Origin: Reclinomonas americana ATCC 50394
Lineage: Eukaryota
DNA length: 45,263 bases
Direction: 5' to 3'
NCBI GenBank assembly: GCA_048213135.1
Contig: PS015137.1
Location: forward strand, 93,373-138,635
Shown here: positions 1-45,263 of the stretch, piece by piece
How positions within the stretch are numbered: the first letter of the stretch is position 1
Layout: each line of letters begins with the position of its first letter
Position numbers and translations under genes: made by a program
Notes under the pieces: model-generated
The model's input: the letters and a program-made list of their open reading frames with translations, nothing else
What the model was told of the DNA's origin: nothing
The model's database searches: none

Positions 1-42
1 CAAGTGTGTGTGTGTGTGCAAGTGTGTGTGTGTGTGTGTGAG

Positions 43-2854
43 TGGCGACGGCGCATCTCTTCTCACGCCATCATGCGCCAGTGTTCGTATCTCCATCGGG
101 AACATTACCTGTTGGATCGTGTGGTGGATCACGGCAGTCGCCATGTGCACTCTCCGATGCCATGAGTGCCGCTCTCAGCAACGGATGTCCACCGAGCGAG
201 GTCGTGGGCTTGCTGCTGGTCGGCGGCACGTATCTCGTGCAGCAGGCTATCTTGGTACAGGGTGCGTGTTCGAGAGGAAGAGGGAAGAATGCTCGAATGG
301 AGGCACAATGAGCAGAAGGGGGGGAGAAGTGAGGAAGGGAGGGAGAGAGGGAGACGGAGAAAGAGAAGGACTGATAGTGACGATGGCACTGGAGAAAGAG
401 AGAAAAGAGAGAGCAAAGTCAGAGGCAATGGAGACAGGTTCCCATCTTCGTTCGCGCTTCCCACCTTCGCCTTCTAAGTGCTCCGTTACTTTAACTCATA
501 TTTCTACTTTTCTTTCCGTATCTCCTTCTCCGTCATCTTCTCCTCCTGTTCCTCCGTCTCCCCTTCGCATCCTTCTTCGCCTCCTGCTTCACCCTTTCCT
601 CCTTTCCTTCCTAATCATCATCATTTTGTTCTTCTGTTCTCCTTCTCACCCTTCCTCACCTAATTCTCCTCCTCCTCCTCCTCCTCCTTCATATTCGTGT
701 TCTTCTTCTTCTTCTTCTTCTTCTCCTTCTTCTTCTTCTACCTCTCCTTCCTCTTCCTCTTCGTATTCTTCATTTACTTCTTCTCCTTCCTCTCCCTTTC
801 TCCTTCTCCTCCTCCTCTTCTTCTTCTTGCTCATCTTCTTCCTCCTCCTCCTTCTCCTCTCTCCCTTCCCTTTCTCTTCCCCCTTTCTCTCACCCCTTTC
901 CCTATGATGCAGACCGCGGCCTGTCCCTCTCCCCCGCCTCACCCATCGACACACCCCAACTTCTCCTCTACTCCACCGTCGGCTTCAACATCACCGACTC
1001 GCCCTCGCTGTCGGTCACGGGAGTGTCGTTCGCCAGTGCCGATTCCACCACTCGCCTGGCTCTCGCGTGGAGCAACCCGCCCACCACCCCGCTCACCAGC
1101 ATGGTGACGATTTCTGGGAGCACGTTCGAACGGTGCGGTGTTCACTTGCAGGCGCCGGCCGAATCTCCAGCCGACGTCTCGGTGGTGGTGGAGCAATCGA
1201 CATTTCGCGAGACTGCTGCCTCCGTGTCGGGAGGAGTCCGCTCGGCGTTGCTCTATTCTGGCGCTCCTTGGGGCAGTGTGACACTTGTCAGCAGTCGCTT
1301 CTTCAATTGCACCTCGACGGGTGTCGGTGGCGCAGCCGTGTCGGTCGAGGCGGCTGCCGGTGGTGAGCTGATTATCTCGCAATCCGTGTTTCGCGGGAAC
1401 AGTGCAACCGGTGTTACCGGTGGAGGGAATGGTGGTGGTGGCGCTGTGCTCGTGCGCAGCGACGGTGGCCACCTGTCGGTCACTGTCAGCGACTCGGACT
1501 TTGAGGACAATTACATCACGAAGAGTGCGTCGGGCGGCGGTGCCATGTGGGTCGACTCGGCTGCCACAGGCACGATGGCCAACAATGTCACATTTGTGGA
1601 TTCTGGTAGCCGCTGGTTGCGGAATGCAGTTGTGGACTGTGTCAGCGGCACGTGTAGTGGAGGCGCACTGAGTTTGCGCGCCGTGAGTTCCTGCGACTTG
1701 CTCGGGAGTCTGTTCACTGCCAATGTGGTGACAGGAGGTGGCAACGGTGCGCACTGTGTCCACGAATCTTCGTGCCAGCACAGCTCGTCGAGCGGTTCCT
1801 CCAACAACGGTGGTGGCGCGTTGTGGGTCACTGGCGTTCCGCGAGCGTCGATGAATGTGAGTGGATTGGACGCATACGCACACGCACACACACGTACTCA
1901 TGCATGCTCTCTCCCCAAACATGTACATCTTCCTTCTGGTCATGCATGCCACACGTCTACTCCACTCACGCACATGCTCTATCGTTCTCGCTCTCTCTCT
2001 CTCTCTCGCTCTCTCTCTCTCTCTACTCGCTATCAGTGCCCTCTCACACACTGTCTCACTACTCTCGCTATCACACTACTCACGTCACACACTACGCACT
2101 ACTACTCAGCTACACACACTACACNNNNNNNNNNNNNNNNNNNNNNNNNNNNNNNNNNNNNNNNNNNNNNNNNNNNNNNNNNNNNNNNNNNNNNNNNNNN
2201 NNNNNNNNNNNNNNNNNNNNNNNNNNNNNNNNNNNNNNNNNNNNNNNNNNNNNNNNNNNNNNNNNNNNNNNNNNNNNNNNNNNNNNNNNNNNNNNNNNNN
2301 NNNNNNNNNNNNNNNNNNNNNNNNNNNNNNNNNNNNNNNNNNNNNNNNNNNNNNNNNNNNNNNNNNNNNNNNNNNNNNNNNNNNNNNNNNNNNNNNNNNN
2401 NNNNNNNNNNNNNNNNNNNNNNNNNNNNNNNNNNNNNNNNNNNNNNNNNNNNNNNNNNNNNNNNNNNNNNNNNNNNNNNNNNNNNNNNNNNNNNNNNNNN
2501 NNNNNNNNNNNNNNNNNNNNNNNNNNNNNNNNNNNNNNNNNNNNNNNNNNNNNNNNNNNNNNNNNNNNNNNNNNNNNNNNNNNNNNNNNNNNNNNNNNNN
2601 NNNNNNNNNNNNNNNNNNNNNNNNNNNNNNNNNNNNNNNNNNNNNNNNNNNNNNNNNNNNNNNNNNNNNNNNNNNNNNNNNNNNNNNNNNNNNNNNNNNN
2701 NNNNNNNNNNNNNNNNNNNNNNNNNNNNNNNNNNNNNNNNNNNNNNNNNNNNNNNNNNNNACTACTACTCTTCCTTTCCTTTCCGGTTCGTACGTACGTA
2801 CGACGTACGTACCGACCGTACCGTACCGTACCTACCTACCTACCTACCTACCAC

Positions 2855-2943
<89 letters not shown>

Positions 2944-5900
2944 ACTTCCAGACTGCGGCAGACGTAGCGAACACAGGCACGGACACTATCTTCTTCTCTA
3001 TTCTTTCGTTCATTCATTCTTCTTTCTATCTCTCTCTCTCTCACTGAGAGAGTGGCAGCAGCAGCGAACACAGACGCGTTCAGCATCACGCTTGTACTCA
3101 ATCATTCACATATGCAGACACGTACACCGACCACGCACTTGTACTCACTCTTTTACACGCGCAGACGCGTGCAGACTCGCACTTGTACTCTCTTTCACAC
3201 GCACAGACACGTGCGACGGCATCTCACTTATTCTCTCTCCTTCACACACGCAGACACATACTCTGACCACGCACTTGCACTCACTCATTTACACGTGCAG
3301 ACGCGTTCAGTATCACGCTTGTACTCTATCTTTCACAAATGCATTCACGCGCGGGATATCGCACTTCTACTCAATCATTCTCATATGCAGACACGTACAC
3401 CGACCACGCACTTGTACTCTCTCTCTTTCACACATGCACGCTCGTACACTGACCATGTAGTTGTACTCAATCATTCTCACTCTCTTTGCTTCCCTCTCCT
3501 TAGGTTGTCGACACCATCTGGACCGACAACTTCGTCATCAACGTGTGCAACGGAGGCACAAACTTTACCGACGGTTCTGGTAACTCTGGCACCGCGTGTG
3601 GTGGTGGCGCAGTTCGAGCGGCTTTCTTTGGCAGCGTGTCGGTGAGCCAGCATTGTCGTTCTATTTTCCCCTCGCCTCCTCTTCCTTTCCTCTTTTCCAT
3701 CATTCCTTTCTACCGCTGCATCTCCTTCTGTCTTCTTGTCTTCTTCTTCTTCCTCTTCTTCTCGTCGTCCCCTTCTATTCCTCCTCTTCCTCCTTCTCGT
3801 TTACCTCCTCCTCTTCTAACACTTCTTCTTATTCTCCATCTGCCTCTTCTTCCTCTTCTTCTTCTTCTTCTCCATACCCTTGTTCTCTTCTTCTTTTTCT
3901 TCTTCTTCTTCTCCATACCCTTGTTCTTCCTCTTCTTCTTCTCCTCCTCCATTCCCTTGTTCTTCTTCTTCTTCTCCATACCCTTGTTCTTCTTAGATTC
4001 ATCTTCTTCTCTTTTTCCTCCTTCTCCTTCTTCTTCCTGTTCTCTCCTCCTCCTCCTCCTCCTCCTCCTCCTCCTCTTCTTCTTCTTCTTCCTCCTCCTC
4101 CTCCTCCTCCTTCTCCTCCTCCTCCTCCTCCTCTTCCTCCACCTCCTCCTCCTCCTCTTCTGAATCTTTGCCCTCTCGCCAGGTCTCCAACTCCACATTC
4201 ATTGGCAATCGCGTGGAGGATGCCGCAAACGGTGGTCATCTCAACGGCGTCAGTGGCGACAGTCTTCCGGGAGAGAGCAGTGGTGGAGGCGCCCTCTTCC
4301 TGTACGAGGCGGTGCGTGCTTTCACGACATCTCTTGCCTCTGTCCCTTGAAGGCTTACCGTGCTCTACCACAGAATCTGTCGGTAATCGGCTGTATACTG
4401 TCAAACAACAGTGTGACGAATGTCGGCAGCGGCGGTATATCTGCACTACCCTGTCATTTTGTTCCTCGCCAGTGCTCTCAATCATCTAAACTTGTGCAGG
4501 CGACAATAATGAAGTCTCTGGCGACTCATACGGCTCGAGTCACGGTGGCGGGGCGCTGCTGTGGGTGGCAACTGCCAGCGACTCGGTGAGCTGATGCTGT
4601 TATTGTTGCAGCCGTCGTCAGATTTATCCTCATGCATCCTTGTACGTCGCACAGTCTCCACTGCGACTGCAGGTTGAGCGTACAGTATTCAACCACAATC
4701 AGGCCGTGCAGTGTGGATGCGGTGGTGGGTGTGCGCAACTTCATTTGAATCACATTCACGCAGTCGATTGACGTGTTGCGCAGGCCACCACAACGCCGAG
4801 AGTGGCAATGTGTACGGAAGTCATCATGGAGGTGGTGCGATTGCGACCAGCACATTCGCCGGCAGTTCCACAACAGTGCGTCAGCAAGAGAGTGCCTGCC
4901 TGCATCATCTCTTTTTCTATTGTACTGTTGTGACATCGTCGTTGTTCTTGCAGCGTCGTCGGCAATTGAACGTGTTGCTGGCCAGTTGCACATTTGTCAA
5001 CAACGCTGCGCTGGGAAACGGTGTTGGTGGCAGCGACTCGGACTATGGCGACGGAGTCTCGAATGCGGACGGCTCTGGCGGTGGCGCCGTGCTGGCCTAC
5101 TGGAGCGGCGTTTCGGCGACGATTAATGTGCGTCCTCCATACATTCTCCATGCTGGGCGCTCATGTGTAATAATGGTGTGAGCACAGGTGACAGACGTGG
5201 TATTCGCGGACAACTCGGCAATCGGCAATGGTTTGGTGCCATGGAGAAGAGTGCATCTCTTTCTGCAGTACTCTTTGTAACACGCAAATCGTCTTGTGCA
5301 GCGGTGGGAGGCAGCCGGAACATTCGAGGTGTGGGCGAAAGCCTGGCTCGTTTTGTGGGCGGCGGTGCGCTGTTGGTGACATCTGGCTCGTCGCGCACGG
5401 ATTCCGTTGTGGTCCGTGTGTTCCTTTTGTTCCCCTTACCTGCTATGCAATACCGTTGTTCACCACTTTTTGCTAATGCAGAGCGTAACAAAATGCAAAT
5501 TTTGGAGAAATACCGCCAACAACAACGGGAGTGGCGGGAGTGGCAATTGGCTAGGTTCGAGTTCCGGCAAGTTCAACGGCGGCGGTGCCCTGCTCATGGC
5601 CCCGTTTGTGAGTCTTGTGCTTTTGCATCAATTCCGATCATCTGTCTTCTCATTACGCTCGCAGCGAGCGAATGTGACGCTGCAAGACTGCGACATTTCT
5701 GATAACTCTGCGTCGAGAAACGGAGCTGGCGGCGACGATAGTATTTTGTTCGGCAACGGTGGCGACGGTAATGGTGGCGGTGGCGCGCTCATTTTCGGTA
5801 TTGGCGCCGATGGCTCCGCGGTGGAGCGGTGCTCGTTCTTCAACAACACGGTGATTGACCCCGGCGCGCCTGGGCTTGTGAAACCCGGTCTGTACGAAGG

Positions 5901-8900
5901 CAGCCACGTGTTTTCCTCGGGTGCCTACTGCGGTGGCGGTGGCGTATATGCCTTTGGCGATTTGACGATGCGGCACTGCAACGCGACGAACAACAGGGCC
6001 ATTTTCACGACATCAGAGTCAACTGCCGGCGACGCGTGCGGAGGAGGTGGCGCTTTGATTTACACTGGCACGTTGCAGGCCGTGAACATCACCGGCAATA
6101 CTGTCAGTGGTGGACTTGCTGCTGGAGGCGGTGTGCTGCTGACCAGCCAGTCTACCTTGAGGAACAGCACTGTGTGCTCCAACGAGGCTGGTGCCGGAGG
6201 TGGCGGCGGTATCGCCATGTTCGGATTCAACGTGCTCGTGGAGGACTGCGATGCGTCGCAAAACAGCATTGTGCGCGGCAGCAAAGGCGATGGTGGCGGT
6301 ATCCTGATCTACGGCTACGTAACGCAAGCCACCATTAGGCGTACCAACGTTGCAGACAATCATGCCGAGTATGCGGGTGGCATATCTGCGGCGCGTGCTG
6401 GCGACGTTACTCTCGATGCAGTGGTGGTTGCCAACAACACAGCGTGGCACAGTGGTGGTGGTCTCTTTATTGACGAGTCGTGCATTCTTCGTGGCGACCT
6501 CACTGTGATCGACAACAATCGCGCGAAATTCTTTGGTGGCGGCGTGTACAGCGGTGGATCGGCGTCAGCCATCTGGTACTCCTCTTCAGTGACCAACAAC
6601 GTGGCCGTGTTTGGTGGTGGCCTCTTCATCACGGACATGAGCAACACAACTCTGCGCAGCAACGCAATCCTCAGCGACAATTCCGCAACCGACGGCAGCG
6701 GCGGTGGGAGCTATGTGAATGGAGAGGCCGTGCTGCTTCTCGTGGGAGGCACGGTGAGTGGCAACTCGGCGCCGCTGCTGGGTGGAGGCGTGTACGCCTC
6801 GGAGGGTGGCAAGTTAATGACGGAAGGCAGTCGATTCGTGTCGAACTCGGCGGGCATCTCGGGAGGTCATGTGGCCCTGAGTGCCGCGGCGCGCTGGCAG
6901 GATGCAGGAGGGTCTTCCTTTTCGAATGGCTCCGCAACATTTGGTGGCGGTGCTGTTTTGGTGGAGGGTCGAGCCAATGTCGATGCGACGGGAACGACCT
7001 TTGATAACAACGTCTCGGCACGTTCTCATGGCGGCGCGATCCTCATCAACGAGTGTGTCAACGTGACGCTGACAGAAGTGCAGATCGTCAGCAATGGGGC
7101 GCAGAACGGCGGTGGACTGTACATGTCTACCTCGTCACCGTACAGCCATCTGATTGTGCTGAACAGCATTTTCGCCAACAACATTGCCCGCGGGAGTGGT
7201 GGTGCGGTGTACGCCAATGGCAACGGTGCGTTGTTGGTGGAGAACAATTGCGTTTTCCGCAACAACATTGCATCCAACGGTGACGGCGGCGGCATTGCTG
7301 TCTCCAACTCGCTCAATGTGTCGGTGACTTTTGCTGTGCTGGACTTGAATACTGCATTCGGCCGAGGTGGTGGCCTCGCCGTGAATATGACTTCGACTTC
7401 CCCCGACACTATTAGAGCACACGGACTAATGGGCGTCGGGCTCACCAACGTGACTCTCTCGCGCAACGCGGCCTCGTTCCCTCCCCATCAAACCCTGCAT
7501 TTGGCTGGCGAGGGAGCCGGTGGAGGCATTTTTCTGAACGGCTTTGGCGTGCCGGAGAGTCTTGATGCAGTGCGTGCCATGTTCGATGAGCAGTACGGTG
7601 GGCACTTGCGGAATTGGCTCAACGAGCAGAGCGTTAATGTTACCGGTAATAACGTCGCGGTCAATTCAGAGACCTCCGCAGTTGGCTCCAGTTGCGTACG
7701 CGACTCGTTATTTTTCGCCTGCTGGTGCAGGAGTAACTCACTGTGTGGTGATGCAGCTTTCTACAATCTCACTCTCTCGTCGCTGAACCAATTCCCGACG
7801 GCTTCATCACCGTACTTTGTATCCGCCGTTGCCACCGATGTATTCAAGCACAACATGACCACTCTCGATGGCATGCAGTTACGAGCCGACTGCGTCAGTG
7901 GTTGCATGGGATCGCCGGTGAGTGCAGGGATCAGTGTGTGCTCTTGTGTGCGACACAACCCTCACGCTGTTGCAGATAATGCCGGTGGAGATGACCCCGT
8001 ACCAGGGCTTCTCCAACGGGACCACGCATTTCGGCTTCTTTGTCATTGAACCGACGGCATCCGTCAATGTCAGCTTGCAAGCGGGAAGCGGTTTATACGT
8101 GTGGCCACATGACAACACGCTCGCCCAGTGCCCGACCGGCATGTCTTTAGATATAAAGACTGGATGTGGCGATTGTGCATACGGCAACTTTACGGAACCG
8201 TGGAAAGCCGCTGGCACCGTGTGCGGCCCCTGCGTGGCTCACTTCGAATGCCGTGGCGGGCGTAACATTGTGGTGGACTTGGATCACTGGACTTTTCCCT
8301 TGGCCGTTGACGACGCGAAGCCGCTGCCAGCACACGTTGTGGGTGGTGAGGTGAAGATGGAGTCGCTGCAAGCCTATCAGTGCCCGTTTACGTACTGCCA
8401 GCGAGACGATCCAGTGACGTTTTCGTCCAGCGCCAACTACTGTGCACGGGATTCGAACCGATCGCCAAGCTCGGTTCTGTGTGGTGCGTGCGAAGACGGA
8501 TTCTCGATGTTGGAGGACAAGTGTGTTGCGTGTCCGGCCGTCAGTTCCTCAGCCATTGTGTTGATGGTACTCGAGATGTGGCTCTTTGTGCTCCTCTGTC
8601 ACGCTCTCTTTGGCAGTCGTCGTGGCAAAGGTTTGTGAGGAAGAAGTTGCCATCGTCGCCTCACTTCTTTCTACGTTACTCACACACGCACTCGCTGTCG
8701 TACTCAGCCTTGGCGGAGACGTTGTTCTTCACGGTGCAGACGGCCTCGCTGATGGCGTACCCGGAAACCGAACTGCTGTCACTTGGTCGATTCATTGCTT
8801 GGCCGACATTTGTGCCTGGTGTGGGTTGTCCGGCGAATCTGGATGCCATGGGCGACTTGGTGTTTCGCATTCTTCGGCCCTTTGCGTTCTTGGTGCTGCT

Positions 8901-10750
8901 GTGGTTGCCGGTCGGCATCCGAAAGCTGCTAAACCTGCTTCTCAACCGCGCAAATCGAAAGTCTCGTGGTTGTTGGCATCTGAAAGCACCTCTTCGGCGG
9001 TGGGGTGGAGAGGTTGTGGCCAACCACCTCATGGCACCTGTGCGACGGAAAGGGTGCATACCCATCACATTTGCACTCTTGATGTACTTTTACGGTGACT
9101 TGGCCCGCAACTCCATATCGTACTTTAAGTGCACGGCAGTGGGCGACTCGCACGTCATGGTGCTGTCGCCGAGCATTGCTTGCTACACTGGAGAGTTGCG
9201 TCAAATAAGCATTTATCGTCATTAATATGTCAAACTCATTTGCTCCGTGGCATGCGGACTGCAGATGGAATCGCTTCGTGGCCTTGTTTGCCATGACGCT
9301 AGCCTTCGTCATTGTTGCACCCATCGCAATCATTGTCTGCATGTGGCGGTGGAAACGCCAGAGAGTGCTGCTGAGTAAGGTGCATCAGCTCGATTGATTG
9401 TGCGTGACAAGGGTTGCAGGTGAATTCGAATTGACCTGATTTGCAACTGTGCAGTCGTGGGCCTTTGGCATCTTTTACTTGCACTTTCGAGACCAATACT
9501 ATTGGTTCTACGGTGAGTGAACATGGGTGGGAGGGGAGTATCATACCTCTCTGGCGCTCACTCATTCGACACACCTCGCAGGCTATCAGCAGGCGCGTCG
9601 ACTCATTCTCACGGCACTCTGGATTCTCCTGATAGCCAACAGCAGCATCGAGATTATGTTTCTCGTGCTGTGGCTCTACATGACGCTACTGTTCGCCGTG
9701 CAGTACTTTGCGGAACCGTACTTGGACGCCAACAATCAGTTGTGCGAGGTGTGTCACCCCTCCATTTAAAAGACAGTGGACGAAGAGCTGACCATTTGTT
9801 TGCGCGTACAGTCGGTAGCGCTGGTGGGTCTGCTCTTCATCACTAGCGTCAACGCCGCTCGAGCACCGAACGAATTCAAGAAAGTCACCGCTATTCTTGT
9901 GGTCTCTCTCCTCTCGGCGTTCATTCTCGCGTGTATGCTCATGTGGACTTGCTCGGCCTCGTGCAAGGCCTGGTGGAAGAATCATCATGCGCGTGAGGTA
10001 ACGGATGGCAAGCGCAATGGTGAACGCGAGTTTGAAGGCGAGAGTGAGAGTCTGCTCGGGAATGTTCTCAGCGACACGGCATACAACGGCTCGTCCGACA
10101 CAGCAGCTGCACGACCGAGTATTGGCCTCAGCCGCAGTCCGCTGCTGTCACTGTCGTCCCCAGCAGCACCACCGCCACCACCGCGGCCCCGTGTCACAAC
10201 AACCACCCTCTCGCCTGTCCAGCCACCAATGGTCATTTCGCTGCTGGCGTCGGCCTCTGCCGCCGCTGCGTCGATGCAGCCACCGCCGTCGACTGGTGCG
10301 TTCACTCACGATAAGATTGTTTTGCATCTTTGTTTTCTCACGCTCGCGGATATAGATGGCAGTGCCGCCACGAGTACTGAGCAGGAGTCGCCGCTGCTGC
10401 GCGGTGACGTGGACGGAGAGGAGAGGCAAGACACCGCCGAGGATAACGACGGAGATTTGTCGTCGGAGTCTGCGCGGCTTGTTGATCGATCAGCGAGGCC
10501 ACTTCGTCGCCCAGTGCCACCTCTTCTCCCGCTCCCGCCGCCGGCGCTGACTGCCCCATTGCTGGCATCAATGTCACCGCGGCGCAGTGTGGATCCATTG
10601 GCTGGCCTCCGAGTCGCCGATGTTCTCGAGACTCCCCGGAGGGAGTCACCACGCACACACCTCGAGGCTGCGCAGATGCGGCAAGTGCGACGAGCATGGA
10701 GAAAGAAGCGCAAGGACGGACGCGAAAAAGACGAAGACAAGTCTGACTAA
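43..10750 (+). CDS. Large multi-exon membrane protein: polymorphic-membrane-protein-like (GGA[I/L/V]...FxxN) beta-helix repeats, Cys-rich region, about 8-9 TM segments, low-complexity cytoplasmic tail; 5' end lies upstream of the window
   Basis: About 18 exons join in phase through GT-AG introns (e.g. ~43-261, 913-1856, 3504-3641, 4183-4311, 5665-7917, 7976-8630, 8708-9194; last exon ends TAA at 10750). Repeated FxxN and GGGA[LVI] motifs. Cys-rich stretch (CPTG...CGDCAYG...CGACEDG). TM region has motifs typical of protist Pmp-TM proteins (SPSIAC, FGIFYLHFRDQYYW, PYLDANNQLCE). An exon hidden in the gap at 2125-2760 cannot be excluded. Confidence 0.85.
480..905. repeat. Intronic pyrimidine-rich low-complexity tract (CTT/CCT)n
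   Basis: Direct reading; lies inside intron 262-912. Confidence 0.9.
2125..2760. other. Assembly gap (N run)
   Basis: Run of n, flanked by (CT)n and TACG-like noisy sequence. Confidence 0.99.
3060..3480. repeat. Diverged intronic minisatellite, about 40-bp units (cacgcacttgtactc...cacacgcagac)
   Basis: Recurring cttgtactc and cagacacg/cagacgcg cores; atatgcagacacgtacaccgaccacgcacttgtactc occurs at both ~3110 and ~3382. Confidence 0.75.
3660..4160. repeat. Intronic (CTT)n/(CCT)n microsatellite with repeated ctccatacccttgttct units
   Basis: Direct reading; inside intron 3642-4182. Confidence 0.9.
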
Positions 10751-10815
10751 CACAGACAACGCGGGTGGGGAGAACGCGCATCACACTAGTATTGTATATT
10801 CCAAGTTAGACTGTT

Positions 10816-13800
10816 TCACGATGGGGAAAGGGTGCTGCTGGCAATGTCGCTGTCCGACGAGTACACCGGTTCGCCGTCCGAGTCAGCAGAGAGGACAGCA
10901 GCGGCCTGCAGAGAGGTGATTAGTGGGAGGGGGGAAAGAGGAGGAAAGAGAGAATAGAAGAAGACAAAGGGGAAGGGTAGAACGAGGGTGGCGAGAGTGG
11001 AGTTTAGTAGAATAGAAAGGCAGGGCAAATCGCAATAACACACTGGAGAGTGGAGAAGGAAAATTGATGGGACTCGGAAGCACGACGACATGATACGAAC
11101 AGTCAGACACACAAACGCGCAAACAGCAGGAAGGCAGTGAGGCCGAACATCGGTACGACTGACGGAGCAGGACGCAGCGACCGCGAAGGGGAGAAGAGAC
11201 AGAGCAGGAGACAGACGCAACAGTTCTTGCGACGGCGACGGCGGCGGCTGAGGGTGCAGGCTTGGCCATCGGTGCCTTCGACACAGCTGTTTTCTTCGGC
11301 GAAGGTGACGACGAGGAGGATGATGAGGAAGAAGAAGAAGAAGAGGACGACGACGAATCGTCGCTGCTCTTCTTCTTTTTCTTCTCCTTCTTGTCCTTCT
11401 TCTCCTTGTCGCCCTTGTCTTTATCCTTCTTCTCCTTCTCGCCCTTGTCTTTTTCGCCCTTGTCCTTGCCCTTCTTATCCTTCACCTCCTTGTCCTTCTG
11501 CTTCTTCTTCTTGCTGTCTTCGACGACTGCAGCTGCTGGCTTCCTCCGGTCAATGGCTGCCGGCGCGGCACTAGAGGTCGCGCCGCGGCCCGTCACCACG
11601 ACGGCACCGGTCTGCGCCGCTCGACACTCAGTAAGATAAGAAGGCAGCGCTACACATACAATGATGGTGCTCGACGTAACTCCGGCAGCAGCTCCAGCTC
11701 TCCGTGGTCGACTGCGAAGACGGAAACCGTCGCTACCGTCATCTTCGTCGTCAGAGGGTGCCGTGGCACCACGCTGCACTGCGGTCTCCAGCGAGTGCAA
11801 CCACTGCTGCTGGGCCAGTTGACGTGCCATCTCTCGCACACGGTTCCGCAAGCGAGCCAGCTCGCCTTTCTGAGCCTGCACACACACACAAACAAACAAA
11901 CAAACATGGTGAGCGCCAAGCAGGTTCACAGTTTTACAAAAAATGGGTGTGTGAAACTGGCGACAATAGTGCAGTTTCCATGGCGTCCAGGGGAACACGA
12001 ATGACCAGCCGCCTTTCGAGTCTGGAGATCTCGCGCTGCACGGCAGCGACCTCGTCGGCCATCGCAGCACCGCTGGTATCTCCACCGTCCACCGAGGCGC
12101 GCAATCTGAGAAGAGCAAGCGGTGAAAAAGGGGGAACGGGGAGAAGGGGGAGAAGGGGGAGAAGAGGGAGAAGGGGGAGAAGGGGGAGAAGGGGGAGGAA
12201 GGGAGAGAAGGGAGAGAAGGGAGAGAAGGAGGAAAGGGGGAAAGGGGGAGAAGGGGGAGAAGGAGGAGAAGGCGGAGAAGGGGGATGCGGGAGAAGGGGC
12301 AGGGAAGGGGGATGCGGGGAGAAGGGGAGAAGGGGAAAAAGGGGGAAAGGAAAGAGCAGGTGATAGGAGAGAGAAAATGGAGAGGGAGGGAAATAGAGAG
12401 GGAGAGAAACACGGGTACGGAGGGGAAAAGAGAAAGTAGATTCGACGAGGGAGGGCAAGAAAAAGGGAAGGGAGAAGAGGGAGGGAGAACAAATTAGGAA
12501 ACGGGGAGAGAAACAGGAGCGTTTGTTGCGTTTTGTTGAGCGCCGCCACAATCGACTTCTCCTAACCAATCTCTCACCCTCTATCTCTTCCCTTCTTTCC
12601 CTTGTTCTTCTCTCTCTCTCCCCGCACCTCCTCAGAATCAGCTCACGCTGCTTGTGCGCCTTGTCGGTGGCACTCAGCGACGGCTTCTCCACCGAGTGCG
12701 AACTCTGGAGAATCTTCTGCGCACGCTCCTCGGCAAACTTGTTCTCCAACTCGATGCGCCGCAGCCGCTGCTCGAATTGCTCCACATGCAAGTACTCGCC
12801 CACCGTGGCGTTTGTCGATACTTGTGCCATTCGCTCGAGCACACTCAGCGTCGCGCGAGAGGCCCTGGCAGACTGCGCAGGTGGCGACATAATGTATGTG
12901 AGTGAGTGAGTGGCTGTCGCATAGTAGCACAGTAGTGCGCGCATACCGGGGGTCTCTGGTGTGGGGCCGAAGAAGGTCGCGCGAGTGGTGGCGGCGGTGC
13001 TGCTGCTGCTGCCGCTGTGGTGCTCGTGACTCTCGTCTGCGCCTCGTCTTGTTTCAGGTGAAGAGCACTGCGGACGATGTGGTCCCACTGTCGCTCCACC
13101 AACTGCTGTGAGAGCTCCTCCCGCTGATGTTGCAGAACGGCCAGCTGTCGTCGGAGTTCGGGAGTGAAATCCACGGCCAGTTCGTGTTTCGTTGCCTCGA
13201 TGCGCATCTCCAGATCGAGAATTTCGGCACGCAGAAGCTCCAGCTCCTCCGACGGCTGCGATCCGGCATGCTGCACAGCAGCTTTCAGTCTGCACCGACC
13301 ACGAATGAGTGAGCGGCAAGCGGAGAGATCTCACACTCCGGCCACGTGCTCGACGTAATCAACTGTCGTGTCATCTTCCGTCGTCGTTCATGAGCCGCAC
13401 GGTCGCGCCGCTCGGAGCGTTTGCTGAACGAGTCCTCACTGACGTGACCGCTGCTGCTCGGTGGACCTGCGAGAACCTCATGCAGCGGGACCACAGACTG
13501 CGCGTGAAGCGGCGTGAGACTCACACACAGAGAGACAGAGAGAGAGAGAGAAATGACCGACCTCGCTGATGCGTTGCTCGTTCCTAATCGAAAACTCGTC
13601 ACCATCAGTGAAAAATGCATTCCACAAGAAGTGCAGGGAGGCGCAACTCCTTTCCCCGACGCTCCGACTCCAGACGCTGCAGTCGACCCTCGAGTTGCAG
13701 AAATGCGTGAGACGGCAGCTCTCGATGTTCACTGCCGATTCCGCGAATGAGTTGTGCTTTCGCTTGAACAACAGAAGACACGTTGAACGCAACGGAGCAT

Positions 13801-15529
13801 ACCCTCCTGCAGCGGCGACCGTCTGCTCCGCACCACTACAGCACAACATAGTCAGCAACTGCGGCACGTATGCTTTCCACGCAGAGGACGCCACACCTCG
13901 CTCCACCGGCTTGCATGGATTGGAGTAGAGCCGCAACGTGACCGTCGTCGGGCTGGAATTCCTGCAGCCTGGAGGCGACAAGCTGTGAGTTTCATGATCG
14001 TCTGAAAGAAGGCGAGTTGGTGAGACAGCGCAACTGTGACAACACGCGCTTGCGGTGCTTGCGAGCGAGGCGCTCGCGCCGTTCGTTCCACTTGAAGAAC
14101 TTGTCTTCCTGCACATGTCGCGAATGATTCAGCTGGGAAAAAGCCGATTACAAGCGCACGCTTTTCCCCCTCCTTCCCCCTTACACACCGCACTCTCCGC
14201 CTTGACGTGCGCACGGTACTCTGCAGGCGGCGGCGGCGCACGCAGCAACTTGGCTTGCTCCTGCTCCTCGTGACGTTTCCGAGCCTCTTCTGATCGCTCC
14301 TGCCTCTTTCGCACGTCACTCGACATGCGCTGGACGAGAACCCTGGCGAGAAAACAGAGCACGCAAATGAGCAATGAAAGGCAATCGGCTCCCAACAAGA
14401 CCTCCTCTCGCAACTGCACATCGTCGGGCCGCAGTCCTCGAGAGCGCGACGAGTGGCGCCCACCGCTGTCGGCGCGTGGCGCCGCCGACGAGCGATTCAC
14501 AGATCCACTGCGCGCCATGGACCGCGCCGAATCGTGATCCTTCTTCCTCTTGTCCTTCTTTTGCGGCAGCTTCCGATCGGGCGACATGGAGTTGGCGAGG
14601 CGAGTGATCTTGGGCGGTGAGTTGAGCACCTCTAGCTGCGCACGCGCGCGCTTCTCCTGCGCGGGCTTGGCCAAGCCGTCCATGTACTTTTTCTGTGAGC
14701 CAGCCGAGCGACGCTGCGCCGAGGTGGAGCGCCGGAAATAGGAGGCGCTGGTGGCGGCCAATTCGCTGGCACGCAGCGGTCGTTCAGGATCACTGTCCGT
14801 GTCCACATCAACCTGCAGCCACGCAGGTCGCGGACCGCCAACCGCTGGAGCTCCCAGTGGGTGCGACGGAGCACTCGGGCCTCCCCGCAGCGGAGAGGAA
14901 GCCGGACGCAGTGCTTCGACAGTGGCGGCGCTGGCCGTGAATGTGCTGATGCGACCGCCCGACACTGCGCACCCGAGTAGGGCGACGGATGAGAGAGAGA
15001 ATGGGGGAACGGAGTGAGAGAGGAGAGACACAACACCAACCGTGACTGCCCGAGGCCGAGGGCGAAGAGCTGCGACGCGAGAGAGGCCGACCGAGACGCT
15101 TGGCCTTGGGCGCGATCACCGAGTCGGGCATGTACGAGACCATGCGTTGCAGGAGGGTCTCCAGTGGCAACTAACCAGCGCGAGATGTGAGTGCATGCGT
15201 GGACAGAGCAGAGCGCACGCAAAGACGAAACATTGAGGTCGGCAGTCATCAGGTCGCCACCGTCGGGGAAGTGCAAGACAAAGTCGGGTCGTTGTTTCGA
15301 TTTGTGTTGCGCCACGACGCTCTCGTAGGGTTGGAGAACAAAGTTGGAGAACTCGCGGTCCACCGCGGGGTCGATGACGTTGGTGGCTGGGAGGGGAAGG
15401 GGGGGAAGGGGGAGAAGGGGGGAGAAGGGGGGAGGAGGGGGAGAAGGGGGGGAAGGGAGGAAAGGGTGAGGGGGAGAAAGGGGAAGGGGTGAGGAGAAGG
15501 AGAGACAGACATAAGGAGAGAGAGAGAGA

Positions 15530-15619
<90 letters not shown>

Positions 15620-15639
15620 NNNNNNNNNNNNNNNNNNNN

Positions 15640-15676
<37 letters not shown>

Positions 15677-15989
15677 GAGAGTGAGAGTGAGCGTGTGATC
15701 GATCTCGAAACTCAACGTCGAAACGCTGCATTTGGGTTGCGTGTGGTGGCGATCTGAGGGCCAGGCAGCTCATCAAAGCTGCGCAGAGGGCGGCCTGTGG
15801 CGATATGCACAAACACACACACAGAGAGAGAAAAAGAGAGAGTGAGCGTTCACATGCATTCTCTCTCCCTCCGTGCGTGTGCGTAACGAGGAAGCTGACT
15901 CTCGCTGTGAGCAAGGTGGGCAGTGAGCGTAGAGTGGGGAGATGAGAGGGAGAGAGCGAGAGAGAAGCGAACCTCAGTCGTCGTTCCAT
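10816..15989 (-). CDS. Multi-exon protein of unknown function with coiled-coil segments and a Lys/Asp-rich plus poly-Ser C-terminal region
   Basis: ATG at 15989 (MERRLSESQLPRRPLRSFDELPGPQ...). About 16 exons join in phase (PTNVIDPAVDREFSNF; LPLETLLQRM; EELELLRAEILDLEMRIEATK; FEQRLRRIELENK; KKKKQKDKEVKDKK...). The frame of the last two exons is ambiguous (stop at 10883 giving ...CCPLC, or at 10816). No family recognised. Confidence 0.7.
12121..12500. repeat. Intronic purine-rich low-complexity tract (ggggagaag-type 9-bp units on +)
   Basis: Direct reading. Confidence 0.85.
15390..15690. repeat. Intronic GA-rich tract and (GA)n microsatellite with a 20-N break
   Basis: Direct reading. Confidence 0.9.
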
Positions 15990-17031
15990 TGCGCGCGAAA
16001 TCGTAAATTGAAATTTTCTCGCGATCGCCGGTTTCCCACTGGTGCACTCTGTGGTGTGATGAGCTGTGCTTGGCGTGTATCTTGCTTATCAGAGGCATTC
16101 ACACCGTGCAGTCCAACCGATAAAAGCAGGGGAAGCTGTTGCATGCATGAAATGTGCGTTCGGTTTTTTTATCGTGGAGCTGTCCTCGTGATCGCCCTGC
16201 TTCGTACTGTCGCAGTAGATGGTGCTGCATAGCAACTCAATGCGCGACCCGTCTCCATTGATCTGCATATCGATCGATATCCGGACGTCGACGAATATTA
16301 ATTCGCGATCGCGATCGACAACAACAAATTCATTCACCAACAAACACACAACAGCTGGTCTTGATGACCAAGTTACCGTGTGCAAAACATCAACACAGAC
16401 ACCAATCTTGAGGCAGCAGCAGGTTCCCTGTGTGTCTGTGTGTGTTCGCTCTCGCGATCGAGAAAGTTTAAAATTCGATCTTCGTTTGATATCGACTGGC
16501 TTTGCTTCCTGCAAGGAAAGACGCCTGCTGAAGAAGAGAACCTGTGTGTTTATCTGTTGTCGGTGTGCCAAAGTCATTGTCGCGCTCGGCAAGCGATTTG
16601 TGGACATTTTGTCGCATTATTGGCTTTATTTTTGTTCGAATTCTCGTTTGCCATGCTGATCCGTGTACATCATTTGCATCGCACACTCTGCCTTCCCCTG
16701 CTGCATTACTATTCCCCCTTTCCCCTTTCCCCTTCCAACTTCGGTCGACATCGACCGTTGAGACTTGTCCCAAGTCCAATCTGTCCCAAATACCACTCTG
16801 TCCCTACCACATACCAAATATGGCGCTGAGATCGTTTTCGGGCGGTGTTGCATCGAAACTGATCCATATTCTCTTTCTTGCATAGTTGTGAGCAGTGGCA
16901 ATCACCAGTACCAGTACCTTCAACGCACACACACACACACACACACAAGGTGGGACTGCGCGCACACACAGACACTCACTCACACGAAGAGACAAGTCAC
17001 TCACCCAACAGTGTGCGACACGCAGATCACC
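15990..17031. promoter_or_regulatory. Putative divergent promoter/5'-UTR region between head-to-head genes
   Basis: Lies between ATG 15989 (-) and ATG 17032 (+). AT-richer than the exons, no convincing ORF, clustered ATCGAT/TCGCGA palindromes. Positional inference only. Confidence 0.45.
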
Positions 17032-18359
17032 ATGTTTGCCCCCCCTCGCAAGTCGCAGCCTCGCCAGTCCACCTCCAAGTCCTCATCGCGCAACGGAAGC
17101 GATGCAGGCTCGATGTCCTCGTCCGCTCACGACGCCACACACTGGACACTGACCTACCGCAAGCCGTCCGATTTCGAGCGCGGCTCACTCAACAAGCACG
17201 CCAATAGCGAGTACAATGAGGTTTGTTTTGTCGATAAGTGTGTTGTCTGTCTGTGTGGAATATTTTTTCCGTGGTCTCAAGTCAGTTTCCCGTTTTTTTT
17301 TCTTGTTTGTTTGTTTGTTCCATGCAGTATCAACGCCGTCAAGCGCGTCTGGCCCAGCGCTCGCCCTTCTCCAAGCAGCACGACTCGATGTACACGTTCC
17401 GCACCGATCGTCCCAAGTCGGCACAGCGCCCCGATGCCAGTTGCGTCTCTCTCTCACTCACTGTCTCTCTTCGCCACACCGTGCTGACTGGCGTTGTGCG
17501 TTGTGTAGATCACCCTGAGCCGACCAAGCCGCTGGTGAGCGACTTTGACATCAAGACGCACTCGCGACGAGTGAGCAAGGCGGTGGATGTGGCGCGTCGG
17601 CGATCGGAGAAGCACCGCAGCAAGAAGGCCGGCAACTCGCGTGCCACGGCCACGGTGGTCTCCACCTCTGGCCGCACGGTGTTTGAGCGTCTGTTCCACG
17701 ATGCGCAGCAGCGCGAGGTTGCACTGGAGACGCGCCGCAATGAGGAGATGCAGAGACTCGAGGTTTGTGCCGCACACAACACACACAGTGTCATGCGTGC
17801 TTGATGCTGACTTGCGCGGTGGTGTGTAGGATGACTTGGAGTCGACGTGCTCGGAGTACCTCGCCACACACTCGCGCCCGCGCACGCCTCGGTCGCGCGC
17901 CGCCACACCCATGAGCATGTACGGTCCCGAGGATACCATGTCGATGGTGTCGGGCAAGTCGGCGGTGTCGCAGCGAACACGCTCGCGCACGCCGGTGAGC
18001 ATGTACGGCGCCCTCAGTGAGTGCTACTCGCTGGCCAGCCTCGGCTCCTACTACGACATGAACGCGACGACGCTGCGTCGCATTGTGCCTCGGTCGGACT
18101 ACTTGCGCCACGAGACGTTTGTCGATCGGTTGCTGTCGGAGCGCAAGGGTGCGTGGTCAGCAACACCGCGGTTCTCCCGTGTCCTCCCAACCGCCTGCCG
18201 CGGCAACTGAGAGGAGCGCTCGTCGCTCGCAACCTCTTAGTTTTTTCCTCTGTTTTTTTCTCCCTCTCTATCTCTCTCCATACAAACGCCACTCTACCGA
18301 TATCCCTCTCGGTGTGGCGTGCAGCTGTAGAACAACTAACATACGCATGCAAGTTTTGA
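17032..18359 (+). CDS. Five-exon Ser/Arg-rich protein of unknown function
   Basis: MFAPPRKSQPRQSTS...; exons 17032-17220, 17328-17439, 17509-17763, 17830-18148 and 18325-18359 join in phase; contains a TVFERLFHDA motif and a short coiled coil. An AG acceptor just before the ATG suggests a further upstream exon. Confidence 0.7.
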
Positions 18360-18558
18360 GTTTGGATGGCGCCCTGGGCGGCGCGCAATGTACCACTACG
18401 AATAGATAATCGAGATGTGTGGGGAGACAAGGGAGAGTGAGGCAAGGGAGGAAACAAACAAACCAAGGGTTGCGCTGAGCGGCTGTACAGCAAACGTATG
18501 CCCTTCGCGAGTGTCCTGGTCAGGTGTGTCGGGATAGGATTTCTCCGCAAACCACGCC

Positions 18559-19638
18559 ATGACCTCCCCTCCTCCCTCCCTCCCGCACAAGTGCCTGCGA
18601 GTGCGCCCTCCTTTGAATGCGGTTGGTGTTCTGACTCCCGATGGGGAGCACATGGTGAACAAGCACGAGCCAGTGTTAATACTCTGGTCGCTGGCGAGCA
18701 AAGAAGTGGTGCGGCGCATGGACGGACACAGGGAATGGGTGATATGTGTCGCCGTCGCCTCCAATGGTCAGCACATTGTCAGCGGCGGTTGGGACCACAC
18801 CGTCAGGGTGTGGTCGCTTACGAGTGGAGAGGAATTACGAATGTTCAGAGGCCACACTGCGTACGTGCAGTCGGTTGCCGTCACTCCCGATGGTCAGCTC
18901 ATTGCAAGCGGTAGTGCCGACAACACTGTGCGTGTGTGGTCGCTGGCGAGTGAGAAAGCGATGCATCGGTTGGAGGGACACTATTCGGTGGTGGACTCGG
19001 TGGCTTTCACTCCCGACGGTCGGCACGTGGTGGCCGGCGGCTACATGATCGTACTCGTGTGGTCGATGGCAAGTGGAGCGGAAGTGAGGCGGTTTGAGGG
19101 TCACGCAGATCTGGTGATGGCTGTCGCTGTTACTCCCGATGGGCAGCACGTGGTGAGCGGGGGTGACGACAGCACTGTGCGAGTGTGGTCACTGGCGAGT
19201 GGCGAGGAGGTGCGCCGATTCGAGGGACATACACATGGGGTGAGAGCTGTCGCCATCACTCCCGACGGGCGGCACGTGGTTAGCGGAAGTGACGACAAGA
19301 CCGTGCGCGTGTGGTCACTGGCGACGGGAGAAGAAGTGCGACGATTAGAGGGACACAGTTGGAAAGTGCGCTCTGTCGCCATCACTCGAGATATGCAGTG
19401 CATCGTCAGCGGCGGTGAGGACCAGACGGTGCGGGTGTGGTACACTCCTTGCGGACTCGCTCGACAGGAGCTCGACTGCGCTCGACTGGCCATGCAGGTG
19501 GTGCAGGAGGTGCAGCAAGAGGAGGAGGAAGAGGAGGTGGTGGGGGATCGTCGGTGCCTGGTTGAGATCGTGCTGCGCTGCTTCTTGGTCGAGGAGGCGG
19601 AGGTCGTTCTCCACCGGCGCTGTAGCCTCTCGTGGTGA
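18559..19638 (+). CDS. Intronless WD40 protein, array copy 1 (7 repeats, first degenerate) with conserved C-terminal tail
   Basis: 359-aa ORF; 42-aa repeats GHxxxVxxVAxTPDGxHVVSGxxDxTVRVWSLxSGEEVRR; tail GLARQELDC...RCLVEIVLRCFLVEEAEVVLHR. Confidence 0.93.
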   Translation: MTSPPPSLPHKCLRVRPPLNAVGVLTPDGEHMVNKHEPVLILWSLASKEVVRRMDGHREWVICVAVASNGQHIVSGGWDHTVRVWSLTSGEELRMFRGHTAYVQSVAVTPDGQLIASGSADNTVRVWSLASEKAMHRLEGHYSVVDSVAFTPDGRHVVAGGYMIVLVWSMASGAEVRRFEGHADLVMAVAVTPDGQHVVSGGDDSTVRVWSLASGEEVRRFEGHTHGVRAVAITPDGRHVVSGSDDKTVRVWSLATGEEVRRLEGHSWKVRSVAITRDMQCIVSGGEDQTVRVWYTPCGLARQELDCARLAMQVVQEVQQEEEEEEVVGDRRCLVEIVLRCFLVEEAEVVLHRRCSLSW

Positions 19639-19773
19639 CTTGCAGAACGATCGCAGTGGAGGTTGAAGACGTATCCGCCTGGCGTCATCAACATTCACTT
19701 TGGTTGCTCGCGGCAACAACCACGGTTCGTCAGGACGCTCAAACTTTCTGGTTTGCTACTGAGACCGAAGGCA

Positions 19774-19825
19774 ATGTCTGACGAGGATCGACAAGCTGTG
19801 GCTCACCGAGGGTATGCAGTCTCGT

Positions 19826-19880
<55 letters not shown>

Positions 19881-20980
19881 GTGTGCGTGTGTGTGCGTAT
19901 GTGTGAGAGAGAGAAAGTCGATTGCGGTGCCAACCTTGCCACGCGCAGCCTGGAGCGTGAATCAACAGCGCTTACTGCAGCTGTGTTGTCGCCAGCAGAG
20001 CAGATCAGGTTTGGTCGCCACACCACTTGCTTATGTAAAATGAGCACCCGCTGACCCGTATATTCCACAGTGCCCTGGAACGTCTACTTCAAGAACAGAG
20101 GGCGGCACGGAGGAGGATTGAGGATCTGTACACCATTCAGCGGCAAAAGCGCAAGGCTGCAAAATCGGAGGCGAAGAACTTACGCGAGCGCCTGGACGAC
20201 ACGCAGCGTTACCACGAGGAACTCCTCCAACAAGAGCAGGCGCACAAGGCCGCCATTGGCAAACTTACTGCCGAACTTGCGGAGGCCGAGAAAGAACACA
20301 AGGCCACTGTTGCCGACCTCTCGGCCCAGTTGGCCAACAAGAACGTGGAGATCGCGGAGCTCGACACTCGCATCGCTGTCCTGGAACGAGTCATCCAAGA
20401 CAAGGGCGAGGAGATCAGGAAGCTTAGTGATGAGGTCGCCGAGCTTTGCCAGCGTGTGGGCGTACTCGCTGAGGACGGCAGACGCAAGGGCGAGCAGATT
20501 GCAGGGCTCGAGTCTCGCATTACACAACTAGAAGGCGTCGAGGGCAAGCAGGAGCTACTTGTCGTTCGGCAGCTCGTTCTCGAGGTCGAGGAGAGCCTTT
20601 TCTCGGTTGTCGAGGCCGGAATCCCGGATGAGTGGCACACTGACTTTGGGTCGTACTCAGTGGCCGACGGCCACGACAAGATCAGGAGCTTCAAGGATCT
20701 GATGGCCGTTGTCAAGCATGTGGACAACGCCGCTGCGAGGTGTCTCCGGGTGGCGATCGAGACGAAGCTCCTCGAACTGGGTGTCACTCTGAATCTCGAC
20801 GCGTTTTGCGTGAAGGCGAAGGCGCTGAAGGCACCTGGCAACACCTTCGCGCATGAAGATGCCGCTCAGCTTCTTCGCGCTGCCGTTGCCGACAATCAAC
20901 TTTCCGAGACGTTCAGGCGTGCGCACTTCAACCCGCGACACGAGATCATCAACCTGTATCGATCGTTGAATGTACCCTAG
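19774..20980 (+). CDS. Three-exon coiled-coil protein (about 335 aa) with a helical C-terminal domain, located inside the WD40 array
   Basis: Exons 19774-19811, 19949-20008 and 20071-20980 join in phase 2/2 (MSDEDRQAVAHRG-LERESTALTAAVLSPAEQIS-ALERLLQEQRAARR...). Heptad-like LSAQLANKNVEIAELDTRIAVLERVIQDKGEEIRKL. Ends TAG. Confidence 0.8.
19827..19915. repeat. (GT)n microsatellite in intron
   Basis: Direct reading. Confidence 0.95.
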
Positions 20981-21080
20981 CATCTCGTTCAGCCCTCCAA
21001 GAAACAAAACCGGCGACTTCATGCGTCGGTGGTGCGTCCCGTGACTCTTCTCATTTGGGAATTTCTCCGCCAACCACGCC

Positions 21081-22163
21081 ATGACCTCCACTCCTCCCTC
21101 TCTCCCGCACAAGTGCCTGCGTGGACACACTGCATGGGTGACGTGCGTCGCTGTCACTCCCGACGGCGAGCACATTGTGAGCGGGGCTGAGGATTGGACC
21201 GTGCGAGTGTGGTCTTTGAAGACAGGCAACGAAGTGCAGCGCTTGGAGGGACACGACAGTGATGTGACGGCTGTTGCCGTCACTCCCGATGGGCAACACG
21301 TGGTGAGCGGCAGTGCCGACGACACTGTGCGTGTGTGGGCGCTGGCGAGTGGCAAGGAACTGTGGCTGTTGGAGGGACACACTCTGGAGGTGCTCTGTGT
21401 CGCCATCACTCCCGACGGGCGGCACGTGGTGAGTGGCGGTGTGGACTCGACAATCCGCGTGTGGTTGCTGGCGAGTGGCGAGGAGGTGCGACTGCTGGAG
21501 GGACATGAGGGGGGCGTGTATTCCGTGGCCGTCACTCCCGACGGTCTGCACGTGGTGAGCGGCAGTTGGGACAAGTCGGTGCGTGTGTGGTCACTGGCGA
21601 GTGGTAAGGAAGTGAGGCAGATGAAGCGTCACTCGAATTTCGTGTTGTCCGTGGCCGTGACTCCCGATGGACTGCAGGTGGTGAGTGGAAGTAGCGACAA
21701 TACCGTGCGTGTGTGGTCACTGGCGAGTGGCGAGGAGGTACAACGGTTGGAGGGACACAGTTGGAGTGTGCTTTCCGTCGCCGTCACTCCCGACGGGCAA
21801 CATGTTGTGACTGGTAGCGAGGACACGACGGTGCGCGTGTGGTCACTGGCGAGTGGCCAACAAGTGCGTTGGCTGGAGGGGCACACAGGTTCCGTTAGGA
21901 CTGTTGCTGTCACTCCCGATGGACAGCACGTTGTGAGCGGAAGTCACGACCAGATGGTGCGAGTGTGGTCCACTCCTTGTGGGCTCGCTCAACAGGAGCT
22001 CGACTGCGCTCGCTCGGCAGTGCAGGTGGTGCAAGAGATGCGGGAGGAGGAGGAGGAAGAGGAGGTGGATCTTCGCTGCTTGGCGGAGATCGTCATGCGG
22101 TGTTTCCTGGTCGAGGATGCAGAGGTCGTTTTCCACAGGCGCCGCACAGATAGAGTACTTTGA
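21081..22163 (+). CDS. Intronless WD40 protein, array copy 2
   Basis: 360-aa ORF with seven 42-aa repeats plus tail. Confidence 0.95.
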   Translation: MTSTPPSLPHKCLRGHTAWVTCVAVTPDGEHIVSGAEDWTVRVWSLKTGNEVQRLEGHDSDVTAVAVTPDGQHVVSGSADDTVRVWALASGKELWLLEGHTLEVLCVAITPDGRHVVSGGVDSTIRVWLLASGEEVRLLEGHEGGVYSVAVTPDGLHVVSGSWDKSVRVWSLASGKEVRQMKRHSNFVLSVAVTPDGLQVVSGSSDNTVRVWSLASGEEVQRLEGHSWSVLSVAVTPDGQHVVTGSEDTTVRVWSLASGQQVRWLEGHTGSVRTVAVTPDGQHVVSGSHDQMVRVWSTPCGLAQQELDCARSAVQVVQEMREEEEEEEVDLRCLAEIVMRCFLVEDAEVVFHRRRTDRVL

Positions 22164-22342
22164 GCTCACTCTCTCGTCTCCTTTCGTGGTTATTTGTCGG
22201 TCTGTCTTTTTTGTTCTCGGTTGCGCATGTCTGCTGTAAATGAACAGCTTTTGAAGCGCTGCAGTCTCCACTCTTTGACGTGAATGCGGACGTCGACTGT
22301 GTCCTCCTCCACCGCGCTTCATATCACTTTGCAAGTAGAGCC

Positions 22343-23419
22343 ATGACCACCGCTCCACCCTCCCTCCCACACAGGTGCTTGCACGGGCACTCTGCGTGGG
22401 TCATGTCTGTTACCGCCACTCCCGATGCCCAGCACATTATCAGCGGGGGTTGGGACAGAACCGTGCGCGTGTGGTCGCTGGCGAGTGGCGAAGAAGAGCA
22501 TCTGCTGGAGGGTCACTCTGAGTTGGCGTTGTCTGTCGTCATCACCCCCGACAATCAGCACATTGTCGCCGGCAGCCGTGACAATACCGTGCGTGTGTGG
22601 CTACTGTCGACCAGGCAAGAGGTGCACCGATTGCGTGGGCATGATGCATGGGTGCAGTCGGTCGCCGTCACACCCGATGGCCAGCACGTTGTGAGTGGGA
22701 GTATGGACTCGACGATACGAGTGTGGTCGCTGGCGAGTGGGAAGGAAGTGCGACAGCTGGAGGGACACGGCAGTGATGTGAACTCGGTCGCCGTCACTCC
22801 CGACGGCCAGCTCATTGTGAGCGGGGGCGGAGATATGGCTGTGCGCTTGTGGTCGCTGGCGAGCGGAGAAGAGGTGCGACGAATGGAGGGGCACACAGGT
22901 GCAGTGCACTCGGTCGCCGTCACGCCCAACGGTCTGCACGTGGTGAGTGGGGGTGCCGACAATTCCGTGCGAGTGTGGTCGCTGGCGACAGGCGAGGAGG
23001 TGCGCCGATTCAAAGATCACCCGTGGGCGGTGGTGTCTGTCGCCGTCTCCTCTGACGGGGAGCATGTTGTCAGCGGCTGTGACGATTGGACAGTGCGCGT
23101 GTGGTCGCTGACGAGTGGTAAAGAAGTGCGACGGCTGATGGGGCACACGGACACGGTGAGGTCGGTCGCCATAACTTCCGACCGGCAGTACATTGTGAGC
23201 GGAGGCGATGACTGGACGGTGCGAGTGTGGTCGACGCCGTACTGCCTCGCGCGACAGGAGCTCGATTGCGCTCGTTCAGCCATGTACGTGGCGCAAGAGA
23301 TGAAGGAAGAGGAAGAGGAGCCGGATCCGCGCTGTCTGGTGGAGATCGTCATGCGCTGTTTCTTGGTCGAGGAGGCAGAGGTCGTTCTCCACCGGCACGT
23401 GGCGGATGGCAAGCTTTGA
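22343..23419 (+). CDS. Intronless WD40 protein, array copy 3
   Basis: ATG at 22343 (MTTAPPSLPHRCLHGH) is homologous to the paralog starts; seven repeats plus tail. Confidence 0.95.
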   Translation: MTTAPPSLPHRCLHGHSAWVMSVTATPDAQHIISGGWDRTVRVWSLASGEEEHLLEGHSELALSVVITPDNQHIVAGSRDNTVRVWLLSTRQEVHRLRGHDAWVQSVAVTPDGQHVVSGSMDSTIRVWSLASGKEVRQLEGHGSDVNSVAVTPDGQLIVSGGGDMAVRLWSLASGEEVRRMEGHTGAVHSVAVTPNGLHVVSGGADNSVRVWSLATGEEVRRFKDHPWAVVSVAVSSDGEHVVSGCDDWTVRVWSLTSGKEVRRLMGHTDTVRSVAITSDRQYIVSGGDDWTVRVWSTPYCLARQELDCARSAMYVAQEMKEEEEEPDPRCLVEIVMRCFLVEEAEVVLHRHVADGKL

Positions 23420-23577
23420 ATGTTGGCATATTTTTCCTTTTCTCTCACTCTCTCGCCCCGCAATTACTTTTCTCTTGTTGCCTACTTCCCAGTTGCAACA
23501 GTAAAGCTTTTGAAGAGCGACAACTCGACGTCGGCGGGCGCCGGCGCGGGGTGTCCGTCACAAACACAGATTGATTG

Positions 23578-24684
23578 ATGAACCGCCGTTCGCGCCACCG
23601 TCCCTCGGTTCCAGCACCACCCTCCGTCCCGTGCAAGTGCTTGCGTGGGCACACTGGATGGGTGTCGTCTGTCGCCGTCACCCCAGATGGCAAGCGTATC
23701 GTCAGCGCAAGTTATGACAAAACATTGCGCGTGTGGTCTCTGGCGAGCGGAGAGGAAGTGCGGAGGCTGGAGGGACACACAGAAAAGGTGTACAGTGTTG
23801 CTGTCACTCCCGACTGCCAGCACGTTGTGAGTGGGAGCATGGACAGAACGGTGCGTGTGTGGTTCATGGCAAAAAAGGTGGAGACGCACCGTTTGGAGGG
23901 CCACGCGGGAATGGTGTTGTCTGTCGCTGTCTTTCCTAACGGTCGGCTCGTGGTGAGCGGGAGTGCAGACGAGACGGTACGTGTGTGGTCTCTGGAGAAG
24001 GGAAAGGAAGTGCGGCGACTGCAGGGGCACTCGGGGTGGGTGTACGCCGTCGCTGTCGCTCCCGACGGGCAGCATGTTGTGAGTGGAGGTGCCGACAAGA
24101 CAGTGCGAGTGTGGTTGCCGGCGGAGAGAAAAGAGGTGCTGCGACTGGAGGGGCACTCGGGGTGGGTGTACGCTGTCGCCATCACTCCCGACGGGCAACA
24201 TGTGGTGAGTGGCAGTGAGGACAAGACTGTGCGTGTGTGGTCGCTGGAGAGTGGCGAAGAGGTGCGACGGATGGAGGGGCACACCGATGAGGTGCTTTCA
24301 GTCGCCATCACTCCCAGTGGCGAGCACATTGTGAGTGGAGCTGACGACAACACTGTTCGAATCTGGTCGCTGGCGACAGGCGAGGAGGTGCTGCGCATGG
24401 AGGGGCACACGAGTTTCGTGGCCTCCGTCGCCGTCAGTCCCGACGGACAGCACATCGTAAGCGGCAGCGAAGATGCCACGGTGCGCGTGTGGTCGATGCC
24501 GTATGGTCTCGCTCGAAAGGAGCTCGATTGTGCACGCGCGGTAATGCAGGTGGTGCACGAGATGCAGCAAGAGGCAGAGGAGGAGCCGGATCCTCGCTGT
24601 CTGGTGGAGATTGTGCTTCGGTGTTTCATAGTGGAGGATGCTGAAGTCGTTCTCTACCGATGCTTGGCAGATTGCGTACTTTGA
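23578..24684 (+). CDS. Intronless WD40 protein, array copy 4 (different N-terminus MNRRSRHRPSVPAPP)
   Basis: First ATG at 23578; seven repeats plus tail ending LADCVL. Confidence 0.93.
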   Translation: MNRRSRHRPSVPAPPSVPCKCLRGHTGWVSSVAVTPDGKRIVSASYDKTLRVWSLASGEEVRRLEGHTEKVYSVAVTPDCQHVVSGSMDRTVRVWFMAKKVETHRLEGHAGMVLSVAVFPNGRLVVSGSADETVRVWSLEKGKEVRRLQGHSGWVYAVAVAPDGQHVVSGGADKTVRVWLPAERKEVLRLEGHSGWVYAVAITPDGQHVVSGSEDKTVRVWSLESGEEVRRMEGHTDEVLSVAITPSGEHIVSGADDNTVRIWSLATGEEVLRMEGHTSFVASVAVSPDGQHIVSGSEDATVRVWSMPYGLARKELDCARAVMQVVHEMQQEAEEEPDPRCLVEIVLRCFIVEDAEVVLYRCLADCVL

Positions 24685-24852
24685 TTGCTTGCTTCTTTCT
24701 TTTCTCCCTTGCGCACCTGGCGGTTCTTTTTTCTTTGTCCGCGGCCGTGTTTTGTCATCTCAAGTAAAAGAACTGAATGAGTCGGTTTGCAGACTTCGGA
24801 ACGTCGGTGCTGTCCTCCTTGACACAGATCTCACACAACAGAACATCACGCC

Positions 24853-25940
24853 ATGACCTCCACTCCACCGTCTCTCCCACACAGATGCCTGCATGGGCAC
24901 ACGTCCTGGGTTATGTCTGTTGCTGTCACTCCCGATGCGCGTCATATCGTGAGTGGGAGTGCAGATGAGACGGTACGTGTGTGGTCACTGACGAGTGGAG
25001 AAGAGGTGCGACGACTGCAGCAGCGCTTTGGGTGGGTGTATGCCGTCGCTGTCACTCCCAATGGTCAGCACCTTGTCAGCAGCAGCTGGGACAAGACAGT
25101 GCGTATGTGGTCGCTGGCGAGTGGCGATGCGATGCTCCTGTCTGAAGGGCGCTCTACGTGGGTCGCCGTCACTCCCGACTCTCAGCACATTGTGAGCGGC
25201 AATATGAACAGGACTTTGTGTGTGTGGTCGCTGGTGAGTGGCGAAGAGGTGCAACGATTCGTTCACGATGCAGCAATTTCCGCCATTGCTGTCACTCCCG
25301 ACGGCCAGCACGTGGTGAGTGGGGATGAGGACAACGCCGTGCGCATGTGGTCAATGGCGACCGGACAGGAAGTGCGATGCATGAGGGGACACATTGGTGT
25401 CGTGTGTTGTGTCGCCGTCACACCCGACGGACTGTTTATTGTGAGTGGCAGTGGCGACAGTACCTTGCGCGTGTGGTCCGTGCTGAGTGGACAAGAAGTG
25501 CGACAGTTGGTGGGTCACCGCCACATGGTGATGTCTGTTGCCGTCACTCCTGACGGGCAGCATGTAGTCAGCGGCGGTCAAGACAAGACGGTGCGTGTGT
25601 GGTCGCTGGAGAGTGGCGAAGAGGTGCGACGATTGGAGGGACACACTGTCACTGTAAACTCTGTCGCCGTCACTCCCGATGGACAGCACATTGTGAGCGG
25701 CAGCGCAGATAAGACTGTNNNNNNNNNNNNNNNNNNNNGCGAGTGTGGTCGATGCCGTATGGTCTCGCTCGACAGGAGCTCGATTGTGCACGCGCGGTAA
25801 TGCAGGTGGTGCACGAGATGCAGCAAGAGGCAGAGGAGGAGCCGGATCCTCGCTGTCTGGTGGAGATCGTGCTTCGGTGTTTCATAGTGGAGGATGCAGA
25901 GGTTATTCTCTACCGGTGCTTGGCAGATTGTGTACTTTGA
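24853..25940 (+). CDS. Intronless WD40 protein, array copy 5 (interrupted by a 20-N assembly break)
   Basis: ORFs 24853-25800 and 25743-25940 are continuous with the paralogs once the N spacer at 25719-25738 is ignored. Confidence 0.85.
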
Positions 25941-26105
25941 TTGTCTGTTTCTTTCTTTTCTCCCTTGCGCACCTGGCAGTTCTTTTTTCTTTGTCCGCGG
26001 CCGTGTTTTGTCATCTCAAGTAAAAGAACTGCAAGTCTTCGGTTTGCAGACTTCTGCTGTCCTCGCGCACACATCAACCTCCTGTCCAACAAACAACATC
26101 GCGCC

Positions 26106-27193
26106 ATGACCTCCACTCCACCGTCTCTCCCACACAGATGCCTGCATGGGCACACGTCGTGGGTTATGTCTGTAGCTGTCACTCCCGATGCGCGTCATAT
26201 CGTGAGTGGGAGTGCAGATGAGACGGTACGTGTGTGGTCACTGACGAGTGGAGAAGAGGTGCGACGACTGCAGCAGCGCTTTGGGTGGGTGTATGCCGTC
26301 GCTGTCACTCCCAATGGTCAGCACCTTGTCAGCAGCAGCTGGGACAAGACAGTGCGTGTGTGGTCGCTGGCGAGTGGCGATGCGATGCTCCTGTCTGAAG
26401 GGCGCTCTACGTGGGTCGCCGTCACTCCCGACTCTCAGCACATTGTGAGCGGCAGCATGAACAGGACTTTGTGTGTGTGGTCGCTGGTGAGTGGCGAAGA
26501 GGTGCAACGATTCGTTCACGATGCAGCAATTTCCGCCATTGCTGTCACTCCCGACGGCCAGCACGTGGTGAGTGGGGATGAGGACAACGCCGTGCGCATG
26601 TGGTCAATGGCGACCGGACAGGAAGTGCGATGCATGAGGGGACACATTGGTGTCGTGTGTTGTGTCGCCGTCACACCCGACGGACTGTTTATTGTGAGTG
26701 GCAGTGGCGACAGCACTGTGCGTGTGTGGTCCGTGCTGAGTGGACAAGAAGTGCGACAGCTGGTGGGTCACCGATACATGGTGCTGTCTGTTGCCGTTAC
26801 TCCCGATGGGCAACACATAGTCAGCGGCGGTCAAGACAAGACGGTGCGTGTGTGGTCGCTGGAGAGTGGCGAAGAGGTGCGACGATTGGAGGGACACACT
26901 GTCACTGTAAACTCTGTCGCCATCACTCCCGATGGACAGCACATTGTGAGCGGCAGCGCAGATAAGACNNNNNNNNNNNNNNNNNNNNGGTGCGCGTGTG
27001 GTCGATGCCATATGGTCTCGCTCGAAAGGAGCTCGATATTGCACGCTCTGCGATGCAGGCGGTGCAGGAGATGCAGCAAGAATTAGGGGAGGAGCCGGAT
27101 CCTCGCTGTCTGGTGGAGATCGTGCTTCGGTGTTTCATAGTGGAGGATGCAGAGGTTGTTCTCTACCGATGCTTGGCAGATTGTGTACTTTGA
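26106..27193 (+). CDS. Intronless WD40 protein, array copy 6 (near-identical to copy 5; 20-N break)
   Basis: ATG at 26106; N spacer 26969-26988 sits at the same relative position as in copy 5. Confidence 0.85.
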
Positions 27194-27382
27194 TTGTCTG
27201 TTTCTTTCTTTCCTGTCTCCGTGCGCACCTGGCGGTTCTTTTTTCTTTGTCCGCGGCCGTGTTTTGTCATCTCAAGTAAAAGAACTGTGTGTTGTGCATT
27301 AGTCTCCTCGGTTTGCAGACTTCGGTGCTGTCCTCCTTGACACACATCACCCTCAACGAACGAATCTCAACAACATCACGCC

Positions 27383-28450
27383 ATGACCTCCACTCCACCG
27401 TCTCTCCCACACAGATGCCTGCACGGGCACACGTCCTGGGTTATGTCTGTTGCTGTCACTCCCGACAGCACGCACATTGTGAGTGGCGGTTGGGACGGCA
27501 CAGTGCGTGTGTGGTCTCTTGTGCGTGGAGAAGAGGTGCGACGGTTGGAGGGTCACACGGGGTGGGTGTATGCCGTCGCTATCACTCCCGATGGTCGGCA
27601 CGTGGTGAGCGGGAGCGATGACAGGACTGTGAGAGTGTGGTCGCTGTCGAGTGGCGATGAGATTCTCTTGTCTGAAGGGCGCTCTGCGTGGGTCGCCGTC
27701 ACTCCCGACTCTCAGCACATTGTGAGCGGCAGCAAGAACAGGACTTTATGTGTGTGGTCACTGGTGAGTGGCGAAGAGGTGCAACGATTCGTTCACGATG
27801 CAGCAATTTCCGCGATTGCTGTCACTCCCGACGGCCAGCACGTGGTGAGTGGCAATGAGGACAACGCCGTGCGCATGTGGTCAATAGCGACCGGACAGGA
27901 AGTGCGATGCATGAGGGGACACATTGGTGTCGTGTGTTGTGTCGCCGTCACACCCGACGGACTGTTTATTGTGAGTGGCAGTGGCGACAGCACTGTGCGT
28001 GTGTGGTCCGTGCTGAGTGGACAAGAAGTGCGACAGTTGGTGGGTCACCGCCACATGGTGATGTCTGTTGCCGTCACTCCCGATGGGCAACACATAGTCA
28101 GCGGCGGTCAAGACAAGACGGTGCGTGTGTGGTCGCTGGAGAGTGGCGAAGAGGTGCGACGATTGGAGGGACACACTGTCACTGTAAACTCTGTCGCCGT
28201 CACTCCCGATGGACAGCACATTGTGAGCGGCAGCGCAGATAAGACGGTGCGCTTGTGGTCGATGCCGTATGGTCTCGCTCGAAAGGAGCTCGATTGTGCA
28301 CGCGCGGTAATGCAGGTGGTGCACGAGATGCAGCAAGAATTAGGGGAGGAGCCGGATCCTCGCTGTCTGGTGGAGATCGTGCTTCGGTGTTTCATAGTGG
28401 AGGATGCAGAGGTTGTTCTCTACCGATGCTTGGCAGATTGTGTACTTTGA
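27383..28450 (+). CDS. Intronless WD40 protein, array copy 7
   Basis: 355-aa ORF with seven repeats plus tail. Confidence 0.95.
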   Translation: MTSTPPSLPHRCLHGHTSWVMSVAVTPDSTHIVSGGWDGTVRVWSLVRGEEVRRLEGHTGWVYAVAITPDGRHVVSGSDDRTVRVWSLSSGDEILLSEGRSAWVAVTPDSQHIVSGSKNRTLCVWSLVSGEEVQRFVHDAAISAIAVTPDGQHVVSGNEDNAVRMWSIATGQEVRCMRGHIGVVCCVAVTPDGLFIVSGSGDSTVRVWSVLSGQEVRQLVGHRHMVMSVAVTPDGQHIVSGGQDKTVRVWSLESGEEVRRLEGHTVTVNSVAVTPDGQHIVSGSADKTVRLWSMPYGLARKELDCARAVMQVVHEMQQELGEEPDPRCLVEIVLRCFIVEDAEVVLYRCLADCVL

Positions 28451-28622
28451 TTGTCTGTTTCTTTCTTTTCTCCCTTGCGCACCTGGCGGTTCTTTTCAGT
28501 CTGTCTCTCTTCTCCGTGACCTGTGTTTTGTTATCTCAAGTAAATGGACTGCAAGTCTTCGGTTTGCAGACTTCTGCTGTCCTCGCGCACACATCAACCT
28601 GTCCAACAAACAACATCGCGCC

Positions 28623-29696
28623 ATGACCTCCACTCCACCCTCTCTCCCACACAAGTGCCTGCACGGACATGCTTCTGTGCTCTCTGTTGCTGTCACTCCC
28701 GATGCGCATCATATCGTGAGCGGGAATGCAGACAGAACAGTGCGAGTGTGGTCGCTGATGAGTGGAGAGGAAGTGCGGCGGTTGGAAGGGCACACGAACA
28801 AGGTGCAGTGTGTTACCATCACTCCCGATGGTCAGCACATTGTCAGCAGCGGCTGGGACAAGACAGTGCGTGTGTGGTCGCTGGCGAGTGGCGATGAGAT
28901 GCGCCTGTCTGAAGGGCACTCTGTGTGGGTTGCCGTCACTCCCGACTCGCAGCACATTGTGAGCGGCAATATGAACAGGACTTTGTGTGTGTGGTCGCTG
29001 GTGAGTGGCGAAGAGGTGCAACGATTCGTTCGCGATGTACCAATCTATGCAATCGCTGTCTCTCCCGACGGTCAGCACGTTGTGAGTGGAGTGGCGGATA
29101 GAACTGTACGCGTGTGGTCAATGGCGAGTGGAAGGGAAGTGCGATGCATGAGGGGACACACGGGTGCCGTGTGTTGCGTCGCCGTCACACCCGACGGACT
29201 GTTTATTGTGAGTGGCAGTGGCGACAGCACCTTGCGTGTGTGGTCCGTGCTGAGTGGACAAGAAGTGCGACAGTTGGTGGGTCACCGATACATGGTGCTG
29301 TCTGTTGCCGTCACTCCTGACGGGCAACACATAGTCAGCGGCGGTCAAGACAAGACGGTTCGTGTGTGGTCGCTGGAGAGTGGCGAAGAGGTGCGACGAT
29401 TGGAGGGGCACTCGAGCTCTGTAAACTCTGTCGCCATCACTCCCGATGGAGAGCACATCGTGAGCGGCAGCGACGATTCAACGGTGCGCGTGTGGTCGAT
29501 GCCGTATGGTCTCGCTCGACAGGAGCTCGATTGCGCTCGTTCGGCCATGCAGGTGGTGCAGGGGATGCGGCAAGAGGAGGAGGACGAGGAGCCGGATCCG
29601 CGGTGTCTGGTTGAGATAGTCATGCGCTGTTTCTTGGTCGAGGAGGCAGAGGTTGTTCTTCACCGGTGCTTCACAGACGGCAGCCTTCGGCTGTGA
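28623..29696 (+). CDS. Intronless WD40 protein, array copy 8
   Basis: ATG at 28623 (MTSTPPSLPHKCLHGH); seven repeats plus tail. Confidence 0.95.
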   Translation: MTSTPPSLPHKCLHGHASVLSVAVTPDAHHIVSGNADRTVRVWSLMSGEEVRRLEGHTNKVQCVTITPDGQHIVSSGWDKTVRVWSLASGDEMRLSEGHSVWVAVTPDSQHIVSGNMNRTLCVWSLVSGEEVQRFVRDVPIYAIAVSPDGQHVVSGVADRTVRVWSMASGREVRCMRGHTGAVCCVAVTPDGLFIVSGSGDSTLRVWSVLSGQEVRQLVGHRYMVLSVAVTPDGQHIVSGGQDKTVRVWSLESGEEVRRLEGHSSSVNSVAITPDGEHIVSGSDDSTVRVWSMPYGLARQELDCARSAMQVVQGMRQEEEDEEPDPRCLVEIVMRCFLVEEAEVVLHRCFTDGSLRL

Positions 29697-29789
29697 TCAA
29701 CCATGATTGTGATTGGAAATGAAAGGCACACAACGGTCAATGTCGGGGCGCGATTGGATTTCATCACACTTTGCTCGCTCATCATTCTT

Positions 29790-30703
29790 CTACGCTGGCA
29801 AGCTGCGTGCCAAATCCCAAAAATGCTCCACACTGTGATCCGCCAGGTACTTGCGCGCCACCGACTCGTTGGGGAACAGCTGAAGGCGGAAATTGACAAA
29901 GTTCTGCTTGGGGAGGACGCCCTGCACGCGCGCGAGAGAGAGAGAGAGAAAGTGAAGTGAGGGACCGCTTGTCGACGATATCCTGTCACCCTACTACTGC
30001 CTACCGCACTCACCGTCCACACATGCACACACTTGTTGGCCGCCTTCTTGTCCTCCGAGTCCGACTCCCCATCGGCCGCTCCATCCTCGTCACCCATATT
30101 GGCGTTCCAGTCAATGCGTGTCAGCATGAGGCGCTCGAACTTGCGGAGTGCCTTCAGACCTGTGTGCCACATGTGGTGAGCGAAGGCGCAGGGAATGCGA
30201 AGAGAGAGTGGTCGCACGCAACTGCCTTCAACAATGACCAAATTCAACACATCCGACAACAGACCACAGCCCGTCAGATACAACTGCTTGGCGTTCAAGT
30301 CAATCTTCTTCTGATTCAGCTTGCTCTTCAGGTTGGTAATTCTGCATGTGAACAAAAGTGCGGCAGTGTCAGCGATGATCTCGATGGTAGAAGGCAAGTT
30401 GCGGCCCATGGACGACCACTCACTCATTCACTCACTCACACACACAGATACACACAAAGTCATTCACTCACTCTCTCACTCACCCACTCACTCACCCACT
30501 AATTCGCTCACTCGCTCACTGACACACTCACTCGCTCACTCACTGACACACACACACTCTCTCTCACAGAGAGAGTGAGAGACACACACACACCCACTCA
30601 CTCACTCTGTCTCACTCACTTACTCACTAATTCGCTCACCCACTCACTCTCACTCACTCACCCACCCACTCATTCACTGGCTCATTCACTGGCTCATTCA
30701 CTG

Positions 30704-30771
<68 letters not shown>

Positions 30772-33099
30772 GAGAGAAAGAAATACACTCACTCATTCAT
30801 TCACTTACACTCACTAATTCTCCACACATTTAACGAAACACACACTTGAACCTGCACACGATCTCCCCTTCCGATCCCCTTCCCCTATTCCCTTCCCCCC
30901 TTTGCAACGCACCTGTAGACAGCCACTTGAATCTGCACATCAGTACCCGCCGTAATCTTCTTCTTGAACTTGTCATGCCGCTGCTCGTCGGTCAGCTTGC
31001 GGTCGGCATTCGCCTTTTCGTGCGCCTCCTTGCGCTCCGCCATTTGCTTGCGCACTTCCATTTCCACCTTTGTTGGGTCCTTGGTGGCGCTGCCAGCCAG
31101 CGCCTTCATCATGTTGGAGAGCTTGACTGGAACATAAAAGGAGAGAGAGCGAGAAAATGAGTCATTACTTTCTCCTCGCGCACTCGCCACATTGTACGCA
31201 CGTTTCGGCGGCGGCGGAGCAATGAGACCCATGCGAATCTGTTCCTGCTTTTCCTTTTCACGCGCCATCCTGGTCTGCGTGCGCAACTTTCTCCGCTCCT
31301 GCAAGGGTAGGCGAGATACATCAGCAATCGAGTGAAACAGAGTGCAGCACGCCGACACGCACCTTTGGCGTCAACATCAGCGGAATCGGTGCTGCCGGCT
31401 TGTCCTCACAAGGCGGCTGCACCGGCACGGGATGCTCCACGTAAAATGCAATCTTTTTCGGTCGCACCTCAAAGTTGCCGTCGGTGACACACTCGTAGGT
31501 CGGGCGTGTCAGCAGCGGAAGGTCCCACCACTCCACGTCGGGCACTACCACGGGTTCCGCAACGGGCTTGGCTGCAGTCTGCACTCTGAATCGTAAGCAC
31601 AATAGGCCCCCCTTGTCACATGCAGCGCCACATCACGAGGCACGCAACTCCCAGTTCCACTCGAGCCCTGGCAATCTCACCACGTCGTTCACGCTCCGCG
31701 TCAAGCTGAACAAAACGAGTCAGACGAGGCGGAAAAATGGGAGAGAGTAAATGCAACACCGCAAAACGCTACCTGCTGTCGCTCCTCCTCCGCCTTGGTC
31801 ACAATGGAGCCGGGCTCCACAAACTCAAATGTGCCCCTCTTCTTGCGGAAGGCACGCTTCACCGACATGCTCGGATCGAAAAAGTGCTTCTCGCGGAAAT
31901 CAGGGAGTTTCTCCAGCGGCAGCGCGGACGTGGCGGTGGTGGTGGCTGTGGTGGTGGCCGCTGCTGCAAAGGGCATGCCGGCCACAGAGGCGGCCACAGC
32001 CGTCACCATGTCGGCAACCTTGGCGCTCATGGCGCTCGGCGGCAGCATCATGTCGTCCTCCTTTTGGTTGACACGGAGACTCTTGACGGGTTTCACCGGG
32101 ATGGCCATGACGTCGTGTAGTGGTGCGGGTGCCGTGGCGTTGGCTTTCTGCGAAATACAAAAAGGAAGGATGAGGAGGTGGGAGGAGGGCAGAAGAAGAA
32201 GATAAGAGCGTGACGCAACGAGGGCATTCAGCTGCGCCTGGATGAGGATCTTGCTCTTCATGACTTCCTCCTGCTGCTGTCGTTCGCGGGCCAGGGCGAT
32301 GCGCTGGGCGACTGTGGAAGAGGGAGAGGGAGGAAAGCGGGAAAGGGGAATTGAGGGGGAAGGGGAAAGGAAGGATGAGTGGGGGAAAGAGGGGGAAAGA
32401 GGGGGAAGGGGGAAGGGGGAAGTGAGTGGGGGAAAGAGGGGGAGGGAAGGGGGAGGAAGGGGGAATTGAGGGGGAACGGGGAAGGAAGGGGGAGGAGAGA
32501 GGAAGAGAGTGTGGGGAGAAAGGGGGAGAAAGGGGAGAGAGGGGAGAAAGGGGAGAAAGGGGAGAAAGGGGAGAAAGGGGAGAAAGGGGAGAAAGGGGAG
32601 GAAAAGGGAAAAGGGAGAAGAGAAGGGGGATGAGAGGGGGATGGTGAAAGGGGAAGAGAAGGGTGGAAGAGCAAGGGGAAAGGAGAGGGGAAGCGAAGGG
32701 AGGAGAGCAAGGGAAGGGGGAGGAAAGGGGGAAAAAAGGGTAAGAGACGAAATGAGAACGAGACAAGAAGGAAGAAAGCAACATGAGAAGAAAGAGAACG
32801 AGATGACAAGAGAAGAGAGGAGAGCGGGGAAGAGGCCTATCTGCCTCTGCTCGTTGCAACCGACACTCTCTGCCTCCCTTCCCACCAAACACGCAACTCT
32901 CTGGCGTCAACGCCACACTCGACGGCGCACTTGACACTGGCGCCACCATCGACACAGGCCTATTCAGCATTGGCGGAGGCACAGACGACGAATGCAATGA
33001 CGCCGATGAAGGAGGTGGAGGAGGAGGTGCAGGCTTGCTCTGAGCGACCTGCGCAGCGAGCTTGGCAATCTCGGCTTGCAGGCGTTGTTGAGTGGGCTA

Positions 33100-33164
<65 letters not shown>

Positions 33165-34188
33165 AGGTGTGTGTGTGTGTGTAGTGTAGGTACGTACGTA
33201 CGTACGTACGTCGTACCGTACGTACGTACGTACGTACGTCGTCGTCGTACGTACGTACGTACTACGTACGTACGTACGTNNNNNNNNNNNNNNNNNNNNN
33301 NNNNNNNNNNNNNNNNNNNNNNNNNNNNNNNNNNNNNNNNNNNNNNNNNNNNNNNNNNNNNNNNNNNNNNNNNNNNNNNNNNNNNNNNNNNNNNNNNNNN
33401 NNNNNNNNNNNNNNNNNNNNNNNNNNNNNNNNNNNNNNNNNNNNNNNNNNNNNNNNNNNNNNNNNNNNNNNNNNNNNNNNNNNNNNNNNNNNNNNNNNNN
33501 NNNNNNNNNNNNNNNNNNNNNNNNNNNNNNNNNNNNNNNNNNNNNNNNNNNNNNNNNNNNNNNNNNNNNNNNNNNNNNNNNNNNNNNNNNNNNNNNNNNN
33601 NNNNNNNNNNNNNNNNNNNNNNNNNNNNNNNNNNNNNNNNNNNNNNNNNNNNNNNNNNNNNNNNNNNNNNNNNNNNNNNNNNNNNNNNNNNNNNNNNNNN
33701 NNNNNNNNNNNNNNNNNNNNNNNNNNNNNNNNNNNNNNNNNNNNNNNNNNNNNNNNNNNNNNNNNNNNNNNNNNNNNNNNNNNNNNNNNNNNNNNNNNNN
33801 NNNNNNNNNNNNNNNNNNNNNNNNNNNNNNNNNNNNNNNNNNNNNNNNNNNNNNNNNNNNNNNNNNNNNNNNNNNNNNNNNNNNNNNNNNNNNNNNNNNN
33901 NNNNNNNNNNNNNNNNNNNNNNNNNNNNNNNNNNNNNNNNNNNNNNNNNNNNNNNNNNNNNNNNNNNNNNNNNNNNNNNNNNNNNNNNNNNNNNNNNNNN
34001 NNNNNNNNNNNNNNNNNNNNNNNNNNNNNNNNNNNNNNNNNNNNNNNNNNNNNNNNNNNNNNNNNNNNNNAGAGAGAGAGAGAGAGAGAGAGTGAGTGAG
34101 AGAAGTACGAATAGCCGTCGTGTGTGTGTTGTCTGTCATGCATGCATCGTCTCACTCAGTCGCTTTGTCTGCTCAGTCTCTCACACAC

Positions 34189-34239
<51 letters not shown>

Positions 34240-34333
34240 TGTGTGTGTTTCTGTCATGCACATGTATTGTATCACTCAGTCGCTTTCCTACCGCTCAGTC
34301 TCTCTCTCTTACACACACACACACTCTTGCACA

Positions 34334-34372
<39 letters not shown>

Positions 34373-34665
34373 CCTCCCTCCCTCTCTCATTTGGTGTCAC
34401 ATTTGTCTCAGTTGTCTCTCACTCACACACACACGCAACATCAGTAACCGGCGCGCTTGGTGCCTGCTGTGTAGGCTCACTCCATCGCGACCTGAAAGAC
34501 ACACAGACAGACAAAGAGAGAGAAAGAGGCAAGTGTGAGCGCGACATTTCGACCTTGTTCTTCGCGTGTTTGTTTGTTTGTGTTTTGACGCAACGTTCGT
34601 TGGCGTTTCTGATCGTTGCCGCTGTCGCCGCGGTCGTCAGAGTGATCGCGCGGTCGCTTTGACAT
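29790..34665 (-). CDS. PRP3: U4/U6 snRNP protein Prp3 (pre-mRNA splicing factor), 12 exons
   Basis: Conserved Prp3 motifs: TFEFVEPG, PDVEWWD, YVEHPVPVQPP, MLTPKERRKLR...QEQIRMGLIAPPPPK-LKLSNMMKAL...DPTKVE, NAKQLYLTG, IVEGSLKALRKFERLMLTRIDW, KCVHVWTG, EHFWDLA. Proposed ATG 34665 (MSKRPRDH...RTSRWS). Upstream exons 34665-34595, 34491-34440, 33096-32898 and 32311-32220 join in phase across the gap. Stop TAG at 29790. Confidence 0.93.
30418..30820. repeat. Intronic (CACT)n/(CT)n/(CA)n microsatellite mosaic
   Basis: Direct reading. Confidence 0.9.
32320..32830. repeat. Intronic purine-rich low-complexity tract (ggggagaaa units on +)
   Basis: Direct reading. Confidence 0.85.
33280..34070. other. 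Assembly gap (N run) inside a PRP3 intron
   Basis: Run of n. Confidence 0.99.
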
Positions 34666-34990
34666 TTTGTGAGTGGTGTGTAAGAACGTCGCAGGACACG
34701 GTTTGTGTGGTGCGACGAACGCAAGCAGCACTCAGTTGCTGTGTGTGCTCTTGTGGCTGACTTCCGCGTTGACGAGAACATCCACTTGCAGACGTGATTT
34801 TTATCGGCGGTAAATGCATTGATTGCAAAAAAACACACAATGCCAGTGTTGAAAAATGCAGCGACAGTGGCCTCTGCAGCGCACATGCCACTGCTCTGCC
34901 TACACACACGCGCGCATATTGCGTACAAAGTGCAATTGCTGCAAGTGCGATCTTCTGAGAATGTCCTGAACGTCGCAAATCAGCTCTCTC
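34666..34990. promoter_or_regulatory. Putative short bidirectional promoter between PRP3 (-) and an unknown gene (+)
   Basis: 325 bp between inferred ATGs 34665 and 34991, with an AT-rich core (taaatgcattgattgcaaaaaaa). Positional inference. Confidence 0.45.
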
Positions 34991-35131
34991 ATGTCGATCT
35001 TGAAGCGCGCCACGGCCGCTGTTCGGCAACGAGCAAGTGTAAGGTGAACACAGAAACAAGAGAGAAAAGAAAGAAGAGAGTTAGTTGAGTGGAAAGTGAG
35101 TGAGAGAGAGAGACTTGGAAAGTTAGTGTGA

Positions 35132-35164
<33 letters not shown>

Positions 35165-37974
35165 TGAGTGAGTGAGTGTGTGAGAGAGAGAGAGTGAGAG
35201 TGAGCGAATGTGAGAGAGAGAGAGAGAGTAATCGAGTGTCCGGAAAGATATCAGCCTCACAATACACTCACTCTCTCTCTCTCCTTCTCCGCTCTTCTCT
35301 CTCTCAGTGAGGCCGCTGGTGCATCACCTGTGCCTGCGCCCTCCAGTGCGCTCTCTGCGCGACGGCCGCCTGCACTGGAGAGCATTGTGGCGGCGGCCTC
35401 TTCTGCTGCGGCGCCCGCGAGCAACCCGCGATCGTCGTTGACTGTGACACCAGCGACTCCGCAGCAGCAACAGCAGTCGGGTGCTCCGGCGAGTCAGCGG
35501 TTACGGAGTGGGTTGGTGAGTTGCTGGGAGTCAGTTAGAGAGCTTCTCAGGGCCCTCTCTGTTTGCTTTTGGGGCCCGTTGTCACTCATTATGGCCATCA
35601 CCTCATGCTCGTTGTGGTCCTCTGCTGTTCTTCACAAGGCACTCGCTTTTGCTCATTCCGGGCCCTCTCTGTTTGCGGTCCTTTTCTCTCTCCTCTTGCT
35701 TGTTGTGGTTCGCACTGTTGACGGTCCTGGATTCGTTACACGAGGCCCTCATGCTGTTCATCCAGAGCCCTCTTTGTTGCGGTCCTTGATTCTTTCACAA
35801 GGACCTCCCTTTGCTCATTCGGGCCCTCTCTGTTGCTCATTTCTCTCCTCTTGCTTGACGTGGTCCTTGATCCTTTCACAAGGACCTCCCTTTGCTCATT
35901 CTGGCCCTCTCTGATGCGGCTCTTGATTTATTCACTCCGGGCCCTCTCTGTTTGCGGTCCTTTTTCTCTCCTCTTGCTCGTTGTGGTCCTCACTGTTGGT
36001 GGTCCTGGATTCATTGTACGAGGCCCTCCTGTTGCTCACTTCTCTCCTCCTGGTTGACGTGGTCCTTGATTGATTGCACGAGGCCCTCCCTTTGCTCATT
36101 CGGGCCCTCTCTGTTGACGGCCCTTGATCTATTGCACGAGGCCCTCCTGCTGCTCATTCCGGGCCCTCTCTGTTGGCGATGCGTCGTTGAGGCCCGTTGT
36201 CACTCTTTCTGGCCCACTCCTCTTGCTATTTGTGGTCCTCTGTTGACGGTCCTTTATTTATCATGCGGTCCTCCTGCTGCTCCGGGCCCGCTTTGTTCAT
36301 TGGGCCCTCTCTGCTATCTCATCTTGATTCATTCCTGTTGTTCATCTCGGTCCTTGATTCTATCACAAGGCCCTTCTCTGTGCTCACTCCTCCCTTCCCA
36401 TCTCCGCCTCTCAGGACCGCCCCTCCCAACAAGGCCCCTCGCCCACCGGCACTCCAGGCTCCGCCGCCGCCTCTGCCGCCAGTGCCGCCGCGGCTGCCGT
36501 CGGCGCCAGCGCCGGAACCGCCCGTCCTCGCTCGGGCATTGCGTTGGCGGGTCTCACTGGGGCGCCGCCGGCCGCCGCCGCCGGTGCATCGTCATCCGAT
36601 CGCGGCAGTGTGCAGTCGACGGGCGGGCCGTCGCCCACCAGCCTGCAACCGTCACCGCGACCAGGCAATTTGCCTTCGCCTCGGCAGACTGGTTCTTCGT
36701 CGTCCGCTGCCGCGCAGGCCGCCAACGGCAACGCCGCCGCGTCGGGGGCTGGCACGTCGCCGTCGCGGCCGAAATCCGGCGTCTTTGGCAACGCGCTCGC
36801 CACGCTTCTGGCGCAGCAGTCGGCTCGCGACAGTGTCTCCAGTGCCGGCGGCTCCTCCGACGGTGGTGGCAGTGGCAGTGGAGGTGGTGGTGGAGGCCCT
36901 CCGAATGCAAGGAGCTCCATGTTGCGTGACCCGGTTGTGTGTGAGCGGTGCGGACTGGTGAAATCATTGACACACGCACGATGCAGGCGTGTGTCAGGTG
37001 CGACTCCAGGATTGGCTGCTCTCGCCGACCGCCTATCCTCAGCTCGGAGGAATAGCATGACAATGTCGAGTGACACTCCAGAAAGAGGTGCGGTTGTCGC
37101 GATGTCTGCACTGCGTGACCTGCATGCTCATTTCTCTCGCGCAGGCACATCACGATCGCGAGAGAATGTTGCGTGTCCTCCTTCCCCCCCTTTTGTGTGT
37201 TTTATTTCAGCAAGAAGAAGAAGAAGAACAAGAACAAGAAGAAGAAGAACAACAACAACAAGAAGAAGAAGAAGAAGAAGAAGAAGAAGATGGAGAAGGT
37301 GGAGAACAAGAACAAGAAAAAGGAGGAAGAGGTGGTAAAGGGAGGAGGAGGAGGAGAAGAAGAAGAACAAGAAGAAGGAGAAGGAGAAGAAGAAGAAGAA
37401 GAAGAAGAAGAACAAGAACAAGAACAAGAACAAGAAGGAGAGGGAGAAGGAGGAGGAGGAAGAAGAAGAACGAGAACAAGAAGGACAAGAAGAACAAACA
37501 CAGGAATAGAAGAAGAGGAAGAAGATGAAGATCAAGACAAGCTATAACAGCAACCGTGTACATGCAGTCTCGCGCGTCAGTGCGCAGCGAGGACACGGTG
37601 CTGCAGACGTTCCAGCAGGATTTCGACGACACATTTTCGCGGCTGCGAGAGCGTCTCGAGGACCGGTTAGTGGCGTTGCGTTCCATGAAGAGCACGCTGC
37701 TCGATGAGGTCGGCCCGGTGGAGACAAGGTGCGTTCGTGCTGTGATTGTTGTGCGCGCGACAGCATGCTTATCAATTGTGTGCGCGTGCGCAGAGTGGAC
37801 TCGCTCGTGCAGCGGCTGGAGAATTTCGGCGATCGGTCGGCCCGCAAGGTGGAGAGTATCAAGGAGGCTGCGAAGGCGGAGATTGACAGGCAGGTCGCAA
37901 ATTACACCGCCTCACGTGCTGCAGCGGCAGCGGCATCGTCAGCTGCACCACCGGCTGGCGTGGCGGCGTCGTAA
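34991..37974 (+). CDS. Seven-exon Ala/Ser/Pro-rich protein of unknown function with a C-terminal coiled coil
   Basis: Exons 34991-35043, 35308-35515, 36415-36920, 36987-37087, 37145-37167, 37568-37728 and 37794-37974 join in phase (MSILKRATAAVRQRASV-SEAAG...; FQQDFDDTFSRLRERLEDRL; VDSLVQRLENFG). Ends TAA. Confidence 0.72.
35545..36400. repeat. Diverged intronic minisatellite (ggccctct / gctcattc / ggtccttgat cores, about 60-bp period)
   Basis: ggtccttgat.ctttcacaaggacctccctttgctcattc occurs at both ~35781 and ~35862, with many partial copies. Confidence 0.8.
37210..37540. repeat. Intronic (AAG)n/(AAC)n microsatellite
   Basis: Direct reading; inside intron 37168-37567. Confidence 0.92.
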
Positions 37975-38027
37975 ATGTATAATTGTATGGTACAGATTGG
38001 ATATTCATTTGCTAAAACGAAGAGGGG

Positions 38028-39139
38028 TCACCAGCTGACAGGGTCATCTTTAAAGCGTCGACGTGCCACAACCTCAGCCTCCTCGACGATGAAGCAGCGC
38101 AAAACAATCTCCACAAGGCAGCGCGGCTCCTGTTCCTCTTCTGCCTCTTGCTGTATCTCCTGCACAGCGCACATTGCCGAACGCGCGCTGTCGACCTCCA
38201 GCCGAGCGAGACCAAGTGGAGTAGAATACACACGGATAACCGGGTCTCGATTCTGGAGCCCAGTCACGAGGCGATGGGGAGCGACGGCAACAGCCGATAT
38301 CATGTCCGTGTGTGTGTCGAATCGTCGCACTTCCTTGCCACTCGCCAGTGACCACACACTCACTTCGCTGTTGTCCCTCACGCAGACAACGTACTGGCGT
38401 CGGGAGTGGCGGCGACAGCGAACAAACGATCAATGTGTCGCTCAAAACGCCGCACTTCCTCGCCACTCGCCAGCGACCACACCCGCACGGTTTTGTCACG
38501 TCCCCCGCTCACAATTTGCTGCCCATCGGGGGTGATGGCGACTGATTGCACCCGAGCCGTGTGTCCCTCCATCCGTCGCACCTCAGCGCCACTTACCAGT
38601 GACCACACTCGCACTGTCTTGTCCTCACTGCCACTCACCACGTGCTGGCCATCGGGAGTGAGAGCAACAGTCGTCACCCAACCAGTGTGCCCACGCAGCT
38701 GGGGCATTTCTGCTCCACTCGAGAGCGACCACACGAGTACGTTGCTGTGCATGAGCCCTCCGCCCACGATATGCTGGCCATCGGGGGTCACAGCGATAGA
38801 CCACACCCCTCCAATGTAACCCTTCCACTGGTGCACTTGATTCCCACGGGCCAGCGACCACACCCGCACTGTCATGTCGGCACTCCCACTCACAACATGC
38901 TTACCGTCGGGAGTGACGGCGACAGCAAACACCCATCCATGGTGTCCCTGCAGTCGTTGCACTTCCCGACCGCTCGCCAGTGACCACACTCGCACAGTCA
39001 TGTCTTTACTGCCACTCACAACGTGATGCCCGTCGGGAGTGAGAGCGACAGCAGTGACCGCCCATGTGTGCCCGTGTAGGCACTGGCACCACAAAGGAGG
39101 AGGAGGTGGAGGAGGAATGGGAGGAGGAGCTGAGGCCAT
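38028..39139 (-). pseudogene. Ninth WD40 family copy, inverted and detached from the array, with a 1-bp frameshift in repeat 6 (pseudogene or sequencing error)
   Basis: ORF 39139-38378 holds repeats 1-6a; ORF 38381-38028 holds the remainder and the family tail (GLARLEVDSARSAM...PRCLVEIVLRCFIVEEAEVV). Sense strand reads CCC GAC GCC AGT where paralogs have CCC GAC GGC CAG, i.e. one G is missing at ~38398. Confidence 0.7.
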
Positions 39140-39369
39140 GCTGTGATGAGGGGTGAGTGCACGCGCGCTCGACTAGACCGAGCTCGAGTGTAATGAAAGA
39201 CGCGGGACAACAATGAAGTCCAGATGCGACTTTGAAGTTCCTTCTGACTGTGGCTGAAGCTGCGCTGGTGAGCGAGGACACTGGCCTGCATTGGGCTTGG
39301 GCAGGCTTCACACGGCAGTTTTCTTTCACCGGTGCATCATTTTTCCTATTTCACGACTGTCTTTATGTA

Positions 39370-40239
39370 TCAGAGCAACATACACGCACTGGAGCGCGTG
39401 GTACTCGACGACGACACACTTGTCGCATCTGCACCGTCTGTCATCTGCACGCGCGTACTGGCGGTGAGCACCATGGCATGAAACGGAGAAGAGCAAAGAG
39501 ATGTCAGCACGCCACTCCATAAATCACTCACCTGCGCCCTCGCGCGCAACATCTCCAACTCTAACCGCTGGCGCGTCTGCACCTCCTTGGCCAGCATGTC
39601 TTCGTATCGTAATCTCTCGATTTCCTGCCCCAAAACAACCATCAGCAACACCTTCACACCTTTCCCCCCTTCTTTCCCCTTTTTCTCCCCCACCTTCTCC
39701 CTCGCCAACCGATCCAACTGCGTCTTCAGCTCCTCCTTCTCCTGCTGAATGCGCACCATCATCGTCATCAACGAGGTGGTCATGTCAGCCGACGCGCCAC
39801 CACCACCACCACCAACTCCCATCTCCGGCGAGTGGGTGAGGTCGGCCTCGTTTCCCTGCAGGCCGACATGGATGCTCGGCGCCGACGGCGACAAGCACGA
39901 CCACTCGGACATGGGCGCCTCCGACTGCGACGGCGAGTGAACGGGCGGTGGTGGTGATGCGTTGGTCGACTGCCCAAGCGTGTGCGCAATGTCACGCATC
40001 CGATCCTCCGGCAGCGACAGCACGGGAACCGGTGCGGTGGTTGCGCGCATGGCCACCGGCGGGGTGACACGTTCGACCGGCGATGGGGACGTGGAGCGCG
40101 TGAGATGCGACGAGGCCGTTGACGTGTCGTCGTCGTCGGTGTGGGCGGGTGCAACACGAGCCGGAGACGGTTTGCCGCTGGCTAATGGTGGCTTGCTAGC
40201 AGTCGCTCTGCTGGGTGGCTCGTTTGGCAGGAGGTCGGC

Positions 40240-40287
<48 letters not shown>

Positions 40288-40305
40288 GAGGGAGGGAGAG
40301 TGAGT

Positions 40306-40346
<41 letters not shown>

Positions 40347-40370
40347 NNNNNNNNNNNNNNNNNNNNGACG

Positions 40371-40410
<40 letters not shown>

Positions 40411-43400
40411 GAGACAGAGAGAGGGGGAGAGTGAGTGAGTGAGAGAGAAAGAGGCGAGACAGAGAGAAGTGAGACAGAGAGAAGTGTGACAGGGAGCAGT
40501 GAGACAGGGAGCAGTGAGACAGAGAGAAGTGGGACAGAGAGAAAGAGAGGGAGAGACAGAGAGAAGTGAGGCAGAGAGAAGTGTGACAGAGAGAGAGAGA
40601 GACAGAGAGGGAGAAAGGGAGACAGAGAGAAGTGAGACAGAGAGAAGTGAGACAGAGAGAAATGAGATAGAGAGAGAAAGAGACAGAGAGAGAGAGAGAG
40701 AGAGAAATAAAAGCGAGACTCGCGCACGAGTGACCGTGATCGTCGCGACGCAACGATTCACACTCTGCCGGGACGGAGAGAACAGCTCCGCTTGCGCCAC
40801 CGCCCGATCACGCTCAAACTTGGCGTCAAGCGACAACGGAGCGGGTGGTTCCCTGGTCGCCTTGGCCGGCACAGGCTCTGCTACCACCGGCGGCGGCGGC
40901 GGCGACGGCTCCCTCGGCTCCGGGGACGGCTTGCGCAGGATGCCCTTGATGGGCGGCGTCACCGTCTCGTTCGAACGCGGCGTAAACTCACTGCCGCCCT
41001 CGCTCTCCGCTCCGTCCGTCTCCGATCCCACATCACTCGTACCGCTCTGCGACGACGCGTCGGGGAACGACACACGGCGAGCACGACCGCGTCGTTGCTG
41101 TCGTCGTTGTCGTCGCTCCTCGTGCGTCATCACTGGCGGCGCGGCGGCGGTGGCAGTGCCCACACCGCCGACAATCGCATCTGCTGGCAGCTGTCGCCGC
41201 CGCACACCGCTGCCGCTGCTGCCACTGCCGCGTTCGAGTGACCGAGCGCTGCTGCTACCGCCACTGCTGCCACCGGCCTTGTCACCGCCTCCACCACCAC
41301 CACCGCTTCGGCTGCCGGTGACCTTGTCGGACTCGTCGGGCGCCAGATCGGTCCACCGACGCACATACAGCTCTGGAGGCTTGACTTTTTCGTCGGGGTG
41401 TCCCATGACCTGCAGGTGGCGTTTTTCAGCATCATCCGAAAGGAGGGAGGGCAGGAGACAGACAGCGTACCTTGAAGAGGATGCCACTCTCGTACAAGTA
41501 GTCAATGTACGAGCGATCCACATTGTCGACGGTGAGGAGGTCGCAGTACTGGAAACGGGCATTGGCGCCGGACGAGTGCTGCGCATGTGGATGTGTAAGA
41601 AGGCAACCTTCTTCATCAAAAGAGAGAGAAGAGGGAATCATGCGCCACCTCCGTTGATCGATCAAAGTCCTCCATGTAGAAGCGGTAGGTAATGTACACA
41701 TCCTTCGAATCCATCTGACTGAGTCCACGCACGGCCAACACGCGCACTTCGTAGTTCACGCATTTGCCAATGAGCTCCTCCGGTTCTTCCACCATGTCGA
41801 CGGCGTCGGGGTCGCCAAAGTTGTCCACCGGAACACTGCGACGAGGTATAAGAGGAAAGAAGGAGGGAGTGCAACACGAGCGAAGCCAAGGACGCAACAC
41901 TTCCACATGGAGAGCGCCAGCGTCGCGTGTGCCGGTCATGATGGGGAACCTGGAGGAGGTGGTGAGCCAAGGGCGAGACGAAAATGCGGTTGACATATGT
42001 CTCACCAGTCCTTCAAGTCCATGTTGTAGGCCAGCGGTCGCAGGTACACCATGCACGCACCAATCTCCTGGTGATCGGGCGGGTCGTAGAATGGGTCCTT
42101 GTCGAGAGGCAAGTGGAACGACTGCCAAAAATCAAGTGAGGGAATGATGGAGACAGCATGATCCTCTCCAAAGAGACCAAACCTGCTGCATGTCCAGCGC
42201 CTGCAACACCTCCTCGTAGATCTCCTGCATGAGGAAGAGACGATTTTCGAGTTTTTCAGGCGTCCAATACGCCTTGGTGCCATTCCAGTGTCTCCGAACT
42301 TCCACGCACACACCAGACTGGAAGGGATAAAGTCAACCAAATGTTCACCGACATTGCCAACTCTCAGAGGCACGCAACGAGATCGTCAGCCGCGGCCGAC
42401 GACGCGCCACTGATGATGGACGATGCGGTGGCTCGCATTTGGCACTCAAACGAGACCGGGCGGCGCAGCTCTTGTGCAAGCGCATTGGCCTCGGCCACTC
42501 GTGGAAGAAGCTGTCCACACACGTAAGCACTCCTGTTGCTCTCACCAATTAAAACAAAAATGCACTTACAAACCTGCAAGAGCCGCTCCTCCGCCATTTT
42601 CCTTGACAATCGCTGCTTCTCAAGCGACGCATCCTCACGTAGTCGCTTCTCCGTCTCCTTTTTCAAGTTCTCCTCCAGCTGCCTGTTCTTCTCCTCCAAT
42701 TGCCGCTGCTGCTCGGCAAACTGGCGCTTCAGCTCCGTCTGTGCGTGAAGAACAAGTTGGTGTCAACACAAGAGAGGTAAGAGTGCCATTCAATGACACA
42801 CCTCCGTCTCCTCATTCCGCTGCGCTCTGGCCTCGGCCAGTCTGTGTTCGTAGTCGCGACGAATCTACAATAATTGCAAGTGAGCGTGTGTGTGCGCCCA
42901 GAGTGTGTGCAATGCGTCTTCCCGAGTCACGCACCTCCTCCTCTTTGCGTTTGATTTCGAGTTCTTGAGCGGCCTTGGAGCGCGCCAATTCCACCTCCAG
43001 TTCTGCTCTATTTTTCTCCCGCTCGTGTGCCAGCTTGCGCTCCACCTCTTCGGGGTCCACAAAGCCTTGTTCACGAAGCAGTTCCTGGAGAAGAGAGATT
43101 TCAGGAAGGTGGAAGAGGAAGGGGGGTGGCGGAGAAAGAAGGAGGTGATCAACAGCAAGAAGAGTGGAGAGAGAGAGAGAGAGAGTGCAATGCAAGACAT
43201 TATGACGGAGAAACGCGCAGTGGGAAACAACAAAAAGCGGTAATCCACAGCAAGAAGAAGGAGCGAACGACAAGCGGAGAGAGAGGAGTGTAACGCAAGA
43301 GAGGACGGCTGCCAGAACGCGCTGATGTAGTGATAAACGATAATGAAGGGACAGAATTGACATGTGGTGAAGGAAGAGAGAGAGAGATAGAGAAGGAGTG

Positions 43401-43482
43401 CAATAAGAGAGGATGGCTGCCAGAACGTGCTGTGGGCAACAGAGGGAGTAATGCACAATAATTAAGGGACGGAGGCGGCGTG

Positions 43483-43519
<37 letters not shown>

Positions 43520-45197
43520 AAGAGAGGAGGGAGTGCAATGCAAGCGATAATGGCTGCCAGAACGCGCTGTGGGCAACTGAGGGACTGACAACAGTTGCGG
43601 GACGGAAACAACAAGCTGAGAGAGAGAGAGAGAGAGAGAGAGGAATGCACTGCAAGAACGCGCTGCGCGCAGCTGAGAAATTGATATACAATAATTAAGG
43701 GACGGAAACAACAAGCGGGGAGAGAGAGAGAGAGAGAGAAAGGATGGCCGCGAGTACGCGTTGAGGGCAACAGAGGGTGTGTTCAACACGAAGTAAGGGA
43801 CGAAACGACGTGTTGTTGAGAGAGAGAGAGACAAAGGTATTGGAAAAAAGCAGGGACGGGAGGCTGCACGTACCTTTTGCGCAAAATCCCAATCGAGTGC
43901 GTTCATATCGGATCCGCCGCGTTCCTGTTTTCGTTGCGCCACCTCCAGAGGATGCACAAAGCGGAACACGTGCGACGTGCCGATAATCACTCGATCGCCC
44001 TGTGTTTTGAAGAATGTGAGCGAAGAAGGGGGAAACAAGGGCTACGCAGTGGGTGACGCAACATGTCGGAGCTTGACTTTGCCCTCCGACTGCTTGCCGT
44101 TGACAAAGGTCTTGAAGCGTTCGTCCTTGGCAATGTGCTTCATGTACACCGTGTCGCCTGCAGAGACGAGGAACTTGAGAAGGAGATCTCTCCGTGTCAC
44201 CTTGCCCACCTCGCCTCGCCTCCCACGCACCATTAAAGATAAACTTGACATGCCGTCTGGCCACCGACACGCCACTGAGATCCACGTCGGCCTTTCTCTT
44301 GCCCGACGTCTTGCCAAACACCGTGATGCCCTCTTGCAAAAAATACACGAGACTCTCCGACATTAGTGGATCCTCGCAGAGATTGACGAGGTGCGGCGTT
44401 GTTTTCACATCGGCGCCGACCGGAATATTAAGGCCAGCGTCCTGCAGCGGCGGCGCCGCGTGAGTCACCTACCCACACACACGCCTCTCACATCTCCCTG
44501 AGCACGCACCGACAAGGCCTGCTCTCTCGTCTCATTCAGCTTCCGCGTCTGTAATCTCCTCTCCTCCGTGGTCATGCGCAGTTGCTCAATAATGGCCTCG
44601 CTCTGCGCCAGTTGATCGCGCAAAGCCTGCACCTCGTCATCCGTGCCCGCCTCGCCAGGTGTCTCACCATTGGTCCCTGCCGTCACGCCTCTGTGTCAGT
44701 CAAGGCTTTTCTCATCCCACCCTTACCCTCCCACACTTACCGAGTGCCGATCGCAGCCGGTCGACTTCCTCGCGCAGCTCTCGAATGAGCTTGGCTTGCG
44801 GATCCTCGTTCTTGACGGCACGGTTGCGGATGCGCTTGGCCGAGTCGGCGTAGCGCAGCGTCGACAACGACTCCTCGTAGTTGACCGACGCCGGCGACAC
44901 GGCGGCAATCATAATGGTGCGCGAGTTGCCGCCGAGTGACTCCTTGAGCAGCCAGGTCAGCACCGAGTCGCGGTACGGCACCACCATCTTCTTGCCACCG
45001 GCGCCGACTCGGTGCGACGAATTGTGCACCAGGGCGTTGATGACTTTGCCGAGGGTGGTAAGCGACTGGTTGATGGCGCAGCCCTCTTTCAGGCGGTCGC
45101 CCGTGGCGCCGCTGGCGTTCGCGCGCTCCGAGCCGGCCAGGTCGACCAGGTGGATGCGGGAGATGGTGCTGTGGCTTTTCTTGACGACGGGGTCGGT
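39370..45197 (-). CDS. Kinesin-3 family motor (3' part): end of motor domain, FHA domain, coiled coils, low-complexity tail, C-terminal CaaX; 5' end beyond the window
   Basis: [73 protein letters not shown] region [20 protein letters not shown]...[49 protein letters not shown]. About 18 exons in phase, ending ...[11 protein letters not shown]. Subfamily not assignable by eye. Confidence 0.93.
40243..40710. repeat. Intronic (GA)n microsatellite and gagacagagagaagt-type minisatellite with a 20-N break
   Basis: Direct reading. Confidence 0.9.
43160..43860. repeat. Diverged tandem repeat (about 120-bp period) in a kinesin intron
   Basis: Recurring ggctgccagaacg (~43307, ~43415, ~43552), aagggacggaaacaacaagc and (GA)n blocks. 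Confidence 0.7.
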
Positions 45198-45263
45198 CTG
45201 CAAATAGGGGAGAATGGGGGAAGGGGGAAGGGAGGAAGTGAGGGGAAGGGAAGGGGAAGGGGA

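What the first reader, a model, noticed from the sequence alone, without database searches (positions are those of the whole stretch)
9195..44062. A major class of introns uses a one-base-shifted donor (GTTGCG) instead of GTGCGT
Seen: tracing exons by frame gives ordinary donors (GTGCGT, GTGAGT, GTACGT, GTTTGT; G at +5) and a second class that reads like the same words with an extra T, moving the G to +6. GTTGCG donors: 9195, 17440, 36921, 37168 (+); 11221, 13647, 14034, 14414, 30222, 31648, 32219, 32897, 34439, 34594, 40754, 41898, 42378, 44062 (-). Also GTTACG at 11680 and 15887, and GTTGAG at 15716 (-). That is roughly 20 of about 70 introns by manual count; a few are ambiguous (e.g. 31648, 14414). 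Several are supported by conserved protein: Prp3 IVEG-S-LKA (30222), kinesin LRH-GDR (44062) and LHVEV-VP (41898). None of these shifted donors has G at exon position -1 and about nine have A, so many read AG-TTGCG, which is the normal AG/GT consensus displaced by one base. Established: rare human GUUAAGU-type 5' splice sites are read by U1 snRNA in a +1 shifted register. Inference: here the shifted or bulged register is a mainstream intron class, implying altered U1/U6 recognition or a variant snRNA.
Basis: partly seen in the sequence, partly recalled or inferred. Interest (0 to 1): 0.85.

Follow-up and report, generated by a model that had tools for sequence, protein, structure and literature searches.

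The report
One-base-shifted intron start class
About a third of the introns traced in this 45-kb stretch of an unidentified GC-rich eukaryote start with GTTGCGT instead of GTGCGT and never follow an exon-final G, which looks like the normal start signal read one base out of step.

Summary
GTTGCGT occurs 22 times against 8.0 expected. It lies 19:3 on the coding strand, while GTTGCG[A/C/G] lies 12:14.

Protein-to-DNA alignment that demands only GT..AG picks:
- 30222->30160 with 134 of 134 Prp3 homologues
- 44062->44000 with 58 of 63 kinesin-3 homologues
- donor 42378 with 37 of 63

An 18-intron model of a third gene, half of it with shifted donors, gives one open frame of 992 codons from ATG to stop.

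The exon's last base is G in 32 of 35 ordinary donors and in 0 of 24 shifted ones. The shifted class's -1 base mirrors the ordinary class's -2 base. This favours a +1 shifted U1 register over a bulged U.

There is no RNA data, no genome and no snRNA gene, so the mechanism is inferred. In humans the nearest registers cover under 0.05% of sites. Here it is 24 of 60 curated introns.

Verdict: a real second donor class, a new variant of a known kind, interest 0.7.

The parts
44000..44062 (-). Shifted-donor intron (t|GTTGCGTC, 63 nt) in the FHA region of the kinesin-3 gene
   Evidence: Chosen by 58 of 63 kinesin-3 homologues in a GT..AG-only spliced alignment. Branch-like GCTCAC 17 nt from the 3' end.
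42318..42378 (-). Shifted-donor intron (c|GTTGCGTG, 61 nt), kinesin-3 gene
   Evidence: Donor used by 37 of 63 homologues: 24 to 42318 and 13 to 42299. Best of 17 stop-free local GT/AG pairs, mean score 50.2 against 44.7.
41836..41898 (-). Shifted-donor intron (t|GTTGCGTC, 63 nt), kinesin-3 gene
   Evidence: Only 2 stop-free local options. This one scores 59.0 against 58.1, and exon skipping scores 55.5. 4 of 63 votes, while 17 skip the 51-nt exon. Weak support.
40239..40754 (-). Putative shifted-donor intron (c|GTTGCGTC, 516 nt, holds a 20-N gap) in the kinesin tail
   Evidence: Open frames of 294 and 288 codons on the two sides in phase 1. No homology support.
34492..34594 (-). Putative shifted-donor intron (c|GTTGCGTC, 103 nt), probably after the first coding exon of the Prp3 gene
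   Evidence: Contexts. By my reading the 3' end has a GCTCAC branch-like motif, a pyrimidine run and a CAG, and the join gives ..KRQRT-SRWSEP... Not verified.
34433..34439 (-). Putative shifted donor (t|GTTGCGTG); the intron runs into the N gap 33280-34070
   Evidence: Motif only. The acceptor cannot be placed.
32312..32897 (-). Shifted-donor intron (a|GTTGCGTG, 586 nt), Prp3 gene, phase 1 after Glu
   Evidence: A relative has an intron at the same place and phase: its ORF fragments P0162 and P0146 read into it. Splicing it, together with 32219, gives the best match to P0122: 114 against 101 and 104.
32148..32219 (-). Shifted-donor intron (c|GTTGCGTC, 72 nt, in frame and without a stop), Prp3 gene
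   Evidence: Removing it raises the score to P0122 from 101 to 114 and closes a 20-residue gap. 6 of the 68 alignments that span it chose it.
31579..31648 (-). Shifted-donor intron (a|GTTGCGTG, 70 nt), Prp3 gene
Evidence: The join gives ..ARVELG|TAAKPVAEP.. in open frame. The region is poorly conserved: the donor was chosen in 14 of 126 spanning alignments with two different acceptors.
30160..30222 (-). Shifted-donor intron (a|GTTGCGTG, 63 nt, phase 1), Prp3 C-terminal domain
   Evidence: Chosen by 134 of 134 Prp3 homologues, equal to the ordinary introns 31362 and 31201. Ungapped LVIVEG-S-LKALRKFERLM against LVIVEG-S-QKSMMKFDKLM of P0122.
15795..15887 (-). Shifted-type intron (c|GTTACGCA, 93 nt), gene C
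   Evidence: Part of the 18-intron model that gives one ATG-to-stop frame. Retaining it gives a stop at codon 23.
15387..15716 (-). Shifted-type intron (c|GTTGAGTT, 330 nt, holds a 20-N gap), gene C
   Evidence: Retaining it gives a stop at codon 38.
15159..15231 (-).
   Evidence: Retaining it shifts the frame, with a stop at codon 204. By my reading, an AG 12 nt upstream is also in frame, so the acceptor is uncertain.
14343..14414 (-). Shifted-donor intron (a|GTTGCGAG, 72 nt, in frame and without a stop), gene C
   Evidence: The frame stays open whether it is spliced or retained. Branch-like motif, pyrimidine run and CAG are present. Ambiguous.
13969..14034 (-). Shifted-donor intron (a|GTTGCGCT, 66 nt), gene C
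   Evidence: Retaining it introduces a stop.
13732..13793 (-).
   Evidence: Needed to join the 42-nt and 84-nt exons in frame. Retaining it gives stops.
13584..13647 (-). Shifted-donor intron (a|GTTGCGCC, 64 nt), gene C
   Evidence: Retaining it shifts the frame and gives stops.
11612..11680 (-). Shifted-type intron (a|GTTACGTC, 69 nt, in frame and without a stop), gene C
   Evidence: The frame stays open either way. Motif support only.
10906..11221 (-). Putative last intron of gene C (t|GTTGCGTC, 316 nt)
   Evidence: Splicing gives an acidic Ser/Asp-rich C-terminus ending at TGA. Retention also stays open for a long way. Weak.
7691..7756 (+).
   Evidence: Chosen by my two-class gene finder. 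Branch-like motif 16 nt from the 3' end. Model-based only.
9195..9264 (+). Shifted-donor intron (a|GTTGCGTC, 70 nt) in the beta-helix repeat gene
   Evidence: Joins a 281-codon open frame to ..CYTG-E-WNRFVALFAM... At 70 nt, retention would shift the frame.
17440..17508 (+). Shifted-donor intron (a|GTTGCGTC, 69 nt) in the N-terminal part of the gene starting near 17.0 kb
   Evidence: Open frames of 67 and 97 codons on the two sides; GCTGAC branch-like motif. In frame, so not required for an open frame.
36921..36986 (+). Putative shifted-donor intron (t|GTTGCGTG, 66 nt) in a low-complexity gene
   Evidence: Open frames on both sides; TTGAC branch-like motif. No independent support.
37168..37210 (+). 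Putative shifted-donor intron (t|GTTGCGTG, 43 nt)
   Evidence: Pyrimidine run and CAG present, no branch-like motif found. Weak.

Best explanation
These are genuine GT-AG spliceosomal introns that form a second, discrete 5' splice-site class, H|GUUGCGU (H = not G). They sit beside the ordinary class G|GUGCGU, G|GUGAGU, G|GUACGU and G|GUUUGU.

Most likely the same U1 snRNA binds both classes through the same nucleotides. In the ordinary class, the U1 cytosine that usually pairs with the exon's last G does so. In the second class, that cytosine pairs with the intron's first G, and everything downstream (U, G, C, G, U) is displaced by one position. This is the +1 shifted register.

In that register the base at the usual cleavage point is U, not G. 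The catalytic core (U6, U5, Prp8) therefore uses the GU that lies one base upstream. U6 would then have to reach the G at +6 and U at +7 across one extra nucleotide.

Shown: the class exists, it is frequent in this window, several members are required by protein homology or by open reading frames, and its exon side lacks G. Inferred: that U1 pairing in a shifted register is the cause.
For: Existence of the class:
- GTTGCGT occurs 22 times against 8.0 expected.
- It lies 19 sense and 3 antisense, against 12:14 for GTTGCG[A/C/G].
- 30222->30160 is chosen by 134 of 134 Prp3 homologues.
- 44062->44000 is chosen by 58 of 63 kinesin-3 homologues, and donor 42378 by 37 of 63. The aligner knows only GT and AG.
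- Gene C: 18 introns, 9 of them with shifted-type donors, give one open frame of 992 codons from ATG to TGA. Retaining 15887, 15716, 15231, 14034, 13793 or 13647 singly gives an early stop.
- 32897 lies at an intron position shared with a relative.

Same machinery as ordinary introns:
- Same length, median 66 against 67.5 nt.
- Same composition.
- Same branch-like CTSAY motif 15-29 nt from the 3' end.
- No extra similarity among class members: mean score 13.07 within the class, 13.29 within the ordinary class, 13.41 between them.

Register:
- G at -1 in 32 of 35 ordinary donors and 0 of 24 shifted donors (Fisher p = 1.4e-13).
- The -1 base was not used to define the classes.
- Shifted-class -1 is A10 C7 T7 G0, which resembles ordinary-class -2 (A21 C8 T4 G2).
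- Log-likelihood of the shifted class's exon bases -3..-1 under the ordinary profile: -97.7 when shifted by one, -145.6 when unshifted.
- T at +7 in 20 of 24, mirroring T at +6 in 24 of 35.

The rarer variants GTTACGT, GTTGAGT and GTTTCGT are the ordinary words GTACGT, GTGAGT and GTTCGT with the same extra T.

Pairing worked out by hand on the U1 5' end printed in Tan et al. 2016: the shifted register gives 5 pairs, 6 with A at -1. The canonical register gives 2 Watson-Crick pairs plus a wobble.
Against: - There is no RNA evidence for any junction; no run was listed.
- No U1 or U6 sequence of this organism could be seen.
- On exon bases, the shifted model beats plain background only slightly: -97.7 against -101.1.
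- By my pairing count, a bulged-U register gives as many pairs.
- U10 could wobble-pair with G, so pairing energy alone does not explain the total absence of G at -1.
- The class is far more uniform (20 of 24 GTTGCG) than the ordinary class. A simple shift of the same signal does not predict this, unless only the best-pairing word survives the extra mismatch.
- 11 of the 35 ordinary donors come from a gene finder whose profile already favoured G at -1. Without them the count is 22 of 24.
- About 9 of the 24 shifted donors rest on motif and open frames only.
- At the one shared intron position seen, the relative's donor decodes as A|GTGGNTGG, not GTT.
Confidence: 0.55

Rival explanations
1. Bulged-nucleotide register. 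The ordinary U1 pairs with G+1 and U+2 as usual, one of the two U's (+2 or +3) bulges out, and GCGU at +4..+7 pairs as +3..+6 normally do.
For: A bulge +2/+3 register is listed among single-nucleotide bulge registers in human cells, several of which were validated experimentally (Tan et al. 2016, passages and section 18). By hand it gives as many pairs as the shifted register. Two donors with another inserted base and G at -1 look like pure bulge cases: g|GTAGCGT at 31772 and g|GTGGCGC at 41648.
Against: In this register the exon's last base faces the same U1 cytosine as in ordinary donors, so G should be favoured. It is 0 of 24, against 32 of 35. The inserted base is T in all 24 sites. That follows from how I defined the class, but the other three bases are rare: 2 candidates.
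Confidence: 0.15
2. A second U1 snRNA, or a U1 with a co-evolved 5' end, is dedicated to GUUGCGU donors and pairs with them in the ordinary register.
For: Co-evolved U1 5' ends are reported for Entamoeba (ACAAAC with GUUUGU) and Mastigamoeba (ACGUAC) (Roy and Bowser 2022 preprint, passages read). The high uniformity of the class (20 of 24 GTTGCG, 20 of 24 T at +7) would fit a near-perfect complement.
Against: Such a variant would also have to lose the preference for G at -1. The same preprint reports standard U1 in two other lineages with C at +4, Thecamonas and Mamiellales. No snRNA gene could be examined here.
Confidence: 0.12
3. The motif is read mainly after U1, by U6, U5 or a protein, and the extra U reflects a tolerance of the catalytic core rather than a U1 register.
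For: G at +6 and U at +7 could pair with the U6 ACAGAG box across one bulged base; this is my inference. Non-canonical U6 registers have been proposed (PMC11162779, title and abstract seen).
Against: It does not explain why the exon's last base changes from G to non-G. The exon base is a U1 and U5 matter, not a U6 one.
Confidence: 0.08
4. Artefact of gene tracing. The GTTGCG sites are not splice sites, the true junctions use nearby ordinary GTs, or cleavage is after the G.
For: Four of the class (14414, 11680, 32219, 17440) are in frame and free of stops, so frames do not demand them. My gene finder without a second class still builds models: total score 1061 against 1145. Two sense GTTGCGT copies are plain coding sequence.
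Against: 134 of 134 and 58 of 63 homologue alignments choose these exact donors among all GT..AG pairs. Six are needed singly for the open frame of gene C. The 19:3 strand bias and the absence of G at -1 do not depend on exon tracing beyond gene strand. By my reading, cleavage after the G with the same acceptor would shift the frame at 30222. With a shifted acceptor, the intron's last base would be G7 A6 T3 C2, that is, no signal.
Confidence: 0.05

Closest known systems
Human 5' splice sites read by U1 in the +1 shifted register (Roca and Krainer 2009, as described in Tan et al. 2016, PMC4856993; passages and section 18 read)
   Same: GU at +1 and +2, the rest of the consensus displaced by one base (G at +6, U at +7), and a non-G at exon -1. 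The paper's test site is ACA|GUCAAGUAU. Cleavage is at the GU, not at the U1-defined position.
   Different: In humans these are rare exceptions. All validated noncanonical registers together cover 1.5% of 201,541 sites. Here the class is 24 of 60 curated introns and has its own tight consensus. Pairing has not been tested here.
Bulge +2/+3 register of human 5' splice sites (Tan et al. 2016, Table 3)
   Same: GUU followed by the displaced consensus.
   Different: 68 predicted sites, 54 after curation, of 201,541 in humans. Here the exon's last base is never G (0 of 24), which that register would favour.
Lineages with C at intron position +4 and a standard or co-evolved U1: Thecamonas, Mamiellales, Mastigamoeba, Entamoeba (Roy and Bowser 2022 preprint; passages read)
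   Same: The ordinary class here (GTGCGT) is the same kind of +4C donor. The preprint shows that the U1 5' end can co-evolve with a changed donor.
   Different: In the passages I read, those cases are a single transformed consensus per genome. Here two consensus words, one base out of step, coexist within the same genes.
U12-type (minor spliceosome) introns
   Same: A second intron class coexisting with the major one.
   Different: From my own knowledge, not from a call: the U12 donor is [A/G]TATCCTT with a TCCTTAAC branch site. Neither resembles GTTGCGT or the CTSAY branch motif seen here.

Membership tests
U2-type GT-AG spliceosomal introns | GT at the 5' end and AG at the 3' end | tested here: met
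   All 23 shifted-class introns with a placed acceptor. 34439 runs into an N gap.
U2-type GT-AG spliceosomal introns | Branch-like motif and pyrimidine run shortly upstream of the AG | tested here: met
   [CT]T[CGA]A[CT] lies 15-29 nt from the 3' end in 13 of 18 short shifted-class introns, against 25 of 30 ordinary ones.
U2-type GT-AG spliceosomal introns | Removal restores the protein, by homology or open frame | tested here: met
   30222: 134 of 134. 44062: 58 of 63. 42378: 37 of 63. Six gene C introns are each needed for the open frame. About 9 of the 24 have no such support.
U2-type GT-AG spliceosomal introns | Junction seen in RNA | not testable with these tools
   No RNA run was listed, so read laying could not be used.
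+1 shifted-register 5' splice sites | Poor pairing in the canonical register (no G at +5) and consensus displaced by one (G at +6, U at +7) | tested here: met
   G at +5 in 0 of 24, G at +6 in 24 of 24 (both by definition of the class), T at +7 in 20 of 24.
+1 shifted-register 5' splice sites | Exon -1 behaves like the ordinary -2 position (A-rich, no demand for G) | tested here: met
   A10 C7 T7 G0, against ordinary -2 of A21 C8 T4 G2. Log-likelihood -97.7 shifted against -145.6 unshifted.
+1 shifted-register 5' splice sites | Dependence on shifted U1 pairing shown by mutation and suppressor U1 | not testable with these tools
Bulge +2/+3 register | Exon -1 pairs with U1 as in ordinary sites, so G is favoured | tested here: not met
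   0 of 24 G, against 32 of 35.
U12-type introns | Donor [A/G]TATCCTT (recalled, not from a call) | tested here: not met
   None of the 24 donors resembles it.
Introner-like repeated introns | Sequence similarity among the introns beyond the splice signals | tested here: not met
   Mean local score within the shifted class 13.07, within the ordinary class 13.29, between them 13.41.

The most novel reading that the evidence does not exclude
In this lineage the spliceosome routinely reads two registers. U1 anchors on one G followed by G or U. Whenever the second base is U, cleavage moves one base upstream, and U6 pairs across a bulge. A register known only as a rare exception in humans would then be a mainstream way of defining about a third of all introns, possibly helped by a changed U1 5' end, U1-C or Prp8.
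Probability: 0.45. Interest if true: 0.85.

Novelty: new variant of a known kind. Interest (0 to 1): 0.7.

Why it matters
Where an intron is cut is thought to be set first by U1 pairing in one fixed register. Shifted and bulged registers are known only as rare human exceptions.

A genome in which a third of the introns use a displaced signal, side by side with ordinary ones in the same genes, would be a natural experiment on two questions:
- how U1 binding and the later choice of the cut site by U6, U5 and Prp8 are uncoupled;
- how much slack U6 pairing tolerates.

It also matters in practice. Gene finders trained on a single donor profile miss these introns. My single-profile runs picked 1 and 0 of them. 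Annotation of this organism would therefore be wrong at roughly every third intron.

Tried and rejected
- **RNA evidence:** The look-up of sequencing runs on 36000-45263 listed no RNA holder.
- **Whole genome:** none is held. No genome-wide logo and no U1 or U6 search were possible.
- **Rfam on the window:** nothing at gathering scores. At E <= 1 there were only low-complexity microRNA-like matches and no snRNA.
- **Relatives' DNA:** two scans of metagenome contigs. With P0122, none of 120 matched stretches was confirmed. With the kinesin exon, 80 loci came back, at best 65% identical, so no close relative; I did not use them.
- **Relative's fragments over the 30222 position:** a search for short fragments found none.
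- **Own gene finder with no donor profile or a single one:** it picked 0 to 1 GTTGCG donors, but also only 1 to 8 GTGCGT donors, so it was too weak to decide. With two profiles it picked 21 shifted-type donors and scored 1145 against 1061. That is partly circular.
- **Pfam on ten gene C exons:** nothing above the cut-offs, so gene C rests on open frames only.
- **Literature:** four full-text searches found no report of GTTGCG donors or of a shifted register as a major class. The searches were the GTTGCG/GUUGCG words, 'shifted register', bulged/noncanonical/intron-rich and 'shifted base-pairing'. Only titles and abstract starts were seen for most hits. Roca and Krainer 2009 is not held. Supplementary Data File 1 of Tan et al. 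could not be seen.
- **Rejected ideas:** U12-type introns, an introner family, and cleavage after the G.
- **Local enumeration for 44062:** it returned no candidate because I started the exon out of frame. I left it, since one search covers that site.

Full report
**What the window is**

The window is 45,263 bases, about 57% G+C, with six runs of N. It comes from a eukaryote with many short introns.

Genes I could place:

| Strand | Region | Gene |
|---|---|---|
| + | about 0.2-10.5 kb | beta-helix repeat gene with a membrane-spanning C-terminus |
| - | 15,989-10,816 | gene without known domains, here called gene C |
| + | from about 17.0 kb | gene running into tandem WD40 arrays up to 29.6 kb |
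| - | about 34.7-29.8 kb, with an N gap | Prp3 |
| + | 36.4-37.3 kb | low-complexity gene |
| - | 39.4-38.4 kb | WD40 stretch |
| - | 45.2-39.9 kb, cut by the window end | kinesin-3 |

The nearest proteins in the large collections are about 60-70% identical. The lineage is therefore poorly sampled, and I cannot name it.

**Checking the observation**

Every listed coordinate carries the stated word on the stated strand. Fifteen of the 18 GTTGCG sites are followed by T. The exon's last base is A 9, T 6, C 6, G 0.

- GTTGCG is moderately over-represented: 48 matches against 34.0 expected, and 1 of 100 shuffles reaches 48.
- The seven-letter word GTTGCGT is strongly over-represented: 22 against 8.0, z = 5.0.
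- A test that needs only the strand of each gene shows the word is a signal. GTTGCGT lies 19 times on the sense strand and 3 times on the antisense strand. GTTGCG followed by any other base lies 12 and 14. By my own arithmetic, 19 of 22 has a two-sided binomial probability of about 0.0009.

**Are they really splice sites?**

I wrote a protein-to-DNA aligner. It allows an intron between any GT and any AG at a flat cost, with exact handling of split codons and no donor profile.

*Kinesin-3, 63 homologues of at least 1000 residues:*

| Junction | Class | Homologues choosing it |
|---|---|---|
| 44062->44000 | shifted | 58 of 63 |
| donor 42378 | shifted | 37 of 63 (24 to 42318, 13 to 42299) |
| 41898->41836 | shifted | 4 of 63 (17 skip the small exon before it) |
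| 44509->44442 | ordinary | 57 of 63 |
| 44230->44158 | ordinary | 38 of 63 |

I also listed all local GT/AG pairs that leave no stop. 42378->42318 is first of 17, at 50.2 against 44.7. 41898->41836 is first of only two, at 59.0 against 58.1, with exon skipping at 55.5.

*Prp3, 134 homologues of at least 400 residues:*
- 30222->30160 is chosen by all 134.
- The ordinary introns score the same: 31362 (134), 31201 (134), 30912 (129) and 30013 (130).
- The closest homologue, P0122, aligns without a gap across the junction, with the split Ser codon conserved.

*A relative's genomic fragments.* Three short proteins, P0121, P0146 and P0162, are 94-98% identical to parts of P0122 and read on into its introns. 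They show an intron after ..MAE in phase 1. This is exactly where the window has 32897, after ..TPE in phase 1. Splicing 32897->32312 and 32219->32148 gives the best score to P0122: 114, against 101 with 32219 retained and 104 for the path my aligner first chose.

*Gene C.* It has no Pfam domain, so I used frames.
- A model with 18 introns gives one open frame of 992 codons from the ATG at 15,989 to a TGA.
- Nine of the 18 donors are of the shifted type: 15887 GTTACGC, 15716 GTTGAGT, 15231 GTTTCGT, 14414, 14034, 13793, 13647, 11680 GTTACGT and 11221.
- Retaining 15887, 15716, 15231, 14034, 13793 or 13647 one at a time gives an early stop.
- Retaining 14414 or 11680 does not.
- One further donor, 11957 GTTTCAC, fits neither class and is uncertain.

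*Sites left unverified.* 34439, 36921, 37168 and 40754 rest on motif and open frames only. For 34594 I also read by eye an intron-like 3' end and a plausible exon join. 7691, 9195 and 17440 rest on open frames and my gene finder.

**How large is the class?**

My curated list holds 35 ordinary donors, 24 shifted donors and the one odd donor. The WD40 arrays are left out because I could not trace them reliably. Per gene it is 4 of 16 in kinesin-3, 4 of 9 in the traced part of Prp3, and 9 of 18 in gene C.

**What distinguishes the class?**

Nothing but the donor:
- Length: median 66 against 67.5 nt.
- Base composition is the same.
- The branch-like motif and its distance to the 3' end are the same.
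- Members are no more alike to each other than to ordinary introns, with mean local scores of 13.07, 13.29 and 13.41. They are not copies of a mobile element.

The exon side differs sharply:
- The last exon base is G in 32 of 35 ordinary donors and in 0 of 24 shifted donors (Fisher p = 1.4e-13).
- The -1 base played no part in defining the classes.
- The absence of G already holds for the 19 sense GTTGCGT copies, whatever the gene models.
- Counting only the 24 ordinary donors supported by homology or by the gene C frame, 22 have G.
- The shifted class's -1 base (A10 C7 T7) looks like the ordinary class's -2 base (A21 C8 T4 G2).
- The shifted class's exon bases fit the ordinary profile much better when it is moved by one position: log-likelihood -97.7 against -145.6. 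This is only a little better than background, -101.1.

**Mechanism**

Tan et al. 2016 print the U1 5' end as AUAC-psi-psi-ACCUG. I worked out the pairing on it by hand.

| Donor and register | Pairing |
|---|---|
| Ordinary AG\|GUGCGU | Pairs at -2, -1, +1, +2, +3 (wobble), +5 and +6 |
| H\|GUUGCGU, ordinary register | Two Watson-Crick pairs and a wobble |
| H\|GUUGCGU, +1 shifted register | G+1 takes the place of the exon G, U+2 is mismatched, and U+3, G+4, G+6 and U+7 pair as +2, +3, +5 and +6 do; A at -1 adds a pair |
| H\|GUUGCGU, bulged-U register | As many pairs as the shifted register, but the exon's last base faces the same cytosine as in ordinary donors, so G should be favoured there |

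G is never found at -1. I therefore prefer the shifted register. U1 sees the same word with U in place of the second G, and the cut is made at the only GU available, one base upstream of the usual place. U6 would then have to pair with G+6 and U+7 across an extra base. All of this is inference, because no snRNA of this organism could be seen.

The tightness of the class (20 of 24 GTTGCG) suggests that only the best-pairing word tolerates the extra mismatch. It could also mean that this organism's U1 matches GUGCGU better than the standard one. The Entamoeba preprint shows that such co-evolution happens.

**Comparison with what is known**

Shifted and bulged registers are established for human sites but are rare. 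Of 201,541 sites, 1.5% are estimated to use validated noncanonical registers, and the bulge +2/+3 register has 68 predicted sites, 54 after curation.

Donors with C at +4, like the ordinary class here, are reported for Thecamonas, Mamiellales and Mastigamoeba, with a standard or a co-evolved U1. In the passages I read, each of those is a single consensus.

Four full-text searches found no report of GTTGCG donors or of a shifted register as a major intron class. For most hits I saw only titles and abstract starts.

**Verdict**

- The reading as a displaced AG/GT signal is supported by an independent feature, the exon's last base.
- The step to altered or variant snRNAs is untested and not required.
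- I rate it a new variant of a known kind, interest 0.7.
- RNA-seq junctions and the organism's U1 and U6 genes would settle it.

Noticed in passing
window 18000-29600 (+): Most GTGCGT copies here are the codons Val-Arg of the WD40 motif TVRVW, not donors. The hexamer's excess (68 against 38.7) therefore overstates the ordinary donor class.
   Followed up: partly
window 21147-29597 (+): Near-identical WD40 units are repeated in tandem, with three 20-N gaps (25719, 26969 and, on the other strand's array, 40347). The linkers carry a repeated donor, cg|GTGTTTCAT, that fits neither class. I did not resolve whether this is one gene or several.
   Followed up: partly
window 31772 and 41648 (-): Two homology-supported donors with G at -1 read GTAGCGT and GTGGCGC. 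This is GT, one extra base other than T, then GCG. They look like true bulge(+3) sites beside the shifted class.
   Followed up: no
P0121 (relative's ORF fragment), residues about 185-215: A second read-through intron in the relative starts after ..QAD. From the out-of-frame residues it decodes as T|GT(TCN or AGY)GTN, which is G at +6 and T at +7 after a non-G exon base. This hints that the relative may have shifted or bulged donors too (decoding by hand).
   Followed up: partly
window 34440-34670 (-): A short open frame starting MSKRPRDH.. joins across 34594->34492 to ..KRQRT-SRWSEP... It is probably the first exons of the Prp3 gene, separated from the rest by the 791-N gap.
   Followed up: no
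window 11876-12004 (-): The intron before ..AQKGELARLRN has no convincing donor. The in-phase options are cca|GTTTCAC, ctg|GTCATTC and cgt|GTTCCCC.
   Followed up: partly
window 156-10468 (+): A long gene of GGGA-type beta-helix repeats, like polymorphic membrane proteins, ends in several hydrophobic segments.
   Followed up: no
window 12100-12620, 15390-15700, 32310-32830, 40240-40720 (-): The long introns are filled with CT-rich microsatellites and short C/T-rich direct repeats. The assembly gaps lie inside them.
   Followed up: no

What the first reader, a model, noticed from the sequence alone, without database searches (positions are those of the whole stretch)
18559..29696. Tandem array of intronless seven-repeat WD40 genes: candidate variable recognition repertoire
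Seen: eight head-to-tail copies (plus a ninth at 38028-39139), each with a short Pro-rich start, exactly seven highly similar 42-aa (126-bp) repeats and a shared ~60-aa tail. All are intronless while every neighbouring gene has introns. Established: high internal repeat identity with 42-aa units characterises fungal HET-D/HET-E (NACHT-WD) non-self receptors and many bacterial WD40 proteins. Here there is no NACHT, NB-ARC or other signalling domain, only a single propeller and a tail. Inference: a stand-alone, recently expanded family of variable binders (immune, allorecognition or substrate adaptors), possibly arising by retroposition or horizontal transfer. The VAVTPDG...VSGSxDxTVRVW consensus looks bacterial-like.
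Basis: partly seen in the sequence, partly recalled or inferred. Interest (0 to 1): 0.8.

Follow-up and report, generated by a model that had tools for sequence, protein, structure and literature searches.

The report
Tandem array of tailed WD40 propeller genes
A protist genome carries a head-to-tail row of small genes that each encode one seven-bladed WD40 ring plus a family-specific tail, and the copies differ mainly on the ring's binding face, which suggests interchangeable binding adaptors of unknown target.

Summary
The array is real. Eight + strand WD40 genes lie at 18559-29696 and a ninth, frameshifted copy lies on the - strand at 38028-39139. Each has a Pro-rich start, seven blades and a 62-65 aa tail. 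Spacers are 158-189 bp, and none has room for another domain.

"Highly similar repeats" is overstated. Blades share on average 55% of residues, no more within a gene than between genes, so HET-E-type homogenisation is absent.

Copies are kept by purifying selection (dN/dS 0.26-0.41). The four top-face positions per blade that are under positive selection in fungal HET-D/E change at about the synonymous rate, with 39 of 39 blades distinct.

Copies c5-c8 are recent. Tail plus spacer was exchanged between c4 and c5-c7. 20-N gaps sit at the same offset in c5 and c6, so copy number is uncertain.

The tail matches no known family. Outside the window it was found only in one Reclinomonas americana EST and two divergent propeller proteins.

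The propeller unit is closest to prokaryote-type "SVAVTPDG...VVSGS" repeats, but base composition matches the neighbouring genes.

Best reading: a lineage-restricted, tandemly amplified set of propellers with varied binding faces on a constant handle. The ligand, the partner and any immune role are not shown.

The parts
18559..19638 (+). c1: WD40 gene, 359 aa, 7 blades plus tail. Blade 1 is degenerate (no GH, ends LILW) and blade 4 is 41 aa.
19776..20980 (+). Unrelated two-exon coiled-coil gene inside the array. The start of exon 1 (about 19776) and of exon 2 (about 20050) are approximate. The inferred GT..AG intron holds a (GT)n run. No Pfam family.
   Evidence: splice sites are inferred, not shown by RNA
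21081..22163 (+). c2: WD40 gene, 360 aa, seven 42-aa blades plus tail. This is the copy that was modelled.
22343..23419 (+). c3: WD40 gene, 358 aa, 7 blades plus tail.
23578..24684 (+). c4: WD40 gene, 368 aa, with an N-terminus 9 aa longer than the others. Its tail and downstream spacer are 92-99% identical to those of c5 and c7.
24853..25940 (+). c5: WD40 gene broken by a 20-N assembly gap (25719-25738) in blade 7. The tail resumes in another frame after the gap.
26106..27193 (+). c6: WD40 gene broken by a 20-N assembly gap (26969-26988) at the same offset as in c5. Its blades are 98% identical to those of c5.
27383..28450 (+). c7: WD40 gene, 355 aa. A mosaic: about 200 nt spanning blades 1-2 is only 74-75% identical to c5/c6, while the flanks are 95-99% identical.
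28623..29696 (+). c8: WD40 gene, 357 aa, the outermost member of the c5-c8 subfamily. Its 3' end overlaps the end of the convergent Prp3_C ORF.
38028..39139 (-). c9: dispersed inverted copy with 7 blades plus tail and a frameshift in blade 6 (near 38378-38400). Either a pseudogene or a sequence error.
24685..24852 (+). Example of the conserved spacer type shared by c4-c5, c5-c6, c6-c7 and c7-c8. A pyrimidine-rich tract follows the stop codon, and ACATCACGCCATGACCTCCACT surrounds the next ATG.

Best explanation
This is a lineage-restricted family, probably jakobid, of stand-alone seven-bladed WD40 propellers. Each carries a constant 'handle': a conserved N-terminal closure strand and a family-specific C-terminal tail of about 62 aa, predicted as two helices. 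Unequal crossing-over and gene conversion amplified the family into a head-to-tail array.

Shown: purifying selection holds the scaffold and the tail. The four top-face positions of each blade (unit positions 17, 19, 35 and 37, flanking the conserved V18 and D36) change at about the synonymous rate. Gene segments are exchanged between copies. As a result every copy, and every blade, presents a different ligand-binding face.

Inferred: the proteins act as interchangeable binding adaptors. The varied top face picks the ligand, and the constant tail docks all paralogs to one shared partner. This would work like the substrate receptors of ubiquitin ligases (F-box-WD40, WD40-SOCS-box), without being a member of those families.
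For: Anatomy.

Fold: an AlphaFold2 model of c2 has pLDDT 88.9 and pTM 0.84. It shows seven blades at pLDDT above 90, then helices 299-323 and 332-356.

Copies are functional: dN/dS is 0.26-0.41 in 28 of 28 pairs of c1-c8. Tail pN/pS in five old pairs (c1-c2, c2-c3, c2-c4, c3-c4; also c5/c6/c7 against c8) is 0.25-0.38, like the scaffold's 0.27-0.38 in the four c1-c4 pairs.

Face variation: column entropy is 3.1-3.6 bits at unit positions 17, 19, 35 and 37, against 0.5 bits or less at V18 and D36. These are in the same register as codons 7, 9, 25 and 27 (flanking 8 and 26) reported under positive selection in HET-D/E, in the d-a loop and b-c turn of the top face (PMC1805685, passages). In recent pairs, residue changes at these sites are 13/26 against 36/262 elsewhere (p=4e-5), 12/26 against 34/262 (p=1e-4) and 17/26 against 37/263 (p=3.5e-8). 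The 58 blades carry 48 distinct four-residue combinations, and 39 of 39 are distinct in c1-c4, c8 and c9.

Exchange: the c4 tail and spacer are 92-99% identical to c5/c7 although the propellers are 56-77% identical. Tail pS is 0.14 against 0.51 for the scaffold.

Family-specific tail: a profile search of 1.84 billion representatives gave 3 hits, all propeller plus tail. One is an EST of Reclinomonas americana, so the family is transcribed there.
Against: Omega at the four a-priori sites is not significantly above 1. The ratio of pN at the four sites to propeller-wide pS is 0.22, 0.70, 0.93, 1.16, 1.11 and 1.40, with Fisher p of 0.12 or more in all six recent pairs. Simple lack of constraint therefore fits as well as diversifying selection.

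The six-site 'hypervariable' class was chosen from the same data, so it is circular. Only the four-site test is a priori.

The tail model is of low confidence (pLDDT 50-65). No partner is known. The tail has no Pfam, PDB or ESM Atlas match, so the docking role is inferred from architecture alone.

No expression data exist for these copies. c9 is frameshifted and c1 has a decayed blade. Gene neighbours (PRP3, a kinesin, a coiled-coil gene) give no functional hint.
Confidence: 0.5

Rival explanations
1. Sensor-only recognition repertoire. The propellers are germline-encoded variable receptors for non-self (prey, bacteria, viruses or conspecifics). They would work like the WD40 sensor domain of fungal HET-D/E NLRs but signal through a partner in trans.
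For: The same four top-face positions vary as in HET-D/E. The family is a tandem expansion with exchange between copies. It is lineage-restricted. The repeats are consensus-like, as in NLR-associated WD40s.
Against: There is no NACHT/NB-ARC or death-type domain and no room for one. Repeats are 55% identical, not near-identical, and within-gene identity equals between-gene identity. Blade number is fixed at seven. Omega is not above 1. No polymorphism or infection data exist.
Confidence: 0.12
2. Bacterial origin of the propeller. A prokaryote-type 'SVAVTPDG..VVSGS.D.TVRVW' WD40 domain was acquired by horizontal transfer in a bacterivorous protist, joined to a eukaryotic tail and then amplified. 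This concerns origin and is compatible with the best explanation.
For: Among the 120 best of 2266 hits to c2, the highest identities (54-62% over about 80% of the query) belong to metagenome proteins with near-identical units. For 85 of those 120 hits with at least 3 clean units, unit consensus identity reached 33/42, with 29/36 at scaffold positions; a fungal NWD-type protein scored 25/42. In the genome scan, 100 of 181 pattern matches were relatives; all 80 loci kept were prokaryotic, nearly all bacterial (Myxococcota, Planctomycetota, Verrucomicrobiota, Actinomycetota, Chloroflexota, cyanobacteria) plus one Methanobrevibacter MAG, at 25-53% identity. The closest solved structures are a designer consensus propeller (41% identity), a Thermomonospora WD40 (42%) and entry 2ymu, 'a highly repetitive propeller structure' (40%). 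LIS1 and WDR5 score about 30%.
Against: Consensus-like repeats converge, so high identity is weak evidence of descent. No tree was built. GC and GC3 of the WD genes (0.58-0.62 and 0.63-0.73) lie within the range of neighbouring genes (0.55-0.64 and 0.63-0.84). The tail is absent from all 80 bacterial loci (query matches end at residue 336 or earlier). Divergent tail-bearing relatives (P0122, P0123) have ordinary degenerate blades, which suggests an old eukaryotic family. The metagenome hits are not proven to be bacterial.
Confidence: 0.35
3. Redundant paralogs drifting neutrally. The family has one ordinary (structural or scaffold) job that depends on the fold and the tail. The top face is simply unconstrained and the array is a by-product of unequal crossing-over.
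For: Omega is about 1 at the top-face sites, not above 1. Some copies show decay: c1 blade 1, the short blades 3-4 of c5-c8, the c9 frameshift, and loss of GH in blade 2 of c5/c6.
Against: In WD40 proteins with known ligands the top face is usually the most conserved surface between orthologs (established knowledge, recalled). Here it is the fastest-changing part, while the scaffold pN/pS is 0.17-0.25 in the c5/c6/c7/c8 pairs other than c5-c6 (0.16). Eight of nine frames are kept open across dS up to about 1.2.
Confidence: 0.2
4. Assembly artefact: the copies are collapsed or misplaced alleles rather than separate genes.
For: 20-N gaps lie at the same in-unit offset in c5 and c6. These two copies have 98% blade identity and dS of 0.078.
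Against: All other pairs differ by dS of 0.145 or more, and mostly 0.75-1.19. Their spacers and N-termini also differ. So at least seven distinct genes exist. The gaps make copy number uncertain, possibly higher than assembled.
Confidence: 0.05

Closest known systems
Fungal NWD / HET-D, HET-E NACHT-WD40 receptors (Podospora anserina; PMC1805685, passages read)
   Same: Both have 42-aa consensus-like WD40 units. The same four positions per unit vary (two pairs, each flanking a conserved residue, in the d-a loop and the b-c turn of the top face). Both are multigene families with exchange between members.
   Different: This family has no HET or NACHT domain. Its repeats are 55% identical rather than up to 100%. 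It shows no homogenisation within genes, a fixed seven blades, omega not shown to exceed 1, and an extra C-terminal tail.
Prokaryote-type multi-repeat WD40 proteins with 'SVAVTPDG(K/R)YVVSGS.D.TVR(L/V)W' units (metagenome proteins P0014, P0018, P0034, P0056, P0069, P0088; solved examples 5yzv and 2ymu)
   Same: The unit consensus matches at 28-33 of 42 positions. Whole-propeller identity is 54-62% for P0014, P0018, P0034 and P0056. These are the best structural matches.
   Different: Those proteins are 338-621 aa with other N-terminal regions: coiled coil, or FHA plus transmembrane in P0034 by its precomputed Pfam. Their internal repeat identity is higher (0.74-0.79 against 0.55). They end right after the last blade, without the tail.
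Ubiquitin-ligase substrate receptors built from a WD40 propeller plus a small helical box (F-box-WD40; WD40-SOCS-box WSB proteins). Recalled from knowledge.
   Same: The architecture is similar: one propeller as the variable binding module plus a short constant helical module. In WSB proteins this module is also C-terminal.
   Different: No F-box or SOCS-box match for any of the 9 tails, even at E up to 10. The tail has two predicted helices, not three. No partner is known.
Gcp1-Gcp3, Pex7-like WD40 proteins that co-occur with the mitochondrial type II secretion system in jakobids and other protists (PMC8134430, passages read)
   Same: These are WD40 proteins reported from the same group of protists, and some have C-terminal targeting signals.
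   Different: Per the paper, Gcp1-3 are conserved across distant eukaryotes and are Pex7-like. The present family has consensus-type blades. Its tail was found in only 3 proteins of 1.84 billion representatives, and its C-termini are not conserved. No direct sequence comparison was made, because the Gcp sequences are in supplements that were not opened.

Membership tests
WD40 repeat beta-propeller (Pfam PF00400) | Multiple WD40 repeat matches above the curated cut-off | tested here: met
   PF00400 scores 173-286 bits against a cut-off of 27. It finds 6-7 stretches in c1-c4, c7 and c8, and 4 in the truncated c9 ORF.
WD40 repeat beta-propeller (Pfam PF00400) | Closed seven-bladed fold | tested here: met
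   The AlphaFold2 model has 28 strands in 7 blades at pLDDT above 90. Foldseek TM-score to 7-bladed propellers is up to 0.98. This is a prediction, not a solved structure.
Fungal NWD / HET-D/E type NLR | N-terminal NACHT (NOD) domain with an effector domain | tested here: not met
   Pfam finds only propeller families. Spacers are 158-189 bp and stops lie upstream of the ATGs.
Fungal NWD / HET-D/E type NLR | Very high internal repeat identity (up to 100%) with concerted evolution within and between loci | tested here: not met
   Mean blade identity is 0.548 within genes (n=160 pairs), 0.549 between genes at different blade index (n=1278) and 0.639 at the same index (n=215). Tandem Repeats Finder gives 67-79% matches.
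Fungal NWD / HET-D/E type NLR | Four top-face codons per repeat hypervariable | tested here: met
   Unit positions 17, 19, 35 and 37 have entropy of 3.1-3.6 bits. They are in the same register as codons 7, 9, 25 and 27.
Fungal NWD / HET-D/E type NLR | dN/dS above 1 at those codons | tested here: inconclusive
   Ratios of 0.22-1.40 in six recent pairs, none significant. There are too few close paralogs for site models.
Fungal NWD / HET-D/E type NLR | Variable number of repeats between members or alleles | tested here: not met
   All nine copies have seven blades. Alleles were not available.
WD40 plus SOCS-box / F-box substrate receptors | Recognisable SOCS-box or F-box sequence | tested here: not met
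   hmmscan of 9 tails at E up to 10 gave only two chance hits (E about 0.2) to unrelated families. The PDB profile search gave one hit at E 0.98.
WD40 plus SOCS-box / F-box substrate receptors | Binding to an Elongin BC / Skp1-type adaptor | not testable with these tools
   No candidate partner from this genome was available.
Gcp1-3 (Pex7-like WD40 of miT2SS-bearing eukaryotes) | Conserved orthologs across distant miT2SS-bearing eukaryotes | tested here: not met
   The tail profile found 3 proteins in 1.84 billion representatives. No full-length tailed protein turned up in the 5.8 billion-cluster collection. No direct comparison with Gcp sequences was made.
Prokaryote-type 'AVTPDG' multi-WD40 proteins | Shared unit consensus | tested here: met
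   Identity of 26-33/42 for the 25 best of 85 scorable hits.
Prokaryote-type 'AVTPDG' multi-WD40 proteins | Common descent (phylogenetic nesting within bacteria) | not tested
   No tree was built, and repeat convergence makes BLAST rank unreliable. Base composition is native.

The most novel reading that the evidence does not exclude
A deep-branching bacterivorous flagellate keeps a NOD-less, germline-encoded repertoire of stand-alone propellers. Their binding faces are diversified by exchange of gene segments inside a tandem array, and they signal or deliver cargo through a new two-helix tail. This would be an innate recognition system built from a propeller captured from bacteria, independent of NLRs.
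Probability: 0.1. Interest if true: 0.8.

Novelty: new variant of a known kind. Interest (0 to 1): 0.45.

Why it matters
Expanded WD40 families with variable top faces are known mainly as the sensor part of fungal and bacterial NLR-like proteins. Here the same pattern of variation occurs in stand-alone propellers, joined to a tail with no known relatives, in what is probably a jakobid. That lineage has almost no functional genomics.

If the tail is a docking module, the family would be a new class of modular adaptors. If the propeller came from bacteria, it would be a clear case of a prey-derived binding scaffold being domesticated and amplified.

The finding is also a caution. Consensus-like WD40 repeats and top-face variability alone do not show an immune function.

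Tried and rejected
- Whole-genome census: no genome is held for this window.
- Public sequencing runs for 20900-29800: none was listed and no RNA holder was listed. Read laying was therefore not used, and expression of these copies is untested.
- Tail against Pfam (9 of 9 tails without a credible hit), PDB sequences and the ESM Atlas (no usable hit): nothing.
- Tail against JGI metagenome contigs: 189 pattern matches, 0 relatives.
- Tail region of c7 against the 5.8 billion-cluster collection at 195-622 aa: 1 candidate, 0 hits.
- Tail homodimer by complex prediction: no verdict (score 0.01, the alignment was not used).
- Rfam scan of the whole window: 0 matches.
- Whole-protein search with c2: swamped by multi-repeat WD40 proteins. 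None of the 120 listed covers the tail, and there was no self hit, so this genome's proteins are not in that collection.
- Organism: a kinesin fragment gave Andalucia godoyi as second best of 7899 hits (65% identity), with an animal protein first. This is only weak support for a jakobid.
- Retroposition was considered and rejected, because spacers are co-duplicated and breakpoints lie within genes. Poly-A remnants and target-site duplications were not searched for.
- Compensating frameshifts in blade 1 of c1: none. The other two frames hold stops.
- Spliced-leader trans-splicing or polycistronic transcription was considered because of the tight same-strand packing and the pyrimidine tracts. 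It was not tested.

Full report
**What is in the sequence.** The window looks like a eukaryotic nuclear region. GC is about 0.52-0.65 outside the N gaps, microsatellites are abundant, and conserved genes are split over several ORFs.

Eight ORFs on the + strand between 18559 and 29696 each encode the same layout: a Pro-rich start (MTSTPPSLPH-like), seven WD40 blades, and a tail of 62-65 aa. A ninth copy lies inverted at 38028-39139, with a frameshift in blade 6.

From c2 to c8 the stop-to-ATG spacers are 179, 158, 168, 165, 189 and 172 bp (coordinates). The 1442-bp gap between c1 and c2 holds an unrelated coiled-coil gene. That gene appears to have one GT..AG intron carrying a (GT)n run (the splice is inferred).

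Pfam finds only WD40 or propeller families in the seven copies scanned, and nothing in the coiled-coil ORF.

**Corrections to the observation.** The 126-bp period is detected in c1, c2, c3, c4, c7 and c9, but at only 67-79% matches. I aligned 58 blades: all blades of c1-c4, c7 and c8, six each of c5 and c6, and five of c9. Excluding the degenerate blade 1 of c1 from the pairs, mean protein identity was:
- 0.548 between different blades of one gene (160 pairs);
- 0.549 between different-index blades of different genes (1278 pairs);
- 0.639 between same-index blades of different genes (215 pairs).

The blades are far more alike than in ordinary WD40 proteins. Paoletti et al. cite 10-20% identity for those (PMC1805685, passage). 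But they are not near-identical, and they are not homogenised within genes.

Blade lengths are 42 aa with exceptions of 39, 41 and 43 aa. Blade 1 of c1 has lost the GH motif without any frameshift.

c5 and c6 each contain a 20-N gap, 866 and 863 nt after their ATGs, and the tail continues in a different frame after each gap. Because their blades are 98% identical, the assembler evidently broke inside the repeat. The number of c5/c6-type units is uncertain.

**Fold.** I modelled c2 with AlphaFold2 on a nine-row alignment: six window copies plus P0121-P0123. The model has mean pLDDT 88.9 and pTM 0.84. It shows a closed seven-bladed propeller (residues 11-297, pLDDT mostly above 90) followed by two helices, 299-323 and 332-356, at pLDDT 50-65.

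The best solved matches are consensus-type propellers: the designer protein WRAP-T (7big, 41% identity), a Thermomonospora WD40 domain (5yzv, 42%) and entry 2ymu, 'a highly repetitive propeller structure' (40%). LIS1, WDR5 and Tup1 follow at 29-35%.

**Are the copies alive, and how do they evolve?** Nei-Gojobori estimates for all 28 pairs of c1-c8 give dN/dS of 0.26-0.41. dS is 0.078 (c5-c6), 0.145-0.165 (c5/c6-c7), 0.35-0.40 (c5/c6/c7-c8) and 0.75-1.19 for all older pairs. The array therefore contains old and young duplicates, all under purifying selection.

Variation is not spread evenly. Column entropy exceeds 2.8 bits at unit positions 15, 16, 17, 19, 35 and 37 (the unit ends at VRVW). V18, D36 and the strand residues are nearly fixed.

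Positions 17, 19, 35 and 37 are in exactly the register of codons 7, 9, 25 and 27. Paoletti et al. found those codons under positive selection in the HET-D/E family. They flank conserved codons 8 and 26 and lie in the d-a loop and the b-c turn on the top face (PMC1805685, passages). In the c2 model these positions fall just before strand a and between strands b and c.

I used these four sites as an a-priori class for the c5-c8 pairs.
- Residue changes at the four sites against the rest of the propeller: 13/26 vs 36/262 (p=4e-5), 12/26 vs 34/262 (p=1e-4) and 17/26 vs 37/263 (p=3.5e-8) for c5, c6 and c7 against c8.
- The three closest pairs were weaker: 1/27 vs 6/261, 5/27 vs 25/262 and 6/27 vs 23/262 (p=0.5, 0.18, 0.04).
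- The ratio of pN at these sites to propeller-wide pS is 0.22, 0.70, 0.93, 1.16, 1.11 and 1.40. None is significantly above 1.

The scaffold has pN/pS of 0.16-0.25 in the same pairs. The six-site class was picked from the data and is circular, so I rely on the four-site test.

The 58 blades carry 48 different four-residue combinations. In c1-c4, c8 and c9 all 39 blades are distinct.

What is shown: a fixed scaffold with a top face that changes at the neutral rate or faster. What is not shown: positive selection.

**Exchange between copies.** I compared units in 100-column windows. c4 is 56-77% identical to c5 and c7 across the propeller, but 92-99% identical over three of the last four windows (tail plus spacer; 83-88% in the last two for c7). 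Synonymous divergence of the c4-c7 tail is 0.14, against 0.51 for the scaffold. The spacers c4-c5, c5-c6, c6-c7 and c7-c8 are one sequence type.

c7 is 95-99% identical to c5/c6 except for about 200 nt in blades 1-2, where identity drops to 74-75%. No copy in the window exceeds 79% there. This suggests a conversion tract from a copy elsewhere.

These mosaics are what unequal crossing-over and gene conversion in a tandem array produce. They argue against retroposition as the source of the copies.

**The tail and the family's distribution.** The nine tails align with 25 invariant columns, including the core RCL.EIV.RCF.VE.AEV. I searched a profile of the tails against 1.84 billion representative proteins and found three hits.
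- P0121 (E 3.8e-22) is a 116-aa EST-derived fragment of Reclinomonas americana. It is 56-66% identical to the window copies over the last blade plus tail.
- P0122 and P0123 (E 2.5e-6 and 3.9e-5) are unnamed proteins of 394 and 381 aa. Their blades are degenerate and they carry the same tail. They are colinear with c2 at 26-29% identity.

Several other searches found nothing:
- a word-index search of the c7 tail in the 5.8 billion-cluster collection;
- a pattern scan of JGI metagenome contigs;
- Pfam at E up to 10 for the 9 tails;
- PDB sequences;
- the ESM Atlas.

The tail is thus a family-specific module. The family is transcribed in at least one jakobid. The window's own proteins are not in the public protein collections searched, since one search returned no self hit.

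A kinesin fragment from the window has an Andalucia godoyi protein as its second-best match of 7899 (65% identity). Together with the EST this makes a jakobid source likely but not proven.

**Bacterial likeness.** In the whole-protein search with c2, the highest identities (54-62% over about 80% of the query, never the tail) belong to metagenome proteins. Their units read SVAVTPDG(K/R)YVVSGS.D.TVR(L/V)W.LATG.EVRRF.GH.

The window's unit consensus is SLASGEEVRRLEGHTGWVLSVAVTPDGQHIVSGSADKTVRVW. It matches the unit consensus of these proteins at up to 33/42 positions. Of the 120 listed hits, 85 had at least three clean units and could be scored. A fungal NWD-type protein scored 25/42.

A scan of one genome per prokaryotic species found 100 relatives among 181 pattern matches. 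All 80 loci kept were prokaryotic, nearly all bacterial (Myxococcota, Planctomycetota, Verrucomicrobiota, Actinomycetota, Chloroflexota, cyanobacteria) plus one Methanobrevibacter MAG, at 25-53% identity. None extended into the tail.

Three points weigh against concluding transfer:
- consensus-like repeats converge;
- GC and GC3 of the WD genes (0.58-0.62 and 0.63-0.73) sit within the range of their neighbours (0.55-0.64 and 0.63-0.84);
- the divergent tailed relatives suggest an old eukaryotic family.

Transfer is possible but unresolved, and I built no tree.

**How it most likely works.**

Shown:
- one propeller per protein;
- a constant N-terminal closure strand and a constant tail, as constrained as the scaffold (tail pN/pS 0.25-0.38 in old pairs);
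- a top face that differs in every blade of every copy;
- ongoing duplication and exchange.

Inferred: the proteins are interchangeable binding adaptors. The top face selects the ligand and the tail docks every paralog to a shared partner. This is the logic of F-box-WD40 or WD40-SOCS-box substrate receptors, although the family fails their sequence test.

A tail-tail dimer prediction gave no verdict and counts neither way.

I put 0.5 on this overall reading. Most of the doubt concerns the function.

**Rival readings.**
- A sensor-only recognition repertoire: 0.12.
- Neutral drift of redundant paralogs: 0.2.
- Assembly artefact: 0.05, limited to c5/c6.
- Bacterial origin of the propeller: 0.35. 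This is a separate question and is compatible with the main reading.

**Comparison and novelty.** The family is a WD40 propeller family, and that membership test is met. It is not an NWD/HET-type NLR, because three defining features were tested and not met. It is not a recognisable F-box or SOCS-box protein. It is not a conserved Gcp/Pex7-like protein.

It works most like a variable-face, constant-handle adaptor family. I rate it a new variant of a known kind. The stand-alone architecture with a new tail, in a poorly studied deep-branching protist, is of moderate interest. Function, expression of these copies, true copy number and origin all remain open.

I found no description of this family in two searches: jakobid, nuclear genome, WD40; Reclinomonas americana, EST, nuclear, gene family expansion. 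The supplements of PMC8134430, which hold the curated jakobid WD40 sequences, were not opened and could bear on this.

Noticed in passing
window 5380-8046 (+): An 889-codon uninterrupted frame (P0124) rich in Gly/Asn/Ser repeats of the type '..GGG..', which suggests a parallel beta-helix surface protein. No Pfam family at E of 1e-4 or better.
   Followed up: partly
window 19776-20980 (+): A two-exon coiled-coil gene sits inside the WD40 array. With it, the c1-to-c2 start spacing is 2522 bp, about twice the 1232-1278 bp unit. Its inferred intron carries a (GT)n microsatellite.
   Followed up: partly
window 29660-29696: The stop of c8 (29696) lies inside the 3' end of the convergent ORF carrying Prp3_C (stop at 29660-29662). 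The two genes appear to overlap tail to tail by about 37 bp, which points to a very compact genome.
   Followed up: no
window 24685-24760, 25941-26010, 27194-27270, 28451-28530: Pyrimidine-rich tracts (TTGTCTGTTTCTTTCTTTTCTCCC...TTCTTTTTTCTTTGTCC) start right after the stop codons of c4-c7. In a tight same-strand array these recall the signals used for coupled trans-splicing and polyadenylation in other Discoba. Not tested.
   Followed up: no
window 25719-25738 and 26969-26988: Two 20-N scaffold gaps lie at the same offset (866 and 863 nt from the ATG) in the near-identical units c5 and c6. The unit may be present in more copies than assembled.
   Followed up: partly
window about 27483-27683 (c7, blades 1-2): A tract of about 200 nt is only 74-75% identical to c5/c6 while its flanks are 95-99% identical. 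No donor above 79% exists in the window, which implies further family members elsewhere in the genome.
   Followed up: partly
proteins P0122 (394 aa) and P0123 (381 aa), unnamed Logan records: Divergent propellers with degenerate blades carry the same C-terminal tail core (V/I-L/M-RCF-I/L-x-ED). The propeller-plus-tail family is older and wider than the consensus-like array copies.
   Followed up: partly
window 29663-31370 (-) and 43698-45263 (-): A PRP3 splicing-factor gene and a kinesin-3-like gene flank the array region. Both are split over separate ORFs, so introns are inferred.
   Followed up: partly
window 2857-4161, 12130-12350, 15516-15618, 30417-30766, 32345-32713, 37212-37531, 40243-40705: Dense simple-sequence tracts ((CT)n, (GA)n, (TCC)n, (CACT)n, GGGAGAAGG repeats, and a 47-bp repeat at 3091-3480) lie between and within the neighbouring genes. 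Larger N gaps are at 2125-2760 and 33280-34070.
   Followed up: no
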